This document shows positions 1 through 64,000 of a stretch of DNA of 64,000 nt, piece after piece. The notes below the pieces were generated by a model. That model was not told where the DNA came from and ran no database searches. It saw only the letters and a program-made list of their open reading frames with translations. Source of the stretch: Nitrospirales bacterium (lineage in GTDB: Bacteria; Nitrospirota; Nitrospiria; Nitrospirales; UBA8639); the NCBI GenBank assembly GCA_963422365.1, contig OY729426.1, positions 640,001-704,000 of the forward strand. Direction: 5' to 3'. Made by a program: the position numbers and the translations under genes. How positions within the stretch are numbered: position 1 is the first letter of the stretch; each line of letters opens with the position of its first letter.

Positions 1-58
1 ACGGATTGAGTCAACGGCAATCCGTTCGTCACAATTATTTTTCACTAAAGGACGCCTG

Positions 59-931
59 ATGTTTTCCGGATCTCTCGTTGCGATCGTCACGCCGTTTCAG
101 CACGACGCGTTCGACGAACAATCGTATAGCGAGTTAATCGAGTTTCAGATTGCCAACGGCACGCACGGCATCGTTCCATGTGGCACCACCGGCGAATCCG
201 CCACGCTCTCGCACAAGGAGCACGAGCGCGTCGTGGCGTTGACGGTCGAAGTCGTCAATCGACGTGTCTCGGTCATTGCCGGCACCGGATCCAACGCCAC
301 GGACGAGGCAATTGCCTTTACCAAACACGCCAAACACGCCGGGGCAGACGGCGCGCTGCTGATTACGCCCTATTACAATAAACCCACGCAGGCAGGCCTG
401 TATCAACATTATGCGGCCGTGGCCCAAGCGGTCGACCTTCCACTGATTCTCTACAACATTCCGGGGCGCACCAGCGTGAACATGACACCAGCCACTATTG
501 CGCGCATCGCCAAACTCACCAACGTGGTGGGGATCAAAGAAGGCAGCGGGTCGTTAGGGCAGGTCTCCGAGATCATACACCAATGCGGCGACGATTTGAC
601 CGTGCTCTCCGGAGATGATCCGCTGACCCTTCCCATGATGGCGCTGGGCGCCAAAGGGGTGATTACGGTGACCGCCAACGTGGCGCCGAAAGACATGGCC
701 GCCATGGTGAATGCAGCCCTGGCAGGGAACTTTGCCGAAGCGCGCTCCTATCATTTTAAACTCGCCCCCTTGTTCGGGGCCTTGTTCTATGAGACCAACC
801 CCATTCCGGTCAAAGAAGCCTTGGCCATGATGAACAAAATCGAACCCGAACTCCGACTCCCTCTCACCCGGTTGTCTGCCGACAACCGGGAACGGCTTCG
901 TTGCGTCATGAACGACATGGGGTTGATCTAA
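59..931 (+). CDS. dapA: 4-hydroxy-tetrahydrodipicolinate synthase
   Basis: GTTGES, PYYNKPTQ, LYNIPGRT and GIKE (Schiff-base Lys) motifs; adjacent to dapB. Confidence 0.97.
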   Translation: MFSGSLVAIVTPFQHDAFDEQSYSELIEFQIANGTHGIVPCGTTGESATLSHKEHERVVALTVEVVNRRVSVIAGTGSNATDEAIAFTKHAKHAGADGALLITPYYNKPTQAGLYQHYAAVAQAVDLPLILYNIPGRTSVNMTPATIARIAKLTNVVGIKEGSGSLGQVSEIIHQCGDDLTVLSGDDPLTLPMMALGAKGVITVTANVAPKDMAAMVNAALAGNFAEARSYHFKLAPLFGALFYETNPIPVKEALAMMNKIEPELRLPLTRLSADNRERLRCVMNDMGLI

Positions 932-935
932 ATCC

Positions 936-1760
936 ATGGCTTCCCCAACCAACGTCGTCATCACCGGCGCCGCCGGCCGAATGGGGAAACGGCTGGTTTC
1001 CCTTGTCAAAGCATCGTCTCGTCTGCAACTGAGCGGAGCCATTGAAGCCCAAAGACACCCGGCCCTGGGAACAGATGCCGGAGAGTTGGCAGGGTGTGGA
1101 CGCCTCGACGTTTCCGTGACCGACGATCTCGCCACGGTGTTGCCCCAAGCCGACGTCGTGGTTGATTTCACCGCGCCGCCGTCCACGTTGACCCATTTGT
1201 CGCAAGTGGTCCGGCACAAACGCGCCATCGTCATCGGCACCACGGGATTTTCGCTCGACGAAATGCATCAACTGCGTCGGCACGCCGAGTCCATCCCCTG
1301 CGTACACGCTCCCAACATGAGCATGGGCATCAACGTGTTGCTCCAGATGATCGGAACCGTGGCCCAAGCCCTCGGCGACGACTATGATCTCGAAATTGTT
1401 GAGGCTCATCACAACAAGAAAAAAGACGCGCCAAGCGGCACCGCGTTGAAATTAGCGGAAGCCTTGGCCGCGGCCAAAGGCTGGGACCTGGAACAAACCG
1501 GAGTCTATGCCCGGCACGGAATGACCGGGGAACGACCCCAGCACGCCATCGGCATCCAGACGGTTCGAGCCGGTGATATCGTGGGCGATCATACCGTACT
1601 CTATGGTGGGCCAGGAGAACGGATCGAGATCACGCATCGCGCCCATAATCGAGACCCATTTGCGCAAGGGGCCTTGCGCGCCGCAGAATGGGTGGTGAGT
1701 CAGCCGCCGGGGTTGTACGGTATGGCTGACGTGCTCGGGTTATCTTGCAACGCTCGATGA
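936..1760 (+). CDS. dapB: 4-hydroxy-tetrahydrodipicolinate reductase
   Basis: GAAGRMG, VIGTTG, EAHHNKKKDAPSGTA, GDIVGDHTV motifs. Confidence 0.97.
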   Translation: MASPTNVVITGAAGRMGKRLVSLVKASSRLQLSGAIEAQRHPALGTDAGELAGCGRLDVSVTDDLATVLPQADVVVDFTAPPSTLTHLSQVVRHKRAIVIGTTGFSLDEMHQLRRHAESIPCVHAPNMSMGINVLLQMIGTVAQALGDDYDLEIVEAHHNKKKDAPSGTALKLAEALAAAKGWDLEQTGVYARHGMTGERPQHAIGIQTVRAGDIVGDHTVLYGGPGERIEITHRAHNRDPFAQGALRAAEWVVSQPPGLYGMADVLGLSCNAR

Positions 1761-1835
1761 GATGCTCAAATCTGGCACATAGTTGAACGTGGAGCAGCGC
1801 AGAAACTGCACAAAAAGTTTCTGGGATAACGAACC

Positions 1836-2669
1836 GTGATCTTGAAACTTCTTGCAGGCCTCTTCAAAAAAGCGAGAGCCGTTGACTCTGACGAAACTTC
1901 TGTGCCGTTGCCTGACTTGACGACGGATGCTCCAATGCCCAAGCCCGGGCTGGCACGGTCACACCATGAATCTCCGAAGGGTCGCAATGTAGCATACACC
2001 AAAACCATCTTGTGCTTGGCCAATTCACGGAAGCACGGTGGCCACTGTCTCGCCGGCAAGGAGATTCGGGCGGACGGGCAAATCGGCGGCTGGATTCGCC
2101 CGGTACGCGATCGGGAATACGAGGAAATATCGGAATCCGAGAGACAGTACGAAGATGGAAGCGCCCCGCGAGTGTTGGACGTTATTGACGTGCCGTTACT
2201 CGATGCGCGGCCCAAGGATTATCAGCAGGAAAATTGGCTGCTTGATCCGGAGCGTCATTGGCATACGGTTCGCCGTTTCCAGTGTGATGATCTGGCCCAA
2301 TTCACCGACAAGGTCGTACCACTGTGGAATAACGGATATAGCACAGCCAACGGATGGAATAACCGAATAGCGTACTCTGTCGCCTCCTCCCTAGACCGTT
2401 CGTTGCGTCTCATCAAAGTGAACAGGCTTGAACTGTTTGTATCCCGACCAGGAAATGATTTCGGCAACTACCGGCAAAGCGTACAGTGACGTTTTCAATA
2501 TGGCGGATCGGATTACTGGTTGCGCGTCACCGACCCTGATTACGAGCGGCAGTATAAACAAAAAGACGATGGTCGTTACCAGATTGGAGAATGTTTTCTC
2601 GCCATAAGCCTCGGCGAGCCTTTTGGCGGCTACGCTGACAAACTCATCGCCGCCATCATCGAATCCTGA
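1836..2669 (+). pseudogene. Dual OB-fold domain protein interrupted by an in-frame TGA at 2487-2489
   Basis: CLANSRKHGGHCLAG...WIRPV...QQENW. After TGA 2487 the same frame continues RFQYGGSDYWLRVTDP...ISLGEPFGGYADKLIAAII to TGA 2667-2669, matching the expected C-terminal OB half. Confidence 0.75.
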
Positions 2670-2683
2670 CGGAGACATGCGTT

Positions 2684-3319
2684 GTGAATGCCACTCAATA
2701 CCCCGTCTTCACCGTCGGCCACTCCAACCATTCGCCGGAAGCGTTCATCAAACTCCTCCGGCGGCACGGCGTGGCTGGAGTGGCCGATGTTCGCTCGTTC
2801 CCGTACAGCCGCTCTACTCCCCATTTCAATCATGAGAACTTGAGACGGCTGCTGGACGACGTGGACATTGCCTACACGTTCCTGGGCGGGGAACTGGGTG
2901 GCCGGCCGGCTGACCGTTCCTGCTACGACGCCAACTGGCGAGTTCTGTACGACCGGGTAATGGACACCGACCCGTTCGATGACGGCATCCGTCGTGTCAT
3001 CCGGAGCGCCGACGAGCATCGTGTCGCCCTCCTGTGTACCGAGAAAGAGCCGCTCGAATGCCACCGCACATTGTTGATTGCCAGGGTCCTTACAGAACGC
3101 GGCGTTGCCGTTGAACATATTCTCGCCGACGGCCGTCTGGAAAATCACGACACCGCCACGGAGCGGCTGCTGGACATGTTCAAGTTGCCCCACAACGGCG
3201 ATCTGTTCCGTTCCGGAAGCAACGTCATGGCCGATGCACTGACCCGTCAGGCACAGAAAGTGGCCTACATCGGTGAAAAGCCGCCCGTTTACGGTGACAG
3301 ATGGGGAAACGTATCGTGA
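2684..3319 (+). CDS. DUF488 family protein (long type)
   Basis: FTVGHSNH, DVRSFPYSR, ELGGRP, LLCTEKEPLECHR motifs. Confidence 0.88.
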   Translation: MNATQYPVFTVGHSNHSPEAFIKLLRRHGVAGVADVRSFPYSRSTPHFNHENLRRLLDDVDIAYTFLGGELGGRPADRSCYDANWRVLYDRVMDTDPFDDGIRRVIRSADEHRVALLCTEKEPLECHRTLLIARVLTERGVAVEHILADGRLENHDTATERLLDMFKLPHNGDLFRSGSNVMADALTRQAQKVAYIGEKPPVYGDRWGNVS

Positions 3320-3750
3320 AGGTGTACACCATCGGCTTCACCAAAAAATCCGCCGCCGATTTTTTTGAACGGCTCTGGGAGTCTGGGGCGAAACGCGTGG
3401 TGGACGTCCGGCTGAACAACGTCTCACAGATGGCGGGCTTTGCCAAGAAAGGCGACCTGGAGTATTTTCTGAACAAAATTTGCCGAATGAAATACGTCCA
3501 CGTACCGGAACTGGCGCCCACCAAAGAGATGCTGACCGCGTATCGCAACGAGCATCACGACTGGGCAACCTACGAACGCCAGTTCCTTGCCCTTATGGAC
3601 GAGCGGCGCATTGGGAAAAATGGCATAAAAAAGACAATCTCCAGCGGATGCCTGCTCTGCAGCGAGGACAAACCTCACCATTGTCATCGCCGGCTGGTGG
3701 CGGAATATGTACAAACAACGTGGAGGGACGTGGAGATCATTCATCTATAG
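3316..3750 (+). CDS. DUF488 family protein (short type)
   Basis: YTIGFTKKSA, DVRLNNVSQMAGFAK, LLCSEDKPHHCHRRLVAEY; GTG start overlaps the upstream stop (GTGA). Confidence 0.88.
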   Translation: MKVYTIGFTKKSAADFFERLWESGAKRVVDVRLNNVSQMAGFAKKGDLEYFLNKICRMKYVHVPELAPTKEMLTAYRNEHHDWATYERQFLALMDERRIGKNGIKKTISSGCLLCSEDKPHHCHRRLVAEYVQTTWRDVEIIHL

Positions 3751-3888
3751 GCAGCCTGTATCTGGGGTGGACGGTGTCTCGGATGGCCGGTCGCTCCTTC
3801 GTTCGCGGGAATTGAATTCCGAGAGTGTCAAGGAAGGTGCCCGGTATTTTATTGTGTTGTCTGTTTCTTGAATAAGGAGGTTTTTGTC

Positions 3889-4128
3889 ATGGATATGTTT
3901 GGGAAGATTCCCCTCATTGAAATTCCGGTCCACGTGACCCCGGACCAAAAAAAATGGCTGGACAAAATGGTGGAAGAAGGCCGGATTGCGGTCCCTCCCG
4001 GCGGGACATTGGAAAAAGGTTCTGTGATTTCGATGTTTCTTCGGCTGTTGATTCACAACGCCATGGAAGAGCAGATGCGGCAAGCCGCGCTGGAAGCCGA
4101 AGAGGAGGACGATGATGACGATGAATAA
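3889..4128 (+). CDS. Small hypothetical protein with acidic C-terminal tail
   Basis: Strong SD TAAGGAGG at 3873-3880; ends in EAEEEDDDDDE. Confidence 0.65.
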   Translation: MDMFGKIPLIEIPVHVTPDQKKWLDKMVEEGRIAVPPGGTLEKGSVISMFLRLLIHNAMEEQMRQAALEAEEEDDDDDE

Positions 4129-4168
4129 AGCAGGGGAATCCTTCATACCCCACGATGAACGATGAACC

Positions 4169-7100
4169 ATGGCGAAGCCGACAAAGCACGCCAAGCGGGA
4201 CATCGAGACTTACGCACACACCGGCAAAAAGCGCGTGAACAACCCGCCGGTCGGTCTGGTGACGCCGGATACGGACCTGGACGCGGGAAAGAAGACCTAC
4301 GCCCACGACCCCCATCTTGACCCGCAACTGCAATGGGCCGGCAAGTCGGACCAGACGTCCTTTGACGTGCCGACGGTCTCGCTTCACGTCCACGAACGGA
4401 TCGACCCGCGCACGATCGTCGAAGCCGTGCGAAAGCGTAACGGCCCGTCTGCCGGCCAGGCAGGCGCGGAACCGCAGCTCTCGTTGTTTGCCGCACCCGA
4501 AGAAAACCCACCGATCCGCCAGGCCATCGAGTTCTACAAACACCGACACAACTGGACCAACCGCCTGATCGCCGGTGACAGCCTGCTCGTCATGAACAGC
4601 CTGCTTGAGAAGGAAGGCATGGGTGGGAAAGTGCAGATGGTCTATCTTGACCCGCCTTACGGCATCCGCTATGGCTCAAACTTCCAGCCATTCGTCAACC
4701 GGCGCGAGGTCATCGACGGCAGGGACGAGGACCTGACCGGCGAGCCAGAGCAGATCCGCGCCTTCCGCGACACCTGGGAACTCGGCATCCACTCCTACCT
4801 CGCTTACCTGCGTGACCGCCTGCTGCTGGCGCGGGAACTACTGACCGAAACCGGCAGTGTTTTCGTGCAGATCGGCGACGAGAACGTGCATCGGGTGGGC
4901 ATGGTGATGGACGAGATCTTCGGCGCAGGGAACCGCATGGCAACGATTTCCTACGCCACGACCGGCGGTAGTTCAGCCAACACATTGCCACAGGTCGCCG
5001 ACTATCTGCTCTGGTACGCCAAGGATCGTCAGCAGGTGAAGTATCGACAGCTTTATGAACCGCTGACGCGGGCGGAAATCGTCGAACAGATGAATTGGGA
5101 CGCCATGGTCGAACTTGAAGATGGCGTGTGCCGCGCTCTGACGCGCGAGGAAAGAGTCGATCCGGACAGGTATCTCCCTAAAGGCGCGCGCTTGTATCAG
5201 CGGGCCATGCTCACCTCTCAAGGTGAATCCCAGACGGGAAGGTCGGAACTCTACGAAGTCGGAGGGAGGACATATATCTGTCAGAGGAATCAGCAATGGC
5301 GGGTCGGCAAGGCAGGTCTTGACCGGCTATACGAGATCGGGCGCTTGGATCTCAGCGGGCAGCACAAGAGACTGGCTTGGAAGCATTACGAAGACGAGAT
5401 CCCAGGAAAGCGTTTGAACAACGTATGGGCCGATCTGGCTCGTCCTATGGACAAACGCTATGTCGTCCAGACCGCCCCGAAGACCATCCAGCGCGCCATC
5501 CTGATGACCACCGACCCGGGCGATCTGGTCTTCGACCCGACTTGCGGCTCCGGCACCACGGTGCACGTCGCCGAGCAGTGGGGCCGGCGCTGGATTGCCT
5601 GCGACACCTCGCGCGTGGCCGTCGCCATCACCCGGCAACGGCTGATGACAGCCCACTTCGACTATTACGAACTTGCCCATCCCGATGAAGGCGTCGGTGC
5701 CGGGTTCCGCTGCCGCAGCGTGGCCACTGTCTCGGCGCGCACCCTCGGCTACGACGAGCCGCCCAACAAGACGATCCTCTACGACCAGCCGCACCTCGAC
5801 CGCAAGAAGACCCGCGTCACCGGACCGTTCACCGTCGAGGCCGTGCCCGCACCCGCAGTGAAAGCCCTGGACGAGATTGTTGACCCTCACCCCGACCCTC
5901 TCACGGAGGGAGAGAGAGAAAAAAGGGAACGCTCTCAAGGGCGGGGGATGAATGCGGACGCCGACCTGTCCATTGCCCGCTCCGGCGAAACCCTGCGGCA
6001 GAGCGACTGGCGCGACGAACTGCTGAAAACCGGCATCCGCGGCAAGGCCGGCCAGCGCATCTCCTTCGCCAGGCTAGAGCCAATGCCGGCCACGCGGTGG
6101 CTGCACGCCGAGGGCGAAACCCGACCGGACGATTCAGGGGCGAACGAGGTCCGCGAGCCCGCCACCGCCTACAACCCCGAGCGCGTGGCGGTCTCCTTCG
6201 GGCCGGAGCACGCGCCCCTGGAGCAACGCCAGGTCGCCCGCGCCATCGAAGAGGCGCAGAGCCTTGTCCCGAAGCCGAAGATCATCGTCTTCGCCGCCTT
6301 CCAGTTCGATCCGGAGACGGCCAAGGACATCGACGAGACCCACTGGCCGGGCGTCACGCTGCTCAAGGCGCAGATGAACGCCGACCTGTTGACCGGCGAC
6401 CTCAAGAAGAAACGCGCCAGCAACGAGAGCTTCTGGCTGATCGGCCAGCCGGACGTGGCGGTTTCGAGTTTCGAGTTTGTCGTTTACGGTAAAGGCAAGG
6501 ACAGGATTGCTGAATATGGAACGTTCAAGAAGCTATCGGGACTTGATTGTCTGGAAGAAATCAATCGACTTGATTGGCAAGGTCTATGCCTCTACGCGCT
6601 CCTTTCCCAGGGAAGAGATCTATGGCATTATCTCGCAGATACGCAGGGTTGGGATTTCGATAGCGGCCAATATCGCGGAAGGCCAAGCCAGAAACACGAG
6701 CGGGGAGTTCCGGCAGTTTCTTGGAATAGCCCGGGGATCGTTGGCGGAATTGGAGACGTTGCCGACGATCTCGTAGAATTCGGGATATTCGACCTCGCCG
6801 GATGCCGAAGGGTTATTGAGCGACTGCGAGGAGATCCCCAGGTTGTTGGCAGGCTTGCAGAAATCGCTCAAGCCCTGAACTTCCCCATCACTCCCCACAC
6901 TAACAACTACCGGCTCGAGACTCAAAATCTGCACAGCGTCGCCGTGCACGGCTTCGACTACTACAACACCAAGACCGGCAACGTGGAATCCGGCGGTGCG
7001 GACAGGATCGCCCTGTGGATGCTCGACCCGGACTACGACGGCCGCAGCCTGTTCCCCCGCCAGGTCTTCTTCCCCATGGCCGGTGCGCAGGACGGCTGGG

Positions 7101-7264
7101 CAAGGCTCGCCCGCAACCTCAAGGCGGAGATTGATATGGACCTGATCGAGACGTATCGCGGCGCCGTCTCACTGCCCTTCGAGGCGGGCGAACATAAACG
7201 CGTCGCCGTCAAGATAGTCGACGACCGGGGCATCGAGAGCTTGAAGATCGTGGAGGTGGGATGA
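4169..7264 (+). CDS. Type III-like RM site-specific DNA adenine methyltransferase (Mod) with in-frame insertions
   Basis: YLDPPYGI catalytic motif before DPTCGSGTT SAM-binding motif (beta class); C-terminal AVKIVDDRGIESL; upstream of a Res helicase-nuclease. Confidence 0.9.
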   Translation: MAKPTKHAKRDIETYAHTGKKRVNNPPVGLVTPDTDLDAGKKTYAHDPHLDPQLQWAGKSDQTSFDVPTVSLHVHERIDPRTIVEAVRKRNGPSAGQAGAEPQLSLFAAPEENPPIRQAIEFYKHRHNWTNRLIAGDSLLVMNSLLEKEGMGGKVQMVYLDPPYGIRYGSNFQPFVNRREVIDGRDEDLTGEPEQIRAFRDTWELGIHSYLAYLRDRLLLARELLTETGSVFVQIGDENVHRVGMVMDEIFGAGNRMATISYATTGGSSANTLPQVADYLLWYAKDRQQVKYRQLYEPLTRAEIVEQMNWDAMVELEDGVCRALTREERVDPDRYLPKGARLYQRAMLTSQGESQTGRSELYEVGGRTYICQRNQQWRVGKAGLDRLYEIGRLDLSGQHKRLAWKHYEDEIPGKRLNNVWADLARPMDKRYVVQTAPKTIQRAILMTTDPGDLVFDPTCGSGTTVHVAEQWGRRWIACDTSRVAVAITRQRLMTAHFDYYELAHPDEGVGAGFRCRSVATVSARTLGYDEPPNKTILYDQPHLDRKKTRVTGPFTVEAVPAPAVKALDEIVDPHPDPLTEGEREKRERSQGRGMNADADLSIARSGETLRQSDWRDELLKTGIRGKAGQRISFARLEPMPATRWLHAEGETRPDDSGANEVREPATAYNPERVAVSFGPEHAPLEQRQVARAIEEAQSLVPKPKIIVFAAFQFDPETAKDIDETHWPGVTLLKAQMNADLLTGDLKKKRASNESFWLIGQPDVAVSSFEFVVYGKGKDRIAEYGTFKKLSGLDCLEEINRLDWQGLCLYALLSQGRDLWHYLADTQGWDFDSGQYRGRPSQKHERGVPAVSWNSPGIVGGIGDVADDLVEFGIFDLAGCRRVIERLRGDPQVVGRLAEIAQALNFPITPHTNNYRLETQNLHSVAVHGFDYYNTKTGNVESGGADRIALWMLDPDYDGRSLFPRQVFFPMAGAQDGWARLARNLKAEIDMDLIETYRGAVSLPFEAGEHKRVAVKIVDDRGIESLKIVEVG
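4443..4465. repeat. Short palindromic repeat (GCCYGTCTG-N5-CAGGCAGGC) in frame in mod
   Basis: Imperfect 9-bp inverted repeat resembling intergenic copies at 15583-15612 and 17080-17102; encodes PSAGQAG. Confidence 0.5.
5884..5918. repeat. CCCTCACCCC...CTCTC-N-GGGAGAG palindromic element in frame in mod
   Basis: CCCTCACCCCGACCCTCTCACGGAGGGAGAGAGAG encodes PHPDPLTEGERE; similar copy inside larC. Confidence 0.65.
6460..6929 (+). mobile_element. Four-helix-bundle gene cassette bounded by inverted heptamer repeats, inside mod
   Basis: Left flank GTTTCGAGTTTCGAGTTTGTCGTTT, right flank CAACTACCGGCTCGAGACTCAAAATC (18/26 Watson-Crick plus 4 G-U); sits between Mod segments LIGQPDV and VHGFDYYN. Confidence 0.7.
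6516..6878 (+). pseudogene. Four helix bundle protein (TIGR02436 / 23S rRNA IVS / Avd-like) nested in the +1 frame of mod; internal TAG 6774-6776
   Basis: SYRDLIVWKKS...FPREEIYGIISQIRRVGISIAANIAEG...EFRQFLGIARGSLAELET; after the TAG the frame continues NSGYST...EEIPRLLAGLQKSLKP to TGA (120 codons total). Confidence 0.88.
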
Positions 7265-8076
7265 TGAAGATGATGAACAAAGCAAAAGCTATCGAACGCC
7301 TGGGGAAGGTACTGAATGAAGTACCGGAATTGAAGAAAATATCCAATTCACCCCAATTCGATAAATGGCTCAGAAATGCACAGCTAGCCATTACGAATAC
7401 GTTTGGAAACGAGTCACGCCACATTACGGATTTCAACGAGGCGATAGAATCACTGAATCCAGCACTGGGTCTATTTACGCACGACTCTGAATTCCAAGCG
7501 TATATTAGAGGATTGGAGCGTGCTGCGGCCATTCTCGAATCAATGATCGAAGAGATCGGGGAATACTGGGAGGAAGGCGAAAAATCATCCGGCGTTTCCA
7601 ATCCAGAAGTCGAGATTCCCGAAAATACGAATAAGGTCTTCATTATTCATGGCCGTGACGAAGCGGCACGAGAAACAGTTGCGAGATTCCTGGAAAACCT
7701 CAAACTCGAACCAGTTATCCTCCACGAACAACCGAACAAGGGCCGCACGATCATCGAGAAGTTCGAGGCTTATGCAGGGGTCGGCTTCGCTGTAGTTCTG
7801 TTAACACCGGACGACAAGGGCAATCTTCGCGATGATCAATCCAAGGGCAATCTTCGTGCACGGCAGAATGTCGTTTTCGAGTTCGGATATTTCATCGGAA
7901 AACTCGGCCGGGGAAAGGTCTGCGCCTTGGTGAAGGGCGACATCGAAAAACCTTCGGATTACGACGGTGTTCTTTATATTCCCATGGACGATAAGGGCGC
8001 GTGGAAAATGGAACTCTTTCGGGAACTGAAAGACGCTGGATTCGATATCGACACGAATCGGACGTTCGAGCTATGA
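7261..8076 (+). CDS. TIR-like nucleotide-binding domain protein (Cap12/Pycsar-effector-type TIR)
   Basis: KVFIIHGRDE, LHEQPNKGRTIIEKFE, FAVVLLTPDD, RARQNVVFEFGYF, PSDYDG. Confidence 0.88.
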   Translation: MMKMMNKAKAIERLGKVLNEVPELKKISNSPQFDKWLRNAQLAITNTFGNESRHITDFNEAIESLNPALGLFTHDSEFQAYIRGLERAAAILESMIEEIGEYWEEGEKSSGVSNPEVEIPENTNKVFIIHGRDEAARETVARFLENLKLEPVILHEQPNKGRTIIEKFEAYAGVGFAVVLLTPDDKGNLRDDQSKGNLRARQNVVFEFGYFIGKLGRGKVCALVKGDIEKPSDYDGVLYIPMDDKGAWKMELFRELKDAGFDIDTNRTFEL

Positions 8077-8384
8077 CCGTGCGTATCCAGATACCCTCCG
8101 ACCTGATCGCCGCCTTTTGACAACGTTGGCGGATTACGCGCCTTGAACTCTTCGGGTCCGTGTTGCGCAAGGATTTCGGTCCGAACAGCGATGTGGACGT
8201 GTTGGTCAGTTTCGAAGAAGATGTCAAGCACACGCTGTTCGATTTGGATGACATGGAACTGGAATTGAAGGAGATATTCGGTCGCGAAGTTGATCTGGTC
8301 AGTAGGCGGGTGGTTGAAGCGAGCCTCAACTATTTGCGCAGAAACAGCATTTTGAAATCTGCCCAGGTGATCCATGGATCATGA
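8073..8384 (+). pseudogene. MNT minimal nucleotidyltransferase antitoxin with in-frame TGA at 8118-8120
   Basis: ATG 8073 [44 protein letters not shown]...GREVDLV. Confidence 0.85.
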
Positions 8385-8747
8385 CGCGCCACATATTCTG
8401 GACATCATCAGGTCCGCACGATTGATCGGGGCCTATCTCGAGGGTGTCTCGCGGGAAAATTTCATGCGGAACGTGCAGTTGCAGGATTCCGTCATTCGAC
8501 GTATCGAAATTATCGGTGAGGCGGCGGGGCGGCTTTTTCGGCGCCATTTCGGCAGAGACATACGGCAATTCCGTGGGGTCGGATGATTGGAATGCGTAAC
8601 CGCATGATTCACGTGTACGATGGAATCGATATGGCTCTCGTGTGGACTACAGCTCGTAAGCCAATCCCTGAATTGCTGACGCTAGTTGAGCCTCTGGCGT
8701 CACCGGAACCCAGCCCATCGCCGGGAAGCGAGCAGGGGAACGGCTGA
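8374..8747 (+). pseudogene. HEPN (DUF86/HepT-like) RNase toxin, frameshifted at the T run near 8534-8538
   Basis: QDSVIRRIEIIGEA in one frame, then IPWGRMIGMRNRMIHVYDGID (RxxxxH) in the next frame to TGA 8745-8747. Confidence 0.85.
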
Positions 8748-8750
8748 CTG

Positions 8751-11561
8751 ATGGCGCAAACGACCATCGACAGGCTGATCATCAACTCGCCCTACGAAGA
8801 ACCGGCGCGGCACTGGAGTTATGACATCGAGAAGCGTGCTTTCTCTCTCGCGGAGGGTCGCCGGCAGGCCGGATACATCGTCGCGTCGGAAGGCTCCAGG
8901 ACCTTCGACGACCCCGGTAGATTCGTCGAAATCCCTTTGGTCAATCTGATTCGGCCGCGGGTGCGAGCATGGCGCGAAACGGGATATCCGGGCGTGACGG
9001 GAATCACCAAGCGACTGCTGGAGCAGTGGCGGGACCCGGAGGAGTTCGATAGCCGCCGGTTGTTCTTCTGTCAATTGGAGGCCGTCGAGACGCTGATCTG
9101 GCTTGCGGAAGCGCCAGCGGCCGATAAGGTCGGCGTGGAGATTCCTTCCGACGGCGGAACATTTGAACGCCTGTGCGCCAAGATGGCGACCGGCTCCGGC
9201 AAGACCGTCGTCATGGCCATGGTCATGGCCTGGCATATCCTGAACAAGGTCGCCTATCCACAAGATACCCGGTTTGCCAAGAACGCTCTGGTCATCGCCC
9301 CCGGCCTGACGGTCAGGAACCGTCTCGCTGTTCTGGCACCATCCCATCCTGAAAACTACTACGACGCCTTCCGCATCGTGCCGTCGTCCCTGCTCGACAA
9401 GCTCCGCCAAGGCAAGGTCGTGGTCCGCAACTGGCACGCGCTCAACTGGGAAACCGAGGAGAAGATCAAGGGGAAACGCAGCGTGGACAGGCGCGGCGCC
9501 AAGAGTGACGCGGCCTATGTCCTCGATGTCCTAGGCGAGATGGCCAGCGCCCGCAACCTCCTCGTCATCAACGACGAGGCGCACCACGCATGGCGCGTTC
9601 CCCCTGAGTCGAAGGTTCGGGGCGTTGCGAGGGGCGCGATCGAGGAGGCCACCAAGTGGGTGGGCGGCCTCGATCGGATCAACAAGGCACGCGGCATTCT
9701 CGCCTGTTACGACTTCTCCGCCACGCCGTTCGCTCCTTCGGGTAAACGGAGCTCGGAGGAGTCCCTGTTCGGCTGGATCGTGAGCGACTTCGGGCTGAAC
9801 GACGCCATCGAGTCCGGCTTGGTCAAGACCCCGCGCGTGGTCATTCGCGACGACGCGGTGCCGGACGCCAAAACCTATAAATCACGCCTCTACCACATCT
9901 ACAACGATGCGGAAGTCAAGAACGACCTGAACCGCCCGGCCGAAGCCACCGACCCCCTGCCGGACCTCGTGATCAACGGCTACCACCTGCTCGGCTACGA
10001 CTGGCGCGAGACGGCGAAGGACTGGAGCGAGAAGGGATTCCGAATCCCGCCGGTCATGATCACCGTTGCGAACCGCACGGAGACCGCGGCTCGGATCAAG
10101 TATGCGTTCGATCACAACAAGGTCCACATCAAGGAGCTTTGTGACTCGGAGCGCACCCTGCACATCGACTCCAAGGTACTGGGTCAAGCCGAAGCCGCCG
10201 AGGAACCGATCGCAGAAATCGGCGTCGGCGAAAGTGCGAAAGACGAGGACGACGGCCAAGATCACAACGTGACCAGGAAACAGCAAGCGGAGCGACTGCG
10301 CTTGCAGGTGGACACCGTGGGCCAGCCCGGAAAGAAGGGCGAGCAGATCCAGAAGGTGATTTCCGTCGGGATGCTGTCCGAGGGTTGGGACGCAAAGACC
10401 GTGACCCACATCATGGGCTTGCGAGCCTTCACCAGCCAGTTACTCTGCGAGCAGGTCGTCGGACGCGGCCTGCGCCGAACCTCCTACGAGGTCAACCCTG
10501 ACACCGGCTTGTTCGAAACGGAGTACGTCAACATTTTCGGCGTGCCTTTCACGTTCCTGCCGCATGAGTCTGCGGAAGGCGTCATCCCTGAACCGCCGAA
10601 GCCGAAGACGGCTATCGAGCCGGTAACGGACAAAGCGGCGTTTGAAATTTCGTGGCCGAACGTGATCCGCATAGACCACGTCTACCACCCGCACCTTTCC
10701 CTGGATTGGCAAACAGTGAAGCCCCTGGAGCTTGACGCCAGCCAGACGGCCAAGATCGCGGAGATTTCCCCCATCGTCGATGGCAGAACGGACGTGACGA
10801 AGATCGAGGCCATACACTTGGAGAATCTGGCGCGGGAGTTCCGCACGCAGCGGATCATCTTCGAGACCACGCGGGACGTGTACGATCAAATGCAGGAGAA
10901 CTGGCGTGGCGGCAGAGCATTCCTGCTGGCCCAACTGGTGCGGCTGGTCGAGCAGTTCATCCTGTCGGATCGCATCAACGTCAGTCCCGCACTGTTCGTT
11001 CGCGACGATCTCAAGCGCCGCCTCATCATCACGCTCAACATGACCAAGGTGGTCCAACACATCTGGGAAGCGATTCGCTTCGACAACACCGAGAAGCTGG
11101 AACCGGTGTTCGACCGGGACCATCCCATCCGCTCAACCGGCGACGTGGGGACGCGGTACACCGGCAAGCCCTCCGAGCACACCGTGAAAAGCCACATCAA
11201 TTTCTGTGTCTATGACAGCACGTGGGAGGCATCTGAAGCCTTCGAGCTTGATCGCAACCCCGCAGTGGCGGCCTGGGTCAAGAACGATCACCTCGGCTTT
11301 GAGGTGCTCTACCTCTATCGCGGCGTGGTGAGGAAGTACCGTCCCGACTTTCTCATCCGGCTCAGGTCGGGTGACATGTTGGTCTTGGAAACCAAGGGCC
11401 GCGACAGCGATCAGGATCGAACCAAACGCCGGTTCCTCGACGAATGGGTCAACGCCGTGAACGCGCGTGGCGGCTTCGGTCGCTGGACCTGGGACGTGTC
11501 CACGGCTCCTGGCGACATCCAGGATATCCTTGCGCGACATTCGTGCGAGACCGCCGCGTGA
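8751..11561 (+). CDS. Type III-like restriction helicase-endonuclease (Res, BPTD_3080-like)
   Basis: KMATGSGKT, INDEAHH, MLSEGWD, EQVVGRGLRR, and C-terminal YRPDF...LETKG (PD-(D/E)xK). Confidence 0.9.
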   Translation: MAQTTIDRLIINSPYEEPARHWSYDIEKRAFSLAEGRRQAGYIVASEGSRTFDDPGRFVEIPLVNLIRPRVRAWRETGYPGVTGITKRLLEQWRDPEEFDSRRLFFCQLEAVETLIWLAEAPAADKVGVEIPSDGGTFERLCAKMATGSGKTVVMAMVMAWHILNKVAYPQDTRFAKNALVIAPGLTVRNRLAVLAPSHPENYYDAFRIVPSSLLDKLRQGKVVVRNWHALNWETEEKIKGKRSVDRRGAKSDAAYVLDVLGEMASARNLLVINDEAHHAWRVPPESKVRGVARGAIEEATKWVGGLDRINKARGILACYDFSATPFAPSGKRSSEESLFGWIVSDFGLNDAIESGLVKTPRVVIRDDAVPDAKTYKSRLYHIYNDAEVKNDLNRPAEATDPLPDLVINGYHLLGYDWRETAKDWSEKGFRIPPVMITVANRTETAARIKYAFDHNKVHIKELCDSERTLHIDSKVLGQAEAAEEPIAEIGVGESAKDEDDGQDHNVTRKQQAERLRLQVDTVGQPGKKGEQIQKVISVGMLSEGWDAKTVTHIMGLRAFTSQLLCEQVVGRGLRRTSYEVNPDTGLFETEYVNIFGVPFTFLPHESAEGVIPEPPKPKTAIEPVTDKAAFEISWPNVIRIDHVYHPHLSLDWQTVKPLELDASQTAKIAEISPIVDGRTDVTKIEAIHLENLAREFRTQRIIFETTRDVYDQMQENWRGGRAFLLAQLVRLVEQFILSDRINVSPALFVRDDLKRRLIITLNMTKVVQHIWEAIRFDNTEKLEPVFDRDHPIRSTGDVGTRYTGKPSEHTVKSHINFCVYDSTWEASEAFELDRNPAVAAWVKNDHLGFEVLYLYRGVVRKYRPDFLIRLRSGDMLVLETKGRDSDQDRTKRRFLDEWVNAVNARGGFGRWTWDVSTAPGDIQDILARHSCETAA

Positions 11562-11624
11562 ACATCCAAGCGACTGGCGGAGCATTTGTCGCGGGCTGTG
11601 GCGCTGTTCGCCCTTCCCCGGTGA

Positions 11625-12908
11625 TTACAGCCGCCGAAACACATTGCGAGCAGCATTGATGGTCTGTTCAAGATCTGCCGCCGTGTGCGCGGTGGAGACG
11701 AAGGCGGCTTCGAATTGGGAGGGGGCGAAGTAGGACCCGCGCTTCAACATGTTGTGGAAGAATTTGGCATATCGAACCGTATCGGCTTGTTTCGCCGACT
11801 CATAGTCCACCACAGGGCCTGCCGTAAAGAATCCGCCCAAGAGGGAGCCGATTCGCGTTTGATAAAAAGGGATGTCGGCCAGCCGGGCGGCTTGTGCCAA
11901 GCCTTGGGCCAACTGGTTTCCTCGCCGTTCCAGTTTTTCATACACTCTGGAGCCCCTGAGTTTTTTCAAGGTTTCGATTCCAGCGGTCACGGCCAACGGA
12001 TTCCCGGACAGCGTGCCGGCTTGATAGACCGGGCCGGCCGGCGCTACAAGATCCATGATCTCGTTCGACCCGCCGTAGGCTCCGACCGGCAGCCCCCCAC
12101 CGATGATTTTCCCCAGGCACGTGAGATCGGGGTTGATGCCATACAGGGTTTGTGCGCCTCCATAGGCCACGCGAAATCCTGAAATCACTTCATCGAAGAT
12201 CAGCAGGATCCCATGTTTTCTGGTAAGGGTGTACAGTTGCTGAAGAAAGCCTGGTTGAGGCAACACGACGCCCATGTTGCCTGCGATGGGCTCGACGATG
12301 ATACAGGCCAGTTTCCGCCAATGTTTCCGTACCAGGCTCTTCACCGACTCGATATCATTATAGGGAGCGGTGAGCGTCTGACTCGCCGCGGCTTCGGGTA
12401 CGCCCGGGCTATCGGGAAGGCCTAGCGTCGCGGCACCGGACCCGGCTTTGACCAGCAGATGATCGGCATGGCCATGGTAGCACCCTTCGAATTTGAGGAT
12501 GGCCTCCCGTTTGGTAAAGCCCCGCGCCACCCGAACGGCACTCATCACGGCTTCCGTGCCGGAGCTCACAAGCCGAACCTTTTCAACGGATGGCAACGCC
12601 TCGCAAATCATTTGAGCCAACGTCAGTTCCTGTTGGGTCGGCGCGCCGTAACTGGTCCCTGCACCGGCAGCCCGCTGAATAGCCCGGACCACCGACGGAT
12701 GGGCATGTCCCACTATCATGGGCCCCCACGAGGCCACATAATCCAGATAGGTGTTGCCATCCACGTCGGTCACCGTGGCACCCTGTGCACGTTTGATAAA
12801 CAACGGATGCCCGCCGACCGATTGAAACGCACGGACCGGGCTGTTCACCCCTCCGGGAATATACCCCTGTGCGCGGGCAAATAATGTTTTCGACGTCGCG
12901 CTTTTCAC
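11625..12908 (-). CDS. hemL: Glutamate-1-semialdehyde 2,1-aminomutase
   Basis: PGGVNSPVRAF, SGTEA, FEGCYHGH, FDEVISGFR, GKIIGGGLPVG, YQAGTLSGNP. Confidence 0.97.
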   Translation of the reverse strand: MKSATSKTLFARAQGYIPGGVNSPVRAFQSVGGHPLFIKRAQGATVTDVDGNTYLDYVASWGPMIVGHAHPSVVRAIQRAAGAGTSYGAPTQQELTLAQMICEALPSVEKVRLVSSGTEAVMSAVRVARGFTKREAILKFEGCYHGHADHLLVKAGSGAATLGLPDSPGVPEAAASQTLTAPYNDIESVKSLVRKHWRKLACIIVEPIAGNMGVVLPQPGFLQQLYTLTRKHGILLIFDEVISGFRVAYGGAQTLYGINPDLTCLGKIIGGGLPVGAYGGSNEIMDLVAPAGPVYQAGTLSGNPLAVTAGIETLKKLRGSRVYEKLERRGNQLAQGLAQAARLADIPFYQTRIGSLLGGFFTAGPVVDYESAKQADTVRYAKFFHNMLKRGSYFAPSQFEAAFVSTAHTAADLEQTINAARNVFRRL

Positions 12909-12944
12909 TTCGCGTCACCTCCCATGGAATCGCTTCATACCACC

Positions 12945-13253
12945 CTAATCAGGATCGCTGAAGCGCTGTCCTTCCTCACCCGACCAGCGCACGATGCCGA
13001 TCTCTTCTGATTCCCACAAGGCTTGTTGTTCTCGTACAGCCAAGTCGGCCTCTTTCTGTTTGTCTTCCAAGCTAAGTTTTGCCTCCTGTTCACCATCAGA
13101 GGCCCATCCTGGCGGTTTCTGACCTTTGGGGATATCTTTCCGAAGCATATTGACTGGCATCTGATCCTTCCTTTCCATCAACCATGTTTTTGGCCACCCT
13201 GTTTTGGGCTCCCACGCCTCTGGCCAAGCCATAGGCCTAGCCTCGGAGACCAC
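12945..13253 (-). CDS. Hypothetical protein (start may be ATG 13178)
   Basis: Fills the gap between the TrmH-family gene and hemL on the same strand. Confidence 0.45.
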   Translation of the reverse strand: MVSEARPMAWPEAWEPKTGWPKTWLMERKDQMPVNMLRKDIPKGQKPPGWASDGEQEAKLSLEDKQKEADLAVREQQALWESEEIGIVRWSGEEGQRFSDPD

Positions 13254-14022
13254 GGTTTGTCAAGGGGTACTGAACGCGATAGGCATAGAGCGCCATACCC
13301 ACAGCAACGACGGCATTGAGGGATTCGACCGATTCCGTCATGGGGATGGCGAGCCGTTTGCCGGAAGAGATGAGTGGCAGACCAAGCCCTTCTTCTCCAA
13401 CTAATATTCGAACATCTTCCGGCCATTGAAACGTGGACACACTCTCCCCCTGCACATCAAGGGTCACCCATGTGGCAGGTTCCAGCAGATCCCTGATCGA
13501 AGGTCCCTGAACCAAGGGCACTTCAAACATCGTTCCGCTGGCTGCCCTGATAGCCTTGGGATGATAGGGATGGGCCGATTCTTTGAGCAGCACGACTTGC
13601 TTGACCCCCATAGCCCCGGCAGTCCGAATCAAGGCACCCACATTTGCCGGATCTCCGAAAGGGCACAGTACTTCAAGGCCCCGTGGTGAAGCCTTGAGGT
13701 CTGAAGAAGGAAAGGGCGGAGCCTGACAGATTAAGATCGGAGCCCCTGTGCCAAAAAGATCGATCTTCTCGAAGAGCGGTGTGGCAAGTGCATAGGTTTT
13801 GACCTGGGCCGGAACAGGGAAAAGCACGGGTGTCTTGGCGGGGCGAAGGAGTTCGAGACAATGCATAGGGTGCTGCAACAGGGTTTCCCGAACGACTTTT
13901 TTCCCTAAGACAAGACATTGCTGAAATCGTTCAATCCCGTGAGAATCCTGTAACGAAACCCATCGCTTCACATGGGCATTCTGCGAACTGCTGATGGATC
14001 GAGTCGTTGAAGGTGACGACAT
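13237..14022 (-). CDS. TrmH/SpoU family RNA methyltransferase
   Basis: DPANVGALIRTA, GEEGLGL, IPMTESVESLNAVVA SPOUT motifs; start uncertain (ORF extends to 14103). Confidence 0.9.
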   Translation of the reverse strand: MSSPSTTRSISSSQNAHVKRWVSLQDSHGIERFQQCLVLGKKVVRETLLQHPMHCLELLRPAKTPVLFPVPAQVKTYALATPLFEKIDLFGTGAPILICQAPPFPSSDLKASPRGLEVLCPFGDPANVGALIRTAGAMGVKQVVLLKESAHPYHPKAIRAASGTMFEVPLVQGPSIRDLLEPATWVTLDVQGESVSTFQWPEDVRILVGEEGLGLPLISSGKRLAIPMTESVESLNAVVAVGMALYAYRVQYPLTNRGLRG

Positions 14023-14321
14023 GACTGGAAGGTCACGTGTGGCTGCCGATGCCCGGGCAACAGTTCGTCCCGGCCTACCCCGTGAAGGTGCCATTATGGG
14101 CAAACAACGTGCCGGAACCCGCTGAGCGACCAGCCCGAATATGAATATCCGGATGAAACGTCATAGACGCGCGTTGATTGATGGCGCGGCAGCAACAGAC
14201 AAAAACGTAACAGAGTTTTTCTTGAAGCGGCATGTCGTGCGACCGAGAACGTTCTTATTGGAGCGGTGTCACAAGAGAAGACGTGACTCTTCTTGTTGCT
14301 CAGCCACTCTCTCCTTCGTCA

Positions 14322-15446
14322 TCACAATGCAAAGAATTTTTTCCTTTTCCCTTGGAGTCTCACGTCGTCGGTTTGTATCACGACTTCCCAGTCCTCAGAA
14401 TCCCGTTCGGTCACATGCCCAATCCGCTTGGCCTTTTTGCCAAACCTCTTGGCCAGCTCAAGCGTCTTGTCCGCGTGACGTTCCGGGACCACCAGACAGA
14501 AACCGATTCCCATATTAAATACCTCGAACATTTCCGTATCGGCAATTCCGCCAAGTTGTTGAATGATGGAGAAGATCGGAAGAGGCGAGGGGAAGTCATC
14601 GATCACAAACGTGAACAGGGAGTGGCAGTCGACCCGGCTCAGATTCATGAACCCGTCGCCTGTAATGTGCACCAGCGCCTTGACCTCAATGTCGTGTTGC
14701 TCGTTGAGGAGAGGCAGGATTTCCTGTGTGTAGATATGTGTTGGTTCGAGTAATTCTTCACCCAAGGACCGATCGAGTTCGGGAAATTGTTTTTCATACA
14801 AGGCTCCGTCCTGTCCAATCGCTTTTCGTGCCAAGGTGAGGCCGTTACTGTGAACCCCATTACTTTCAATGCCAATAATGACGTCGCCTTTTTGGACATG
14901 TTCCCCAATGATGATCTTGTCCAAATCCACAATGCCGATGGCCGATCCCGCCAAATCGAATCCTTTTCCCTCTTTGTCCACTTCACTCTTAATGACATCC
15001 TTGACTTGCGCGATTTCCCCGCCGGGGATGGATATGCCGGCACGAAGGGCACCTTCCGTCAACCCCTTTGCCAGTTCCTGTAAACAGCCCGGATCAAGAG
15101 CCTGCACCGCAATATAATCCACCATGGTCAGAGGGGTCGCCCCGACGCAGAGCAGATCGTTGACGTTCATGGCGATACAATCAATGCCGATGGTGTCGTA
15201 TTTCCCCATTCGTTGGGCAATCAAGACCTTGGAACCCACGCCATCCGTGGTTATGGCGATGCCCGTATTGTTGCCGATTTCAATCACGTTGGCGAACAAC
15301 CCAAAATTCAGAAGAACGCTGCCGATGTGTCCGTTGGATCGTGTCCACGTTTGCCGGAACTGCTTCGTAATCTCGGCAAGGGATTGGACGGCTCGTTCAG
15401 GATCGACCCCGGACCCCTGATAGGTAATGGCAGGTGAATCGATCAT
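14322..15446 (-). CDS. purM: Phosphoribosylformylglycinamidine cyclo-ligase (AIR synthetase)
   Basis: TDGVGSK, GIDCIAMNVND, SNGVHSNG, LLEPTHIY, HITGDG, VFNMGIG. Confidence 0.92.
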   Translation of the reverse strand: MIDSPAITYQGSGVDPERAVQSLAEITKQFRQTWTRSNGHIGSVLLNFGLFANVIEIGNNTGIAITTDGVGSKVLIAQRMGKYDTIGIDCIAMNVNDLLCVGATPLTMVDYIAVQALDPGCLQELAKGLTEGALRAGISIPGGEIAQVKDVIKSEVDKEGKGFDLAGSAIGIVDLDKIIIGEHVQKGDVIIGIESNGVHSNGLTLARKAIGQDGALYEKQFPELDRSLGEELLEPTHIYTQEILPLLNEQHDIEVKALVHITGDGFMNLSRVDCHSLFTFVIDDFPSPLPIFSIIQQLGGIADTEMFEVFNMGIGFCLVVPERHADKTLELAKRFGKKAKRIGHVTERDSEDWEVVIQTDDVRLQGKRKKFFAL

Positions 15447-15582
15447 TAGAGGGGAACTCGAAAAGATGTATTTTTACCTGACGGATGCTCTTGAGATCAA
15501 GCCTGCCGCATCTTGTGCGGCCAACAAAGAGATGCCTAATCTACAGCGTCATACGCTGTCCGGAAAACACGCACCATAAAGA

Positions 15583-15612
15583 TGCCTGTCTGCCCTATCT
15601 GTCAGACAGGCA
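15583..15612. repeat. Palindromic repeat TGCCTGTCTG-N10-CAGACAGGCA
   Basis: Perfect 10-bp inverted repeat, intergenic. Confidence 0.6.
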
Positions 15613-15973
15613 GGGCGCGAAAAGGGCACTGCCTCATTCACACTGAGCAAGATTATGATGAAACTGCTGCCTAGGCAGCCGATTGAAGCTGCTATAACAC
15701 AAATATGACCACGTCTGGTATCTCATGGCAATTCGACTTTTTTGCTCGGTACTGCCACTCATCATTGGGTTTCCAGTCGAGTCATTCTGCGAGATTTCGC
15801 AGCCAGCCAACTCAGTTTTGCACCGCAAGCATCGAATAGCTAACATTTGAAACCATGACTGAGAATGGATTAGATTGAATATCCTTTAATGTGACGGCTT
15901 TGGTTCCAGGGAAGTCCTCTGTGTTCACACTTCGCTAAAAGATGATCCCCTCTTATTGGTAAGGGACGGAACC

Positions 15974-16882
15974 ATGCAAAGCGATTATCTCGCACTGAAA
16001 GACCACTATAATTTTTCCAAAGATGAGGAAGCTCTTCTTCTGCAAATGAAACCCTACCTGGAATCGCTTGCAAATGAGTTCATTGAGGGGTTTTACCCAT
16101 TTATCTGGAATTTTGGAAAAACAGCAGACTTCCTGAAGGACGAAAGTATTATCACTCGGCACCGAGGAAAGCTGCTCGAATGGTACTCGGATCTATTCAG
16201 CGGAACGTACGATATTGCCTATTTCTCGAAGCTCTATAAAATTGGTGAAATCCACGTCAAACTAGGACTTCCCACTCATTATGTGAATGCGGCGTTTAAT
16301 TTTGTTCGTGTTTTTACGTTAGATCACCTCCGGAAACAATATCGGTGGGAAGACGATCTCACCGCGAGACTTCAGGCTGTAGAAAAAATTCTCGATATCA
16401 ACTTGGATGTATTAACAAGCTCTTATAGGGAAGAAGAGCTGAGCCGATTTTTATCTCTCTCGAGTGCTGAAAAAACATTACTGGGTTTTCTTAAAAAAAC
16501 CAGCGCCTACTTTAACTATTTGCTGGCCGGTGCACTCGTGATGGTGGCATGTTTTGCTATCGGGTTATTCGGATATGATGTCTATCTCCTGTTCTCTAGC
16601 CAGACTCCCATAGAGCAAGGCATTTTAACGATACTTGGCAGTCTATTACTCCTATGGGCTGCCATCGAGCTCATTCATGAAGAAACGAAAAACCTTCAAG
16701 GTGGCAGTTTTGCCTTAGAAGCCTTTATCGCACTCGCCATCGCTGCACTCATTCGAAAAATACTGATTTTTTCTCTTTCCCCAAACAAAGCGATGGATGT
16801 GTTGTTATATGGTGTTTTGGTGCTTTGCCTGGGTCTTTCCTTTTGGTTGATTGTGCAAAAAATTAATCCGACGAAAAATTAG
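15974..16882 (+). CDS. Protoglobin/globin-sensor domain fused to a PsiE-like membrane domain
   Basis: WYSDLFSGTYDIAYFSKLYKIGEIHVKLGLP (proximal His), KILDINLD; C-terminal TM helices with IALAIAALIRKIL. Confidence 0.8.
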   Translation: MQSDYLALKDHYNFSKDEEALLLQMKPYLESLANEFIEGFYPFIWNFGKTADFLKDESIITRHRGKLLEWYSDLFSGTYDIAYFSKLYKIGEIHVKLGLPTHYVNAAFNFVRVFTLDHLRKQYRWEDDLTARLQAVEKILDINLDVLTSSYREEELSRFLSLSSAEKTLLGFLKKTSAYFNYLLAGALVMVACFAIGLFGYDVYLLFSSQTPIEQGILTILGSLLLLWAAIELIHEETKNLQGGSFALEAFIALAIAALIRKILIFSLSPNKAMDVLLYGVLVLCLGLSFWLIVQKINPTKN

Positions 16883-17079
16883 GGGGCAAAGTGGGTACGA
16901 CGCGCCTCATAAACTGCTTCGGGTCACTGCAAGACGTGAAGAAGCGAGGAAGTATCATTGAATCTGAGTAACGAAACCGAAGAGGGAACCCCTAAGAGAA
17001 CAAATCCTCTCAACATCGATGCAGCATCCCGGGGCAAGGCCAGGACCTACCTTATGCGGCAGGGAAGACGGCGGCATAG

Positions 17080-17102
17080 CTGCCTGTCTGCCCGACAGGC
17101 AG
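17080..17102. repeat. Palindromic repeat CTGCCTGTC-N5-GACAGGCAG just past the tRNA-Gln 3' end
   Basis: Perfect 9-bp stem; same family as 15583-15612. Confidence 0.6.
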
Positions 17103-17118
17103 GGCGGGCCCCAGAGAA

Positions 17119-17192
17119 TGGCTGGGGGACCAGGAATCGAACCTGGGTTCACAGATCCAAAATCTGTTGTCTTGCCCCTAGACGATCCCCCA
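17119..17192 (-). tRNA. tRNA-Gln (TTG)
   Basis: TGGGGGA acceptor pairs with TCCCCCA-G-CCA; anticodon arm ACAGA-TTTTGGA-TCTGT; GGTTCGATTCC T-loop. Confidence 0.95.
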
Positions 17193-17258
17193 AACCAGGA
17201 AATCACCTTACCGAGCCTGTCCTCATTCAGTCAAGACCTTTGACGGGTCGTTGGGCCG

Positions 17259-17918
17259 CTAAAACACGCGACCGGACACGAGCCAATGCCGATCGTCCGG
17301 CACGTCAATCAGCAGGCGACTAAAATTCATTTCCGCCAAGTGGGCCGCGACTTCGTCTTCGGTGAAGGCGCTCAATAAAGAATGATAAAAATCGTGTCGC
17401 AGTTGTTCGGGCTCATCAGCCGCGTATTGATTGACCAAGGCCTGAGCCTCCTCCGGTGTGTCGGGTCGCAACAAATCCATGACGAGCACCGGAGCTCCCG
17501 GCTTGGCGCAGGTTTTCACCGCATACCAAAACTGAAAAGCGTTGGGCACATGATGCACCAGGCTATTGGAGATCACGGCATCCACCGTCCGGTCCAACCT
17601 GAGATCTTGGAATCGCTGACAGATGAGCCGGATTCGTCCTTGCAGTCCTGCCTGTTGCCTGGCTTCTTCAGCCCACTGAATCATTGGGCTGGAGGCATCC
17701 ACCCCAGTGACGTGCAGGGTTGGACGACTGCGGAGCAGCCGGATCGGAATATCTGCCGGACCACATCCCAAATCCAATACGGTGCCCTCCTCGACTTCGG
17801 GGTACAAGTTTAAAAATTGATCGACAAACCTCTGATTTTCTTCCGCGAAATCGGCATTCGCATACACCCTGACCTGCTCTTCACCATCCATGATTTCCGG
17901 TTCAAGAATCCGGTCCAC
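17259..17918 (-). CDS. Class I SAM-dependent methyltransferase
   Basis: VLDLGCGPAD motif I, GVDASSPM, ISNSLVHH. Confidence 0.88.
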   Translation of the reverse strand: MDRILEPEIMDGEEQVRVYANADFAEENQRFVDQFLNLYPEVEEGTVLDLGCGPADIPIRLLRSRPTLHVTGVDASSPMIQWAEEARQQAGLQGRIRLICQRFQDLRLDRTVDAVISNSLVHHVPNAFQFWYAVKTCAKPGAPVLVMDLLRPDTPEEAQALVNQYAADEPEQLRHDFYHSLLSAFTEDEVAAHLAEMNFSRLLIDVPDDRHWLVSGRVF

Positions 17919-18085
17919 GTCTCCGTTTCCTTTCCACGGCCCTCTGTATCTGCCGACACTCGCCGCGTCATCGTACCTGCCCCTTTAGTGGGATTCAAGG
18001 TGGGTGGTGTCGAGGACAAATTCCTCTTGCACCATTTTCAGGTTCTGGATAAGGTCTGAGAAAGGATACAGTTTAAGGAACCCGT

Positions 18086-18919
18086 ATGGCCACGTATGCA
18101 ATCGGCGATATTCAGGGGTGCCTGCTCCCCCTCCAAAAACTGTTGGATCTCATTCGATTCGATCCGTCCTCGGATCGGCTGTGGTTTGTCGGCGATTTAG
18201 TCAACCGCGGCCCCCAGTCATTGGAAGTGTTGCGCTTCATTAAAAGTCTCGAAGATCGTTGTGTGGTCGTACTCGGCAACCATGATTTGCATGTCTTGGC
18301 CGTCCATTGCGGAGTCGCACAACTCCGTAAACAGGATACGATTCAATCGGTCCTGCAGGCGCCTGATGCAGAGGAATTGATGGACTGGCTCCGCCATCAA
18401 TCCATGCTCTATCGCGAAGGTGAATATCTGCTGGTCCACGCCGGCATCCTTCCCCAATGGTCTGTTGAACAGGCCTTGGAATTGGCCGGAGAAGTGGAAG
18501 ACGCTCTCAGATCTGAACAGTATCAAACGCGCTTACCGTTCATCTACCGAAGTCAGGAGACCCGTTGGCGCAACACCATGCCGTCCCCGGCTCGCCTCGG
18601 CCTTATCACAAATGTCTTGACCAGAATGCGGATGTGCTCACAAGACGACCTCATCGACCTTTCGTTTAAAGGCCCGCCGGAGCAGGCCGCCGCTGGCCTT
18701 TCCCCATGGTTTCATTTCCCCCCCCACATCCAACGAACCGAAACGGTGATTTGTGGGCATTGGTCGGCCTTAGGGGTGTGCATAAGCGAACGGATTCTTG
18801 CGTTGGACGGCGGATGTGTCTGGGGAAACAAGTTAGCCTGTCTTCGACTGGAAGACAGGAAACTGTATACGGTTTCTTGCAAAGCCTCACTCCGGATTCA
18901 TAGGAAAAATTTTCAATGA
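18086..18919 (+). CDS. apaH: Symmetrical bis(5'-nucleosyl)-tetraphosphatase
   Basis: YAIGDIQGC, VGDLVNRGPQSL, LGNHDLH, VHAGI, GHWSALG, LDGGCVWG. Confidence 0.95.
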   Translation: MATYAIGDIQGCLLPLQKLLDLIRFDPSSDRLWFVGDLVNRGPQSLEVLRFIKSLEDRCVVVLGNHDLHVLAVHCGVAQLRKQDTIQSVLQAPDAEELMDWLRHQSMLYREGEYLLVHAGILPQWSVEQALELAGEVEDALRSEQYQTRLPFIYRSQETRWRNTMPSPARLGLITNVLTRMRMCSQDDLIDLSFKGPPEQAAAGLSPWFHFPPHIQRTETVICGHWSALGVCISERILALDGGCVWGNKLACLRLEDRKLYTVSCKASLRIHRKNFQ

Positions 18920-19004
18920 GTCACGAGCCCCACGGTGGAGGAGCAAGACAGCCGGTTCCCTCTGACGTGCTCGTGATGGTTCCTCGGTCTTCTTCGCACG
19001 CGAG

Positions 19005-21296
19005 ATGACGCTGCTTCCGAAAACGCAGTCCATTCTTGACCGACCCTTCATGGAATTTCGTCCGTTTGGCGTCACCCCTGAAGGGGAAAAAATTCGCGAT
19101 GTGAGCGGGATTACGGTCAAGGCAAATCTTGAATATCTGGAGGAAGTGGTCGGCAAGAACAAAGGGCAAGACGCGGCCCGTGACGCGATTGCACGCCTCT
19201 GCGACTCGCTCAATTCTCGGATACCCGATCCCGCGTATCACGTGACCCCCAGGTTTTTACACAATGCCTGGAATAGTTACTCCTATGAATTTGCGTGTTA
19301 CCTCGGCGAGTTCTGCATCCGTATTTCCGAGGAACCGCACTTTCAATTCGAAATGGGGAAGAAGAAATTCATTTCTCCCATTATTCAAACCCTGGGACAT
19401 CCGTTTTCCGTTTCACAAATCTTCAAAATGTTTCCGCACTTCGGAGAAAAGTTTGCCAAAGGGTCCGTCCACTTCAGTGTGCCGTTCGTAACCAATGGCT
19501 CGGCCGTGCTTCGCATGAAATTTACCGACCACGTCTATCTGCAATTCGGCTCCTACCGCAAACGGTGCGCCTACATCATCTGCCAGGCGGCAAAAGCCGG
19601 CCTCCTGGCCGTGCCTCAACACGTTCACCGCCTAGGATTTGCCAGTGTCCGTGACCGCCAATGCATTGCGGATGGGGATGAGTACTGTGAATGGGAATTC
19701 CATTGGCCCGCCCAGCCTCTCTCTGAACACCTTGCATGGTCCCTGATCGGGGTGTTCGTGAGTGGCCTAGCCTTCGTCTATGTCCGATGGTCGCATCCGG
19801 ATTTGTCTTGGTTGGAGGCAAGCGTAGGGGCCCTCATCCCGGGCATGGGCACTTGGTTTGCCGGTCAGTGGTCTCGTCTCAAGAAAAAGGCGGAAGAACG
19901 AGAAGTCTTGCTCAAAGAACAAGTGGCTTTTGTCAATACCCACCACGAGGAACTTCGAGAAGCCTATCTTGAACAAGAACGCACGGCCGTGGACCTCCGT
20001 CATAAAGTGAGTCAACTTATGACCCTCTACCAAACGGGGTTATTGTTCAGTTCGGTGCTCGACCGCGAAGCCCTGCTGGAGAAAGTGCTGCACACGATTA
20101 TGAGCGAGCTCAAATACGAGCGCGTTATGATTGCGTTTTTTGATCGCGACCGCCACGTGTCGCATGATGTCCGGCTTCTCGGTGCGCCTCCCGATGTGAT
20201 CCACTATGCGCGGACCTCGGAAACACCCGTCACGGATCCAGCCAGCCTCGAAGGCGAAGTGTTGCTGCAAGGCCGACCCGTGTTAATCAGCGATCTCCAA
20301 CAGGAATGGGACCGGCTTCATCCGTTCACTAGGCAATTGGTTGAACGGACTCACGTGAAATCGTTTATTTCGGTCCCCCTCAAGTCCCAAGGGACGGTAT
20401 TCGGCTCTCTGACCGTCAATCACTCCCAGGAACATGCGTTGACCCATGATGATGTGCAAGTCATGGTGACGGTGGCGAATCAAGTCGCCATTGCCTTGGA
20501 CAACGCCGAAGCGTACCACCAGATCGAAGCGCTGAACGTGGGCTTGGAGAACCGGATCCAAGAACGAACGAGTTCTCTTCAGGCGGCCAATGAAAAACTT
20601 CGTGAACTCGATCAACTCAAATCCGTCTTTGTCTCCATTGTGTCTCATGAATTGCGTACCCCCTTAACCGCCGTGAAAGGGCTCGTGGAAAACATGCTGG
20701 ATGGATTCACCGGGGAATTACGTGAACGACAGCTCTTTTATCTTACGCGGGTCAAACATAATGTTGAACGGTTAACCCGAATGCTGAACGACCTGCTGGA
20801 CCTGTCCCGTATCGAGGCCGGCCACATGGAATTACGACTGACTGATGTGTCGCTGACCGAATTGACGACAGAGGCCCTTGATAATTTACGCCCTCAGGCA
20901 GAAGAGAAATCCCTCATGCCGCAGATCATGGCTCCTTCGCAGATTGCTCCGGTACGAGGAGACCGAGACAAAATTCTTCAGATTTTGACGAATCTCATTC
21001 ACAACGCCATAAAATTTACGCCTTCATCCGGACACGTTTCGATTTCGCTCACGCCACTGGACCATCACGCAATCCAAGTGTGCGTCGCCGACACAGGTTG
21101 TGGCATTGCTTCCGAAGAGGTGCCTAATGTGTTTGATCGCTTTTATCGGAGCTACAGTGGGCCGACAGAGTCACGGGGGGCAGGGTTAGGATTGGCGATT
21201 ACAAAAAGTCTGGTGGAACTGCATCAAGGACGAATCTGGGTGGAAAGCACAGTGGGCAGTGGGAGCCGATTCTATTGTACGCTCCCAACCCGTTGA
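19005..21296 (+). CDS. Sensor histidine kinase (N-terminal V4R-like domain, 2 TM, GAF, HisKA, HATPase_c)
   Basis: SHELRTPL H-box, NLIHNAIKFT, DTGCGI, GAGLGL; GAF (FISVPL...ANQVAIALDNA); CIADGDEYCEWEFHW. Confidence 0.9.
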   Translation: MTLLPKTQSILDRPFMEFRPFGVTPEGEKIRDVSGITVKANLEYLEEVVGKNKGQDAARDAIARLCDSLNSRIPDPAYHVTPRFLHNAWNSYSYEFACYLGEFCIRISEEPHFQFEMGKKKFISPIIQTLGHPFSVSQIFKMFPHFGEKFAKGSVHFSVPFVTNGSAVLRMKFTDHVYLQFGSYRKRCAYIICQAAKAGLLAVPQHVHRLGFASVRDRQCIADGDEYCEWEFHWPAQPLSEHLAWSLIGVFVSGLAFVYVRWSHPDLSWLEASVGALIPGMGTWFAGQWSRLKKKAEEREVLLKEQVAFVNTHHEELREAYLEQERTAVDLRHKVSQLMTLYQTGLLFSSVLDREALLEKVLHTIMSELKYERVMIAFFDRDRHVSHDVRLLGAPPDVIHYARTSETPVTDPASLEGEVLLQGRPVLISDLQQEWDRLHPFTRQLVERTHVKSFISVPLKSQGTVFGSLTVNHSQEHALTHDDVQVMVTVANQVAIALDNAEAYHQIEALNVGLENRIQERTSSLQAANEKLRELDQLKSVFVSIVSHELRTPLTAVKGLVENMLDGFTGELRERQLFYLTRVKHNVERLTRMLNDLLDLSRIEAGHMELRLTDVSLTELTTEALDNLRPQAEEKSLMPQIMAPSQIAPVRGDRDKILQILTNLIHNAIKFTPSSGHVSISLTPLDHHAIQVCVADTGCGIASEEVPNVFDRFYRSYSGPTESRGAGLGLAITKSLVELHQGRIWVESTVGSGSRFYCTLPTR

Positions 21297-21310
21297 ATCA
21301 GGACGCGGCG

Positions 21311-22723
21311 TTACTTCGCGTCTTTCTGCTCTGTCTGTTTTTGTTTGAGCACGCGCGCGAGGTACGAGCGCTGGATCCCCAGCGCTTCCGCGGCTTTGGT
21401 CTGATTGCCATGAGCGCGTTTCAGCGCTTGCTCAATCAGAACGTGTCGGTAGTGTTCTATCGCCTCATGGTAGGGCAGATCACTCACCGCTCGGCCGTGA
21501 GGCTCTTCTTCATGATTGTGGGGGAGGCGTAAATGCTCGGGACCGATCACGTGGTCGGTCCCCAAGACCACGGCCCGAGCCACGGCATTCTCCAATTCCC
21601 GTACATTGCCCGGCCACGGATACGTTCGCATGGTGTCGAAGGCAGACGCCGTCAAGTGCATGCAGGGCTTTCCCATCTCCTTGGTATAGCGTTGAAGAAA
21701 CACGTCGGCCAAATGAGAAATATCATCGGGTCGTTCGCGTAACGGCGGGATGGAAAAACTGATCACATTTAACCGATGAAACAAATCTTCACGGAATTTG
21801 CCTTCTTTCACAGCCTTTGACAGCTCGCGATTCGTCGCGGCGATCACCCGGATATTGACCCGAACCACGCGTGTCCCGCCCACACGATGAAATTCTCGAT
21901 CCTGGAGAAGGCGCAACAGTTTGGCTTGCAGATCCTGAGCCATGTCCCCGATCTCGTCCAAGAAGAGGGTTCCTTCATCAGCCATCTCGACTTTTCCCTT
22001 TTGTTGCGTCGTCGCTCCCGTGAAGGCTCCTTTTTCATGACCGAACAATTCGTTTTCGAGCAAGGTCTCGGTTAAGGCCACGCAATTGATCACGACAAAG
22101 GGCCTATCAGCCCGTCTGCTCCATTGATGGATGGATCGTGCAAAGAGTTCCTTGCCTGTCCCGCTTTCTCCCAGCAAAAGAACGGTGGCATCCGAATCGG
22201 CCACACGTTTAGTGAGCTCAATGAGTGACGCCATGGCCGGTGTGGTCGCCACAATAGCGCCGTACCGGGATTCGACTTCCTTACGTAACACGGCGACGTG
22301 CCGTTTCAAGGCCTCGCGTTCCACGGCCTTTTGTATCACCAAGGTCAGGTGATCGATATCAAGGGGTTTCGTGAGAAAATCAGAGGCTCCACACTTCATG
22401 GCTTCGACGGCTCGTTGAATCGTCCCATGGGCCGTCATCACAATAATCGGAGGACGATGCGACAAGATCGCTTGCCCTGCCTCGCCACGAGGCGGCGGGG
22501 CCAGTTGCTCCTGCTTCGCCAATTTTTCCAGGACTTCAAGGCCCGTCATCCGAGGCATTTCTAAATCGAGCAACACAAGTCCAGGTTCCTCGGATTCCAA
22601 GAATCCGAGTGCGCGTTGCCCATCACCAGCGACCAGCGTTGTATATCCCAAAGCCTCTAGGCGATCCGTTAACATCAAAATAATGTCGGGATCATCATCA
22701 ACAACGAGAATTTTTTTCTGCAT
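21311..22723 (-). CDS. Sigma-54-dependent response regulator (NtrC/AtoC family)
   Basis: ILVVDDD receiver, GESGTGKE, ELFGHEKGAFTGA, WPGNVRELEN, C-terminal Fis HTH; likely start MQKKILVV at 22723. Confidence 0.93.
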   Translation of the reverse strand: MQKKILVVDDDPDIILMLTDRLEALGYTTLVAGDGQRALGFLESEEPGLVLLDLEMPRMTGLEVLEKLAKQEQLAPPPRGEAGQAILSHRPPIIVMTAHGTIQRAVEAMKCGASDFLTKPLDIDHLTLVIQKAVEREALKRHVAVLRKEVESRYGAIVATTPAMASLIELTKRVADSDATVLLLGESGTGKELFARSIHQWSRRADRPFVVINCVALTETLLENELFGHEKGAFTGATTQQKGKVEMADEGTLFLDEIGDMAQDLQAKLLRLLQDREFHRVGGTRVVRVNIRVIAATNRELSKAVKEGKFREDLFHRLNVISFSIPPLRERPDDISHLADVFLQRYTKEMGKPCMHLTASAFDTMRTYPWPGNVRELENAVARAVVLGTDHVIGPEHLRLPHNHEEEPHGRAVSDLPYHEAIEHYRHVLIEQALKRAHGNQTKAAEALGIQRSYLARVLKQKQTEQKDAK

Positions 22724-22745
22724 GAGCAACGGAGAACCCGGCGGT

Positions 22746-23729
22746 TCAACTCGGCTTGCGCTCAAATTCTTCAAGGACGGCAGCCGCCAACAGGGGAACC
22801 ATGATTTCATGGTGCCCGGTGAGTGAATACCCCCGGCCACCTTTTTGGGTGGGTCGCTTCACCACGTTGGTCAACGGTCGATACTGCGGCAAAAAATCCA
22901 TGTCCGCGGTGGTCATGTTCTTCAGCGCCTTCCCCAAATTACGGCTCAGGGTGACGGTTTTCAAAAAGACTTCGGGCAAGAGGACCGCAGACCCCACGTT
23001 CACGTAAACCCCCCCTTCCATTCGAGAAACCACTGCGGTCAATTTTCGAAAGTCCAGCAGCGAACCCGTGCCAAGGGCGGCTCCATCTGCCGACGGGTGC
23101 ATATGCACGATATCCGTGCCGACTGCCACGTGCACGGTCACGGGAATGCCGAGTTGCGCACCCGTCGCGAGAAGACTCGTTTTCCAATTCGGAAACCCTC
23201 TGCGTTGTTGCAGGATGTACCGGCCGACGGCTTCTCCCATCCCTAATCCCTGCGTCACCCCGCCCACGATGGCTTCATTAATCATTCGGCCTGTTTCTTC
23301 CGCCATGCCAAACCGGCCGGAATCGATTTCTGCTTCGACCTCCTCCGAGGTATGGCCCATCAACGCCAACTCGAAATCATGAATCACGCCTGCCCCGTTC
23401 AGCGCCACCGCCGTGACGATCTCTCGTTTCATCAGGTCTACAATCACGGGATTGAGCCCAACTTTGGTGGGATGCGCGCCCATCCCCAGAATCACGGGAC
23501 GTCCCCGTTTCCTGGCTTTGACAATGTCTCTAGCTAAGCTCCGAAGGCTCTTGACCGCCAGCACGTCGGGCAGCGACGACAGAAACGAGGCAAACGATCG
23601 CCCTTTTTGCCAGGGAACGGAAAAGTCGGCTACCCTGACCTTGCTCCGACGCGTGTTCAGCGAATAGGTTTTCAGGCGAGAGACATTGATGGGCCGGACC
23701 GAGGAAGAGTTTTTACGAGGTATACGCAA
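22746..23729 (-). CDS. Conserved protein, deoxyhypusine-synthase-like fold (GSU2086-like)
   Basis: GMGAHPTKVGL, NGAGVIHDFE, GTDIVHMHP, GSAVLLPEVFLK, GHHEIMVP; likely TTG start overlapping the gmhA end. Confidence 0.7.
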   Translation of the reverse strand: MRIPRKNSSSVRPINVSRLKTYSLNTRRSKVRVADFSVPWQKGRSFASFLSSLPDVLAVKSLRSLARDIVKARKRGRPVILGMGAHPTKVGLNPVIVDLMKREIVTAVALNGAGVIHDFELALMGHTSEEVEAEIDSGRFGMAEETGRMINEAIVGGVTQGLGMGEAVGRYILQQRRGFPNWKTSLLATGAQLGIPVTVHVAVGTDIVHMHPSADGAALGTGSLLDFRKLTAVVSRMEGGVYVNVGSAVLLPEVFLKTVTLSRNLGKALKNMTTADMDFLPQYRPLTNVVKRPTQKGGRGYSLTGHHEIMVPLLAAAVLEEFERKPS

Positions 23730-24294
23730 CGAGCTTCTCTTCGACCATTTCACATAACACGTGGCCGAGCGTGATGTGACATTCTTGGATTCGAGCGGTG
23801 ACTTTCGACGGCACAATGAAAGGATGATCGACGAGGCTTGCGAGCGTCCCCCCATCGTTTCCCATCCACCCCACGGTGATCAGACCTTTGTGCCGGGCAG
23901 TCTCAACGCCCTTCAACACGTTGGGCGAGTTCCCGCTGGTGCTAATGGCAATTACGATATCGCCCGGGCGACCCAGCGCGTCTACCTGCCGTACAAAAAT
24001 GTCCGCATAGCCATAATCATTAGCAATACACGTCACAGCGGCCATATCCGCTGCCAGGGCCACGGCAGGCAACGGCACACGGTCTCGATCATATCGCCCG
24101 ACAAACTCCGCGGCAATGTGCGACGCATCCGTGGCACTTCCGCCATTGCCGAAGAGTAGAATCTTCCCTCCCGCCTCAATGGCCTTGATGATGAGGTCCG
24201 CCACCTGCGCGATCCTGTCGGCATGGGTTCGAACAAATCGGAGTTTGACCTCTCCACTTTCTTGAAATCGTTGTGTAATTTGGTCCGGCATCAT
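23713..24294 (-). CDS. gmhA: D-sedoheptulose 7-phosphate isomerase
   Basis: FGNGGSATDASHIAAE, ANDYGY, STSGNSPNV, TARIQECH. Confidence 0.95.
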   Translation of the reverse strand: MMPDQITQRFQESGEVKLRFVRTHADRIAQVADLIIKAIEAGGKILLFGNGGSATDASHIAAEFVGRYDRDRVPLPAVALAADMAAVTCIANDYGYADIFVRQVDALGRPGDIVIAISTSGNSPNVLKGVETARHKGLITVGWMGNDGGTLASLVDHPFIVPSKVTARIQECHITLGHVLCEMVEEKLVAYTS

Positions 24295-24400
24295 GGGAGC
24301 GATTCTAGGCCCCCTCTCCAGAAATCTCAACAGGGGCCGTTAAAAATGGACATTCCCAACGCTTGGCGTTTACCAGGGTCGATGCTATAGTTTCGCCGTT

Positions 24401-25660
24401 ATGAACGAGGATTATCGGACCAAAGCGTTACTCATCGCGGTTTCCGGAGATCCTATCCCGGTACAGGCCTGCATCAATCGGCTCGTCCCGGAGTTTCTCT
24501 GTTTTGTGGTATCCGACTCCCGGAAAGCCTCTATCGAAGCAGACATTCAACCGGCAATCACCACAATGCCGCAACGATGGGATTGGATTCTCACGGAAGA
24601 GTCTGAAAGTTTTACCGCGGTCCATCACACGTTCACCCAAAGCCTTCCCGACATGTTGAAGACCTGGGGCCTGCAACCCGGAGAACTCGTCGTGGACTTC
24701 AGCAGAGCCACTCCGGCCATCGCCGCAGCGATGGCGCTCGCCAGCCGACCATGGACGTCGCAAGTTGTTTGCTTGACCACACCGGAGAGCGAGCCGGCCC
24801 AGAAGGACATCGTGAAGTTCGAAGGACGGACCTTCGCGTGGCAAGAGGGAAATCCCTGGAATGAAGAAGCCGTGACGGCCCGACAGGAAGCAGCCCTGTT
24901 ATTTAATCAAGGGGCATTTTCCTCGGCAGCCAAACGGTTTCGACGCATTGAATCGTTGGTCGGGGGAAGCCTCAAACCGCTGTATCACGCCCTGGCGAAT
25001 TTGGCCGATGGCTATGCCGCCTGGGAAGGCTTCAAATACCGAGAGGCCTGGGACAAACTCAAAACCGCTCTCAAGGCCTTGGAATTAGCCTCGGTCTGGG
25101 GAGGACCGCCCGGCATGTCTTTATTCCTGGCCGGCGTCAAACAGAACCTGAAGTTTTTGGAAAGCATTGTCATGGACCCCGATGACGTCAAGATCCCCGT
25201 GGCGTATGATTTACTCGCCCATGCGAAACGACGCGGGGAACGAGATCAGCACATCGACTTGGCCCTCCAACTGTTACTTCGAGCGCTAGAAGCCTATTCC
25301 CAGCACCAATTGTGGAACCAGCATGGAATCAAAAGCTGGGACGTGCAGGTTGAACAATTACCGCAAGATTTACAGGAACTCTGTCGGACCTGCTATGCCA
25401 ACGACATGGATGGGAAATTTCATCTTCCGCTACAGGCCCAATTTCGCGCCTTGGCCGGGCTGGGTCATCCCATGGGACAAACCTTCGTGAACGAGTGGGC
25501 AAAACTCAAAACCCTCTGGGATGCAACCGACCACAGCGTTCTGGGCCATGGGGTTCAAACCACGAAACCCGAACGGTTTCATCAGTTCTATGCCGTGGCC
25601 ATCAAACTGACCAACGTCACCGAACCCAACTTGCCGGCCTTCCCGAAGATGACGTTGTAA
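24401..25660 (+). CDS. TIGR02710-like CARF/HEPN protein without adjacent cas genes
   Basis: N-terminal CARF-like strand pattern (LLIAVSGDP...LVVDFS), NPWNE, helical middle, C-terminal HSVLGHG. Confidence 0.6.
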   Translation: MNEDYRTKALLIAVSGDPIPVQACINRLVPEFLCFVVSDSRKASIEADIQPAITTMPQRWDWILTEESESFTAVHHTFTQSLPDMLKTWGLQPGELVVDFSRATPAIAAAMALASRPWTSQVVCLTTPESEPAQKDIVKFEGRTFAWQEGNPWNEEAVTARQEAALLFNQGAFSSAAKRFRRIESLVGGSLKPLYHALANLADGYAAWEGFKYREAWDKLKTALKALELASVWGGPPGMSLFLAGVKQNLKFLESIVMDPDDVKIPVAYDLLAHAKRRGERDQHIDLALQLLLRALEAYSQHQLWNQHGIKSWDVQVEQLPQDLQELCRTCYANDMDGKFHLPLQAQFRALAGLGHPMGQTFVNEWAKLKTLWDATDHSVLGHGVQTTKPERFHQFYAVAIKLTNVTEPNLPAFPKMTL

Positions 25661-25665
25661 CTTCC

Positions 25666-25730
25666 GTGAACGTCACAATCTATTATGAAGAGACCGACCG
25701 GCATGGTGTCTTACGCCAACCATCTCAAAT
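25666..25730 (+). pseudogene. Remnant of a YbgC-like acyl-CoA thioesterase N-terminus
   Basis: VNVTIYYEETD then, after a frameshift, GMVSYANHLK; resembles the YbgC motif RVYYEDTDxxGVVYHANYLK. Confidence 0.45.
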
Positions 25731-25858
25731 CGTCGAAGGATCAGCCACCCTCTCAGTTGCTGACGATGGTGTCGCTGCCGCATCTCATGCGGCAGAAAGG
25801 CAATGAAAATACTTCAGGCAACCTACCTCTGAACAGCGGAGGAACAGAGACGAGTGCG

Positions 25859-26212
25859 TTAAGGCTTTTCCCGAAACAGCCAGGCCAAATACATGCCGGC
25901 GATGGCCAGCGTCACCAACTCCACGGTTTGGAGGATGCGACTCACCACCGCCTCGGGCTCCGGAGGCGACAGAATAAAATGCATGCCCAGGTAAGCAGGG
26001 GGGACGCCAGGCGGCGACTCCCACGGCGGAAACAGGACTGCAAGAATCAACGCGCCCGTCATGACGTACAAGATTCGAAGATTCAGGATTTCCTTGGATC
26101 GCGATTCAGCTTGCGGCTCCTGAACGAACCGCTTTCCGCAACTGTGGCAAAAGCGAGCCTCCGAAGACAATTCATGCCCGCATGCCTGACACGTCTTTTG
26201 ACCATTCATCAC
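25859..26212 (-). CDS. Zinc-ribbon membrane protein
   Basis: CQACG...FCHSCG double CxxC plus two hydrophobic helices. Confidence 0.75.
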   Translation of the reverse strand: MMNGQKTCQACGHELSSEARFCHSCGKRFVQEPQAESRSKEILNLRILYVMTGALILAVLFPPWESPPGVPPAYLGMHFILSPPEPEAVVSRILQTVELVTLAIAGMYLAWLFREKP

Positions 26213-26497
26213 GTCAGATTATAATCAAGCTGAGAGAAATTACCAGTGGGGAACTCTGAGTCACCAAAATCTGAGACACAGACGGAGTTGTCTGGCACTG
26301 TGGTGGCATAAGGCACGTGTGACTCCCATCATGAGTTGGAGGCGCGTCTGAATTCAGGAACGCCTTGAAGGAAAACCAACGCAGGATGTGGTCGGCGCCT
26401 ACCAGGAAACGGTTTCAAAAGAAATGCGGGCAAGGTAAGATTGCGATACGCTTCGCGGGAAGCGATCCGGCAAATATCCAAATATGGAATTGGACTG

Positions 26498-27343
26498 ATG
26501 AACCAAGTAGCCGAACCCAGAGCAAGCTACGGTGGACCGTGGACCAGAGAAAAGCTAGAAATACTGAAAAAGTATCTGGATGCCTACACGACCGCACTAA
26601 AAAAGACGCCGTTCAAGCTGATGTACATCGATGCCTTCGCCGGCACGGGTCATTTGGATCTCGATTATATGGATACCAAGGATTTCATGCGTGGCTCAGC
26701 AATAAGGGCTGTCAGCATTGACAACAGGCCGTTCGATAAACTGATTTTTGTTGAAAAAAAACAAGAGCGATGTGATGAATTGGCAAACCTAAGAAAAGAG
26801 CACCCCGGCAGAAATATTCAGATTGAGAATTCGGATGCAAACGAGTTTCTGAGAAGTCTTCAACAAAATTGGAATCAATGGCGCGGCGTCCTTTTTCTCG
26901 ACCCGTTCGCCACGGAAGTCGAATGGTCTACCATCAAAACGATAGCGGGTTTCAATGCGTTGGACACTTGGGTTCTTTTCCCTGTATCTGCAATCGTACG
27001 GATCTTGCCAACATCACGACAACCTGACGATATTTCACCCAAATGGGCCAAGTGTCTTACTCGGATTTTCGGAGATGAGAGTTGGCGCAACCTCTACCAA
27101 GAAAACCCCCAGGGAAACTTGTATGGCGATGTCGAATATCAGAGAAAGCCAGGCGTCGATGGACTCATCGGCATCTACAAGAAAAACCTGAAAAACCTTT
27201 TTGGCACAAGGTGGCTTGAGCAATCTCGATCTCTAAAGAACTCCAATAATTCCCCATTGTTCGAGTTTATGTTCTGCGTGGGAAGCCCGAAGGGAATCGA
27301 TCCCGCCACCAGAATCGCAAACCACATCCTGAAGCACCTGTAG
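26498..27343 (+). CDS. tcmP: Three-Cys-motif partner protein (TcmP family, methyltransferase-like fold)
   Basis: [36 protein letters not shown]; directly upstream of DUF5131. Confidence 0.85.
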
Positions 27344-27345
27344 CC

Positions 27346-28065
27346 ATGTCCACGCCGTCGCGCATCGAATGGACCGAGACCACATGGAACCCGGTCACGG
27401 GCTGCACGAAAATCAGCGACGGCTGCAAGCATTGCTACGCCGAGCGAATGGCAACACGGCTCCACGCCATGGGCGTCACGAAATACCGGAACGGGTTCGA
27501 CCTCACCGTTCACGAGCCGGCACTAGACGCACCGCTCCGGTGGAAAAAACCTCGGCTCGTGTTCGTGAACTCGATGAGCGACCTGTTCCACGACTCCGTC
27601 CCTACCGGCTTCATCCAGTCGGTGTTCCGCGTCATGAATCAGGCATCGCCGCACACGTTTCAGGTGCTGACGAAACGCCCTGCTCGCGTCATGGACCTCG
27701 ATCACGAACTGAACTGGACGCCGAATATCTGGCTCGGCGTGAGCATCGAATCCGAAGCGTGGCTCAACCGCGTGGCGAAACTGATACACGCCGGCGCCCA
27801 CGTGAAATTCCTGTCTCTCGAACCGTTGCTGGGGCCGTTGCCCGGCCTGGATTTGGCAGGAATCGATTGGGTGATCGTCGGCGGAGAATCAGGGCCCGGT
27901 GCCCGGCCCATGAAGGCGGAGTGGGTGCGGGACATCCGCGACCAGTGCCTGCGACGCGGCGTCCCGTTTTTCTTTAAGCAGTGGGGCGGCGTGCGCAAGC
28001 ACCGGACCGGTCGCGTGCTCGATCACACCACGTGGGACCAAATGCCACGTTTCACAACAATCTGA
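27346..28065 (+). CDS. DUF5131 / phage Gp37-Gp68 family three-Cys (radical-SAM-like) protein
   Basis: [64 protein letters not shown]. Confidence 0.92.
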
Positions 28066-28205
28066 CGCCATGCCAAGACTCCTCCCAGCCCACCGCATCC
28101 GGGCCGCTCGATCAGACCGGACTGTCTCGACGCCCTCGGACTGACGGTGACGGATGTTTGTTCTCAACTCGCCCTTGCACGTGTCCAAGCCAAGAAGCCC
28201 CCATC

Positions 28206-30970
28206 ATGGCCCCTGTGAATCAAACCCCGGAACAAAAAGCCCGCGACAACATTGATAGGATGTTGGTTGATGCGGGTTGGGTCGTCCAAGACAAAAAGGG
28301 CATCGACTTCAATGCCGGGCCAGGAGTGGCCGTCAGAGAATATCAGACAGATAGTGGGCCGGCGGATTATGTGCTGTTTGTGGATCGTCAACCGGCAGGA
28401 ATTGTTGAGGCCAAGAAAGAAGAAGAAGGGCACTGCCTGACCACAGCGGAAACACAGTCCGATGACTACGCCAAAGCGAAATTGAAATGGATTGCCGATA
28501 GCAAGCCACTTCCCTTCATCTATGAAAGTACGGACGTCCTGACGCGGTTTCGAGACGAACGTGCCCCGAAACCACGATCCCGGCCGGTCTTTACTTTTCA
28601 CCGGCCCGAAACGTTCAAGGCATGGATATCACAGCCTGAAACTCTGTGTTCCCGCTTACTGGATCTTCCCGTTCTCAATACCGAAGGATCGCGGGACTGC
28701 CAGATCAGGGCCATCAACAATCTGGAGCAATCATTTCAAGAGAATCACCCGCGCGCCCTGATCCAGATGGCCACCGGATCAGGGAAGACCTTTACGGCCA
28801 TCACGTTCATCCACCGATTGCTCAAATTCGCCGATGCGAAACGAGTGTTGTGTCTGGTGGATACTAAAAACCTAGGCGAGCAGGCCGAACAGGAGTTCGT
28901 GGCCTACGTGCCCAATGATGACAATCGCACATTCACCGAACTGTATACCGTGCAGCGCCTGAAATCCGGTTATATCGCTTCAGATATCCAGGTTTGTATC
29001 AGCACCATTCAGCGGCTTTACTCTATTTTGAAAGGGGAACCGTTAGACGAAGCCGCTAAACTGGAAAACCCCGCCGAACGGCTTCAACCTCAAAGCCCCG
29101 TGCCCGTGAGTTATAACGGGAAAACTCCCATTGAGTTCTTTGCTTTCGTCGTCATTGATGAATGTCATCGGTCGATCTATAACCTCTGGAGGCAGGTATT
29201 GGAGTATTACGACGCGTTTCTTATTGGCTTAACCGCAACCCCGGACAAGCGCACGTTTGGGTTCTTCAATGAAAACGTCGTCAGCGAATACGGCCATAAA
29301 GAGGCCGTGGCCGACGGCGTGAACGTGGGATACGACGTGTACAACATCGAAACAGAAATGACCCAAAAAGGCGCGAAGATTACAGCTAAGGAATATGTAG
29401 ACAAGCGGGACTGGCTGACCCGAAAAAAAACGTTGGACACAGCTAGATGAAGAGGTCGAGTCTGCTCCCAGGGATTTAGACAGAGACATCGTCAATCCCA
29501 GCCAGATCCGAAATATCATTCGGACGTTCCGCGACAAACTTCCTGAAATGTTTCCAGGACGGAAGGAGATCCCTAAAACCTTGATTTTCGCCAAGACCAA
29601 TAGCCACGCCGACGATATGATCCAGATCGTTCGGGAGGAATTCGGGGAAGGCAATGAATTCTGCAAAAAGGTGACGTATCAGATCGAAGAAGACCCAACA
29701 TCCGTTTTGGCGCAATTTCGGAACGATTTCCATCCCCGTATTGCGGTGACCGTAGACATGATTGCGACGGGAACCGAAGTCAAACCACTGGAATGTCTGC
29801 TCTTCATGCGTGACGTGAAAAGCCGCAACTACTTCGACCAAATGAAGGGACGGGGCACTCGTACACTGGAGTACGACGACCTGAAAAAAGTGACGCCCTC
29901 AACGCACAGCGCCAAGACGCACTTTGTGATTGTGGATGCCGTCGGCGTGACGAAATCCCTGAAAACGGATAGCCGACCACTGGAGAAAAAACCGACCGTT
30001 CCGCTGAAAGACCTTCTTTCTGTCGTCATGATGTGGACACGGGATAAAGAGACCATTTCTTCCCTCGCGAACCGCCTGGCCCGGCTTTCCAAACAACTGA
30101 GTGACGACGAACACAAACGGATTACGGAAAAGACCGAGGGCAAGACCATCAATCAAGTTGTTCATGACTTGCTCGATGCCATGGATCCGGATACACAGAA
30201 GAAAAAGGCCCGTGAGGTGAATACCCTTGCTCCCAACCAGGCTCCTTCAGAAGGACAGATCGAAACGGCAAAAGGAGAACTGGTGAAAGAGGCAACAGGC
30301 GTGTTTACCGGTGCGTTGAATACGTTGCTTGAGAATATCCGCCGAAGCCACGAACAGATTATTGATACGGTGAACATAGACACGGTGGAATTTGCCGGAT
30401 GGGATACACGGGCCACGGAGAAAGCCCAGGTACTCATACAGGATTTCACGTCTTACCTCGAGACTCACAAGGATGAGATCACGGCGCTACGCATCTTCTA
30501 TAACCAGCCCTATCGCCGACGAGAATTGACGTATCAAATGATCAAGGACATTCTGGAACAGCTGAAGCGGGAGACCGAACCTCGCACCGCTACGGATCTG
30601 GCAGGCTTATAAACAACTGGACGACTATAAAGGCCAAGAGCCGGTGAGTGAGCTAACGGCACTCGTGGCGCTGATCCGACGCGCCTGCGGCATTGACGAA
30701 ACCCTTTCACCATATTCGGAAACCATTCTCCGGAACTTTCAGCACTGGATCATGAAACGCCACAGTGGCGGAGGCACGAAATTCAATGAAGAACAAATGC
30801 ACTGGTTACGCATGATCCGCGACCATATCAGCAGTTCGTTCCACCTGGATCGTGAGGATCTTGACTATGCCCCATTCGACGCCCAGGGTGGCTTAGGTCG
30901 CATGGCGCAGTTATTCGGTGATGAGATGGATCGGGTAATTGACGAAATGAATGAGGCGTTGGCGGCGTGA
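28206..30970 (+). pseudogene. hsdR: Type I restriction subunit R (EcoKI/EcoEI-like), two frameshifts
   Basis: TPEQKAR, ADYVL, MATGSGKT, IDECHRS, GLTATP, QMKGRGTR; frameshifts at the A8 run 29423-29430 and near 30573. Confidence 0.88.
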
Positions 30971-31783
30971 AGGCAGGAAGGAGTAAGGAAAAAGGGAGAA
31001 GGAAAAAGGATGAAGTCATGGATCTTCGGACTCGGACGAAGGAGTTTGCACTGCAGATCATTCGCCTTTACTCAGGTCTTCCCAAGCGGACCGAGGCTCA
31101 AGTCATAGGCAGGCAAATTATTCGTTCTGGAACGTCTGTGGGAGCCAATTACAGGGAGGCGTATCGCGCGCGGAGCAAAGCGGAGTTCATCGCAAAGGCT
31201 GGCGATTGTTTGAAGGAGATTGAAGAAACCGGATATTGGCTTGAACTGCTTGTCGACTCAGGAATCGTTTCCGAGGAGCAACTTGAAAGCCTGAGAAATG
31301 AATGCGGTGAATTGACTGCGATATTCGTCACTTCAATTCGGAATGCGAAGAGCAACAATGAACGTGGCGCGTGAAGTGATACCAATCGGAGAAGCGCTCG
31401 CCCCGAGAAATGAGAGGATCGCACCTGCCGACTATCCTGAGTTGCCTTATATTGGTCTTGACAACATTGAAGCTCATTCCATGCGTTTACTCGGTTCAAA
31501 ACCTGCTGCAAGCATGAAAAGTTCCGCCAAACGTTTCTATCCCGGTGATGTGCTTTACTCACGGCTGAACCCCTATCTGAACAAAGTCTGGCCGTCGGAC
31601 CGCAACGGCATTTGCTCATCCGAGTTCATCGTGATGCCCGGCAATCATCTCGTGGATCCCAGCTTTCTCGCATTCAGGCTCAACGCCATGGATTTCGTTT
31701 CATTCGCAACCAGCTTGAATGCAGGCGACAGACCGCGTGTAGACGTTGCTCAGATTTCTACCTTTTGCCTTCCTCCTTTTTCC
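30967..31783 (+). mobile_element. Four-helix-bundle cassette bounded by inverted heptamer arrays, enclosing an HsdS TRD
   Basis: Left array of NNNAAGG units at 30967-31016; right array ATTTCTA CCTTTTG CCTTCCT CCTTTTT CC at 31754-31783 (24/30 complementary to 30987-31016). Confidence 0.6.
31018..31374 (+). CDS. Four helix bundle protein (TIGR02436 family), intact
   Basis: DLRTRTKEFALQIIRLY...VIGRQIIRSGTSVGANYREA...SKAEFIAK...LKEIEETGYWLELL...ECGELTAIF. Confidence 0.92.
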   Translation: MDLRTRTKEFALQIIRLYSGLPKRTEAQVIGRQIIRSGTSVGANYREAYRARSKAEFIAKAGDCLKEIEETGYWLELLVDSGIVSEEQLESLRNECGELTAIFVTSIRNAKSNNERGA

Positions 31784-32015
31784 AGTGTGTTCACAAGAAG
31801 AACAGAAAAAAATAGTCGAGAAAATCGAAGCCCGCCTCTCCGTTGCCGAAAAACTGGAACAAGATATTAAGGACGGCCTGAAACAAGCTGAAGCCCTCCG
31901 TCAATCCATCCTAAAAAAAGCCTTTTCCGGACAACTGGTCGCTCAAGACGCCAATGATGAGCCTGCCAGTGTTTTGCTGGAGCGGATCAAGACGGAGAAG
32001 GCTCAGCTCAAATAG
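31358..32015 (+). pseudogene. hsdS: Type I specificity subunit, single TRD, frameshifted near 31781
   Basis: YIGLDNIE, FYPGDVLYSRLNPYLNK, GICSSEF, DRPRV, then in the +1 frame PVCSQEEQKKIV...LRQSILKKAFSGQLV...EPASVLLERIK. Confidence 0.85.
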
Positions 32016-32044
32016 AAAGCCCGGAAAGAGAAGACCGTCGCCGG

Positions 32045-33518
<1,474 letters not shown>

Positions 33519-33519
<1 letters not shown>

Positions 33520-33593
33520 TGTTTTTGCAACAAGTGGAACTAGCGAACTTCCGTGGCATTAACAATCTTCGCATCGTCTTTGACGACGTGTGA
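33519..33593 (+). pseudogene. N-terminal stub of an OLD/YbjD-like ABC ATPase
   Basis: MFLQQVELANFRGINNLRIVFDDV*; ATG overlaps the hsdM stop. Confidence 0.55.
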
Positions 33594-33641
33594 CGCCAAT
33601 TGAGACAGCAAACCGCTTACAGCATCGCATCTGAGACCGCG

Positions 33642-33691
33642 TTGCGCTGTGTATTAGCGCTATACTATATTGAGTGGCACATTTGTGCCAC
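33642..33691 (+). promoter_or_regulatory. Putative sigma70 promoter and palindromic operator of the TIGR04255 operon
   Basis: TTGCGC-N18-TATATT followed by perfect inverted repeat GTGGCACA-TT-TGTGCCAC (33674-33691). Confidence 0.4.
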
Positions 33692-33713
33692 ATATTCAGC
33701 TACGTTGAAGAAC

Positions 33714-34517
33714 ATGACCGTAAAATTCAAGAATCCTCCCGTCAACGAACTGATCATCTCGACGTATTTCAATCCGCCGATACATGGATTACGAAACGAA
33801 CATATTGGTCTTTTCTGGCATTCTATTAGGGACAAATTCCCGACCGTTTCCCAACAACTTCCCCTTCCTCCGGACGTTGGGGTGAACATGGATGCCCCGA
33901 TGGGGCAAGAGATTTTTCCGATGCCTAGATACTGGATGATTGCTTCAGATGATAGAAACCTTATCCAAATACAAAAGCATGCTTTTATGTTGAACTGGCG
34001 TCGCCGTGATGCTGAGTACCCGCACTATGAAAAGATAAAGCCGATTTTTGATAAATATTATTCGAAATTCCAAGCTTTTATATCGTCAGAAACCAATACG
34101 GACAATCTCCATATAGATGTGTGTGCATTGACCTACATCAATAAAATAGAAGCATGTGAATATTGGTCAGGTCCTGAAGACATCAAAACAATCATTCCGT
34201 CATTTTCAATTCCGACTATTGGCTTATCTCCGACAGAGCAACGTTATAATTGTAGCTTTAGCTATGTAATTGATAACGACCTTCAATTACGCGTCTCCGT
34301 GCATACGGCACAATCTGACCGAAATTCTGAGATTCCGATGCTTATCCTTGAAATTCAGGCATCTGGACGTATTGAGTCAGCAAACCGTTCAGAGAACAAA
34401 ACTCTTGCCGATGCATGGTTTGATCATGGTCACCAGGCAATTATCGATTGCTTCGTCAAGATGACAAACCCCGAGATACAGAATCAAAATTGGATGCCTA
34501 CGGAGCATGAGACATGA
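33714..34517 (+). CDS. TIGR04255 family protein
   Basis: FKNPPVNELI, PRYWMIASDDRNLIQIQ, NWRR...YPHYE, LTYINKI. Confidence 0.8.
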   Translation: MTVKFKNPPVNELIISTYFNPPIHGLRNEHIGLFWHSIRDKFPTVSQQLPLPPDVGVNMDAPMGQEIFPMPRYWMIASDDRNLIQIQKHAFMLNWRRRDAEYPHYEKIKPIFDKYYSKFQAFISSETNTDNLHIDVCALTYINKIEACEYWSGPEDIKTIIPSFSIPTIGLSPTEQRYNCSFSYVIDNDLQLRVSVHTAQSDRNSEIPMLILEIQASGRIESANRSENKTLADAWFDHGHQAIIDCFVKMTNPEIQNQNWMPTEHET

Positions 34518-34981
34518 GCACAGGCCTATCAACCGACTACAACCCCCGCATTTCTGCCTACACGCCTATGAACATAGACGAGAGTGAGGCTTTTCTTCGT
34601 GAAAAAATGGCCGCAACCCAACAGGCAACAGCAGCCTATCTGCAACGAATTGCGGAACTCAAAAAAGATGCGGTGGCCGACGGCATTGCCATGAATCCCT
34701 CTTCTGAGCGCGAATTCCGGACATTTTTAGGGACTCGCGGCTTTTTCCGAAAAGGGGCACTCTTTCTTCTGGACAATGGAAACCTTCGTGCTATCTGGAA
34801 GAACGAACAGGGTGATCACATTGGTCTCCAGTTCCTCGGCAATGGAGCCATCCAATACGTCATGTTCACGCACAGGAACCCTCGGGCAAAAAATGTTTCG
34901 AGGGTAGCCGGACGCGACACCCTTGATGGCGTCCGCCGCCAGATTCTGGCTCTTGACCTCGCCGATCTGCTCTCGTCATGA
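34514..34981 (+). CDS. Hypothetical protein, translationally coupled (ATGA overlaps on both sides)
   Basis: ATGA overlaps at 34514 and 34978; LFLLDNGNLRAIW...IGLQFLG. Confidence 0.75.
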   Translation: MSTGLSTDYNPRISAYTPMNIDESEAFLREKMAATQQATAAYLQRIAELKKDAVADGIAMNPSSEREFRTFLGTRGFFRKGALFLLDNGNLRAIWKNEQGDHIGLQFLGNGAIQYVMFTHRNPRAKNVSRVAGRDTLDGVRRQILALDLADLLSS

Positions 34982-35433
34982 AGGACGATCCGCTTCCAGA
35001 TGCTGACCACGTTGTGCGCTACGTTCGATCCGGTTTGATAGATGGTGAAGAAGTTGCCGGAGGGGCATTTCTTAGAAGAAATGGAGAACGTGCGTGTTCG
35101 ATAAACTGGCTGGACTACTTCCGAGATCAGTCAAAAGAACGGCAGGTGCGTGAAGTTCGTCGGCTCATTCGCCTCGAAATCCGTCCCAATGGGCGTTTAG
35201 CAGAACTTCATGTGGGTCGAACCAAGCAACATGTAGCCGATCATCTTACACCTCTTGACTTTGTTGAAGATCCGCTTGCTGCCGACTTAGGCAACGGGTA
35301 CCGCGAGAACCCCTCTCATGCTCTTATCAAGGGACTTCCAGACCCCGAGCAAAATTCTGAATTTTCAGAAATGATCGGAGATATGATCGCCGAATGCGTA
35401 ATCATACCTCTCCATAAAGCTATTGAAGGGTGA
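34978..35433 (+). CDS. Hypothetical protein, possible ADP-ribosyltransferase/RES-like fold
   Basis: HVVRY...AFLRR..E..CSINW...NPSHALI pattern (R...SxN...H). Confidence 0.6.
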   Translation: MKDDPLPDADHVVRYVRSGLIDGEEVAGGAFLRRNGERACSINWLDYFRDQSKERQVREVRRLIRLEIRPNGRLAELHVGRTKQHVADHLTPLDFVEDPLAADLGNGYRENPSHALIKGLPDPEQNSEFSEMIGDMIAECVIIPLHKAIEG

Positions 35434-35663
35434 TTTTCTCCTATTGTCGTTGCGACTGATTGCCCTCTCAAGCAATCAAAACCTGGCAGACTTGTTTTTA
35501 TTACACCGGATGGTCACCATTGCTAGCATGACCTGACAGTGCTATTGATTCATCTGTGTATCGTGTTTCCACAGGCGAGCCGCCTGTGACAGGTTGGGAA
35601 CGCCGTTCCTATACTGCCTTCCCAGACCCCACACCCCTTGTCCCTACCGCCATCACGAACTCC

Positions 35664-36713
35664 ATGATGACGACTCACCCTGCCATTCACACTGCGTCGG
35701 TCATTGGCGCCGGGGCGTGGGGCACCACGCTCGCCCGCCATTTGGTGAACCAAGGTCTCACGGTCAAGATCTGGGCCTATGAAAACGATGTGGTCGAAGG
35801 GATCAATCTCAAACGGGAAAATGCCTTGTTTTTGTCGGGCATCATCCTTCCCAAGGCGCTCGCGGCCACGCACTTTCTTCAAGACGCGGGCACCGGCACC
35901 GACTTGATCGTGCTGGCCGTCCCTTCGCATGCCATGCGACCGGTGGTCCAGCAATTGAAACCCTCCCTTTCCGATCCTCTTCCGATTGTCGTGGCGTCAA
36001 AAGGCATTGAAGAACATTCGCATCAATTGATGTCCCAGGTCCTCAACGAACTCCTGCCGTCTAACTGGGCTCATGGGATAACCGTCCTCACAGGACCTAG
36101 CTTTGCCGCTGAAGTGTGTCGAGACAAGCCCACGACCGTTTTGTTGGCCGGGGAGGAGGCCTCCCTGACGGTTCATCTGCAACACGTGTTCATGTCTCCT
36201 TCTTTTCGGGTGTACACGGGGAGTGACTTCGTCGGGGCTCAATTGGGAGGGGCACTCAAAAACGTCATGGCCATTGCCGCCGGCGTGGTGGATGGCCTGG
36301 AATTAGGTCTGAATGCACGAGCCGCGCTGATCACCCGAGGATTAGCCGAGGTGATTCGACTGGGAGTCGCGCTCGGGGCCGACGTGCATACGTTCTACGG
36401 CCTTTCAGGTTTAGGGGATTTGGTGCTAACCTGTACGGGTTCCTTCAGTCGCAATCATGCCGTCGGCCTGCAATTGGGCCGGGGCCGACGGTTGGAGGAC
36501 ATTCTGAATGAAACCGTCACCGTGGCCGAAGGCGTTCGAACCACCAAAGCCGCGCTGGCGTTGGCGCAACGGGTTCAGGTGGAAATGCCGATTGTCCAAG
36601 GCGTCCATGCGATGTTGTTCGAAGGCAAACCGCCCCAGCCAATCGTCGCTGATTTGATGTCACGATCAGCCAAAGAAGAAACCTCTTTCACGAGTTTCGG
36701 CGGCCCTCGCTGA
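35664..36713 (+). CDS. gpsA: NAD(P)H-dependent glycerol-3-phosphate dehydrogenase
   Basis: GAGAWGT, SKGIE, GPSFAAEV, GGALKNV, GLGDLVLTC, SRN. Confidence 0.96.
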   Translation: MMTTHPAIHTASVIGAGAWGTTLARHLVNQGLTVKIWAYENDVVEGINLKRENALFLSGIILPKALAATHFLQDAGTGTDLIVLAVPSHAMRPVVQQLKPSLSDPLPIVVASKGIEEHSHQLMSQVLNELLPSNWAHGITVLTGPSFAAEVCRDKPTTVLLAGEEASLTVHLQHVFMSPSFRVYTGSDFVGAQLGGALKNVMAIAAGVVDGLELGLNARAALITRGLAEVIRLGVALGADVHTFYGLSGLGDLVLTCTGSFSRNHAVGLQLGRGRRLEDILNETVTVAEGVRTTKAALALAQRVQVEMPIVQGVHAMLFEGKPPQPIVADLMSRSAKEETSFTSFGGPR

Positions 36714-36733
36714 CCTCAGCACGGTTCACCACC

Positions 36734-37489
36734 ATGCACCCCTCGGTTCTCGAATCTCTCCTGCGGTCGGTTCAAACCGGCTCGGTGTCGGTTGCGAACG
36801 CGCTTGAACAACTGCGCACCCTGCCCTATGAGGACTTGGGATTTGCCAAGCTGGATCACCATCGGACGCTCCGTCATGGCTCACCAGAGGTGATCCTCTG
36901 TGAAGGGAAGACCGAGAAGCAGATCCTCACGATTACCCGAGGGTTGCTCAAACACAAAAATCCCGTGCTCGCGACACGCGCCGATGCCACCATCGCGCGT
37001 GCGCTCAAACGAGTGAGCCGGAAAGCGGTGTATCATCAAGCGGCACGAGTCGTGGTGATTCAGTCCACTCCCAACCCGCTTCAAGGCGATATCGTGATTG
37101 TGACCGCGGGCACGGCGGATATCCCTGTTGCAGAAGAAGCCAAAGTGACCGCCATGACGATGGGGAGTGCCGTGGACACGATTTTTGACGTGGGGGTGGC
37201 AGGGGTCCACCGATTGTTCGATCAGGTTGCTCGTCTCCAACGGGCACGCGTGGTGATTGTCGTCGCGGGCATGGATGGCGTCTTGCCCAGTGTGGTGGCT
37301 GGTCTGGTGCAAACCCCTCTCATTGCCGTACCCACGAGCAGAGGCTACGGCGCGCACTTTGGCGGGCTGGCCCCTTTACTCACGATGTTGAATGCGTGTT
37401 CCGGTGGACTCGGCGTGGTGAATATCGACAACGGGTTTGGAGCCGGCCATTTAGCGCATCGAATCAACACCCTAGTCGATCGGCCATAA
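36734..37489 (+). CDS. larB: Nickel pincer cofactor biosynthesis protein LarB
   Basis: FAKLDHHR, AGTADIPVAEEA, DVGVAGVHRL, AGMDGVLPSVV, VPTSRGYG, VNIDNGFGA. Confidence 0.93.
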   Translation: MHPSVLESLLRSVQTGSVSVANALEQLRTLPYEDLGFAKLDHHRTLRHGSPEVILCEGKTEKQILTITRGLLKHKNPVLATRADATIARALKRVSRKAVYHQAARVVVIQSTPNPLQGDIVIVTAGTADIPVAEEAKVTAMTMGSAVDTIFDVGVAGVHRLFDQVARLQRARVVIVVAGMDGVLPSVVAGLVQTPLIAVPTSRGYGAHFGGLAPLLTMLNACSGGLGVVNIDNGFGAGHLAHRINTLVDRP

Positions 37490-37588
37490 TCGCCGCTTGG
37501 TTCTATTCACGGTCCCGTTGCTCAACCCCTTCGGCAGCCCCGGCATTGTCAAGTTGATGCGATACGTCTGAGCCTTCGCCTTCTTCAT

Positions 37589-38161
37589 CTAGGGAATCTG
37601 AACCCGTGCCATCCGAAACGAATGGAACATGTTCGAGGTGCGCGGGGTGCCGGGCGAGGGCTTTTGAGGAGAAGACACTTCAACTGTTCCTCTCACAATC
37701 AGTGAGACGACTTTAGTCTTGATAAACCCTTCCTCATTGGCCATCAACTTGGCTCGGACTTCATAGTCATACGTTCCTTGACTCACGTACTGCCTGGTCT
37801 GATCTTTCCCATCCCAGAGCAGGGTGGTCTGCATGCGAGGCTTCCCGTCCTCGATGGCCACCGCGTCCAGGGGTTGGCGGCTTACTAAAAATCGAATGGA
37901 GCGCTTGGAAGGAACACTGATGAGAGACGCGACTTCGAGTACATCGAACCGATGCACGTTCCCGGGCAACTCCACAGCCACGGTGATGGCCATGGGCCCA
38001 TCCCCTGGGGCAAAGGGCACCGGCAAGGTCGTGATGTCCACAATTTTGAGTTGCGGCAGATGGGTCTGCTTTTTCCGTTTGGCATCAAGCACTGGCGTCG
38101 CACTCAACAACGCTAGGAGCGTGACCATGCCAATGAAGGCTTGACCAAGTTTTGAACGTAT
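37589..38161 (-). CDS. Exported hypothetical protein (FlgD Ig-like motif)
   Basis: N-terminal signal/TM segment; WDGKD...GTYDYEV. Confidence 0.6.
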   Translation of the reverse strand: MRSKLGQAFIGMVTLLALLSATPVLDAKRKKQTHLPQLKIVDITTLPVPFAPGDGPMAITVAVELPGNVHRFDVLEVASLISVPSKRSIRFLVSRQPLDAVAIEDGKPRMQTTLLWDGKDQTRQYVSQGTYDYEVRAKLMANEEGFIKTKVVSLIVRGTVEVSSPQKPSPGTPRTSNMFHSFRMARVQIP

Positions 38162-38435
38162 CATTCGCGCACAAGCTCTCAAGTTCCAGGCAGCATACGA
38201 TGCTGCAGCTACATTATAACAAGCAAGATTCTTCGTCTATAAAATATTCTGTGGTGGTCACCTGCATACAATCTCTTTAGGGTCTGGCCTGAGGGAACGT
38301 CATGGAATCTTTGCTCTGATTCTACACGCAATAAGAGAAGATCAGATCGCATTGGGAGAAATGCATTTCCAAGAAATATTCTTATGTGCTTAAATACCGT
38401 TATGCCCGAATCCTGTGTCGCAATGAAAGGTCTGC

Positions 38436-39650
38436 ATGCATCTTCACTTTGATTGTTTTTCCGGCATTAGCGGAGACATGACGTTAGGGGCCCTCGTGGA
38501 CGTGGGGCTTTCGCCGAAAGCCCTTCGACAAGGCCTCAAGGCCCTTCCTCTTTCTGGATACCGTCTCACTGTCTCAAAAGTCTCCCGCGGGGTAATCCAC
38601 GCGACGAAAGTCGATGTGATCATCTCCAAGCCGAGGGGTCAGGAGAAACATCGCTCCTGGCCACAAATCCGACGTCTCCTTTCCACGAGCCGTTTACCGT
38701 CCCTAGTCAAACAACAAGCTCTTGCGGTCTTCGAACGCATCGCCAACGCAGAAGGAACAGTGCATGGGCAAGACCCGGCAACCGTCTCGTTTCATGAAGT
38801 CGGAGCAACCGATGCCCTGGTCGATATCGTGGGGGGCCTTCTCGGCTGTCATGAGCTGGGGGTCAAGACCTTCAGCGCGACTCCCGTCAATGTTGGGGCT
38901 GGAACGATCGACAGTGCCCATGGTGCGTTGCCGATTCCCGGGCCTGCGGTTGCCGAATTAGCAAAAGGGTCCCCCATTTATTCCCACGGCCCTGCCATGG
39001 AATTGACCACTCCTACAGGGATGGCCTTGCTGACCACCTTGACGCAAACCTTTGGTCGGCTTCCGCCTGTGGTGCCCAATTCCGTTGGGTACGGGGCAGG
39101 GACAGCCAATCCACACGATTGGCCGAATGTGTTGCGCGTGTTTCTTGCCACGGCTGCCCTCACCCCTTTCTCTCTCCCAGGGGGAGAGAGTCTCGAAGCC
39201 GACCAGGTTATCCAGTTGGAAACCAACATCGACGACATGAACCCTCAAATTTACGAAGCGGTCATGGAACGCCTGTTTGAGCACGGCGCCCTTGATGTCA
39301 GCTTGACCCCGACGATCATGAAGCGGAATCGGCCAGGGATCATCCTCACGGTCTTGGCCCACCCCGAGCATGCCGGGATGCTGACGCAACGGCTTCTTCG
39401 TGAAACCACGACTCTCGGCGTGCGTAGCCAGCTCATCAACCGTGTGACGTTGTCGCGTTCCATGACAACGATCCGTCTGCCACAAGGCCGCGTGCGCGTG
39501 AAAACCGTTCACGTGGGCAACGCCATCAAATATCGGCCGGAATTTCAGGACTGCCAAGCCATTGCCAAAAAAACCGGCATCCCTGTTCAAGAGGTCATCG
39601 AACAGGTGATGCAATCGGTCCGGCTCAAGGGCCAGCCCCTGCGGTCTTAA
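38436..39650 (+). CDS. larC: Nickel pincer cofactor biosynthesis protein LarC
   Basis: FDCFSGISGDMTLGAL, FHEVGA, ELTTPTG, GYGAG, LETNIDD, MKRNRPG, ETTTLGVR. Confidence 0.94.
   Translation: MHLHFDCFSGISGDMTLGALVDVGLSPKALRQGLKALPLSGYRLTVSKVSRGVIHATKVDVIISKPRGQEKHRSWPQIRRLLSTSRLPSLVKQQALAVFERIANAEGTVHGQDPATVSFHEVGATDALVDIVGGLLGCHELGVKTFSATPVNVGAGTIDSAHGALPIPGPAVAELAKGSPIYSHGPAMELTTPTGMALLTTLTQTFGRLPPVVPNSVGYGAGTANPHDWPNVLRVFLATAALTPFSLPGGESLEADQVIQLETNIDDMNPQIYEAVMERLFEHGALDVSLTPTIMKRNRPGIILTVLAHPEHAGMLTQRLLRETTTLGVRSQLINRVTLSRSMTTIRLPQGRVRVKTVHVGNAIKYRPEFQDCQAIAKKTGIPVQEVIEQVMQSVRLKGQPLRS
39157..39190. repeat. CCCTCACCCC...CTCTCCC-N3-GGGAGAG palindromic element in frame in larC
   Basis: CCCTCACCCCTTTCTCTCTCCCAGGGGGAGAGAG, 9-bp stem, in the interdomain linker. 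Confidence 0.6.
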
Positions 39651-39653
39651 CGC

Positions 39654-40712
39654 ATGCCGAAGACTCCAACACGACAAAGGCCTTTTCTCGCCATTACCAT
39701 GGGTGACGCGGCAGGGATTGGCCCTGAGGTGATTGTCAAAGCGCTGGCTTCTCCCGTTGTGTGGCGCACGTGCCGTCCGATCGTGATCGGGTCGGTTCCG
39801 ACCCTACAACGGGAAACCCGGCGTCGTTCCTCTTCCCTCACTGTTGTTCCCTTGCATGGCGATCACAGGTGGGAAGACGGGCCAGTCATTCCCAGAGGCC
39901 ATATTCCGGTTCTTGATCCTTTGAAAATTCCATTGGGCCGCGTTCGATTAGGCCAAGCCGCCCAGGGCCCCGGAGCGGCTTCGGTTGAGTTCATTAAAAC
40001 GGCTGTGCAGTTGGCCAAGACCGGCCGTGTCTCGGGAATGGTTACGGCTCCTATCAATAAAGAATCCCTTCACCTTGCAGGGCATCCATACCCCGGGCAT
40101 ACGGAACTCCTCGCCGATCTGACGGGCACAAAACGGGTCGGGATGATGGTCATGGGCGGGCCATTAAAAATTCTGTTTGTGACGACGCATCTGGCGCTCA
40201 GGGACGTTCCCCACGCCTTGACGACCCAACTCGTGTTTCAGGCCATTCGGCTCGCTCATCACGCCATGAAAGACTATTTCAAGATCCCTCAACCTCGTAT
40301 CGGCATGGCGGCCCTGAATCCGCATGCAGGCGAGCATGGGTTGTTCGGCAGCGAAGAGCAAGACTGCATTGCGCCGGCTGTTCGTCTTGCTAAACGCGCC
40401 AGCATTCAAGCCACTGCCCCTCTTCCGGCCGATACCTTGTTCGGAGCAGCTGTTCGCGGAGCGTATGACGTGGTGGTGGCCATGTATCACGATCAAGGGC
40501 TGATCCCTCTCAAAACCGTGGCGTTCGGTCGCTGTGTGAACCTCACGGTCGGATTGCCGATCATTCGCACCTCGGTCGATCATGGCACGGCCTATGATAT
40601 CGTCGGAACAGGAAGAGCCGATCCCCAAAGCCTTCTGGAAGCGATCAAGTTGGCGAGTCAACTGACCACCACCAAGGAACAGGGAACATTTCTTAATCTC
40701 AGCGGCTCTTAG
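39654..40712 (+). CDS. pdxA: 4-hydroxythreonine-4-phosphate dehydrogenase
   Basis: TMGDAAGIGPE, GHTELL, LNPHAGE, MYHDQG, RTSVDHGTA. Confidence 0.96.
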   Translation: MPKTPTRQRPFLAITMGDAAGIGPEVIVKALASPVVWRTCRPIVIGSVPTLQRETRRRSSSLTVVPLHGDHRWEDGPVIPRGHIPVLDPLKIPLGRVRLGQAAQGPGAASVEFIKTAVQLAKTGRVSGMVTAPINKESLHLAGHPYPGHTELLADLTGTKRVGMMVMGGPLKILFVTTHLALRDVPHALTTQLVFQAIRLAHHAMKDYFKIPQPRIGMAALNPHAGEHGLFGSEEQDCIAPAVRLAKRASIQATAPLPADTLFGAAVRGAYDVVVAMYHDQGLIPLKTVAFGRCVNLTVGLPIIRTSVDHGTAYDIVGTGRADPQSLLEAIKLASQLTTTKEQGTFLNLSGS

Positions 40713-40759
40713 CTCTAACCATAATACCTCACAAAGAATACTGAAATGGAGGAAGAACC

Positions 40760-40975
40760 ATGGTTCGTGAATATAAGGTCGAGGTTGTCGTCGAAGGCGT
40801 CATCGGGAGCCTCCTGTTCGGAGCCAGCAAACTCCCAGTTGAAAAGATGGAAGAACAGATGAACGAACTCGGCCAACAGGGATGGGAAGTGACCTTTATT
40901 GTCATTGAAAAGAAACGCCTGCTCCTGTTTTGGGAACGGGAAGCAGCTGTGATCACGTATTCCCGTTCTCGATAA
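40760..40975 (+). CDS. DUF4177 family small protein
   Basis: EYKV...LEQ/EEQMNELGQQGWEV pattern; SD GGAGG upstream. Confidence 0.75.
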   Translation: MVREYKVEVVVEGVIGSLLFGASKLPVEKMEEQMNELGQQGWEVTFIVIEKKRLLLFWEREAAVITYSRSR

Positions 40976-41000
40976 GACTATGGGAGGATGAAGCCTATTC

Positions 41001-42395
41001 ATGACTTCCTTCCAACCTTCTTCTGCTCGGCAAACGGCGCCCAGCCGGCTGCTGGCCCTTCAAACCCTCTTGGCCGTCGAACGCCAAAACTGCTTTGCCG
41101 ATGAGGCGTTTACCACGTTCGCCATGCATGCGAAGCTGTCACACGAAGACCAGGCCTTGGCCTTTGAGCTCGTGTATGGGGTACTCCGCCATCGGGCGAC
41201 GCTGGATTGGCGATTGAATGCGGTCTCGAGTCGTCCCGTTCATCGGCTGCCGGCAGTCCTCGCGGCCATCCTCCGTCTCGGCGTCTATCAAATGCGGTAT
41301 TTAGATCGAATCCCGGTTTCCGCTGCCGTGAACGAATCGGTCAAACTCGCCAAAGGAGTCAAAGGCCGGGACTGGCGTGGAGTGGTGAATGGCATTCTTC
41401 GAAATTTGACTCGACAGGCGGCAGTCGAATGGCCGGATATTGCTCACGACCCTGTGAACGGGTTGTCCATCACGTACTCTTGCCCGAACTGGTTGACTCA
41501 ACGCTGGATCAACCGATGGGGACTCGACCTAGCGGAAGCGATGTGCCGGCATACCGTTACCATCCCACCCCTGACGTTACGAACTAACACGCTTCGCTGT
41601 TCTCGTGACCAACTTGAAGCCAGGCTTTGCGAAGAAGGGTATACGGTTTCTCGGACGTCCATCAGCCCACAGGGACTCATCCTGGATAAATGCGGGTCGT
41701 TACAGACCTTGTCCGTGTTAAAGGAGGGTTGGTGTTATGTAGAGGATGAAGCGGCTCAGTTAGTTCCTCTGCTGTTGGATGCCAAGCCTGGGCACCGTGT
41801 GTTGGATGCGTGTGCAGCCCCTGGAGGAAAATGCTCACATATTGCGGCGTTACTGCAGAATCAGGGGGAGATCGTGGCAACCGATCGAGAGCCCCAGCGT
41901 CTGAAACGCTTGGAATCGAATCTGCATACTCTGAGGATCACGTGTGTGAAAACAGTCATGATCTCCCACGAGGCTACCCCTGCATCCTCATCGTTTCGTG
42001 ACACCTGGGTTCAGGAGGGGTTTGATCGGATTCTGGTTGATGCGCCCTGTTCAGGGTTAGGGGTACTCCGTCGCCATCCCGAAGCGAAATGGCAAAAAAC
42101 TTCCTCACAACTCGATTGGCATGGGGAACGCCAATTGGGCATCTTAGGACAGGCGTCTCCTCACTTGAGACGAGGTGGAGTCTTGGTCTATAGTGCTTGC
42201 TCAACGGAGCCTGAGGAAACCACCCAAGTCGTTTCGCGTTTTTGTCAAGACCATCCAGAATTTTGCCATGAATCATCGGCGAGCTGGCTCCCTCCGCATG
42301 CTCACTCCCTCACGAACCCGGACGGAGATTTCCTCACAGTCGGTTCCCGTTACAATATGGACGGGTTTTTTGCTGCACGACTTCGGCGAACGTAA
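41001..42395 (+). CDS. rsmB: 16S rRNA m5C967 methyltransferase
   Basis: N-terminal NusB-like domain, DACAAPGGK, DAPCSGLG, YSACS, DGFFAA. Confidence 0.93.
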   Translation: MTSFQPSSARQTAPSRLLALQTLLAVERQNCFADEAFTTFAMHAKLSHEDQALAFELVYGVLRHRATLDWRLNAVSSRPVHRLPAVLAAILRLGVYQMRYLDRIPVSAAVNESVKLAKGVKGRDWRGVVNGILRNLTRQAAVEWPDIAHDPVNGLSITYSCPNWLTQRWINRWGLDLAEAMCRHTVTIPPLTLRTNTLRCSRDQLEARLCEEGYTVSRTSISPQGLILDKCGSLQTLSVLKEGWCYVEDEAAQLVPLLLDAKPGHRVLDACAAPGGKCSHIAALLQNQGEIVATDREPQRLKRLESNLHTLRITCVKTVMISHEATPASSSFRDTWVQEGFDRILVDAPCSGLGVLRRHPEAKWQKTSSQLDWHGERQLGILGQASPHLRRGGVLVYSACSTEPEETTQVVSRFCQDHPEFCHESSASWLPPHAHSLTNPDGDFLTVGSRYNMDGFFAARLRRT

Positions 42396-42398
42396 AAG

Positions 42399-43079
42399 AT
42401 GAGTCCCTCAACCGTCACAATCGCTCCTTCGATTCTCTCCGCTGATTTTGCGCATCTGGCCGACGAGGTCGCCGCCGTGGAAGCTGCGGGAGCCGACCTG
42501 CTTCACGTGGATGTGATGGACGGGCATTTTGTGCCCAACCTGACGATCGGCCCTCCCATTGTCGAATCGCTTCGAAAGGTGACCTCCCTCCCCCTCGACG
42601 TCCATCTCATGGTGACGAATCCAGATACCTCTATTGCCGATTTTGCCCAAGCCGGAGCCAAGTATCTCACCGTGCATACGGAAACCTGCCCCCATTTGCA
42701 CCGCACCATTCAATGCGTCAAAGAGCATGGGGTCAAGGCAGGGGTCACGCTCAACCCTTCGACCTCCTTGAGCGCCATTGAAGAAGTCATCGCGGATGTC
42801 GATCTGGTGCTGATCATGTCGGTCAACCCAGGGTTCGGAGGACAAATCTTTATCCCTGCCTGTTTAGATAAAATACGTCGGGCCAGAGAGCTCATTGATC
42901 GTACCGAAAGCCAGGCCTTACTTGAAGTGGATGGCGGAATCAAAGTCGATAACGCCGCTGCCGTTCTCAAAGCCGGGGCCGATGTCTTAGTCGCGGGGTC
43001 AGCGATTTTTCATAGCCCGAATTATTCAGATACGATTTCCGCGTTCCGCACCATTGCCCACGATCTTCCATCTCGGTAA
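42399..43079 (+). CDS. rpe: Ribulose-phosphate 3-epimerase
   Basis: [38 protein letters not shown]. Confidence 0.97.
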
Positions 43080-43083
43080 TCCC

Positions 43084-44646
43084 ATGCAGACCACGGCTGT
43101 GTATGACAGTTTGCACCCTCTTGAAATCAACCTGCTCGCAGCTTTTGATCAATCTGACGACAAGCCGGTCTCTGATTCGTCATTACACGAAATCTCGCAA
43201 CTGGAGCCTTCTCAAGTCAGCATGGCCTTGGGGTGGCTTCAAGCAAAAAAGTTGGTCTGCATCCATTCTGAAATCAGCATGGCCTGGGTAGGGTTGACGG
43301 AGGTAGGGCGGCGGTATCTGGCAACCGGTTCTCCACTTGAGTGGATCGTCAAGACTTGTCGGCAAGGAGCTGAAGAAGGGCACTCGTTCACCGTGAAAGA
43401 TTTACAGGGCCTGGGTACGTTTCCCCCCACGGAACTCAGTCGAGCCATTGGTCTTCTCAAAAAAGAAGGCGCCATCTCCTTAGGGGCCGGAGGCCATGTT
43501 GAAACCACTGATACGCCAAGTCCCACTCTTGAGAAGCTCCAACATCTCCTTCACCAGTTACAGGAGCGCCGTCAAGCGCTATTGTCCTTTTCGCCGGACC
43601 AACAAATGCTTTTACGCCAGTACTCGGTGAAACGGGGAAGTGCTCAGGAGCCGTTTCGTATTGAGGAACACATTCAACGCGAATACACCACGACAAAAAC
43701 GGGGAAGGCGGTGGCGAAACGCTGTCCCGCGGGCGCAGCGGAAGAAGTCTCGCAACTGACGCCTGATATGCTCAAGGATGGCTCATGGCGCAGCAAGTGT
43801 TTCCGGAAATATACCATTACCCTGAGACCGCCACGGGTCGCTCCAGGACGGAGGCATCCGTACAGAGAATTTCTTGATCTGGTCAAACACAAATTGGTCA
43901 GTATGGGATTTCAGGAAATGCGAGGCCCCTTGGTCGAAACCGAATTTTGGGACATGGATGCCCTGTATATGCCCCAGTTCCATCCGGCTCGGGCCATTCA
44001 CGACGTGTACTTTGTGAAAACGCCGACCCATGCGGATGCAATCGCCGAACCGTTTCTTTCTCAAGTGGCTGCTACCCATGAGCATGGCGGACCCACCGGT
44101 TCAAGCGGTTGGGGTTATCACTATGATAAAGAGCGGGCCCGTCGTTTGATTTTGCGAAGCCAGGGCACGGCCGTTTCGGCTCGAACCCTGGCTTCGAATC
44201 CCCTGGTACCAGGAAAATATTTTTCCATGGCACGGTGTTTTCGTTATGACCAAGTCGATGCGACGCATGCCACGGACTTTTTTCAGGTCGAAGGGATTGT
44301 GCTGGGCGAAGAGATTAATTTTCGAACGCTGCTTGGCCTGCTAACCCTGTTTGCCAAAGAAATGGCGCAAGCTCAGGAGAACAAGTTTTTCCCGGCCTAT
44401 TTTCCTTTTACGGAACCATCCGTGGAACTGCACGTCCGTCATCCGAAACTCGGATGGATGGAATTAGGGGGCGCGGGCTTGTTTCGGCCGGAAGTGACCC
44501 AACCCCTTGGGGTCACGGTCCCGGTGGTGGCGTGGGGATTGGGTCTGGATCGAATGGCCATGGTGGCGCTAGGGGTTCATGATATTCGCGAACTCTTTTC
44601 CGTCGACCTTGAAAAAATTCGCACCCTGCACGGACGGTTTGCTTAA
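43084..44646 (+). CDS. pheS: Phenylalanine-tRNA ligase alpha subunit (long archaeal/eukaryote type)
   Basis: About 520 aa with N-terminal extension; FWDMDALYMPQFHPAR, FRYDQVDATH, YFPFTEPS, WGLGLDR. Confidence 0.93.
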   Translation: MQTTAVYDSLHPLEINLLAAFDQSDDKPVSDSSLHEISQLEPSQVSMALGWLQAKKLVCIHSEISMAWVGLTEVGRRYLATGSPLEWIVKTCRQGAEEGHSFTVKDLQGLGTFPPTELSRAIGLLKKEGAISLGAGGHVETTDTPSPTLEKLQHLLHQLQERRQALLSFSPDQQMLLRQYSVKRGSAQEPFRIEEHIQREYTTTKTGKAVAKRCPAGAAEEVSQLTPDMLKDGSWRSKCFRKYTITLRPPRVAPGRRHPYREFLDLVKHKLVSMGFQEMRGPLVETEFWDMDALYMPQFHPARAIHDVYFVKTPTHADAIAEPFLSQVAATHEHGGPTGSSGWGYHYDKERARRLILRSQGTAVSARTLASNPLVPGKYFSMARCFRYDQVDATHATDFFQVEGIVLGEEINFRTLLGLLTLFAKEMAQAQENKFFPAYFPFTEPSVELHVRHPKLGWMELGGAGLFRPEVTQPLGVTVPVVAWGLGLDRMAMVALGVHDIRELFSVDLEKIRTLHGRFA

Positions 44647-44741
44647 GTGTTGTCAATCGTATTTGCAAAACGAAGCCCCCTTGCAGGTTTGCAGCCTGCA
44701 CAGCAAGGCATGAAAATGGCATACTTTTGTCATCCTAGCAG

Positions 44742-44853
44742 TTCCCTGTCGGTCATTCCCGACGTTTGTAATCGGGAATCCAATCCGAGGCACCGAGGAC
44801 AAGAGGAAAACCCTGTATTCCCGCTAACAGCCGACGGGAATGACCGAAGGGAA
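44742..44853. repeat. GTCATTCCCG...CGGGAATCC / ...CGGGAATGAC REP-like doublet between pheS and pheT
   Basis: Two ATTCCCG-N11-CGGGAAT hairpins in inverted arrangement with complementary outer ends. Confidence 0.75.
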
Positions 44854-44882
44854 AACCCTAGTCTTTCCTGAGTGATGACGTT

Positions 44883-46586
44883 ATGCCCACGATTTCTTTT
44901 TTTCAAAAAGATTTAGAACGGCTTCTCGGTCAAGCAGCTCCGCTTGAGCAATTGGAGTCGTGGTTACCGTTGGTCAAAGGAGAATTAAAAGACTGTACCC
45001 ACGCCACCGGTGAAATTCGGCTTGAGCTTCAGGATAGCAACCGACCGGATCTGTGGAGCGTGGAAGGGATTGCTCGACAGATTCGGATCAAGTTACAAGG
45101 GTCGCCACTTGCCTATCCCTTTTTTGATACCAAGACTCGCCCCAAACGGCACATGCTGGTGGCCAAGGGACTCGAACGGGTTCGACCGTATGTTGCGGCA
45201 TGTACGGCCACGGGGTACACCGTCACCGAGGAAGGCTTGGCGCAACTCATTCAGGCGCAGGAGAAACTTGCCGATCTGTATGGACACAAACGAAAAACCG
45301 TCTCGGTGGGAGTGTATCGCCTTTCCCAGATTCAGTTTCCGGTGACCTATGGATTGGTGAAACCCTCTGAAGCCCGATTCACGCCACTTGGGTTTTCCGA
45401 AAAACTGACTCTTCAAGATATCCTCACGGTTCATCCTAAAGGCATTGAGTACGGCTCCATTCTCGCCGACCAGCCTCTGCTGCCCTTACTGTGGGATACA
45501 GAAGGCCAAATTTTATCCTTTCCTCCTATCATTAATAGCCAGGACATCGGGCAAGTCCACATCGGCGATTCAGCCTTGTTGGTGGAAGTGACAGGCACGG
45601 ATATGCGAATGGTCCTCCTAACCCTCAACATTTTTGCCACGAATTTAGCCGACCGGGGCGCGGCCATTGACCCTATAGACATTCAGTATCCGTATGACAC
45701 GGAGTGGGGAAAGTCGATCAGAACCCCTTGCGACATCAGCGATATGCAGCAAATTTCTCTGAAAGCCATTGAATCCGCCCTCGGACTGCCCATCGACATG
45801 GACCTCGTTCAACAAACCTTGCGGGCGTATGGGTATGAAGTCAAAACGAGTCGAAAGACGCTCGCGGTGCGGTTACCGCACTATCGAAGCGACTTCATGC
45901 ATCCGGTGGACGTGGCAGAAGACGTGGCAATCAGTCTAGGGTATGACTCGTTTGTGCCGGCGATGCCGGCCCAATTCACCGTAGGCTCGTTATCTCCTCT
46001 AGAAAGGACATCCGATTATATCCGCGATCACATGATCGGGCAGGGGTTCCAGGAAATCTTTTCCAATATTTTGCTGTCTCACGAGGAGCTTGTGGAACGG
46101 ATGAGACTGACCGCCTCAGACCACGATCACGTCGTGGAAGTGGATAACGTCATGTCACAGAGTTTTTCATGTCTCCGCTCCTGGATTGTGCCTTCGCTGT
46201 TGCGCGTGGAGACGGCCTCGCCTCATGCGTTTTACCCTCATCGGCTTTTTGAAATCGGTGAAGTCGCGATTCCTGATTTGAGTCAGGAACTCGGGTCACG
46301 AACGGCGATTCGCATGGGGATCGTCATTGCCCATCCCCATGCGAACTTTTCTGAAGTGCATACCTGCCTGGATGTGCTGATGTTTTATGTCGTAAAAGAC
46401 TATGAACTCGAGCCTCTGAATCACGGATCCTTCCTCGACGGACGAGTCGGACGCATTCTCTGCCAAGGGCAATCCAGAGGATTGATTGGCGAATTGCATC
46501 CGGAAGTCCTGGAGAACTGGGGCATCTCCGTACCCATCTCGGTGTGTGAACTTGACGTGGACTGGCTGTGTACCGACAGTCCGTAA
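44883..46586 (+). CDS. pheT: Phenylalanine-tRNA ligase beta subunit (short archaeal/eukaryote type)
   Basis: 567 aa; MPTI start, NRPDLWSVEG, LSFPPIINS, YRSDFMHPVDVAEDVAI, GELHPEVL; no obvious B2 OB or B8 domain. Confidence 0.92.
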   Translation: MPTISFFQKDLERLLGQAAPLEQLESWLPLVKGELKDCTHATGEIRLELQDSNRPDLWSVEGIARQIRIKLQGSPLAYPFFDTKTRPKRHMLVAKGLERVRPYVAACTATGYTVTEEGLAQLIQAQEKLADLYGHKRKTVSVGVYRLSQIQFPVTYGLVKPSEARFTPLGFSEKLTLQDILTVHPKGIEYGSILADQPLLPLLWDTEGQILSFPPIINSQDIGQVHIGDSALLVEVTGTDMRMVLLTLNIFATNLADRGAAIDPIDIQYPYDTEWGKSIRTPCDISDMQQISLKAIESALGLPIDMDLVQQTLRAYGYEVKTSRKTLAVRLPHYRSDFMHPVDVAEDVAISLGYDSFVPAMPAQFTVGSLSPLERTSDYIRDHMIGQGFQEIFSNILLSHEELVERMRLTASDHDHVVEVDNVMSQSFSCLRSWIVPSLLRVETASPHAFYPHRLFEIGEVAIPDLSQELGSRTAIRMGIVIAHPHANFSEVHTCLDVLMFYVVKDYELEPLNHGSFLDGRVGRILCQGQSRGLIGELHPEVLENWGISVPISVCELDVDWLCTDSP

Positions 46587-46646
46587 CCAGGCACAGGGTG
46601 AGAAGCAGGCAGGAGTACTCATACCCTTCCCCGCGTATAGAACGGG

Positions 46647-47000
46647 TTATGCCGAGGCTTTTGCCAGCTCCGTCAGAGACTGAAACCCGGCTGGATCATG
46701 AATGGCCATCTCCGACAACATCTTCCGATTCAAGGCCACATTGGCTTTGGTCAACTCATGGATAAACCGGCTGTACGATAACCCGTGTACTTTGACCGCC
46801 GCCGAGATTCTGGCAATCCACAGTCGTCGAAAATCTCTTTTTCGATGTCGTCGGCCAATGTACGCGTAGACCTGGCCTTTATCGACTGATTCCGTCGCCG
46901 TCCGAAATAGTTTGCTTTTCGCCCCATACTGCCCTTTGGCTAATTTCAACCGTTTCTTTCTACGGCGGCGAGTTTGAGGGCCTCCTTTGACACGTGGCAT
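46647..47000 (-). CDS. rplT: 50S ribosomal protein L20
   Basis: [29 protein letters not shown]. Confidence 0.98.
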
Positions 47001-47156
47001 GACCTAGCACCCCTTCGTTTTCAGGATGGTGAAAATAATCTCCCCCCTATTCAGGGGCCTTGCTTTGTGGCCTTGTTGAGCCACCGCTCTTGGAGAACGT
47101 ACCGTGACTGCTCGTCTAACGAAATGTTTGTGGTTCAGGGGTTTGCGTGTTCAAAA

Positions 47157-47360
47157 TCAGGCATAGGGTAAGAGTCTGGCCAGCGAAGCCTGATCTGATT
47201 CCGCGACCACCACCGTATCGTTCAGACGACTTTTCCGTTTGGCGTTTTTCGTGGTCAGGATATGTCGCAATCCCGCCTTTCGCCTCATGAACTTTCCGCT
47301 TCCCGTGCGTTTAAAACGTTTAGCGGCTCCCGAATGACTTTTTAACTTCATGCGTGCCAT
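47157..47360 (-). CDS. rpmI: 50S ribosomal protein L35
   Basis: [25 protein letters not shown]. Confidence 0.97.
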
Positions 47361-47372
47361 GTGCTCTTTCCC

Positions 47373-47894
47373 CTAATTTTTCGGTGCGACAATCATAAAC
47401 AGATTACGCCCTTCCATTCTGGGTTCCATTTCAACCGTTCCCGCATCCTTGATCTCTTCCCGAATTTTTCCCATCGCCGACCGACCCAGCTCTTGCTTCG
47501 CCATTTCTCGCCCTCGAAACATGACCGTCACTTTGGTTTTGTTCCCCTCTGCTAAGAAGTCGACTATTCGGCGAATTTTGGTCTCGAGGTCATGCTTGTC
47601 CGTTCGCGGACGAAGTTTAATCTCCTTGACCTGCGTCGACTTTTGATGTTGACGCGTTTTGTGTTCTTTCTTGCTCTGCTCATACTTAAATTTTCCATAA
47701 TCCATAATCCGGCAGACCGGAGGCGTGCTGGTTTGGGCGACTTCCACCAAATCATACCCTCCCTCATTGGCCTGCTTGAGCGCATCCGTCGTCTTCAGGA
47801 TCCCCAGTTGCTCCCCTTCTGGGCCGATGACCCGGACTTCGGGAACTCGAATCAGGTGATTCACCCGATGTTTGGCGGCGACCGGTCTACTCAT
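47373..47894 (-). CDS. infC: Translation initiation factor IF-3
   Basis: DLVEVA, PPVCRIMDYGKFKYE, KEIKLRP, FRGRE. Confidence 0.97.
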   Translation of the reverse strand: MSRPVAAKHRVNHLIRVPEVRVIGPEGEQLGILKTTDALKQANEGGYDLVEVAQTSTPPVCRIMDYGKFKYEQSKKEHKTRQHQKSTQVKEIKLRPRTDKHDLETKIRRIVDFLAEGNKTKVTVMFRGREMAKQELGRSAMGKIREEIKDAGTVEMEPRMEGRNLFMIVAPKN

Positions 47895-49864
47895 TCGTGA
47901 CTCGATGAACCGGTCAATTGTTCCGATGGCATATCTTGTTGAATCAGATCCAGTACCTCTGTGATGAGCAGCGTCCCGACGTTCGTCCCACTGCGTTTTC
48001 GGACTGAGACCGCCTTCGCCTCCCGTTCCCGGTCTCCCACGACGAGCATGTAGGGAATTTTGGCTTTTTCGGCTTCGCGGATTTTGAGCCCAACTTTTTC
48101 ATTTCGCAAGTCTATCGCGACTCGCAGTCCGGCGGTCGCTAAGTGATCCCGGACATGCGCGGCATAATCCGTTTGTTTGTCGGTAATGGGAAGCACGATG
48201 GCTTGGACGGGTGCCAGCCACGTCGGAAAGGCCCCGGCATAGTGTTCAACTAAAATGCCAAAAAACCGTTCAATGGATCCCAGCAGCGCCCGATGAATCA
48301 TGATCGGTTGGTGCGCCGCGCCATCCTCCCCGATGTAGGACAACCCAAACTGCTCGGGATTATTAAAGTCAATTTGAACCGTTGAGCATTGCCAGGCTCT
48401 CCCCAACGCGTCATGGATTTTCAGATCAATTTTCGGTCCGTAAAACACCCCTTCGCCAGAATCAATGTCATAGGGAAACCCGCTTCCTTTCAGAGCGGCT
48501 TCGAGGGCCTTCGTGGCTTGGTCCCATTTTTCCAAGGCACCGACGGCTTTTTCCGGTCGCGTGGAAAGATACAACGCAAACTCCGTAAACCCAAAACGCC
48601 GGAGGACAAACATCGTGAAATCGAGGACTGTTCTGACTTCGGATTCTATTTGGTCCGGACGGCAGAAGATATGCGCATCATCTTGTGTGAATCCTCGAAC
48701 CCGCATCAGTCCATGCAGCACCCCTGAGCGCTCGTATCGATAGACCGTGCCCAATTCACCATAGCGAATGGGAAGTTCCCGATAGCTGCGTAAATGAGAC
48801 TTGTACACCATGATATGGAACGGACAATTCATGGGTTTTAATTGGTACTCACCGGCATCGACGGTCATGGGCGCGAACATGTTCTCTTTGTAATAGTCCA
48901 CGTGCCCGCTGGTTTTCCACAACCCCAACCGAGCGACGTGGGGAGAATAGACCAGTTCATAGCCGTGCTTCACGTGGCTGTCGCGCCAAAAAGTTTCTAT
49001 CAATGACCGAACCAGCGCGCCCTTGGGATGCCAGAGGATCAAGCCCGGCCCGGTTTCCTCCGGACTGCTAAAGAGATCCAGTTCCTTGCCGAGTTTCCGA
49101 TGATCGCGACGTTTAATTTCTTCAAGCTTCCGGATATGCGCATCCAGTTCTATTTGGGTTGGAAACGAGGTCCCATAAATTCGCTGAAGCATGGGATTGC
49201 GTTCATCCCCTCGCCAATACGCTCCGGCGGCGTTTAACAACTTGAAGGCTTTCACTTGACCGGTCGCACTCACGTGCGGTCCTCGACACAAGTCGATGAA
49301 ATCGCCTTGTTGGTAGAGAGAGACGGCTTTATCCTCGATCTGCTGAAGAATTTCGACTTTAAATCTTTCCCCTTGTTCTCGAAACAGCTTGATCGCGTCC
49401 TCTTTCGACATCTCAAGGCGTTGCACAGGATAATTCTTCTGAATAATCTCATGTGCGCGTGCCTCGATTTTCTCGAGATCGTCCGGCGTGAACGGCCGGT
49501 CAAAGGAAAAGTCGTAATAAAAGCCTTCGTGAATGGCCGGTCCGATCGTAAGATTGGCGGAAGGAAACACGTCTTTCACAGCTTGCGCCATAATATGGGT
49601 GCTGCTGTGTCGATAAATTTCCTTCCCGTCATCGGACGTAAAGGTCACAGGCTCCAGCGTGGCGCTCTTTGTCAGAGGCGCACTCAAGTCACGGGGTTCG
49701 CCCTCAACCCTAACAGCAAACACCTCCGGTGGAAGAGGCCCCGTCATATCCGTCAACACCTCACGCGCCGTAACGCCGGTCCGGAAGGTTTTCGTGCCGG
49801 TTCCCCGTAACGAAATCTCGATGCGTTCACCCTGGGCTTTTTCAGTTTCGACGGAAACAGACAC
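47891..49864 (-). CDS. thrS: Threonine-tRNA ligase
   Basis: DLCRGPH, RDHRKLGKEL, KPMNCPFH, YRYERSGVLHGLMRVRGFTQDDAH, FYGPKID. Confidence 0.98.
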   Translation of the reverse strand: MSVSVETEKAQGERIEISLRGTGTKTFRTGVTAREVLTDMTGPLPPEVFAVRVEGEPRDLSAPLTKSATLEPVTFTSDDGKEIYRHSSTHIMAQAVKDVFPSANLTIGPAIHEGFYYDFSFDRPFTPDDLEKIEARAHEIIQKNYPVQRLEMSKEDAIKLFREQGERFKVEILQQIEDKAVSLYQQGDFIDLCRGPHVSATGQVKAFKLLNAAGAYWRGDERNPMLQRIYGTSFPTQIELDAHIRKLEEIKRRDHRKLGKELDLFSSPEETGPGLILWHPKGALVRSLIETFWRDSHVKHGYELVYSPHVARLGLWKTSGHVDYYKENMFAPMTVDAGEYQLKPMNCPFHIMVYKSHLRSYRELPIRYGELGTVYRYERSGVLHGLMRVRGFTQDDAHIFCRPDQIESEVRTVLDFTMFVLRRFGFTEFALYLSTRPEKAVGALEKWDQATKALEAALKGSGFPYDIDSGEGVFYGPKIDLKIHDALGRAWQCSTVQIDFNNPEQFGLSYIGEDGAAHQPIMIHRALLGSIERFFGILVEHYAGAFPTWLAPVQAIVLPITDKQTDYAAHVRDHLATAGLRVAIDLRNEKVGLKIREAEKAKIPYMLVVGDREREAKAVSVRKRSGTNVGTLLITEVLDLIQQDMPSEQLTGSSSHE

Positions 49865-49878
49865 GCTTCTGCTCCTCT

Positions 49879-49910
49879 GTCATTCCCGCTGTCTGTTAGC
49901 GGGAATCCAG
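49879..49910. repeat. Single GTCATTCCCG...CGGGAATCCA REP-like unit upstream of thrS
   Basis: Same family as 44742-44853 and 61811-61841. Confidence 0.7.
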
Positions 49911-49970
49911 TTTTTTGCTTCGATAGAAACGAACATGCTCCTGCATCTCCCACAATCACCTGAACAATCA

Positions 49971-50045
49971 TGGTAGGCGCGGGCGGTATTGAACCGCCGA
50001 CCTCTACCGTGTCAAGGTAGCGCTCTCCCCCTGAGCTACGCGCCT
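49971..50045 (-). tRNA. tRNA-Val (GAC)
   Basis: AGGCGCG acceptor...CGCGCCT-A-CCA; anticodon arm CTACC-TTGACAC-GGTAG. Confidence 0.95.
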
Positions 50046-50363
50046 ATCACAAACGAAATATGGTAGAGGAGCTTATCGCACCCTGTCAAGAAATTCAGAG
50101 TTCCACAATAGAAAGCCGAAAAATATAAATATAAAGAGCCTTGTTTGTATAATGGATTTGCAGAAATCTAAACGCTCGCCCCAATTAGTGAGACAAGCAA
50201 GGCTGACCATGAACATGCCATTTCGACTGAAAACCACCTTGGCATGGCCGGCAATGGACGCTGAAACTGACCAAACCGCACAAGCCGTGATATGTCTATA
50301 TTATTATTAGTCAATACTATTTTGTATAGTCATTGATTTTAGTAATACAGCAGGAGGGGCTCC

Positions 50364-50935
50364 GTGGAATATACAAATCAACAACTACGTCAATCGGATT
50401 AAGCTTACTCAAGAGAAAAAATCGTCTTATGCCGATCAAATTGACACTTTGAAAGACAATGTTCTCAACGCCATAAATGGTATGGTGAGCACTAACGTGA
50501 CAAAGGTCAAAAGAGCAGGCTCGTGGAAGAAAGGCACTGCCTTAGCACCAAAGGGAGATTATCCTCTCGATATAGACGAGGTGTTCTACTGAGACCTCGA
50601 AGAAGATACTTCATTTGACGCTGAGGAGCTTCGGGAAGAGATCATTAACGTATTATGTGAATCATATCCTAACAAGGAAAGATACGGCTTATGGCAGGCA
50701 ACTCCGAAAAAACTTAACTCAGGCGAGTTCAAACCCAGCGTTGATAAGCAATGGGATTCTATAGGCGCAACAAAAGACAAATGTTCGAATTTCACTTCTA
50801 TTGTTCGCATCCTGAAAAGTTGGAGAAACTACCACGAACTGGAGCTTTCTTCTTTTTCCATTGAATTGGCAGTGGCAAATTTGGTTGAGACAAGGAGAAT
50901 ATCTGATTCTTCAATAAACCAGGCAATTATCACTT
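50364..50935 (+). pseudogene. Decayed CdnC-like CBASS cyclase (CD-NTase), absent from the ORF track
   Basis: SD AGGAGG; AGSWKKGTALAPKGDYPLDID, TGA 50590-50592, YPNK, IVRILKSWR, SSFSIEL; 5' frameshift and apparent internal deletion. Confidence 0.75.
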
Positions 50936-51007
50936 ATACGAGTGAAGAGCTAGCGGCCTTGGTCAACGGTATGAAGGGCAAGCGGTTGCCGTAGATATAG
51001 TTGTTCC

Positions 51008-51603
51008 ATGACCATTCATTCGTTTTCCAAATGTATTCAAGAACGTTACGAATTGTTTGAGACGCATCATGCGACGGCTATTCTTGAAAATGATTTTCCC
51101 TCAACGAATGGGCAGACATTGTGGCCGTATTGACGGAATTCCGATTGAAACGAAGCGATATTCTCAAGAGTGGTGGACGTAAAAGCCAAATTGCCCCTGC
51201 TCTGGATTCCAAATTCTATGCACGGGGATGGGACGAAAAGGGACTTGAAACAAAAGTGGTGGTCGATCAGAAGGCTCGTAATTCTCCAACGCACAAAGTT
51301 GACTGTTACAAAAACACGATCGCCATCGAAGTCGAATGGAACAATAACGATCCCTTCTATGATCGTGACTTGAATAACTTTCGACTGCTCTTTGAACTGC
51401 AAACCATCAGCGTGGGCGTGCTCATTACACGATCAGACGAATTACAGGACATTTTTGCTGCTCTTGGTCGAGGAGTTTCCTTTGGGGCTTCAACAACCCA
51501 CATGGGAAAATTGCTTCCACGAATCGAAGGTGGAGGCGGGGGCGGGGGCGGATGTCCGATCTTGGCGGTTGGTATCAGACGGAGGCTTTATGTCGAAGAC
51601 TGA
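51008..51603 (+). pseudogene. BglII/BstYI-like type II restriction endonuclease, frameshifted near 51100
   Basis: ATG 51008 ...HATAILENDFP, then shifted NEWADIVAVL...THKVDCYK, IEVEWNNNDPFYDRDLNNF, GASTTH, GGCP. Confidence 0.8.
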
Positions 51604-52198
51604 TTTTGCGAGACTCAGTCATCACACGTCATTTTCTACCATTTTAGCCGACCCACCTTGGAGATTTACGAACCGGACAGGGAAGGTTGCCCCTGAACAT
51701 AAACGTCTTCGTCGATACCGAACCATGAGCATCGAAGAAATTTATGAACTTCCCATCAAGGACATTGCCAACGATCCAAGCCATTTATACCTGTGGTGTC
51801 CCAATGCACTCCTTCCTTGGGGACTGCAAGTCGTGCAAGAGTGGGGGTTTCAATATAAGGGCAATGTGGTGTGGTATAAGATCAGAAAGGATGGCGGCCC
51901 AGACGGACGCGGTGTCGGCTTTTACTTTCGCAACGTCACCGAACTGCTGTTGTTTGGTGTTCGCGGGAATCTACGGACATTACAACCAGGGCGTCGGCAA
52001 GTGAATCTGATCGAATCACAAAAGCGAGAACATTCTCGCAAACCTGATGAAGTCTATAACATCATCGAAGCCTGTAGCCCTGGCCCATATCTTGAACTCT
52101 TTGCCAGAGAACCACGGACAGGGTGGATTCAGTGGGGTGATGAACTTAGAAAAACCATTCCGAATTACTCATCTGCCTATGCGACTCCTGGAGGGTGA
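51590..52198 (+). CDS. MT-A70 family N6-adenine methyltransferase
   Basis: ILADPPW, LYLWCPN, GFYFRNVTE, EHSRKP, YLELFAR; SD GGAGG. Confidence 0.92.
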   Translation: MSKTDFARLSHHTSFSTILADPPWRFTNRTGKVAPEHKRLRRYRTMSIEEIYELPIKDIANDPSHLYLWCPNALLPWGLQVVQEWGFQYKGNVVWYKIRKDGGPDGRGVGFYFRNVTELLLFGVRGNLRTLQPGRRQVNLIESQKREHSRKPDEVYNIIEACSPGPYLELFAREPRTGWIQWGDELRKTIPNYSSAYATPGG

Positions 52199-52353
52199 CC
52201 CCCCTGAGCCAGACAAAAACATCCCAATCCTGCAGACTCCGTCGCTCCAAATATGACGAAGTGAATGATCCGTCCTTCTTCAAGATTCCCTGCACGTTGG
52301 AGAACCTAGCCAAGACGATTCTTCTGAAACCCAAAGCCAACCACAGGTTGTGA

Positions 52354-52950
52354 TCAGGATTCACCGTGTTGGCGAGCGTGAGACCGACGGGTCACAGAAA
52401 TGTGGTATTCCACCATTTTCTTTCGCAGGGTATTGCGATTCAGGCCGAGCAGTTGGGCGGCTTGAATCTGATTCCCATTCGTTTTACGAAGCACGTGTTG
52501 GATCAATGGCCGTTCCACCGCTTGGATGAGGGTCGCATGCAAATTCCTGTCTCCACTTGCCTTCGTGGCCCGCACAACAAACTCACCGAACGGCGACTCG
52601 ACATAGTCTTCGGGAGTCAACGTTCGGCATTCTTGAACCCCGCGACTGACTTCTCTCCCATGACCCTTGCTGAGGAGCCATTTCATGCTGTCCACCGCTT
52701 CAGGAACGGAAGGGGCCCCTGCGATGATCAACGTCTTTGACCCGTCAATGATGTCCGGCAAATCCCTGAGTCCTTCCCCCGATGTCTTTTTAGAAAGCAC
52801 CAACCCATCGATTGGGGTCTTTTGAGCCTCTTGTTTAACCTGCTCAAAATTTTCCACCAGCACCACGCGACTATCCGCCTCATCCTGTAGAGGCTGCGCA
52901 GACTCCTCTGCTAGGTCGCCCACGACGACGATATGACTCACTTGCGACAC
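52354..52950 (-). CDS. Fis-family HTH protein with degenerate receiver-like N-terminus
   Basis: VERPLI...TNGNQIQAAQLLGLNRNTLRKK. Confidence 0.75.
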   Translation of the reverse strand: MSQVSHIVVVGDLAEESAQPLQDEADSRVVLVENFEQVKQEAQKTPIDGLVLSKKTSGEGLRDLPDIIDGSKTLIIAGAPSVPEAVDSMKWLLSKGHGREVSRGVQECRTLTPEDYVESPFGEFVVRATKASGDRNLHATLIQAVERPLIQHVLRKTNGNQIQAAQLLGLNRNTLRKKMVEYHISVTRRSHARQHGES

Positions 52951-52999
52951 GGTGGTTGTTCCTTACCCATCGCGAAGAAGATTCGTGCCGGCTTATCTT

Positions 53000-54481
53000 T
53001 CATGCTAACCCCAGCAGCGGACAAAGAAAGCGCAGCGTCAGCCACACGAGTCCGGCCCCCAGGATATCCAACAGCAACCCGGCTTTGAGCATTTTGGGCA
53101 GCGGGACCAAGCCGGTGCTATACACAATAGCATTCGGTGGTGTCGAGACCGGCAAGATAAACGCGAGGCTTGCGGCTAAACAGACTCCAAGGGTCGGTGG
53201 AATCGGGGAGATTTCAGCCACGGTTGAAATGGAAATCACCACGGGAACGAGCATACTCGCCGAAGCGGTATTTGATGCAATCTCCGTGATCACCAATGCC
53301 GCGCCTATCGCGACGGCCGTCAAGGTCCACAACGTATTGCTCCCGAAGAAAGCAACCAAACATTCTCCGATGATCGTAGCCAGATTGGTTTGCACCATCA
53401 AATGTCCAAACGTCAATCCTCCGCCAAACAATAGTATCGTCCCCCAGTTGATGCTCGCCACTTGGGTCCAATTCAATGTAAATTCCCCGGCTTTGCAATT
53501 GACGGGCAACACAAAGAGCAGCCCCGCCGCGAAAATCGGAACCATCTCCTTGGGAAGACGGGTGTTGATGAAGGTCACCAGATCGGAATCCCGTCCTAAC
53601 ACAATCCCCAACATCCCCGGCCCGACCCAACACCCGATGGCCAAGACTAGCGCGAAACAGGTATTCATCTGGCCTTGTGACCAAGCGCCCTGCTGTCGGC
53701 GAAGCGTGTGAAGATGAGCATCTAGAGCCGGAAACGTCCTTGGGGGTGGGTATAGCCAAAAAAGCACTACGACAATGCACAACCCGAGCACGACTGCGAG
53801 CGGCAGCCCGATGGCCACCCAATCAAAAAACGCCAGGGAAATGCCTGCTTGTTGAGAAAGCAACCCCACGCCAATGATATTAGGCGGCGTGCCGATCATC
53901 GTGGCAATCCCGCCTGCCGCAGAGCCATAGGCTAATAACAGAAGGACCCCAGGCTCATGAGGCCCGGTCTCTTCGTAAGACCTGCGGATCGTTGAGAGCA
54001 GGCCAAGTGCAATAGGGACCATAATGGCCACAGCCGCCGTGTTACTAATCCACATGGACAGGACAGCCGTCGCAAACCCCATGACCCCGAAAATCGCAAC
54101 AGGGCTGGTCGTGAGCCTTTTTCGTGACAACAGCCATACGGCAAACCGTCGGTCCAGCCCGTGAACCACAAAGGCTTCGGCCAAAAAGAAGCTGCCGATA
54201 AAGAGAAAGATGATCGGATGGGCAAATGTGGCTAGGACTTCCTTTGCCGACCCTAACCCCGTGGCAATACACAACGCCGCGCCGAGTAGTGAGGTCACGG
54301 CGAGAGGAAGGGCCTCCGTGGCCCAATTCACCACGACCCACACCAGAACGGCTGAGAGGATATGAGCCGAGGGAGGCAGACTGGAAAACGGGTTGAGATA
54401 CACCAAGAGCGCCAGCACGGGTGCCGTATACAGGCCGACTCGTTGCCTCATCCCCCAAACATGCCGGTTCGCGGTTGTCAT
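53000..54481 (-). CDS. DASS/SLC13 family sodium-coupled anion symporter
   Basis: TEALPLAVT, SMWISNTA, GTPPN, TEIASNTA, PVSTPPNAI. Confidence 0.92.
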   Translation of the reverse strand: MTTANRHVWGMRQRVGLYTAPVLALLVYLNPFSSLPPSAHILSAVLVWVVVNWATEALPLAVTSLLGAALCIATGLGSAKEVLATFAHPIIFLFIGSFFLAEAFVVHGLDRRFAVWLLSRKRLTTSPVAIFGVMGFATAVLSMWISNTAAVAIMVPIALGLLSTIRRSYEETGPHEPGVLLLLAYGSAAGGIATMIGTPPNIIGVGLLSQQAGISLAFFDWVAIGLPLAVVLGLCIVVVLFWLYPPPRTFPALDAHLHTLRRQQGAWSQGQMNTCFALVLAIGCWVGPGMLGIVLGRDSDLVTFINTRLPKEMVPIFAAGLLFVLPVNCKAGEFTLNWTQVASINWGTILLFGGGLTFGHLMVQTNLATIIGECLVAFFGSNTLWTLTAVAIGAALVITEIASNTASASMLVPVVISISTVAEISPIPPTLGVCLAASLAFILPVSTPPNAIVYSTGLVPLPKMLKAGLLLDILGAGLVWLTLRFLCPLLGLA

Positions 54482-54772
54482 GCTGCTGCAACTCCGCGGC
54501 CGTGTTTCAGGATGAGCCTGGGACGGGGTTGATGATTGCTTCAACGGGACCTCGTGCGACAGAAGCCTTGACTGACGGCAGTGACTGAAGGGCACTGTAC
54601 CATAGCAAGTTGAGGAAAAACCATTTTGGCACCCCGCGGCACCTCATGCGAAGACCAAGCAGTCGTACACGGCACGCTGCCTGAACTGCGAAGGCAGAGG
54701 TAGGAATCCAGAGGGATGCTTCAATGAGGCCACGGCAATAATGGCTCGGAATCACAAAGCCAACTGCAACCA

Positions 54773-55159
54773 TTACCCAGCCATGGAAAAGGGCAATCGG
54801 GCAGGCACGGGAGACACGCCTGAAGCCGGTGTAGCGTATCCCCTGGATATGTTAGGCAAGGGGCTTGACTCCACGGCAAGCTTCAGCCCGACGCTTTCCA
54901 ACACAGCCTCAAGGGTGGAAAAGCGAGGATTGCCCTTTCGGGACAGCGTTCGGTACAAGCTCTCACGGCTCAGTTGCGTATCATGAGCGAGCTGTCTCAT
55001 GCCTCGGGCCTTTGCGACATCGCGTAGGGCCAATAGGAAGATAACTGCCCCCTGTTCGGATGCGTCCTCCAGGGCAGCGTTCAAATAAGCCGCTGCTTCT
55101 TCGGGATCTTGGAGATCGCGACAGAGGATGTCTTCATACGGAACGGTTCGCCTTACCAT
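54773..55159 (-). CDS. Addiction module antidote protein (HI1420 family)
   Basis: EAAAYLNAALE, FLLALRDVAKARGM, SRESLYRTLSRKGNPRFST. Confidence 0.9.
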   Translation of the reverse strand: MVRRTVPYEDILCRDLQDPEEAAAYLNAALEDASEQGAVIFLLALRDVAKARGMRQLAHDTQLSRESLYRTLSRKGNPRFSTLEAVLESVGLKLAVESSPLPNISRGYATPASGVSPVPARLPFSMAG

Positions 55160-55165
55160 ATGCTT

Positions 55166-55499
55166 ATCTCCCAATGTAATCAGCCAATACTCTTGAGTTT
55201 TTTGATATCTGCCGCCTGGGTCAGTTTCGTTCCTCCGCACAAAAGGAGGATTAAACGGGATCCGTCTTGTCCGACAGACACTCGGTAGCCCTGACCGATA
55301 TCAATGCGTAGCTCTAACACCCCGCGGCTAACGGATTTGTGATCTCCCATGTTGCCAGGCGGAGCCGTGCTATCCTGACGCGGATGCTGTTTCGTGCCTT
55401 CTGGTCCGTCAGCTTGCGCAGCCAATCCGCAAATAGAGTGCGACCATCGGCTGCCATGTACACTACGACCTATCGATGTCGTACATGGGGCATATTCAT
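55166..55499 (-). pseudogene. Addiction module killer protein (HI1419 / RelE-ParE fold); stop plus frameshifts
   Basis: Internal TAG, DGRTLFADWLRKLTDQKARNSIRVRIARLR, frameshift, GNMGDHKSVSRGVLELRIDIGQGYRV...LLLCGG. Confidence 0.85.
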
Positions 55500-55787
55500 A
55501 TTATATAGTAGCGTATGGGCTATTTTTCAACGCTTGGGCAGCTAAGGCGTGTTCACACTAAACTCGTAATGGGATGTGTCAATTGGTGCTCAAACTCTTG
55601 TTTTCCTGAAAAAGCACTGACAGAATATCTGAAAATCGCAATTAATAGAACACGTTTTCCGTAAATTCAATAATTGATATTATCAACACGCTCTTCTAAG
55701 AAAAGCGCAGTCGGTCGGCGTAAGCGAACAAACGGCGGCGGATTTCTGGACAGGGCAGACGGCAGTGTGGACGCTCCGACATAGCGG

Positions 55788-56158
55788 TCAAACCATCGTA
55801 CAATTCCTGAGGCTCGTCACATTAGCGTTGCACGTCTCGTCAAGAAGCCACAGTGCGCTGTCGCCGCTCAGTAAAATCCAGGACCGGGTTTGCGCGAGCT
55901 TGAGAGCGAAACAATCGGGCAGGGAAAGGGCTGGCGCTTGCCGCCGGCAGGCAAGGGCGTGATTTACACCGTCGCCGTCCAACTCCTCAACGGAGAGGCC
56001 AAGCCGGATCAGTTCGTCGCCACCGTAACCCTTCAACTCTCTTTCGTAGAGCAGGTCGGGACGGCGAACCGGAACAGCAGGTGGAAACTGGCTCTCAGAA
56101 GGGACCCGCGTTCGAGATCAACAAGAACGAAGGTATCGGAGACCAGTACCTGCTGCAT
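55788..56158 (-). pseudogene. PIN-domain protein, frameshifted near 56060
   Basis: MQQVLVSDTFVLVDLE...FAVP / DLLYERELK...LSLPDCFAL...LLSGDSAL. Confidence 0.75.
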
Positions 56159-56163
56159 AGGAC

Positions 56164-57249
56164 TCAGTCCCCGGCCGCCTTGTGTTCAACAATCGGCGGC
56201 TCCTCCATCCGCCGGTTCAGATCCTGCACCGACAGGCTGAGCAACTCCGCCGCCTTGGATTCGGAAATGGCTCCCTCGGCAAGAGCACGGAACGTGAGTC
56301 GCTCGAAACGCTTCGGCTCCTCGCCTTTTCTGGCGTGCGGCTCCTCATATGGCGGGCTGCGCCACCCGAAACGGTCGAAGTCGTTGAACAGCCGTCGGAA
56401 CGCAGCCTCGCTGAAAATGCCGAGGTCTTTGCAGCGATACGTGATCGCCTGAACGCTCGCGCCAAAGAGTCGTTTCAACTCGAAAAGTTCTCCCCAACCG
56501 ATCGCCGTGCGGTGTTTCCCGATCTCTGCCCAAAGGACGTCAGCGGGCATAAGGAAGGCGCCAGCAAATCGGTGCGCAGCCTTCTCCTCGTTCACCTTGG
56601 CAGTCACGTCCATGACCAGATGCCCAAGCTCATGGGCCAGCGTGAAGCGCTGACGCTCCCCCCATTCCTTGCGGTTCACCACAATGACGGGCAAGGCGCC
56701 TTTCCCGATACGGCGGACGCGCGCCGTCAGACCGTCGATATTCGTCAGATCGACGGCAAGAACCTTGATCCCCTGCTCTTCCAGCAACTCGACGAGGTTC
56801 GGGATTGGGTCGTTGCCAAGACCCCAATGATCCCGCAGGCTTCGGGCGGCGCGGTCGGCCTCCGAAACGTCACGCATGACGGGGTAGGGAGCCTCACGAG
56901 GACTGTGCCACTCGACACTCGGAAGGTTGAGCAACTCCTCGACCAGAAGATAACGCTCCAGAAAGTGCAGGACCGTGGCTTCGACCTGCGATTCCTCTCG
57001 TTTGCTCGTCCTCCTCTTTTTCCTGAAATCCACCGCTTCGAGGACCATTTCCTGGTCGCCGACCAGATAGTCCACCGAGACGTCAAGAGCGTCGGCGAGC
57101 GCGATCAAGACACCCGAGCCGGGCATCGATTCGTCGCGCTCGTACTTTCCGATTGCCTGCGCCGTGACGCGGCTTCCAATTCTCTCCTCTAATCCTCTGA
57201 GAGACAGACCAGCTGCAGAACGTGCCAGCTTCAATCTTTGTCCTATCAT
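56164..57249 (-). CDS. XRE HTH + ImmA/IrrE metallopeptidase fusion
   Basis: IGQRLKLAR...AIGKYE HTH; RQRFTLAHELGH (HExxH); EKAAHRFAGAFLMP. Confidence 0.93.
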   Translation of the reverse strand: MIGQRLKLARSAAGLSLRGLEERIGSRVTAQAIGKYERDESMPGSGVLIALADALDVSVDYLVGDQEMVLEAVDFRKKRRTSKREESQVEATVLHFLERYLLVEELLNLPSVEWHSPREAPYPVMRDVSEADRAARSLRDHWGLGNDPIPNLVELLEEQGIKVLAVDLTNIDGLTARVRRIGKGALPVIVVNRKEWGERQRFTLAHELGHLVMDVTAKVNEEKAAHRFAGAFLMPADVLWAEIGKHRTAIGWGELFELKRLFGASVQAITYRCKDLGIFSEAAFRRLFNDFDRFGWRSPPYEEPHARKGEEPKRFERLTFRALAEGAISESKAAELLSLSVQDLNRRMEEPPIVEHKAAGD

Positions 57250-57272
57250 GGGTTCATCCTCTGTATTGGCAG

Positions 57273-57307
57273 TTTACAAAAATACATGATATATGTAATT
57301 TTGTAAA
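57273..57307. promoter_or_regulatory. Palindromic operator in the divergent promoter between XRE-ImmA and CBASS
   Basis: TTTACAAAAATACAT-GATAT-ATGTAATTTTGTAAA, 14/15 inverted match. Confidence 0.7.
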
Positions 57308-57328
57308 GTTTAAATCAGGAGGCATCAG

Positions 57329-58588
57329 ATGACGACGAAGACAAACTCATTGCGACCACTCCTCACCGATCTGGCGGATATCCTGCTAGCCGAAGTGGCC
57401 ATCCGCATTCAACTCAGTCGGACGGACTACAACAAGGCTGTATCCCGTTATCAGACGATCAACGATTGGATCAAGCGTGACGAGAGCCCATTGAAGGATC
57501 GTGTCGAGTTATTCTACCCGCAAGGGTCAATGGCGATCGGTGCCACCATAGCCTCAAAGCTGAGAACCGACGAGTTCGACATCGATGTAGTCGCTCAGCT
57601 TGATTTGCCAGTTAATGTATCACCACGGGAAGCCCTCGACTTGCTGTCCAGAGCGATCCTTGGAGAGCCAGGCTCCAGATATTCCCGGAGGGTAGAACGC
57701 AGAACACGGTGCGTCACAGTCCATTACAATGACGACATGCACCTCGACGTCACACCTGTCCTGCGCATGGTAGGAACTCCGGAACGTCAGAGTCGGATAT
57801 TCCACCACCGGGCGGAAGCGCCGCAGGAGCCGAGCCGCCGACTCATAGCGAACCCTTATGGATTCGCTGAATGGTTCAAGATCAACACGCCGCGGGACGA
57901 TGACTTCGCCGACATCTTCGAGAAACGGGCCGAGGAATATGACCGATTGCGCATACAGGCAGAGGCGGACAGCGAGCCCGTTCCTCCACAGGAACCGCCG
58001 TTCCGGAAGTCGAAGGCCGTCATCGTGCTGCAACTCCTGAAGCGTTGGCGTAATGTGCAGGACGACTCCCGGTCGGGTCGGCGACCGCCGTCGATCATGA
58101 TCGCGAAGCTCGTGGCCGGTGCGGCCAACCATACGGAGCGCCTGTCGGAGGAGTTGTTGCTCCAGACGCAGCATATACTGTCCGTCTTCCGCCAGCACCA
58201 CGACCGAGGCCGACTCGTTCATATTGTCAATCCGGTATGCGAACGTGATGTGCTGACCGATCGCTGGCCGGGATCGCTACAGAATCAAGCGCTATTCATC
58301 GACGATCTTGAAGACCTAGTAGGCAAGGTCGAGCAGTTGGTTAAAGGACGCGATCTGGAAGTGATGCAGAAAATCATGGTGAGCCTGTTCGGCGAAACGC
58401 CTGTAAAGGAGGTTGTCCGAGCATTCAACAAACGGACTGGAAATGAGATTGGTGGCGGGCGTAGCTGGTACGACCCACAAAAGGGAGGTTTGATTATTCC
58501 AGCATCGGTGGCGAGTGTAATGGTCCCGTCTGGCATTCGGGTAACGCCTCGACATAGCTTCTATGGGACCGAACAGAGGAAACCGTGA
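57329..58588 (+). CDS. CD-NTase (cGAS/DncV-like cyclase) of a type II (short) CBASS
   Basis: YPQGSMAIGATI...EFDIDVV, RCVTVHY, MHLDVTP, LLKRWRN, PPSIMI, NPV...DRWP, C-terminal HSFYG. Confidence 0.92.
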   Translation: MTTKTNSLRPLLTDLADILLAEVAIRIQLSRTDYNKAVSRYQTINDWIKRDESPLKDRVELFYPQGSMAIGATIASKLRTDEFDIDVVAQLDLPVNVSPREALDLLSRAILGEPGSRYSRRVERRTRCVTVHYNDDMHLDVTPVLRMVGTPERQSRIFHHRAEAPQEPSRRLIANPYGFAEWFKINTPRDDDFADIFEKRAEEYDRLRIQAEADSEPVPPQEPPFRKSKAVIVLQLLKRWRNVQDDSRSGRRPPSIMIAKLVAGAANHTERLSEELLLQTQHILSVFRQHHDRGRLVHIVNPVCERDVLTDRWPGSLQNQALFIDDLEDLVGKVEQLVKGRDLEVMQKIMVSLFGETPVKEVVRAFNKRTGNEIGGGRSWYDPQKGGLIIPASVASVMVPSGIRVTPRHSFYGTEQRKP

Positions 58589-59022
58589 TCTTATCGACAT
58601 GGAAGCAAGTCGAACTGATGCGGAGGGAGTGGCCGATGTTTAAGGTTCTCCGCCGCACTCGTTGGCATGCACTTTGGGAGGGGTCGCTTCGGCCTCTAAG
58701 CCAGCCCTACACGGTCCAAGTGTTGTTGCAGCGCGATCAAAATCGCAAAAAAGCTGATCTTCCACGGATTCCGCTAGTGACTGTAATTGATCCTCTGCTC
58801 CGCCGACGATCAGCAGATACACGTGCATCTATTCCTCATCACTATCCGAACCCGAATCATCCCGAATTGCCTATTCTTTGCCTTTACGATCCGGCTGCCA
58901 AAGAATGGCATCCCCGCCTTGCGGTCGCCCGAACCATCGTCCCCTGGACGATCAATTGGCTTGCTTGCTACGAGGGTTGGCTTGCAACGGGCGAGTGGAC
59001 CGGCGGCGGACGGCACGGATGA
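58585..59022 (+). CDS. CBASS E2-fold protein
   Basis: WEGSLRP, PHHY, LCLYDP (catalytic Cys), EW, TIVPW...WLACYEGWLATGEWTGGG; GTGA overlap with the cyclase. Confidence 0.85.
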   Translation: MILSTWKQVELMRREWPMFKVLRRTRWHALWEGSLRPLSQPYTVQVLLQRDQNRKKADLPRIPLVTVIDPLLRRRSADTRASIPHHYPNPNHPELPILCLYDPAAKEWHPRLAVARTIVPWTINWLACYEGWLATGEWTGGGRHG

Positions 59023-60087
59023 CTCGTCAAGTAGTCCCTTCGATGCCCAGCGATAGCGGGGATCATTCACCGAAACGATCATCCAGAGCGCTCAAGTGCC
59101 GTCGAGTTCCTCTTCCTTGGCCGGAAGATAAGAACTTTCGTATCCTCTCTATTGTATCCTCTCTATTGCTGGCGGCGGCATCCGTGGGATATTCCCGACC
59201 GCTTTCCTTGCAGGACTGGAGGACCGCTACCTGGAAGGGTCTTCGGTGGCGCGATACTTTGACCTCACTGCCGGAACCTCGACCGGCGGAATCATTGCCA
59301 TCGGCCTTGCCGCCGGTCTGAAGGCAGCGGACCTGCGCAACCTTTACGTTGATCGCGGATGCGAAATCTTCCCGCCCATCCGAAGCGGGATTGTCGGAAC
59401 GGCGGAGCGTCGCTTGAGAAACGCCTGCCAGTATTTCAAGTTCCGTTACGACCGAAAGGCGCTGATGCGGATTCTGCGTGACACTCTCGGCAACCGAAAA
59501 TTCGGCGAAGCGCAGACGCGGCTGTGTATCCCCTCGTTCGAGGGCCGCTATTGTGAGGTCTACATTTTCAAAACCCCTCATCACCCTGATTTTCAGAAGG
59601 ATGCCAGCGAGCGGATGACAAAGGTCGCTGACGCTACAGCGGCGGCTCCAACCTTTTTCCAACCACTCCAAGACGGTGGCTACACATTTGTTGACGGCGG
59701 AGTCTGGGCGAACAATCCGATCATGATAGCGCTCGTTGATGCCTTGTCCTGTTTTTCCGTGCCTCCCAATCGTGTATGGATTCTGAGCCTTGGGTGTGGA
59801 GATGATCCATACGTCGTGGACCGTCCAAAGATGCAGCACGGCGGCATATGGGCGTGGCGAAATATCTTCGATGCGGCGATGCGGCTACAGTCCCTTAATG
59901 CTCTCGGCCAAGCCGGGCTAACGCCCCAACGAGCGAGGACACTATCCAAATGGACGATTGGACCCGCGCCGTCTCAGAACTGCCCGGCGCGGCGGAATCA
60001 GCGCTCGACAAATTAGGAGAGAACGTGTCTAAGGCATTCCTTTCGGAACCTGCAAACCGATACGAGCCAATCGTTAGAGAGTCTTAG
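59019..60087 (+). pseudogene. CBASS patatin-like phospholipase effector (CapV-like), disrupted
   Basis: RILSI + GGGIRG broken by a 14-bp tandem duplication (59140-59167); GTSTGG, AAPTFF, DGGVWANNP; second frameshift/deletion near 59920, alternative frame ends at TAG 60085-60087. Confidence 0.88.
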
Positions 60088-60089
60088 GC

Positions 60090-61068
60090 TTAGGCCCACT
60101 TACAGGAGGGTCGGCTCCCATCCGGCTCCAGCACCTCATACAGCAAAGCGTTGAGTAACCATCCCCGCGTTTCCTCACCTGTAGCCAGGCTAGTTTCCAG
60201 ACGGTCGCACAGGCCCATTAGTTCATCGACCTTGTCGACGAAGCGGTCTTGTTCAGCGAGGGGTGGGAGAGGGACAGGAGTATGAAGCAATGTCTGCTGA
60301 TTGATCTTGGGCATAGTCTTTTGAGCGCCAGTCGCATTGATCGAGAAGTAGGTTCGTGCATCAGGAGAAACAACTGCCAGGTAAACATACGGCAGGGAGA
60401 GCCCATTGAGTAAACGGACCTTAGTAATCAGGTCTGGATACAGGAAGACTCCGCTTGCGCCGGAAAAATAAGCCGCAATCCCGACATACTCTCTCGTGTT
60501 ACCTCTCCGAAAAAGCAGAGCACCATCATGCAGCCAGTATTCTGAATCCGCTGGAACGTTAGCTTCGACATGCTTGAAATATGAAGCGTCGAACGTACCA
60601 CTGGTGGTTGCTGTAAGCATAATGGCTTTTGGAGCATCGGTTGAGTTTGTAGCTTTTGGCGAAATACCGTTCTGTGGTCCAAACGAAATGAGCTTTCCGA
60701 GTGGGACCCAACGCCACGAACTTGGAATCAAAGCCAAGTTATCCTGAATCTCCAAGTTGCAAGTGACGGCGGAATGTTTGAGTTTTTTCCCGACGATTAA
60801 GCGCTTTTGCTGGATACTGAATTCTTCTAGCAGGTCATCGACACCACTCTCACTTGATTCCTGCTCGACCAGCTTCCGACGTACCGCAGGGGTAAGGATG
60901 GTCTGACGTAACGCCTTGATCGGGGCGGGGTGGGTGGTGAGTGGTACAAGGTTTTTGAAGGCAAAAGCCGCGTGGTTCTGAAATACCGTCGGGTCGGGAT
61001 CGGGCGCGTGAAGGCGGGCGAGGCTTGTCACCGTCAGCCGGTCGTGCGTCGTTTCCCGCTCTGTCCGT
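60090..61068 (-). pseudogene. hsdS: C-terminal half of a type I HsdS
   Basis: IKALRQTIL, IPSSWRWVPLG, PLPPLAEQDRFVDKVDELMGLCDRLE; 5' half missing. Confidence 0.8.
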
Positions 61069-61746
61069 GACGTTGCGGTCAGCTAGGAACAGGATGTGTT
61101 TCTTGTGGTCGGCTTTCCACAGCTGCCAAATGATCTGAAAGGCCGTGCAGGTCTTGCCCGTTCCCGTCGCCATGACGAGCAGGATGCGGTCACGGCCATT
61201 GGCGATCGACTCTATGGCGGCGTTGATAGCATTAGCCTGGTAGTAGCGCGGTGTTTTGCCGCTGCCATCGTCAAAATAATCTTGAAGGACGATTGCCTCC
61301 ACCTCGGATGTCAGGCCCTTCCAAGCGCAATAGCGTGCCCACAGGTCTCCTGGTAACGGAAAGGAATCGTTATCGAGAGTGGTCTCTTTTTCAGCGCCGA
61401 TGCCGGTCCGGTCATGGAATACGAAACCGTCACCGTTGGAGGAGAATACGAAGGGGACATTCAACGTGTCGGCATAATCGAGGGCCTTTTGCATGCCGTC
61501 GCCGATGGCATGAGTCTTATCCTTGGCCTCGATCAGCGCAATGGGATGTGAGGCTTGTCGTACAGAACGTAGTCGGCTCGCTTGGCCTTGCCTCGGCTGA
61601 CCAGCTTGCCGCGCACGATGATGCGCCCCTTGGTGAAGCCGACCTCCTCGCGGATTTGCGCCATCTCGTCCCACCTGGCCTTGCGCAGGGCCCGGGGTGA
61701 TGAACTTGGTACAGATGTCGCGCTCGCTCAGGCTTTTCTTGTTCAT
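61069..61746 (-). pseudogene. hsdR: N-terminal fragment of an EcoAI-type HsdR
   Basis: MNKKSLSERDICTKFITP, IALIEAK, FSSNGDGF, PRYYQ, MATGTGKT, ILFLADRNV then an abrupt junction into hsdS; compensating frameshifts near the 5' end. Confidence 0.85.
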
Positions 61747-61810
61747 GAGCACACCGTCTTCTCTGTTGTGTTCAGCTTGTACAATGCACACCAACGGGAG
61801 CCGAAAGTGT

Positions 61811-61841
61811 CTGGATTCCCGTTAGAAACTGCGGGAATGAC
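61811..61841. repeat. CTGGATTCCCG...CGGGAATGAC REP-like unit
   Basis: Reverse-orientation copy of the 49879-49910 family, at the island edge. Confidence 0.7.
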
Positions 61842-62036
61842 CCTTCCAATGACTGCACCAAACATTGAAGGCCCACACCCCCAAACAAATGAACGAACCT
61901 TGTCAACGAATGAGTGAACATATACAAGAATGACCTTGGAAGGACGCGGAGCTGGCAGGGGTGGGGTAGACAAGATCCTGCTAGGATTTCGGGAGGGGAC
62001 GGGGTATCATAGACGGTCTACGCCCAAGACCGTCTG

Positions 62037-62522
62037 ATGATCGTGAAAAAAGGCATCGTGACCATAGAAGAACTCCTGCCTCTTGTGACTCGACGAAGAG
62101 CACAAGGCGACCGTGTGGTCTTGACGAACGGCTGCTTCGACTTGCTTCACGTCGGGCATATCCGGTATCTCCAATCGGCACGAGCGTTAGGGGACGTGCT
62201 GGTCGTAGGTGTCAACAGTGATGCGTCCGCTCAGACCCTGAAGAAAGGGCCTGGTCGGCCTGTTATCCCAGACGGGCACCGGATGGAGGTCCTGAGTGCG
62301 CTGTCTTGTGTGAACTACGTCGTCAAGTTTGAGGAACCCGATCCGCTGCTCCTGATTGAAACGATACAGCCTGATGTCCTAGTGAAAGGCGGAGATTGGC
62401 CGGTCGATCAAATTGTCGGCCAATCCAGTGTGGAGGCCCGAGGGGGCACCGTCATCAGCATCCCGCTTGTGCCTGAAATCTCAACGAGTCGTATTATTGA
62501 ACGCATCCAAAAACTGGGCTGA
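62037..62522 (+). CDS. rfaE2: D-glycero-beta-D-manno-heptose 1-phosphate adenylyltransferase
   Basis: TNGCFDLLHVGH, VGVNSDAS, KGPGRP, LVKGGDW, STSRII. Confidence 0.93.
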   Translation: MIVKKGIVTIEELLPLVTRRRAQGDRVVLTNGCFDLLHVGHIRYLQSARALGDVLVVGVNSDASAQTLKKGPGRPVIPDGHRMEVLSALSCVNYVVKFEEPDPLLLIETIQPDVLVKGGDWPVDQIVGQSSVEARGGTVISIPLVPEISTSRIIERIQKLG

Positions 62523-62624
62523 GCGCAAGAAGGGCCTGACGGCGTTTCTGCCTCGGTCGCATGAGATGCGATCCTACAGGCACATGCGTCAAAGCTACCA
62601 CCGGCTCAAGCCCATCCCCTTATC

Positions 62625-64000
62625 ATGAACACTCCCAGAATGAACACCATGTTGCAGTCATCATGCGACCACATTCTGATGCCCCTGCTTGAGGCCTTGA
62701 CCGCTCCAGGGGCCCAACCCTTAGTCCTAGGGCCACACGGCCCAAGCCTCGCGTTCATCCTCAGCCTGTTGAGGACAACGCATCAAGGCGATGACCAGAC
62801 GGCTTCGGCCTACGATCAATCGTTACAAGGGACCCTTCCCCACAACTGGCTTATTCTGATGCCGACTCAGGAAGAGGCGGAATCGTTAGGCCAAGACTTG
62901 GCGTTTTTCTTTGCTTTCTTCAACCTCCCCGCCGAATCCCTGGCACTTTTCCCGGACCGAGGGCAATCCCCGTATGAAGCCAGTTCGCCATCTAGCGACC
63001 TCGTCGCGCAACGGATGCGAACCTTATTTCACCTTCAAACCCATCGCCCCGCCGTTGTCATCACGACACCTCACGCTGCCTCACAGTATCTGCTCCCCCA
63101 GTCCGTTTTTGCCCAATCATGTTTAACCGTCAAAGCAGGCAGCGTGATTGATCGGGAATCGTTGCTCCGCCATTTGCTGTGGACCGGATATCGACGAGTG
63201 TCCGCCGTGGAAATCCCCGGAGAATTTAGTATTCGAGGCGGCATCGTTGATATCTTTTCCACCGGTGCGACCAACCCCTACCGGATAGAATTTTGGGGCG
63301 ATACCGTCGAGTCCACCCGTTGGTTTGATCCGGGCACGCAAGAATCCACCGACTCCGTCCTCTCCGCGGTGCTCCTTCCTGCCCGGGAATACCTTCTCCC
63401 ACCCGACAAACCTGACCGTTGGCTTTCCGAAATCCTGCCGGATGCCGAGTGGCGATTGCCGGAAATTTATCCCTCCATGGCCACCCTTCCGGAGTACTTT
63501 TCAGCTTCGCCTTTCGTGGTCATGGATCGTCCCACCACCCTGGCGCAGGTTGCACAGGCATGGGGGGAGCGCCTACGGGCCGCATGGGAGGAACACGACA
63601 CGGCGAGCAACGGCGTTTCGTACCCCGAGCCTTCTCAACAGTGTGTCGGCTGGGACAAGTTTCTGCTGAGCACGTCCGATGGCCCATCTCTGGCGTTTGA
63701 CGTCGTCACGCCTGTTGAGCGTTCTTGGACACCAGTCATTCCCCTTTCTCTCCAATCGGCCAAGAGCGTGGGATTGGGGCTCCGTGGAACGTCCTTTACC
63801 GATACCCTGACGATCTTAGAACGGCTTCGCCGTGACGGGCCAGTTGTGGTCGTCGTTCGATCATCCGGACAGGTCGGGCGCTTGTTAGGGTTGTTCGCCG
63901 AACATCACGCGCACGCGACTGAACACAACCCCTTCCTTCACTCTCTTCACCCTTCGGAACGAACGCCGTTTTATATTCTTCAAGGTTTTCTTTCGTCAGG
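62625..64000 (+). CDS. mfd: Transcription-repair coupling factor (5' part, runs off the window)
   Basis: Open frame not in the ORF track: FPDRGQSPYE...GYRRVSAVEIPGEFSIRGGIVDIFS...RIEFWGDTVES..WFDPGTQES. Confidence 0.88.
   Translation, partial: MNTPRMNTMLQSSCDHILMPLLEALTAPGAQPLVLGPHGPSLAFILSLLRTTHQGDDQTASAYDQSLQGTLPHNWLILMPTQEEAESLGQDLAFFFAFFNLPAESLALFPDRGQSPYEASSPSSDLVAQRMRTLFHLQTHRPAVVITTPHAASQYLLPQSVFAQSCLTVKAGSVIDRESLLRHLLWTGYRRVSAVEIPGEFSIRGGIVDIFSTGATNPYRIEFWGDTVESTRWFDPGTQESTDSVLSAVLLPAREYLLPPDKPDRWLSEILPDAEWRLPEIYPSMATLPEYFSASPFVVMDRPTTLAQVAQAWGERLRAAWEEHDTASNGVSYPEPSQQCVGWDKFLLSTSDGPSLAFDVVTPVERSWTPVIPLSLQSAKSVGLGLRGTSFTDTLTILERLRRDGPVVVVVRSSGQVGRLLGLFAEHHAHATEHNPFLHSLHPSERTPFYILQGFLSS

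Follow-up and report, generated by a model that had tools for sequence, protein, structure and literature searches.

The locus raises the question of how a DNA methyltransferase gene can carry a second gene in another reading frame, and what becomes of that stretch when the host gene is expressed. The window (the whole 64,000-nucleotide stretch that was analyzed, from Nitrospirales contig OY729426.1) has a 475-nt cassette within a type III-like methyltransferase gene, mod. The sequence-only reading described a gene for a four-helix-bundle (4HB) protein nested in a host frame left open, and offered three fates for it: translated through, bypassed by the ribosome or excised from the RNA. The preferred reading, with a probability of roughly 0.78, is that the cassette is retained in the message and read through, and that a dead 4HB gene is carried along in Mod as a passenger.

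The methyltransferase gene and its insert

Mod (4169..7264; all features described here are on the plus strand) is a type III-like DNA methyltransferase of 1031 aa, identified from the ORF list, its translation, a profile search and an AF2 model. The beta-class N6/N4 methyltransferase domain PF01555 is found with an E of 6e-29 and is the sole Pfam match in the whole protein. The AF2 model has a pLDDT of 82, and its top PDB matches in Foldseek are EcoP15I Mod (4zcf, E 6.5e-18) and Mbo45V Mod (7dsu). Judged by sequence and model, the motifs and the predicted fold appear intact. The mod operon also encodes the cognate helicase-nuclease Res (8751..11561), as in type III systems. Res matches NF046055 (BPTD_3080 family restriction endonuclease) over its full length, scoring 1126.5 bits where the cut-off is 800, and also matches PF04851. 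The need to keep Mod in an open frame likely comes from this intact Res. Between mod and Res are a TIR-domain gene and a MntA/HepT pair. The window also contains degraded defense genes: HepT is split, and a type I system has splits in both hsdR and hsdM.

The insert (6461..6935) is bounded by protein alignment, a joining contig, same-genus empty alleles and a dip in GC content, which is 0.49-0.51 within the insert vs 0.65-0.71 in the flanks. Mod homologues of about 857-872 aa lack this stretch, so the claimed insert is real, and the Mod ORF does run through it without a stop, as had been proposed. A metagenome contig joins position 6460 to position 6936 with 40 other letters between them, and the distance between two conserved motifs is 102 nt in the same-genus empty alleles vs 537 nt in the window. 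Since the empty alleles hold approximately 40 nt of their own sequence, the event is a replacement that adds a net 435 nt, equal to 145 codons. What was replaced encodes a hairpin of Mod. There is no target-site duplication; the filled allele instead lacks the approximately 40 nt found in the empty one. The proposal that deletion of 6461-6928 (468 nt) would rejoin Mod is correct with respect to the frame, but such a deletion would not restore the native empty allele.

Alignment with homologues, the check suggested by the sequence-only reading, shows that most Mod proteins are empty at this site. Among the best 120 relatives, 98 have 13-18 residues at the insert site and 22 have 152-162 residues, and the empty alleles are scattered over the Mod tree. 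The Mod frame is open in 22/22 filled homologues, but these are predicted proteins and hence biased towards open frames. Within the genus of the window the Mod loop occurs in three states: empty, as in L102-L107, filled with this cassette type, or, as in L101 and L109, filled with a second cassette type. A search of the window's genome for further DNA copies of the cassette gave only the self-match as significant (all others E of at least 0.3), and no Rfam family matched positions 6200-7200 at E values up to 1.

The nested gene and its heptamer arms

The frame at +1 relative to Mod, starting from the ATG at 6516, belongs to the four-helix family as claimed. The N-terminal 86 codons (6516..6773) match PF05635 with an E of 1.3e-27 and 96.6 bits (cut-off 33.8) and TIGR02436 with an E of 2.4e-25 and 88.9 bits (cut-off 24). 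The claim of an intact ORF of 120 codons did not hold. A TAG at 6774..6776, seen in the translation and in comparison with relatives, interrupts the gene, and the PF05635 match ends there, covering profile positions 1-75 of 106. Homology resumes after the stop: the last 33 codons and the TGA (6777..6878) align with intact relatives, although alone they have no Pfam match, and a profile search of the genome that reads through the TAG scores 113 bits. An intact ORF of about 110-125 codons spanning all four helices is therefore lacking in the window, and the in-frame TAG at codon 87 makes the 4HB gene a pseudogene here. The codon is CAG or GAG in three close relatives (L011-L013), each of which has an intact 4HB ORF of 120 codons; the genes of L017, L019 and L101 are also intact. 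The nested relatives match PF05635 with E values of 1e-35 to 1e-41, and score 21-34 bits against bAvd (PF22296), which is below the cut-off of 40.

Other changes in the window point in the same direction. A Shine-Dalgarno-like site ahead of the 4HB start (6497..6506), recognized by eye in the flanks of nested copies, reads GGAGG in relatives and is weakened here by window-specific changes at 6500-6502. The window-specific changes in the 4HB ORF comprise 14 non-synonymous and 5 synonymous substitutions, and include L>P, L>S twice and G>P. From its sequence, with the TAG at codon 87, the weakened Shine-Dalgarno site and several putatively helix-breaking substitutions, the 4HB gene is judged to be dead in this genome. 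A promoter scan upstream of the 4HB start found nothing promoter-like; the one site that was detected (6751-6779) is inside the gene.

The cassette is flanked by inverted arrays of heptamers. The 5' arm (6461..6488) consists of four units, GTTTCGA twice and then two degenerate units, and is defined by the sequence, direct repeat D3 and alignment with L011-L013. The 3' arm (6899..6928) has the degenerate heptamers ACTAACA, ACTACCG, GCTCGAG and ACTCAAA, which belong to the type complementary to the 5' arm, and is defined by the sequence, the same alignment and the stem in the minimum free energy (MFE) fold. The inverted heptamer ends that had been described are thus present, but the proposed 26-nt stem of 18 Watson-Crick and 4 G-U pairs is not what the MFE fold gives: 6460-6477 pairs with 6909-6926 over 17 bp with one mismatch and 4 G-U. 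The whole fold has a z of -0.73.

The suggested comparison of flank pairing with shuffled controls went against the earlier expectation for the window itself, where the arm-vs-arm duplex has a z of -0.73 and 214/1000 shuffles are equal or better. In 10/15 nested copies tested, at most 11 of 1000 shuffles pair as well, and between elements the heptamer sequence varies while the two arms remain complementary. These comparisons used duplexfold on flanks of 110 nt or 70-90 nt; since long loose duplexes also form in the shuffles, the duplex test is blunt. Period-7 tracts are slightly shorter in nested copies, with both arms at least 21 nt long in 0/15 nested vs 17/60 free-standing copies (Mann-Whitney p 0.026), a difference that is given little weight. 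Against shuffled controls, the fold of a small palindrome at 5896-5916 shows no advantage (z 0.11).

Proposed translation through the cassette and the alternatives

An unbiased sample of 80 metagenome loci was assembled from relatives retrieved with the true 4HB frame. Nesting in a long ORF occurs in 9/80 of these loci, and in 9/9 the host ORF lies in frame -1 relative to the 4HB gene; no nested copy uses another frame or strand. All nine hosts are DNA methyltransferases, with PF01555 in 5, Eco57I/MmeI-type enzymes in 3, and one (L042) recognized by tblastn. The frame offset is identical in L015, L017 and L019, which were retrieved with the host-frame peptide of L012 and hence are biased towards the same offset. 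The frame that corresponds to the host contains 0 stops in 15/15 nested copies vs a mean of 5.1 in 68 free-standing copies, of which only 1/68 has none; since nested was defined by an open host frame, this contrast is partly circular. A T precedes AA/AG/GA codons in 0/445 cases in nested copies vs 18.3% in free-standing copies. The other alternative frame is rich in stops whichever group is considered (8.3 and 7.25). A cassette lying between methyltransferase halves with a closed frame was not found in the other 71 loci by tblastn with 11 methyltransferase queries. The 15-16 nested copies, which are not independent of one another, represent about 9 lineages.

Differences between intact nested copies at 4HB codon positions 1/2/3 are 17/9/43 for L019-L054, 30/24/49 for L020-L026 and 38/26/54 for L017-L047, and this mostly third-position change marks the 4HB frame as the one under amino-acid constraint. 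The 4HB gene is broken in 4/16 nested copies, in every case by nonsense codons, with 0 frameshifts.

In the preferred reading the cassette belongs with the ORF-bearing 23S rRNA intervening sequences and sits at a beta-hairpin tip close to the Mod C-terminus. It would stay in the message, and ribosomes translating Mod would read across it in the frame one base before the 4HB frame to give a Mod with net 145 extra residues. The long Mod is presumably translated and active. In the AF2 model the arm peptides lie in strands 755-773 and 916-933 and flank a low-confidence interior (pLDDT <50 at residues 827-873), which suggests that the arms, once translated, may form a long ribbon of two strands that carries the interior as an appendage with little order. 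In relatives with an intact gene, a separate 4HB protein would be made via the internal Shine-Dalgarno site and ATG, a start that is probably in use there. The remnant in the window would be a passenger, kept free of stops and indels by selection on Mod alone. The cassette may have spread between Mod alleles through recombination or site-directed insertion.

The least unlikely of the alternatives is that Mod was already inactive and that the cassette arrived without stops, with too little time since for host-frame stops to accumulate. This cassette type is stop-free in the host frame wherever it is nested, the Mod frames of L011 and L013 are broken at the arm, and the degraded HepT and type I system nearby indicate that decay of defense genes does occur in this genome. 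However, Res is full length, and the motifs and predicted fold of Mod look intact. The insert has accumulated 38 substitutions in the lineage of the window, one of which is a stop in the 4HB frame; the host frame has gained no stop, and 0 indels occurred. The changes in the dead 4HB ORF are distributed 2/10/7 by host codon position, which was taken as mostly third-position, a weak point with n=19. This explanation is considered unlikely.

It is also rather improbable that the arms are a slippage tract for phase variation of Mod, and that the cassette has been retained in methyltransferase genes for this reason. It is well known that simple repeats make type III mod genes phase-variable by a change in unit number, and the cassette resembles such genes in having tandem repeats within a type III-like mod ORF where the number of units shifts the frame. 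Compared to L012, the 3' arm is longer by two whole heptamers in L011 (+14 nt) and shorter by one in L013 (-7 nt), which puts the Mod C-terminus out of frame beyond the arm; however, these loci are assembled MAGs in which assembly error is possible, and the differences are between loci and not within one population. The two loci do indicate that not every host is kept open. Unlike the repeats of phase-variable genes, those of the cassette are two inverted arms that are short and imperfect, with no more than two identical units in the window, and the filled homologues, with their bias towards open frames, are in frame.

Removal of the cassette from the message, either by an RNase III-type cut of the stem and rejoining or by ribosomal bypass, would yield a Mod without extra residues and is very unlikely. 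The 17-bp flank stem and the arm complementarity kept across elements are in its favor, and intervening sequences of the same family are excised from 23S rRNA by RNase III, according to PMC4990558. Against it, that source describes excision from rRNA as leaving unjoined fragments. Removal requires neither a stop-free host frame nor a length divisible by three nor a constant offset, and all three are found. Of the three fates that had been offered, only translation through the cassette fits; a host frame that is stop-free in 15/15 copies and a constant offset speak against excision and bypass, which need neither property. In addition, the window arms pair like shuffled controls, there is no Rfam match, a search of sequencing runs turned up no RNA run that includes the region, and the native loop would not be restored, since 40 nt of the empty allele have no counterpart in the filled one.

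It is hardly credible that these 156 codons form a true domain of Mod and resemble a 4HB gene in the +1 frame only by coincidence: the Mod-frame peptide is alignable among the 22 homologues and the AF2 model has some helices in it, but the +1 frame matches PF05635 strongly here and in relatives, the peptide read in the host frame has no counterpart in Pfam, substitutions are biased to third positions of the 4HB frame, empty alleles are a scattered majority, and the region is foreign in composition. An intein was also considered and rejected, because there is no Hint domain, the host-frame peptide of 6461-6928 has no Pfam match and Mod as a whole has only PF01555.

Beyond read-through at this locus, a broader interpretation is speculative and rather doubtful. 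Heptamer-armed 4HB cassettes could be transposase-free, "translation-transparent" mobile elements that colonize methyltransferase loops of restriction-modification systems and take each other's place at one site. One alternative frame would be kept free of stops by the choice of synonymous codons in the 4HB gene and the arms would form a beta ribbon, so that these loops can be colonized; since restriction-modification genes are addictive, the host could not afford to lose them. The Avd-like 4HB protein would possibly act on its own arms.

Relation to known systems and significance

Cyanobacterial heptanucleotide STRR repeats are tandem 7-base units of varied sequence that are dispersed in genomes, and the arms resemble them in both unit length and sequence variety. 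A link between STRR and a 4HB gene or methyltransferase nesting was not found in the literature, and no report of a 4HB gene that lies within a methyltransferase gene or is bordered by heptamers was found in open-access text.

The closest parallel is the intervening sequence of 23S rRNA, as in Coxiella burnetii, where it carries an S23p ORF that is often decaying, according to PMC4990558. These elements share with the cassette a length of about 430-470 nt, an ORF of the PF05635 family, the absence of a transposase and signs of horizontal gain, and with most of the nested relatives also ends that clearly pair; the TAG shows a comparable decay of the ORF here. The proposal of a transposase-less, intervening-sequence-like cassette in a protein-coding gene is borne out, with a 4HB gene, its own Shine-Dalgarno-like site, inverted heptamer arrays and an open host frame. 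Unlike the rRNA elements, the cassette is hosted by a protein-coding gene rather than an rRNA helix, its DNA codes in two frames, its arms are heptamer arrays, and RNA excision is not needed.

Rickettsia palindromic elements, as described in PMC10969869, are about 150 bp long, lie in frame in ORFs, are translated at tolerated surface sites and have no gene of their own. The cassette resembles these elements and intragenic MITEs as an inverted-repeat element in frame in a host ORF (PMC10969869). It differs from both in having a conserved PF05635 gene in another frame and no target duplication, and from the Rickettsia elements in that all intragenic copies found are in DNA methyltransferase genes and that the native hairpin was replaced. 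The 4HB family is homologous to Avd of diversity-generating retroelements (PMC10053308), although the bAvd scores are below the cut-off.

The finding would extend the idea of the intervening sequence from rRNA to protein-coding genes. It would also be a natural case of two-frame coding under selection, in which one frame encodes a conserved protein and nothing but openness is maintained in the other. The window itself serves as a natural experiment: the passenger is dead by a nonsense codon and the host frame survives, as expected if selection on the host rather than on the cassette keeps the frame open. For annotation, gene callers will miss the nested gene and report oversized methyltransferases. 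Since one genus has the loop empty or filled with either cassette type, comparative methylome and expression tests would be straightforward. For the family, the cassettes tie to restriction-modification genes both the heptamer repeats of bacteria, long unexplained, and a very common group of proteins of unknown function.

The Mod host gene and the copy in the window

The product of the Mod ORF (4169-7264, plus strand) is 1031 aa long and contains the DNA-methylase domain PF01555. An AlphaFold2 model built with 99 homologues (pTM 0.84, mean pLDDT 82) has its best PDB matches in type III Mod subunits, EcoP15I 4zcf (E 6.5e-18) and Mbo45V 7dsu. Downstream of Mod and before Res are a Cap12/Pycsar-type TIR-domain gene (7261-8076, PF10137), an MntA-like gene (8160-8384) and a HepT gene in two pieces, 8374-8586 covering profile positions 1-45 and 8583-8747 covering positions 83-118. 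The Res gene (8751-11561) is intact and scores 1126.5 bits with NF046055, whose cut-off is 800. Immediately upstream of the mod operon, two DUF488 genes are found side by side (2684-3319 and 3301-3750).

The Mod frame had been claimed to stay open over 6461-6928, and the ORF is indeed uninterrupted there. The +1 frame from ATG 6516 falls in the 23S-rRNA-IVS four-helix-bundle (4HB) family, as the sequence-only reading proposed (PF05635 E 1.3e-27, TIGR02436 E 2.4e-25). However, the supposed 120-codon ORF contains an in-frame TAG at 6774-6776, past which the family likeness resumes. That observation was largely right, but it overlooked the stop codon and overstated the stem at the ends. The GC content is 0.49-0.51 within the insert and 0.65-0.71 in its surroundings.

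Three loci from Candidatus Entotheonella MAGs (L011-L013) share the cassette of the window, with 88-89% identity across 6461-6900; the core bins of the cassette are 89-95% identical and the Mod flanks about 72-91%. All three keep a complete 4HB ORF of 120 codons that reads CAG or GAG at the position of the TAG. Measured against these loci, 19 changes in the 4HB ORF are specific to the window; read in the 4HB frame, 14 of them are non-synonymous, among them L>P, two L>S and G>P. The GGAGG-like site ahead of the 4HB start is also weakened by changes at 6500-6502. The 4HB gene of the window is a pseudogene. At 4HB codon positions 1, 2 and 3 the 19 changes number 2, 10 and 7, so that most of them are at third positions of the host frame; small as the number is, this hints that constraint now acts on the host frame. 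The window copy is a decaying passenger within a host gene that is still open.

In the Mod model the peptides encoded by the cassette arms are predicted to form two long antiparallel strands (residues 755-773 and 916-933) that prolong a native hairpin, and the cassette interior is predicted to be helical at low confidence (pLDDT <50 at residues 827-873). A second site, at about 5890-5960 (residues ~575-600), is a short low-complexity stretch with pLDDT <50. Six Mod relatives (P0006, P0007, P0026, P0028, P0029 and P0045) have a host-frame insert of ~150-160 residues there with DUF559 (PF04480) and PF18741 domains. The presence of this insert takes 5 changes to explain on the Mod tree, and P0006, P0007 and P0045 carry both inserts.

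Replacement at the Mod site and heptamer arms

A word-indexed search scored 8000 Mod relatives, and the best 120 were compared at the insert site; 98 have 13-18 residues there and 22 have 152-162, with the Mod frame open in all 22 filled rows. In a metagenome contig of ~87% identity to the window, 40 different letters connect 6460 with 6936, and six Mod genes of the same genus have 102 nt from GQPDV to GFDYYN where the window has 537 nt. Because of these alleles, the cassette is a replacement of a short native beta-hairpin and not a simple addition. It lengthens the gene by a net 435 nt (145 codons). No target duplication was seen.

The 120 Mods were also placed on a FastTree tree computed without the insert columns. 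Switches between filled and empty number at least 18 on it, for 22 filled rows; recombination would inflate this count, and the sample is tilted towards filled rows, whose scores the insert raises. In several cases a filled and an empty Mod are near-identical, as in P0004 and P0047. In the genus of the window (38 genomes searched, 10 loci examined), 3 loci are filled, 6 are empty and 1 is unclassified. The window has a GTTTCGA-type cassette; L101 and L109 have an AGTGGAT-type cassette with an intact 4HB gene (PF05635 E 1.3e-37). That one site in one genus holds two cassette types means that the site was occupied repeatedly or that cassettes were exchanged between alleles. Filled alleles lack the native hairpin codons, so gain and loss both need replacement. 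Recombination in the highly conserved flanks would be the simplest route.

Every nested copy (a cassette inside a long host ORF) is bounded by inverted arrays, each with three to five heptamers in tandem. The window and L012 share a GTTTCGA-like unit; the unit is GTGACCA in L017, GGGATCG in L019 and L054, and AGTGGAT-like in L015, L020, L026 and L028. The 5' array is complementary to the 3' array in each element although the unit varies among elements, and this change of unit with kept complementarity is covariation at the scale of the whole arm. In the duplex test, 10 of 15 nested copies are matched or beaten by no more than 11 of 1000 shuffles. The window copy had been credited with a 26-nt flank stem. 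Its minimum-free-energy RNA fold joins 6460-6477 to 6909-6926 in a 17-bp stem with one mismatch and 4 G-U pairs, but the whole-fold z of -0.73 is no better than chance, and the arm-against-arm test is also at chance level (z -0.73, 214 of 1000 shuffles as good).

Relative to L012, the 3' arm has gained 14 nt (two heptamers) in L011:5440-5520 and lost 7 nt (one heptamer) in L013:5430-5500. The Mod C-terminus is out of frame in both; phase variation may explain these shifts, as may decay or an assembly error. Most free-standing relatives, which lie outside any such ORF, are also flanked by heptamer arrays, with ~13 and ~10 units in L033. The host ORFs of L017 (10-2223) and L019 (253-3273) have extra short in-frame stretches of similar repeat outside the cassette, with translated motifs like VTSGQ and GDQGSG, respectively; these may be solo arms without a gene.

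Nested and free-standing 4HB genes

A search of 401 genomes of the phylum, biased by its use of the L012 host-frame peptide as query, found nested 4HB genes within long ORFs of three other genomes. The host is the same Mod family in L015, another Mod type from the same genus in L017 and an Eco57I/MmeI-type enzyme in L019, and the 4HB frame is host +1 in all three. To remove the bias, five nested 4HB proteins, each translated in its true frame, were aligned, and the best 80 metagenome loci were taken. Long open frames enclose 9 of these 80. The host frame is 4HB minus one in 9/9, neither the other frame nor the opposite strand is used in any, and every host is a DNA methyltransferase (five PF01555, three Eco57I/MmeI-type and L042 via tblastn). 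Among the other 71 loci, 11 methyltransferase queries found no cassette between methyltransferase halves with a closed frame. The closest neighbours of free-standing cassettes (L020-L099) are mostly housekeeping genes of one operon, such as gap-pgk (L029), atpA-atpG (L088), pheS-pheT (L091), trpE-trpG (L027, L031) and sdhA-sdhB (L092).

The window also has a free-standing, intact 4HB gene (30967-31374, PF05635 E 1.3e-22) in a type I locus, with the last hsdR piece on one side and a likely hsdS fragment on the other, so a 4HB gene is present in each restriction-modification locus of the window. No heptamer arms were seen there by eye. The type I system (27981-33519) appears degraded, with hsdR in three ORFs (27981-29450, 29548-30612 and 30644-30970) and hsdM in two (32135-32845 and 32842-33519).

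Probable read-through and related elements

The minus-one (host) frame has a mean of 5.1 stops in free-standing genes, with none in 1/68, and none in 15/15 nested genes, where nested is itself defined through the open frame and the copies represent about nine lineages that are not independent. The other alternative frame has a mean of 7.25 stops in free-standing and 8.3 in nested genes. A T preceding a codon that begins AA, AG or GA is found at 18.3% in free-standing genes and at 0/445 in nested ones. A third-position change that is synonymous in the 4HB gene is enough to remove any minus-one stop, which is why this offset is the one found. Differences between intact nested pairs are mostly at the third 4HB codon position (17/9/43, 30/24/49 and 38/26/54), and the host-frame peptide matched no Pfam family. 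By this pattern of substitution, the 4HB protein is conserved and the host-frame peptide merely kept open.

The nested 4HB gene is broken in 4/16 copies (the window, L015, L021 and L042), by a nonsense codon each time and never by a frameshift, as expected if selection against damage to the host removes indels. L015:1811-1497 (minus strand) and L021:4001-4357, two nested copies that are unrelated, both have a stop at one conserved Trp codon close to the 4HB start. The stop counts, the offset and the pattern of breakage argue for read-through. The sequence-only reading of an IVS-like cassette that is read through holds, but its alternative, that the cassette is removed from the Mod message by RNA excision or bypassed by the ribosome, is not supported; neither process needs a stop-free host frame, a fixed offset or nonsense-only breakage of the 4HB gene. 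Under read-through, Mod would be translated straight through the cassette in the 4HB-minus-one frame.

Literature searches of open-access text returned no account of 4HB genes within methyltransferase genes or between heptamers. Avd of diversity-generating retroelements is homologous to the 4HB family (PMC10053308); the bAvd profile matches of the 4HB proteins here are under the cut-off. The Rickettsia in-frame palindromic elements (PMC10969869) have a read-through logic like that of the cassette, but without a gene. The nearest described element is the ORF-bearing 23S rRNA intervening sequence (IVS). The IVS of Coxiella burnetii is 428 nt long, with a decaying S23p ORF and excision by RNase III (PMC4990558). 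The cassette has the gene family, the size, the absence of a transposase and, putatively, the closed ends in common with this kind of element, and differs in its host, its two-frame coding and its heptamer arms.

Follow-up and report, generated by a model that had tools for sequence, protein, structure and literature searches.

Four-helix gene cassettes with heptamer arms in two restriction-modification loci of a Nitrospirales genome

Described systems with heptamer arrays

The helix-45 intervening sequence (IVS) in the 23S rRNA of Coxiella burnetii encodes a PF05635 protein (S23p) and is about 0.4-0.5 kb long. In the parts of PMC4990558 used here, GACAGAT tandem heptamers are described directly upstream of the ORF, and the terminal inverted repeats close a 28-bp stem within which RNase III cleaves. 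The cassettes reported below are alike in protein family, in size, in the stem-closing terminal repeats and in the position of the heptamers. Where the IVS differs is its place, an rRNA helix, from which RNase III removes it harmlessly because the rRNA fragments stay together; the cassettes are found in protein-coding operons.

Rickettsia palindromic elements are reportedly palindromic selfish DNA lying in frame in protein genes and translated with the host; Ogata et al. are said to have described them in 2000 as being about 100-150 bp long and without a gene. In contrast, the nested cassettes carry a complete second gene, read in a different frame, with selection acting on both.

STRR are dispersed heptamer repeats of cyanobacteria. 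These, and the TAACTGA repeats of Beggiatoaceae, resemble the cassettes in that 7-nt units stand in tandem in intergenic leaders, in many cases up to a point immediately ahead of a start codon (for TAACTGA, the consulted parts of PMC4679880). They differ in being described as direct arrays without an enclosed four-helix-bundle (4HB) gene; the consulted parts of PMC4679880 list one inverted set. A term search of PMC4679880 gave no mention of IVS proteins. Furthermore, a full-text literature search, with subscription journals mostly outside its coverage, returned neither the arm-gene-arm design outside rRNA nor nesting in a methylase.

The two cassettes of the Nitrospirales genome

The stretch of DNA analysed, here called the window, covers 64,000 nucleotides of contig OY729426.1. 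In a genome-wide profile search the 2.5-Mb genome had two 4HB (TIGR02436/PF05635) genes, both inside the window and both in protein-coding restriction-modification (RM) loci; neither is in a 23S rRNA helix. One RNase III gene was found in the genome. Copy 1 was matched at 6549-6872 (E 5.8e-32, 111.1 bits, read through one in-frame TAG) and copy 2 at 31030-31347 (E 5.4e-29). The latter exceeds two curated cut-offs, scoring 101.6 bits against 24 for TIGR02436 and 80.4 bits against 33.8 for PF05635. A previous sequence-only reading of the window had reported two such genes in RM loci, each with a 7-nt-periodic array and an inverted partner, and had seen no reverse transcriptase, transposase or recombinase. 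Our analysis agrees on both points, the second by a Pfam scan of the 62 window ORFs. As in the IVS, stem-closing inverted repeats surround the ORF and heptamers precede it in both copies.

The features of the first locus are as follows.

4169..7264, + strand: intact host gene 1, whose 1031-aa product is an N6_N4 / type III-like DNA methyltransferase (MTase; PF01555 E 6e-29, PADLOC MTase_III E 3.7e-149)
6458..6949, + strand: nested cassette 1, 492 nt, standing between the FWLIGQPDV and GFDYYN motifs in place of the 57-nt hairpin loop that is usual there
6458..6491, + strand: 5' arm of cassette 1, GTTTCGA x2.6, host-frame AVSSFEFVVYG (from Tandem Repeats Finder, the duplex and the minimum-free-energy closing stem)
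6516..6878, + strand: 4HB gene 1, a pseudogene lying in the host's +1 frame and interrupted by a TAG in its own frame at 6774-6776
6898..6933, + strand: 3' arm of cassette 1, whose complement is the 5' arm (closing stem of the fold; dG -28.5)
7261..11561, + strand: rest of RM locus 1, with genes for a TIR-domain protein (7261-8076) and for a restriction endonuclease of the BPTD_3080 family (8751-11561) (PF10137 E 6e-41; NF046055 1126 bits, cut-off 800; PDC-S35)

The MTase translation is stop-free and its frame is open across the cassette. Copy 1 is unlike an IVS in that it lies inside an ORF whose host frame must be read through. That copy 1 is itself a pseudogene, its HMM match being split into 1-86 and 88-119, had escaped the earlier reading. 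Tandem Repeats Finder placed GTTTCGA x2.6 at 6461-6478. The ungapped inverted match covers 14 nt with 2 mismatches, TTTCGAGTTTCGAG against CTCGAGACTCAAAA (6898-6933), and taken alone this inverted repeat is weak (p=0.07, 200 shuffles). The minimum-free-energy fold of the cassette is closed by its arms; whole-cassette folds were not stabler than shuffles for the two cassettes (z -0.73 and +0.90). Contigs of related MTases from the same metagenomes skip 475-496 nt at this site. The one RNA-library contig across the site, 88% identical and so from a relative, runs uninterrupted through the whole cassette, and may be DNA carry-over.

An intein or group I/II intron in the MTase gene was also considered. 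Pfam detects only N6_N4_Mtase in the 1031-aa product, and we rejected this possibility because the host frame is kept stop-free by selection, which is needless for a spliced element.

The second locus is a type I RM system with the following features.

27981..30970, + strand: hsdR, split by two frameshifts into three ORFs (27981-29450, 29548-30612, 30644-30970), from profile matches
30969..31017, + strand: purine-rich 5' array of cassette 2, with about 4.7 heptamers of the AAGGAAA type, beginning at the hsdR stop codon and holding the 4HB ribosome-binding region
31018..31374, + strand: 4HB gene 2, intact, 118 aa (TIGR02436 E 2.6e-29; PF05635 E 1.3e-22; 2RLD E 3.5e-25)
31343..32015, + strand: half-size hsdS, with a target-recognition domain (31343-31870 frame) and a conserved helix (31746-32015 frame), which a frameshift at about 31787-31791 brings out of phase with each other
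31753..31783, + strand: inverted partner of the 5' array, in the hsdS codons for QISTFCLPPFS (31 nt, 81%)
32048..33519, + strand: hsdM, disrupted both by a TAA in frame (GVS*GDY) and by a frameshift near 32842, from profile matches

Copy 2 stands between hsdR and hsdS, the start of hsdS overlapping the 3' end of the 4HB gene. Tandem Repeats Finder reported AAGGAAA x3.7 at 30985-31010. Positions 30987-31017 pair with 31753-31783 at 25 of the 31 positions; this is the sole same-strand genome site with at least 23/31 matches, and an outlier among 5170 pyrimidine-rich windows (next best 22). The arms form the closing stem in both the minimum-free-energy and the centroid fold. The partner lies 735 nt from the 5' array and 380 nt past the 4HB stop, within the hsdS coding sequence, and the enclosed stretch also contains the hsdS recognition domain. 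It falls in conserved hsdS codons, the residues of which have homologues in cassette-free HsdS, and it could be a secondary match and not the original arm.

It had been claimed that both elements leave the host locus translatable. This holds only at the two junctions, because at least five disruptions break the type I locus that hosts copy 2 (two frameshifts in hsdR, one in hsdS, the TAA and the frameshift in hsdM). One passenger is thus dead inside a live host gene, and the other alive inside a dead host locus.

An AF2 model of copy 2 (pLDDT 95.1) has four helices and superposes on 2RLD (TM 0.84), 2GSC (0.81-0.83) and Avd (4DWL, 0.78). The predicted fold is thus the four-helix bundle of 2RLD and 2GSC. 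Avd (4DWL, 8UB7) is likewise small and of this fold (TM 0.72-0.78 to copy 2), and it binds nucleic acid inside a ribonucleoprotein, a likeness that the 4HB protein may share to judge from the model. It differs in sequence (12% identity); furthermore, the cassettes have neither reverse transcriptase nor template/variable repeats, and Avd systems have no heptamer arms.

Family-wide layout, dual coding and empty sites

Lag-7 identity was 0.41 and 0.39 in the two flanks against 0.26 in the gene (29 loci), and an inverted repeat was found at p<=0.01 in 21 of 30 loci (compared with 200 shuffles). The best period was 7 in 25 of the 32 upstream and 36 of the 44 downstream arrays that could be scored, and 8 in 6 and 7 of them, respectively. 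All 18 cassettes scored on both sides had the same period on each. That arms and gene act as one unit is thus supported throughout the family. The arm sequence was also seen to follow the protein clade, for which common descent is a sufficient explanation.

In the phylum sample, defence loci hold 4 of 30 cassettes, the others being in two-component, uvrC, arsDA, hisAF, flgHI and further operons. Since only these 4 are in defence loci, the idea that the elements target RM systems is unsupported as a general rule. It is partly right in that the nested copies seen are all in defence MTase genes (type III-like MTase here; BREX-1 PglX at locus L085; type IIG at locus L109), and in that the closest relatives of copy 2 are mostly RM-linked: an RM gene directly adjoins 3/7 and a RhuM-family gene 2 more.

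For the nested lineage 23 filled sites (21 unique) were collected. Their inserts fall into 8 length classes from 456 to 492 nt, every one a multiple of 3. The host frame is stop-free in 22/23 of them (20/21 unique). Free-standing 4HB genes have a mean of 8.3 stops in the equivalent frame; 2 of 29 had none, and both proved to be nested. The 4HB ORF is intact in 18 of the 21 unique copies, as opposed to the reductive decay of the Coxiella ORF described in the consulted parts of PMC4990558. Column entropy at the three 4HB codon positions was 0.60, 0.53 and 1.13, so that it is the 4HB protein, not the host-frame peptide, that is under purifying selection. The arms pair in all 21 unique cassettes, where two heptamer types occur, GTTTTGA-like and GTGGATA-like, each with its own complement. 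Placement that spares the host, proposed from the window, is thus held by selection in this lineage, as seen in the in-frame lengths and the stop-free host frame.

Empty-site alleles, the absence of which was to count against the earlier proposal, were found at 107 homologous sites against 23 filled ones, and the cassette hence comes and goes. One filled and one empty protein (P0002 and P0094) are 99% identical upstream of the site (729/736) and match at 97/110 positions downstream. A filled and an empty paralogue in one MAG (L038 and L035) are 93-98% identical over the 240 nt that precede the site. In a tree built from 113 MTase flank sequences the filled state requires 16 changes, at least 6 of them forced by supported branches. 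Neither a target-site duplication nor a clean insertion junction was seen in the filled and empty alleles compared. The entire loop between the two conserved motifs differs between them; homologous recombination would account for the spread of the cassette, not for its origin. A transposon or MITE was rejected, as the 62 window ORFs include no transposase or recombinase and the alleles show loop replacement without duplication.

Interpretation and alternatives

We favour, with a probability of roughly 0.6, a selfish, low-harm gene cassette of the IVS-protein family which has RM loci as carriers and is not a device aimed at RM. Both elements would be copies of one kind of cassette, a PF05635/TIGR02436 4HB gene flanked by two arrays in inverted orientation, whose degenerate repeats of 7 nt (sometimes 8 nt) can pair into a long stem. 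Coxiella 23S rRNA has an ORF-bearing IVS of this published design; here it would occur in messenger-RNA genes. The cassette would occupy gene junctions or a tolerant surface loop of a protein, hence doing little damage, and would be transcribed together with the host operon. By analogy with rRNA IVSs, its stem may serve as an RNase III substrate and may hide the 4HB ribosome-binding site. The predicted fold suggests that the 4HB protein is probably an Avd-like ring binding nucleic acid, its own arms being a possible ligand. In the nested lineage, selection would maintain the 4HB protein together with a stop-free host frame of a length that is a multiple of 3. Gain and loss among MTase alleles would occur through homologous recombination in the conserved flanks, and the lineage would move along with a horizontally mobile RM system. 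The copies of this genome would then be hitch-hikers of two acquired RM loci.

The gene and its stem could instead serve defence systems as a functional accessory that RM, BREX and CRISPR loci recruit, and would then be no parasite; one example would be a post-transcriptional regulator setting methylase and nuclease output, another an RNA-binding sensor. Every nested copy seen being in a defence MTase gene (type III-like, BREX-1 PglX or type IIG) speaks for this, as do the RM (3/7) and RhuM-family (2 more) neighbours of the closest relatives of copy 2 and the 18 such genes reported in cas loci in the consulted part of PMC3936711. Purifying selection on the 4HB protein is also in its favour; being strong, it is as compatible with a function that benefits the host as with a selfish one. 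We nevertheless consider an accessory role unlikely: 26 of the 30 sampled cassettes are in non-defence operons, MTase alleles near-identical over the compared stretch occur with and without the cassette, the MTase of the window is intact though its 4HB gene is dead, and no PADLOC model matches the protein.

Far less probable is a phase-variation switch, in which gain or loss of one heptamer unit shifts the host frame (7 mod 3 = 1) and toggles a methylase or specificity gene. All 23 nested inserts are in frame, the opposite of the population expected from a switch, and the arrays, with 2.6 units in copy 1, are short as well as degenerate. For copy 1 the arms do fall within coding sequence, and for copy 2 within hsdS, and the unit number differs among Coxiella strains according to the parts of PMC4990558 used; the hsdS frameshift occurs 4-8 nt past the arm, but this is outside the repeat, and no arm length variants were present in the contigs compared, which lose rare variants. 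A DGR or other retroelement module, with the 4HB protein as Avd-like partner of a reverse transcriptase encoded elsewhere, is here close to refuted. The modelled fold would fit it (TM 0.78 to 4DWL; matches to chains of the DGR ribonucleoprotein 8UB7 and others), and PF05635 is the family most often met near DGR reverse transcriptases (PMC10053308). However, the search for such an enzyme that had been proposed gave no RVT_1 in the window or in the whole single-contig genome (98.6% complete), repeat searches gave no template/variable repeat pair, and housekeeping operons host most cassettes. Because no reverse transcriptase was found, the suggested role in diversification is unsupported.

The selfish, low-harm cassette may also be a more particular entity, although we put this forward only tentatively and regard it as rather doubtful. 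It would be an undescribed class without a transposase or recombinase of its own, in which a ring protein resembling Avd and its hairpin arms of 7-nt period make up a unit that recognises itself (perhaps one heptamer per subunit) and is harmless to the host message. One lineage would be truly dual-coding in defence MTase genes, carried between phyla by the restriction system and protected from deletion, because a cell with a live restriction system dies when the methylase of that system is damaged.

If true, the ORF-bearing rRNA IVSs, long puzzling, would be one habitat of a wider cassette found in operons and protein-coding genes, and a large uncharacterised protein family that includes the DGR protein Avd would gain a lead to function, with the arms as ligand. 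The nested lineage would be a clean natural case of two overlapping frames maintained by selection across phyla. Many annotated defence methyltransferases would then contain a stretch of 150 out-of-frame residues merged in by gene callers.

Two four-helix genes and their host loci

A whole-genome profile search of the 2.5-Mb single-contig genome returned exactly two matches to TIGR02436 (PF05635, the four-helix-bundle (4HB) protein family of 23S rRNA intervening sequences, IVSs), both inside the window. Together with the repeat and neighbour-gene data, this search confirms that the two 4HB genes, the repeats and the restriction-modification (RM) settings of the sequence-only reading are real, and chance or an annotation artefact was rejected as the source of the observation.

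The two 4HB copies and the host ORF of copy 1 (window coordinates)
4169-7264: host ORF of copy 1, N6_N4 / type III-like DNA methyltransferase (MTase), 1031 aa
6549-6872: 4HB match of copy 1, inside the long ORF 4169-7264
31018-31374: 4HB gene of copy 2, flanked by the type I genes hsdR and half-size hsdS

The 4HB gene of copy 1 is a pseudogene, with an in-frame TAG at 6774-6776; its host MTase gene and the adjoining nuclease gene are intact. The MTase gene is followed 3' by a TIR-domain gene and then by a full-length BPTD_3080-family endonuclease gene. The start of the TIR gene (7261-8076; CAP12/Pycsar-type TIR, PADLOC PDC-S35) overlaps the MTase stop by 4 nt, and the three genes may form an RM-TIR system.

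Copy 2 is intact and its type I host locus is broken. The hsdR gene is in three pieces via two frameshifts, hsdS has a frameshift at about 31787-31791, and hsdM carries an in-frame TAA (GVS*GDY) and one frameshift; the decayed locus spans 27981-33519. Because neighbouring housekeeping genes are intact, the damage looks like genuine gene decay and not like an error of assembly. Of the two passengers, copy 1 is dead in a host gene that is live, and copy 2 is alive in a host locus that is dead. The proposal that hosts stay translatable therefore holds at the junctions only.

The type I system is part of a defence island, which on its upstream side (24401-28065) has a Csx1/CARF-HEPN gene (24401-25660), in whose vicinity no CRISPR-Cas genes were seen, and the PDC-M41A / PDC-M41B (DUF5131) gene pair (26441-28065). 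A second defence-like cluster (56164-59022 and 60850-61794) has an IrrE/HTH gene, a truncated ResIII helicase gene and a SMODS/DncV-like nucleotidyltransferase gene (57329-58588) with a small ORF downstream. Five sequencing runs contain the stretch whole and may be its source, and none of the RNA sequencing runs has more than 9% of its words. Contigs from the runs show no RNA ends.

The copy 2 protein matches the solved BT_0352 protein (2RLD, E 3.5e-25), and its AlphaFold model is a four-helix bundle with a pLDDT of 95.1. The model superposes on 2RLD (TM 0.84), Xcc0516 (2GSC; 0.81-0.83) and the DGR protein Avd (4DWL; 0.78), and also on chains of the DGR ribonucleoprotein. As the sequence-only reading had it, no reverse transcriptase, transposase or recombinase was found by Pfam among the 62 ORFs scanned in the window. 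A reverse transcriptase elsewhere, which that reading considered, did not turn up either: there is no RVT_1 in the whole genome, and a DGR was therefore rejected. A single RNase III gene is present in the genome. The 4HB protein is not covered by any PADLOC model.

The arms and the gene form one unit

Inverted 7-nt-periodic arrays, here called arms, flank both genes. Tandem Repeats Finder places GTTTCGA x2.6 at 6461-6478 for copy 1 and AAGGAAA x3.7 at 30985-31010 for copy 2. The partner of the copy 1 array is CTCGAGACTCAAAA within 6898-6933 (14 nt, two mismatches); this inverted match alone is weak (p=0.07 against 200 shuffles), and the ends of copy 1 form the closing stem in the predicted fold. 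For copy 2, 25 of 31 positions pair between the array at 30987-31017 and a partner at 31753-31783. The partner is the sole same-strand site in the whole genome with at least 23 of 31 matches, and an outlier among 5170 pyrimidine-rich windows, the next best having 22.

This copy 2 partner is found 380 nt past the 4HB stop, in the hsdS codons QISTFCLPPFS, which are homologous to QLAPFPFPIAS and QLSPYPFPVAP of two cassette-free HsdS proteins. Since it is inside hsdS, the stem encloses the 4HB gene together with the hsdS recognition domain. Among relatives of copy 2 whose flanks can be read on either side, the three closest (70-73% identity) carry an ordinary 3' arm that begins some 40-70 nt past the stop. 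A fourth relative, at 68% identity, shares the 4HB-hsdS fusion of the window, its hsdS being cut short. The segment 31753-31783 may be either the original arm or a secondary match. At locus L116 (G197:C44) the order arm-4HB-hsdS is as in copy 2; there, an upstream ORF6N gene ends within the purine-rich arm, and a further inserted gene truncates hsdS.

The folding energy of the whole cassettes is not below that of shuffles (z -0.73 and +0.90), the closing stems being the only informative part. A strict genome-wide scan for arrays of at least 4 heptamer copies found none, and is too strict in that it also misses both arrays of the window.

Of the 201 genomes sampled from the phylum, 99 have TIGR02436 matches, 1-12 each. 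In the same genus, the 10 other genomes sampled have no match to the profile; a search with copy 2 as the query matched 3 of 26 genomes of the genus. Around 29 genes, identity at lag 7 is 0.41 upstream and 0.39 downstream versus 0.26 in the gene; lag 14 gives a second peak. Inverted matching of one flank to the other was compared with 200 shuffles, and the best match reached p<=0.01 at 21 loci out of 30 and p<=0.04 at a further 5. Strict period scoring was applied to 75 cassettes, 43 upstream flanks and 31 downstream ones being too degenerate for it. Among the arrays that could be scored, period 7 fits best in 25 of 32 upstream and 36 of 44 downstream, and period 8 in 6 and 7, respectively; where both sides were scored the period agrees (18/18 cassettes). 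These data support the claim that arms and gene are one module.

Covariation of protein clade and heptamer, a further expectation of the sequence-only reading, was also found: arm similarity and protein similarity are correlated (Spearman 0.25, with 0 of 999 permutations as high), and no protein pairs below 40% identity have common arms. Descent as a unit predicts the same correlation, which therefore is no proof of recognition by itself. A duplex-energy ranking of cognate against non-cognate arms put only 5 of 29 cognate pairs first. It was set aside and replaced by ungapped matching against shuffles, because loci share arm types and G+C drives the energy.

In three genomes of the same genus (L120, L125 and L127, in G299, G228 and G207, respectively) relatives of copy 2 lie amid long fields of GATTGTG / GATTGCT heptamers, which occur in both orientations on both sides of the gene and are far longer than ordinary arms.

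Nested cassettes in methyltransferase genes

The C-terminal half of the MTase was used as query in a protein search with 120 clusters listed, the ranking of which favours filled forms, i.e. those with the cassette. Among the 120 listed, 91 clusters besides the query cover 91-100% of the insert-bearing part of the query and 28 align across 40-48% of it. The alignment has about 150 extra residues at a single site, FWLIGQPDV to GFDYYN, where other homologues have a loop of about 19 residues. An intein or intron in the MTase was rejected, as Pfam finds N6_N4_Mtase only and the host frame is held stop-free. Some homologues (P0003, P0004 and other protein clusters) have DUF559/MTES_1575 nuclease-like domains elsewhere in the protein.

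DNA of MTase loci was taken from GTDB genomes and metagenomes, and loci with both motifs were counted. Empty-site alleles, whose absence had been named beforehand as a refutation, exist in plenty: 107 sites are empty (mostly 57 nt) versus 23 filled (21 unique). All 23 filled inserts are multiples of 3, in eight length classes of 456-492 nt. The host frame is stop-free in 22 of the 23 filled sites (20/21 unique), and the third frame has 7-18 stops. In free-standing 4HB genes the frame corresponding to the host frame has a mean of 8.3 stops; zero stops were found in only 2 of 29 genes of the free-standing set, and both proved nested. Of these two extra nested copies, a BREX-1 PglX gene hosts one and a type IIG enzyme gene the other.

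Of the 21 unique nested cassettes, 18 retain an intact 4HB ORF. Variation gathers at the third 4HB codon position (entropy 1.13 versus 0.60 and 0.53), and the 4HB protein is therefore under purifying selection. Selection in the nested lineage also acts for an open, in-register host frame, and the host-frame peptide is simply held open and in register. In each of these 21 cassettes, the first 48 nt pair with the last 54 nt (dG from -20 to -61 kcal/mol). Nested arms are GTTTTGA-like or GTGGATA-like, each with its own complement on the opposite side, so that the pairing is conserved and the sequence is not. An AF2 model of the whole 1031-aa MTase (27-row alignment; mean pLDDT 46, pTM 0.31) is too poor to place the insert; in it, the arm-encoded peptides 755-773 and 916-933 are drawn as long paired strands.

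The presence or absence of the cassette is polymorphic among related MTase genes. Proteins P0002 (filled) and P0094 (empty) are identical at 729 of 736 positions up to the site and at 97 of 110 after it, a mosaic that indicates recombination at the site. One Phycisphaerae MAG has a filled (L038) and an empty locus (L035), 93-98% identical over 240 nt up to the site, between which the entire inter-motif stretch differs (456 nt vs 72 nt). In metagenomes with this DNA, contigs of related MTases skip 475-496 nt at exactly the cassette site.

In a FastTree tree of 113 MTase flank sequences (19 filled, 94 empty), poorly resolved with its 278 columns, the filled state takes 16 changes, at least 6 of them forced by supported branches, and its clustering barely exceeds that of shuffled labels (mean 17.8; 55 of 500 shuffles as low). 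The closest MTase relatives belong to other phyla. In PLSDB, 6 plasmid records match the MTase, all in its C-terminal part alone, and a filled site occurs in none of them. Target-site duplication was not found between filled and empty MTase alleles. The 23 filled and 107 empty loci include no near-identical filled/empty DNA pair (best 85-89%).

The same MTase loop is a hot spot of other in-frame insertions. One locus (L067) has a 117-nt loop with a perfect small hairpin, and the 72-nt loop of L035 consists of 8-nt-periodic GGGACAAA-like units, possibly a solo arm.

Genomic settings and relation to rRNA intervening sequences

Targeting of RM loci, as proposed in the sequence-only reading, is not supported in that form. 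Only 4 of 30 sampled loci are in defence settings: in a type IIG gene, in BREX PglX, after an Eco57I-like MTase gene and between cas1/cas2. The other loci include histidine-kinase/regulator, uvrC/inositol-monophosphatase, arsD/arsA, hisA/hisF and flgH/flgI junctions. Cassettes recur at the same operon junctions across genomes, namely uvrC/inositol monophosphatase (L091, L097, L103), arsD/arsA (L106, L107, L111) and upstream of dinB (L124, L129, L131, L138, L141). The 7 relatives nearest to copy 2 (identity of 61% or more) include 3 that directly adjoin an RM gene (hsdR, hsdS, N6_N4 MTase) and 2 further ones that adjoin RhuM-family genes; more distant relatives are beside dinB or within two-component operons. 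All nested copies seen are in defence MTase genes, of three different families. In our reading, the RM association reflects lineages that travel along with mobile RM systems rather than targeting.

The closest known system is the IVS of Coxiella 23S rRNA, described as a selfish element of 428 nt that encodes S23p and has a terminal stem of 28 bp, inside which RNase III cuts; GACAGAT tandem heptamers stand directly ahead of the ORF in strain-variable number (PMC4990558). Both window elements have the same protein family, size, stem and heptamers as described there, but unlike the Coxiella element they are not in rRNA, the defining location of an IVS. The 4HB family is mentioned in cas loci (PMC3936711) and near DGRs (PMC10053308), in passages whose accounts do not include arms, and the dispersed TAACTGA heptamers are not linked to a 4HB gene in the passages describing them (PMC4679880). 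Neither the arm-gene-arm design beyond rRNA nor nesting was found described in the full-text papers searched, among which most subscription journals are missing.

The cassette would be transcribed together with its host, the arms would pair in the RNA, and RNase III might cut the stem, as it does in rRNA IVSs. The stem would also hide the 4HB ribosome-binding site (the copy 2 arm includes the purine-rich leader and ATG), and the 4HB protein would bind its own arms. The methylase gene of a live restriction system would be a safe harbour, because imprecise loss would be lethal. The cassette class is IVS-like and outside rRNA, and its most surprising feature is the dual-coded nesting in defence methylase genes.

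Follow-up and report, generated by a model that had tools for sequence, protein, structure and literature searches.

Introduction

Type I restriction systems change their target by swapping target-recognition domains (TRDs), either through homologous exchange in the conserved regions or through invertase-driven shuffling of spare hsdS genes. Half-size HsdS proteins arise by recombination between the two conserved regions, as in EcoDXXI and derivatives of EcoR124. In TRD shuffling and hsdS 'epigenetic invertons' (SpnD39III and others; PMC7672463, PMC7394358), repeats at the TRD borders let TRDs be exchanged, which alters specificity.

The ORF-bearing intervening sequences (IVSs) of 23S rRNA, found in Coxiella burnetii and Leptospira, lie in helix 25 or 45 of the 23S gene and encode a protein of the PF05635 / TIGR02436 (S23p) family. 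In one account (PMC4990558), the ORF lies between terminal inverted repeats with a predicted stem, and tandem heptamers stand just upstream of it; in Coxiella the heptamer GACAGAT occurs three times, its number varies among strains, the stem is 28 bp long and cleavage by RNase III takes place at the first repeat. The Avd protein of diversity-generating retroelements is also a small four-helix bundle of PF05635 (a family named in PMC10053308), found beside a variable target-recognition sequence.

Here we describe a locus that resembles each of these systems in part. In a 64-kb window (the whole stretch of DNA analysed, 64,000 nucleotides from a Nitrospirales bacterium), a four-helix-bundle (4HB) gene and the first TRD (TRD1) of an hsdS gene lie between two complementary heptamer arrays, or arms. 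What is new here is that the closing 3′ arm is built into hsdS, which makes it coding sequence and places TRD1 between the arms. The features are:

28206-30970, + strand: hsdR, EcoEI-type, pseudogene with frameshifts near 29425 and near 30580; resident, orthologous to congeners
30968-31017, + strand: 5′ arm, purine array of seven heptamer units nnnAAGG (pattern scan, inverted-repeat search, TRF)
30971-31783, + strand: imported block (arm - 4HB - TRD1 - arm), replacing TRD1-CR1-TRD2 of congeners (about 1.28-1.31 kb)
31018-31374, + strand: 4HB gene, 118 aa, intact, PF05635 / TIGR02436, S23p/Avd-like (family profile matches)
31358-31752, + strand: 5′ part of hsdS, TRD1 'type A' (...LNAGDRPRVD..), imported (nucleotide homology to loci L003 and L005)
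31753-31783, + strand: 3′ arm, pyrimidine heptamer array within hsdS, complement of 30987-31017; codes ISTFCLPPFS and closes TRD1
31779-31783, + strand: right junction, a 5-nt overlap (TTTCC) of imported block and resident hsdS, one base out of frame
31782-32015, + strand: resident hsdS 3′ end (end of TRD2 and C-terminal conserved region), +1 frame, translation PVCSQEEQKKIVEKIEARLSVAEKLEQ...
32045-33519, + strand: hsdM pseudogene, in-frame TAA at 32114-32116 and frameshift near 32842

Like the 23S rRNA IVSs, the cassette encodes a PF05635 / TIGR02436 protein between terminal inverted repeats (25/31, predicted to pair), with heptamers of 7-nt period before the ORF. Unlike them, it lies between hsdR and hsdS/hsdM, its loop holds a second cargo (TRD1), its 3′ arm is translated in HsdS, and its arms are homopurine and homopyrimidine. 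It also differs from most 4HB relatives, in which a pyrimidine array follows the gene within 150 nt; the window's closing arm is about 380 nt off, inside hsdS. As in hsdS invertons, repeats lie at TRD borders. However, an inverton depends on another hsdS copy in inverted orientation and, as a rule, on an invertase, neither of which was found at the window locus, and here the repeats are heptamer arrays common to the 4HB cassette, one of them outside hsdS, the observed exchange being between genomes rather than within a cell. The perfect tandem repeat of a phase-variable hsdS driven by simple sequence repeats (SSRs) is likewise absent from the ORF, the units being imperfect. As in half-size HsdS, the window TRD1 is joined straight to the C-terminal conserved region, but the two parts meet out of frame, in a 5-nt microhomology on the arm edge, so this gene would give no half-HsdS without frameshifting. 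The Avd-like setting is not that of a diversity-generating retroelement, as reverse transcriptase (PF00078) has no match in the whole genome (98.6% complete) and no template/variable repeat pair was seen. In a literature search that covered mainly non-subscription journals, no paper linked heptamer repeats with hsdS and none described 4HB cassettes outside rRNA.

Results

The whole restriction system is dead in the window, because hsdR (two frameshifts) and hsdM (TAA and frameshift) are broken besides hsdS; the 4HB gene itself is intact. The Pfam matches of hsdR (ResIII, HSDR_N, Helicase_C and EcoEI_R_C) are spread over three ORF pieces, and a tblastn match with the HsdR of L005 passes through three frames. 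In hsdM, which is about 86% identical to congeners, N6_Mtase is split across two ORFs and HsdM_N is weak.

The hsdS gene starts at 31358 (or 31343), overlapping the 4HB stop. Its full-length homologues are HsdS proteins (Pfam Methylase_S; PDB 1yf2, 7vru), and intact relatives such as L003 have the full TRD1-CR1-TRD2-C-terminal architecture. In the window CR1 and TRD2 are absent, and TRD1 is joined out of frame to the TRD2 end and C-terminal region, so that hsdS is a pseudogene of its family. TRD1 alone gave no Pfam family match; we call it a TRD because of its position, its homology to full-length HsdS and the match of L003 residues 19-170 to 7vru. Its nucleotide identity is 92% to L003 and 89% to copy 2 of L005. 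The resident 3′ end matches residues 428-520 of the HsdS of congener G014 at 74%, and its DNA is 79-87% identical to congeners. Since hsdS here is broken, has a single TRD and belongs to a dead operon, specificity has been destroyed in the window, not swapped.

The first-pass annotation had reported an intact four-helix gene overlapping the hsdS start, and this was confirmed. The encoded protein passes both curated cut-offs, with 80.7 bits against PF05635 (cut-off 33.8, E 1.1e-22) and 101.6 bits against TIGR02436 (cut-off 24), and contains no internal stops. By sequence, its residues 4-113 match PDB 2rld (5 chains, E 3.5e-25). It has 97% amino-acid identity to its counterparts in L003 and L004.

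An array at the hsdR stop, and a complementary array some 380 nt past the 4HB gene that closes TRD1 and encodes ISTFCLPPFS, had also been proposed. Both are present as described, the translation agrees, and complementarity is 25/31 (earlier 24/30). The 5′ arm reads TGAAGG-CAGGAAGG-AGTAAGG-AAAAAGG-GAGAAGG-AAAAAGG-ATGAAGT, and its first bases lie within the hsdR stop codon. It supplies the SD-like sequence of the 4HB gene and is open in frame with that gene from GTG 30967, giving the in-frame extension VKAGRSKEKGRRKKDEV. The purine arm contains SD-like GGAG/AAGGA and the pyrimidine arm CCUCC. The pattern AAGGN3AAGGN3AAGG (≤1 mismatch) has five matches in the 64-kb window, every one of them in these two arrays (four at 30978-31016 on the + strand, one at 31761-31778 on the - strand), compared with a chance expectation of 0.32; none of 100 shuffles reached five. 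The pair 30987-31017 / 31753-31783 is the top-ranked inverted repeat of the region (31 nt, 81% complementary, spacing 735 nt). TRF reported the 5′ array at 30980-31015 with period 7 (3.7 copies, 78% matches) and also with period 14, and did not report the 3′ arm as a tandem repeat. The T5 run in the window's 3′ arm has the canonical length of intact genes. About seven other AAGG-type arrays occur in the genome, all solitary, without a partner arm within 1 kb and without a 4HB gene.

Where did this unit come from? Homology to congeners halts at 30966-30973 and returns at 31779 or 31800, and the left junction, at the hsdR stop, is located to about 20 nt. The match to L003, L004 and L005 stops at 31783, and homology to congeners G014 and G022 starts at 31779. 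The block shares 92-95% identity with MAGs from other phyla, whereas its flanks are 82-94% identical to congeners without the block. The last 1.2 kb of hsdR is 82-94% identical to G002, G005, G014 and G022 versus 45-76% to L003-L005. Compared with L003, identity is 95% in the 4HB gene, 92% in TRD1 and 97% in the 3′ arm, but only 29% in the next 17 nt. Four congeners have an orthologous locus with full-length hsdS, no cassette and no arrays. These comparisons show the unit as an import, a block that came into the window's lineage from outside, overwrote TRD1-CR1-TRD2 of a congener-type hsdS and has its junctions at the outer edges of the two arms.

The frame of hsdS had been suggested to break at the edge of the pyrimidine array, and it changes inside 31779-31783. 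The right junction shifts the reading frame by one base, accounting for the hsdS frameshift: the downstream +1 frame reads PVCSQEEQKKIVEKIEARLSV..., and congeners at this point read GAATTTCCTGTGTGTTC. Public contigs from three runs and two studies (X1, X2 and X5) are identical to the window where they overlap it; X1 and X2 cover 30400-32169, the X5 contig covers 31232-31988, and all cross the right junction. As these contigs agree, the break is not a one-off assembly error, although one run may be the window's source. For annotation, the frameshift is a junction scar and not a homopolymer error. The right junction could also be a second, later deletion, from the arm edge to the TRD2 end, separate from the import.

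The layout recurs elsewhere. We compared 80 genome loci encoding relatives of the window 4HB protein with a control set of 80 hsdS loci from metagenomes, all belonging to the CR1 subfamily of the window gene; 79 of these controls were readable and one was truncated (loci of both sets are numbered L). A purine array lies directly upstream of the 4HB gene or no more than 150 nt away in 71/80 genome loci, and 48/80 have a pyrimidine array on the downstream side within the same distance; four have neither. In 14/80 (L003, L004, L005, L012, L013, L014, L015, L016, L021, L025, L028, L038, L046 and L060) hsdS follows the 4HB gene, and in all 14 a pyrimidine arm lies 379-485 nt downstream, at the TRD1 end. 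Nine of these embedded arms were found by the array detector and the others by motif, and in 11 of the 14 the HsdS is Pfam-confirmed, with an ORF reading through the arm. Three of the 80 metagenome loci also have an embedded arm: L142 and L172 with a 4HB gene, and L153 with a purine arm only.

The layout proposed at the outset, purine arm - 4HB gene - TRD1 - pyrimidine arm, recurs in these 17 other loci, from about eight phyla. The other 76 readable control genes encode the ordinary xPLPPLxE with mixed codons, and in none of them was a 4HB gene, an array or an arm found (0/76 each); the TRD1 ends of L139, L158 and L128 are homologous but carry no arm. The tract is tied to 4HB genes or purine arms rather than to HsdS generally, as all 76 controls without the tract lack 4HB gene and array. 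The first-pass annotation had named HsdS with the same tract but no 4HB gene nearby as a finding that would refute it; the survey did not refute it, since two of the three metagenome loci with the tract have a 4HB gene and the third has a purine arm. The module is seen in a single, widely scattered lineage of EcoEI-type Type I operons, in about eight phyla. A single capture in the ancestry of one hsdS lineage could account for every embedded case.

No other DNA of the operon is as well conserved as the 3′ arm, with 84-97% identity against 45-83% for the genes. Even to L012 and L015, in which the genes are 61-66% identical, it is 84-87% identical. Its codons are nearly invariant across 17 loci (Ile ATT 15/15, Ser TCT 16/17, Ser TCC 13/15, Phe TTC 16/17, Leu CTT 11/11, Pro CCT 11/11 twice, Phe TTT 11/11), whereas each of the 15 codons directly upstream is represented by 2-4 synonymous codons, the commonest at 42-89%. 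There are two arm classes, each still complementary to the purine arms. The alignments show that the 3′ arm, as translated, doubles as codons for I-S-(S/T)-F-x-L-P-P-F-S at the border of TRD1 and the conserved region. As the arm lies inside hsdS at this border, the two arms enclose the 4HB gene and TRD1.

Different TRDs were expected between the same repeats in related loci, and two pairs with unrelated TRD1 families bear this out. L038 and L046 are 80% identical in the 4HB gene, 45% in TRD1, 97% in the arm and 83% in CR1; for L014 and L016 the values are 79%, 51%, 91% and 68%. L005 contains a duplication, with a toxin-antitoxin pair inserted directly after the 3′ arm, and in L006, L007, L009 and L011 arms with remnants of the TRD1 end are located outside hsdS. 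In L005 and L006-L011 the repeated unit takes in 30-110 nt of the hsdR tail beyond the left arm; these units are not strictly arm-bounded, because sequence outside the left arm is repeated too. L013 has a one-T frameshift in its arm, and in L014 and L060 solo hairpins are read through in the hsdS spacer.

No inverted orientation occurs among the 18 loci, and assembled contigs of four runs, which hide rare variants, include no inverted or excised form. Contigs of X1, X2 and X5 have no joints at the arms. Joints in X6 contigs were disregarded, as these are short contigs of other organisms with sides of 21-39 nt and likeness under 95. A Pfam scan of 16 ORFs (24.4-35.4 kb) gave no recombinase family, and the window holds no second hsdS with DNA similarity; the sole other Methylase_S match (60192-60725, - strand) shares no DNA. 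The first-pass annotation had seen in the arms a possible vehicle for TRD swapping without an invertase. This interpretation is supported in part. The block import and the unrelated TRD1s between arms agree with it; as an active vehicle the arms are at most candidates, given the lack of inverted or excised contigs in four runs, the single orientation in all 18 loci, the weak co-variation of the arms, the hsdR tail repeated outside the left arm in other loci, the fit of all cases to one hsdS lineage and the loss of specificity in the window.

In predicted folds of the window and L003, the two arms pair in both the MFE and the centroid structure, for fragments cut at the arms, which favours end pairing. 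Folding energy of the whole fragment was no better than that of shuffles (z = +1.18 for the window, -1.65 for L003). Arm positions that are not Watson-Crick pairs are more often G.U than A.C (70 vs 38), although the loci are related and base composition may contribute. Any purine arm with any pyrimidine arm gives about -32 kcal/mol. In a comparison of cognate with non-cognate arms, the outer arm gave p = 0.06 (ungapped) and p = 0.69 (RNAduplex), and the inner arm p = 0.017; since the outer-arm result is weak or not significant, we make no claim of arm co-variation. In L172 and L021, changes that look compensatory to the eye are anecdotal.

Discussion

What do the arms do? We put at somewhat better than an even chance that this is a heptamer-armed 4HB cassette with its 3′ arm in hsdS, imported into a resident hsdS, whose arms act as nucleic acid, as an RNA stem and/or an exchange site. 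The arms would then be selected as nucleic acid rather than as protein code. In the operon transcript they may pair like the terminal repeats of rRNA IVSs, and the resulting stem could be a substrate for RNase III or could hide the 5′ arm with its SD-like motifs. In the DNA itself, 30-50 nt of near-identical homopurine/homopyrimidine sequence would flank TRD1 in operons otherwise 60-70% identical. Because near-identical tracts flank TRD1 in diverged operons, exchange and rearrangement would tend to begin and finish at the arms by short-homology or microhomology joining, for which an invertase would be unnecessary. The arms may act as an RNA stem as in rRNA IVSs, as a recombination site, or as both.

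A nucleotide-frozen repeat common to a selfish-looking 4HB cassette marks the TRD1 border in about eight phyla, and is also the site where a cross-phylum replacement started and stopped. If the arms promote exchange, they would provide a third route by which restriction specificity is spread or destroyed, and the first concrete, testable activity for the very large, unexplained S23p/TIGR02436 family and its heptamer repeats. If they act only in RNA, they would form an IVS-like processing stem built into protein-coding sequence.

Action in RNA alone is the alternative that survives best, though we think it rather unlikely. The stem would serve RNase III processing or translational control of 4HB and hsdS, and exchange at the arms would be ordinary swapping at domain borders, such TRD shuffling at conserved-region borders being normal in Type I systems. 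The predicted pairing, the excess of G.U over A.C, the SD-like and CCUCC motifs of the two arms and the precedent of RNase III cutting at IVS heptamers (PMC4990558) are consistent with this. However, three independent rearrangements have a junction exactly where the 3′ arm ends on its outer side (the window, copy 1 of L005 and the remnants in L006-L011), and the window junction is a 5-nt microhomology within the arm, not the long conserved helix expected for homologous exchange.

It is also possible, but in our view unlikely, that a mobile module system operates through the arms as its ends, in which the 4HB gene is merely signature cargo, and a TRD, or toxin-antitoxin and Fic genes in other loci, ride between the arms and move across phyla. 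Transfer might use an arm-to-arm paired RNA or single-stranded DNA intermediate, or arm-directed recombination. The arms would fit coding sequence as tolerated linkers, MKEEGRRK at N-termini and ISSFxLPPFS at the TRD border; they could sit there because the encoded peptides are tolerated, a like tolerance being shown by the L014 and L060 hairpins. Type I systems of this lineage would then own a portable 'specificity cassette'.

We consider it quite improbable that the layout is a frozen accident, in which a 4HB cassette recombined once with a pyrimidine-rich LPP stretch, the chimera spread as a restriction-modification operon, the arm is functionless and the window reflects ordinary horizontal replacement followed by decay. 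The hsdR tails, 4HB genes and conserved regions of the embedded cases are indeed all homologous, native HsdS ends already have a similar peptide (QIGKFGILVPPP in L139) and in some cases are rich in pyrimidines (TTTCCTCTTCCTTCTTTCACC in G002), and the weak co-variation fits as well. Yet a functionless tract would not be expected to keep frozen synonymous sites while its neighbours drift, nor would two arm classes keep their complementarity to the purine arms.

A phase-variable switch, whether an inverton between the arms, gain and loss of heptamers as an SSR, or +1 frameshifting at T5 that restores a half-size HsdS, is very improbable. Part of hsdS is flanked by inverted repeats, a unit length of 7 is not a multiple of 3, unit number varies among relatives, the L013 arm carries its one-T frameshift, and UUU-U permits re-pairing after a +1 slip. 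Against this, the 16 ORFs scanned include no recombinase family and the window no second hsdS sharing DNA, a single orientation is seen in all 18 loci and one form in the X1, X2 and X5 contigs, the units are imperfect, the T5 run has the length found in intact genes, and hsdR and hsdM are dead regardless. Mere coincidence between an SD-rich leader and LPP codons, which might be entertained because purine-rich leaders and LPP motifs are common and solitary purine arrays occur in this genome, deserves next to no credence: it is refuted by the shuffles and by the 76 of 76 hsdS genes that lack both 4HB gene and tract, and it would not account for the frozen synonymous sites or the recurrence of the layout in 17 other loci.

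Results

Anatomy of the locus

The operon is an EcoEI-type Type I restriction-modification (R-M) system with the gene order hsdR, 4HB, hsdS, hsdM, where 4HB is an S23p-like four-helix-bundle gene, and it lies in a 2.5-Mb single-contig genome (window = G000:C1:640001-704000).

Features of the operon and of its defence-island-like surroundings (24401-28065 and 33600-35433)
24401-25660: Csm6-type HEPN protein
25859-26212, minus: zinc-ribbon ORF
26441-27343: 300-aa ORF, no family assigned
27346-28065: DUF5131
28206-30970, plus: hsdR; ResIII, HSDR_N, Helicase_C and EcoEI_R_C Pfam matches spread over three ORF pieces
30968-31017, plus: 5' purine array, TGAAGG CAGGAAGG AGTAAGG AAAAAGG GAGAAGG AAAAAGG ATGAAGT
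31018-31374, plus: intact 4HB gene, 118 aa; PF05635 80.7 bits, TIGR02436 101.6 bits
31358 (start, overlapping the 4HB stop), plus: hsdS, one target recognition domain (TRD) encoded; ORF runs into the pyrimidine array
31753-31783, plus: 3' pyrimidine array, ATTTCTA CCTTTTG CCTTCCT CCTTTTT CC, translated ISTFCLPPFS
32045-33519, plus: hsdM; in-frame TAA at 32114-32116, frameshift near 32842
within 33600-35433, 3' of hsdM: three ORFs, no family assigned

The hsdR gene is read in three frames, which change near 29425 and 30580 (tblastn). The first TGA in the purine array serves as the hsdR stop, and the 4HB ORF has an in-frame extension open back to a GTG at 30967, overlapping that stop. The 4HB protein matched PDB 2rld (E 3.5e-25). 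The hsdS frame breaks after the pyrimidine array, and the +1 frame goes on as PVCSQEEQKKIVEKIEARLSVAEKLEQ... up to 32015. The operon is thus a pseudogene cluster, and this copy of the module is a dead end. Contigs from three public sequencing runs, X1 and X2 of one study and X5 of a second, were letter-identical to the window where they covered it, including the junction, though one run may be the window's own source.

The motif AAGGN3AAGGN3AAGG (up to one mismatch) had five matches in 64 kb, all inside the two arrays and in opposite orientations, against a chance expectation of 0.32; at least five were reached in 0 of 100 shuffles. As an inverted repeat, the two arrays also rank first in the region (30987-31017 and 31753-31783, 25/31 complementary, 735 nt between), and TRF gave periods of 7 and 14 for the 5' array. 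An array detector based on 7-nt self-match within C-poor or G-poor 28-mers found four arrays in the whole window, two of which are this pair. Seven other AAGG-type arrays occur on G000:C1 (789311-789422, 886326-886377, 1081825-1081870, 1663373-1663404, 1740166-1740197, 1672131-1672155 and 1769136-1769160), all solitary, with neither a partner arm closer than 1 kb nor a 4HB gene beside them; two pairs of these lie in duplicated segments. A 546-nt X5 contig at a depth of 492 (genome about 20) matched the window only across 33 nt at the 3' arm (31762-31794), with three differences, so arm-like arrays are plentiful elsewhere in that sample.

An imported block with mapped junctions

Four same-genus genomes (G002, G005, G014 and G022) among 24 congeners searched carried the orthologous operon, and a fifth (G010) matched weakly. 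None of the four operons had a 4HB gene or an array. Their homology to the window ends at 30966-30973 and restarts at 31779 or 31800, and between these breaks they have a full-length hsdS of 1.28-1.31 kb (TRD1, the central conserved region CR1, TRD2). The last 1.2 kb of the window hsdR was 82-94% identical to the four congeners, compared to 45-76% for L003-L005, which are more distant loci with 4HB relatives. In contrast, the window resembled L003, from another phylum by its record, at 95% in 4HB, 92% in TRD1 and 97% in the 3' arm (L004: 91%, 88% and 94%), with identity to L003 falling to 29% over the 17 nt past the arm. Since hsdR is congener-like while the stretch from 4HB to the arm is L003-like, we conclude that a block spanning about 30971-31783 was imported.

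The left junction lies at the hsdR stop, with a resolution of about 20 nt; the last hsdR codons, GGCGGCGTGA, have the congener spelling and not that of the donors (GCCGCATGA). At the right junction the two homologies overlap by 5 nt: that to the donors runs to 31783 (..CCTCCTTTTTCC), and that to the congeners sets in at 31779 (GAATTTCCTGTGTGTTC in G014). The shared TTTCC has codon phases 2-3-1-2-3 in the donor frame and 1-2-3-1-2 in the resident frame, so the join shifts the reading frame by one base. The first-pass annotation had placed the hsdS frame break at the edge of the pyrimidine array; junction mapping bears this out and shows the break to be the scar of the join. Homopolymer slippage was ruled out as the cause, because the T5 run is neither longer nor shorter than in intact genes. 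The import may have stopped at 31779-31783 in one step, or an imported TRD1-arm-CR1 segment may later have been shortened when a deletion removed the DNA between the arm edge and the TRD2 end.

Recurrence of an arm within hsdS

The wider class was measured on the best 80 of 275 genome loci encoding relatives of the window 4HB protein. Of these 80, 71 had a purine array adjoining 4HB on its upstream side or no more than 150 nt away, and 48 had a pyrimidine array equally close downstream; four had no array at all. Summed over 393 kb, the loci held 240 arrays, and the neighbours of 4HB were diverse (R-M, toxin-antitoxin and housekeeping genes).

At 14 of these 80 loci (L003, L004, L005 copy 2, L012, L013, L014, L015, L016, L021, L025, L028, L038, L046 and L060) 4HB is followed by hsdS. 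All 14 lack a closing arm directly behind 4HB; their pyrimidine arm comes 379-485 nt later, where TRD1 ends (nine found with the detector, the other five by motif search). A Pfam-confirmed HsdS with its ORF running through the arm was present in 11/14. The carriers belong to roughly eight phyla, as assigned in their records. The arms fall into two classes, ..TTCTGCCTTCCTCCTTTTTCC (ISSFCLPPFS) and ..TTCGCCTTTTTTCTTCCTTCTTCC (ISSFAFFLPSS), and the TRD1s into two mutually unrelated families, A (ending ..LNAGDRPRVDFDQ), to which the window belongs, and B (ending ..VQGALYPAVRPKD). In most embedded loci a second purine array follows the 4HB stop and precedes the hsdS start, coding for the N-terminus MK(E/A)EG.., so that TRD1 itself has a purine arm on one side and a pyrimidine arm on the other. 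This inner arm is absent from the window, L003, L004 and L012, where 4HB overlaps hsdS. The L013 hsdS (about 3240-3290) has lost its frame through a single additional T in the arm's T-run, which counts 7 T after GAA, relatives being in frame; the arm homopolymer can thus also break hsdS.

The arm is not a property of HsdS

As a control, metagenome contigs were scanned with an alignment of CR1, the region after the arm (A1), which is blind to codon choice, and the best 80 of 496 loci were taken. The tract was present in three (L142, L153 and L172), and one further locus was truncated. In L142 and L172 purine arrays accompany a 4HB gene that lies some 420 nt upstream. L153 lacks 4HB, and in it a purine arm links the hsdR stop directly to the hsdS start. 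The other 76 read (I/L)P(L/I)PP(L)xE in mixed codons, and neither a 4HB gene (tblastn) nor an array (detector) was found in any of them; over the 243 kb of controls, 3/80 loci had any array. The tract is therefore not a property of HsdS as such. TRD1 ends with homology to those of families A and B also occur without an arm (L139 and L158, RVGFDQIGKFGILVPPP; L128, AVRPGDIESFEFLLPP), so the protein can do without it. The TRD2 ends of arm-bearing hsdS, with the equivalent PLPPL motif, gave no detector signal.

Codon choice in the arm was nearly invariant over 17 arm-bearing hsdS (Ile ATT 15/15, Ser TCT 16/17, Ser TCC 13/15, Phe TTC 16/17, Leu CTT 11/11, Pro CCT 11/11 twice, Phe TTT 11/11). The 15 codons directly 5' of the arm used 2-4 synonymous codons apiece, the commonest at 42-89%. 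Pairwise, arms were 85-97% identical within a class and 69-70% in two cross-class pairs; the same comparisons gave 61-80% for 4HB, 53-83% for CR1 and 59-69% for homologous TRD1. This synonymous freeze suggests that the arm is under selection at the nucleotide level.

Other rearrangements at the arms

Different TRDs between like repeats, as anticipated in the first-pass annotation, were found in two pairs of comparable loci. Between L038 and L046, identity was 80% for 4HB, 97% for the arm and 83% for CR1, with unrelated TRD1s (45%); for L014 and L016 the values were 79%, 91%, 68% and, in TRD1, 51%. Thus, on at least two occasions one TRD1 has been exchanged for another between the arms.

In L005 (2380-4420) the module is present as two tandem copies, separated by a RelE/HigB-like and HTH gene pair that is encoded on the opposite strand. 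Copy 1 consists of the hsdR tail, purine arm, 4HB, a purine array, a 20-nt TRD1-end remnant and a pyrimidine arm. Copy 2 has a 110-nt copy of the hsdR tail, a purine arm and the first 4HB codons fused to the hsdS start, followed by TRD1, pyrimidine arm and CR1. This pattern would be expected from homology-driven integration of a module-bearing circle.

The closest 4HB relatives (83-87% amino-acid identity), in L006-L011 from Latescibacterota and Gemmatimonadota, lie amid many arrays and beside small toxin-antitoxin-like genes. Their purine arms retain a 30-nt hsdR-tail remnant (..IDELxEVL*) and their pyrimidine arms a degenerate 45-nt TRD1-end remnant (NAGD....ISSF). It is clear from these remnants that the module has moved out of its hsdR/hsdS context, and from those of the hsdR tail that the repeated unit can extend past the left arm. 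Up to 7-12 heptamer arrays occur per cluster (e.g. L007 2400-5310, L011 2400-4100), with MNT, DUF433, AbrB/PIN-like genes and a Fic-like C-terminal domain between them, and each cluster looks like an array of arm-bracketed modules. L014 (2090-2170) and L060 (3465-3525) have solo purine-pyrimidine heptamer hairpins in frame in the central spacer of an intact hsdS, translated as ..SEVRIKKDEAKSPKSRASTSSFLTPTSSF.. and ..ELRRKNAEGNPLLPSSF.., respectively.

Discussion

How might the arms act? The published relative of the armed 4HB cassette is the ORF-bearing intervening sequence (IVS) of 23S rRNA. In Coxiella, the IVS has three to four heptameric repeats 5' of the S23p ORF and a terminal stem of 28 bp, and RNase III cuts at the first repeat (PMC4990558).

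Arm-to-arm RNA folds paired the two arms in both the MFE and centroid structures for the window and L003, the fragment being cut at the arms, which favours pairing. Overall folding energy was not unusual (z = +1.18 for the window, -1.65 for L003). Whichever purine and pyrimidine arms were combined, they paired at about -32 kcal/mol; cognate arms had no clear advantage over non-cognate ones (outer arm, p = 0.06 ungapped and p = 0.69 RNAduplex; inner arm, p = 0.017). Non-Watson-Crick positions were G.U in 70 cases vs A.C in 38, the direction expected for sense-strand RNA, although the loci are related and base composition may contribute. We propose that the arms may be retained as pairing nucleic acid, akin to IVS termini.

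Homopurine/homopyrimidine tracts are known as recombinogenic sequences. Because the arms are near-identical across diverged operons, they could also be the sites where exchange begins and ends, as three junctions and the two TRD1 swaps suggest. The first-pass annotation had envisaged a possible vehicle for swapping specificity without an invertase. No invertase was found near the locus, and contigs compared with the window contained no inverted or excised form. The locus had no partner hsdS with common DNA, and the window's genome no reverse transcriptase.

We found no literature linking heptamer repeats with hsdS, or describing a 4HB cassette outside rRNA, in a search that took in few of the subscription journals. 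New at this locus are the coding 3' arm, the enclosed TRD1 and the synonymous freeze; further additions are the 76 hsdS loci that served as a negative control and a dated replacement across phyla, its junctions mapped. All hsdS-embedded cases may be traceable to a single capture.

The window has a second HsdS-like gene (60192-60725, minus; Methylase_S 29 bits) in a 330-aa open frame ending ..PVPLPPLAEQDRFV..; its TRD end is ordinary and it has no DNA in common with the 4HB-hsdS locus. The genome's other TIGR02436 gene (6549-6872, 111 bits, one in-frame TAG) belongs to a cassette at 6477-6878, with GTTTCGA repeats on its 5' side. This cassette sits inside a 1031-aa host ORF (4169-7264), whose flanks resemble one DNA-methylase-type protein (..FWLIGQPDV / ..VHGFDYYNTKTGNVESGG..) and which is open in another frame across the whole cassette, an unexpected property over an insert of about 400 nt.
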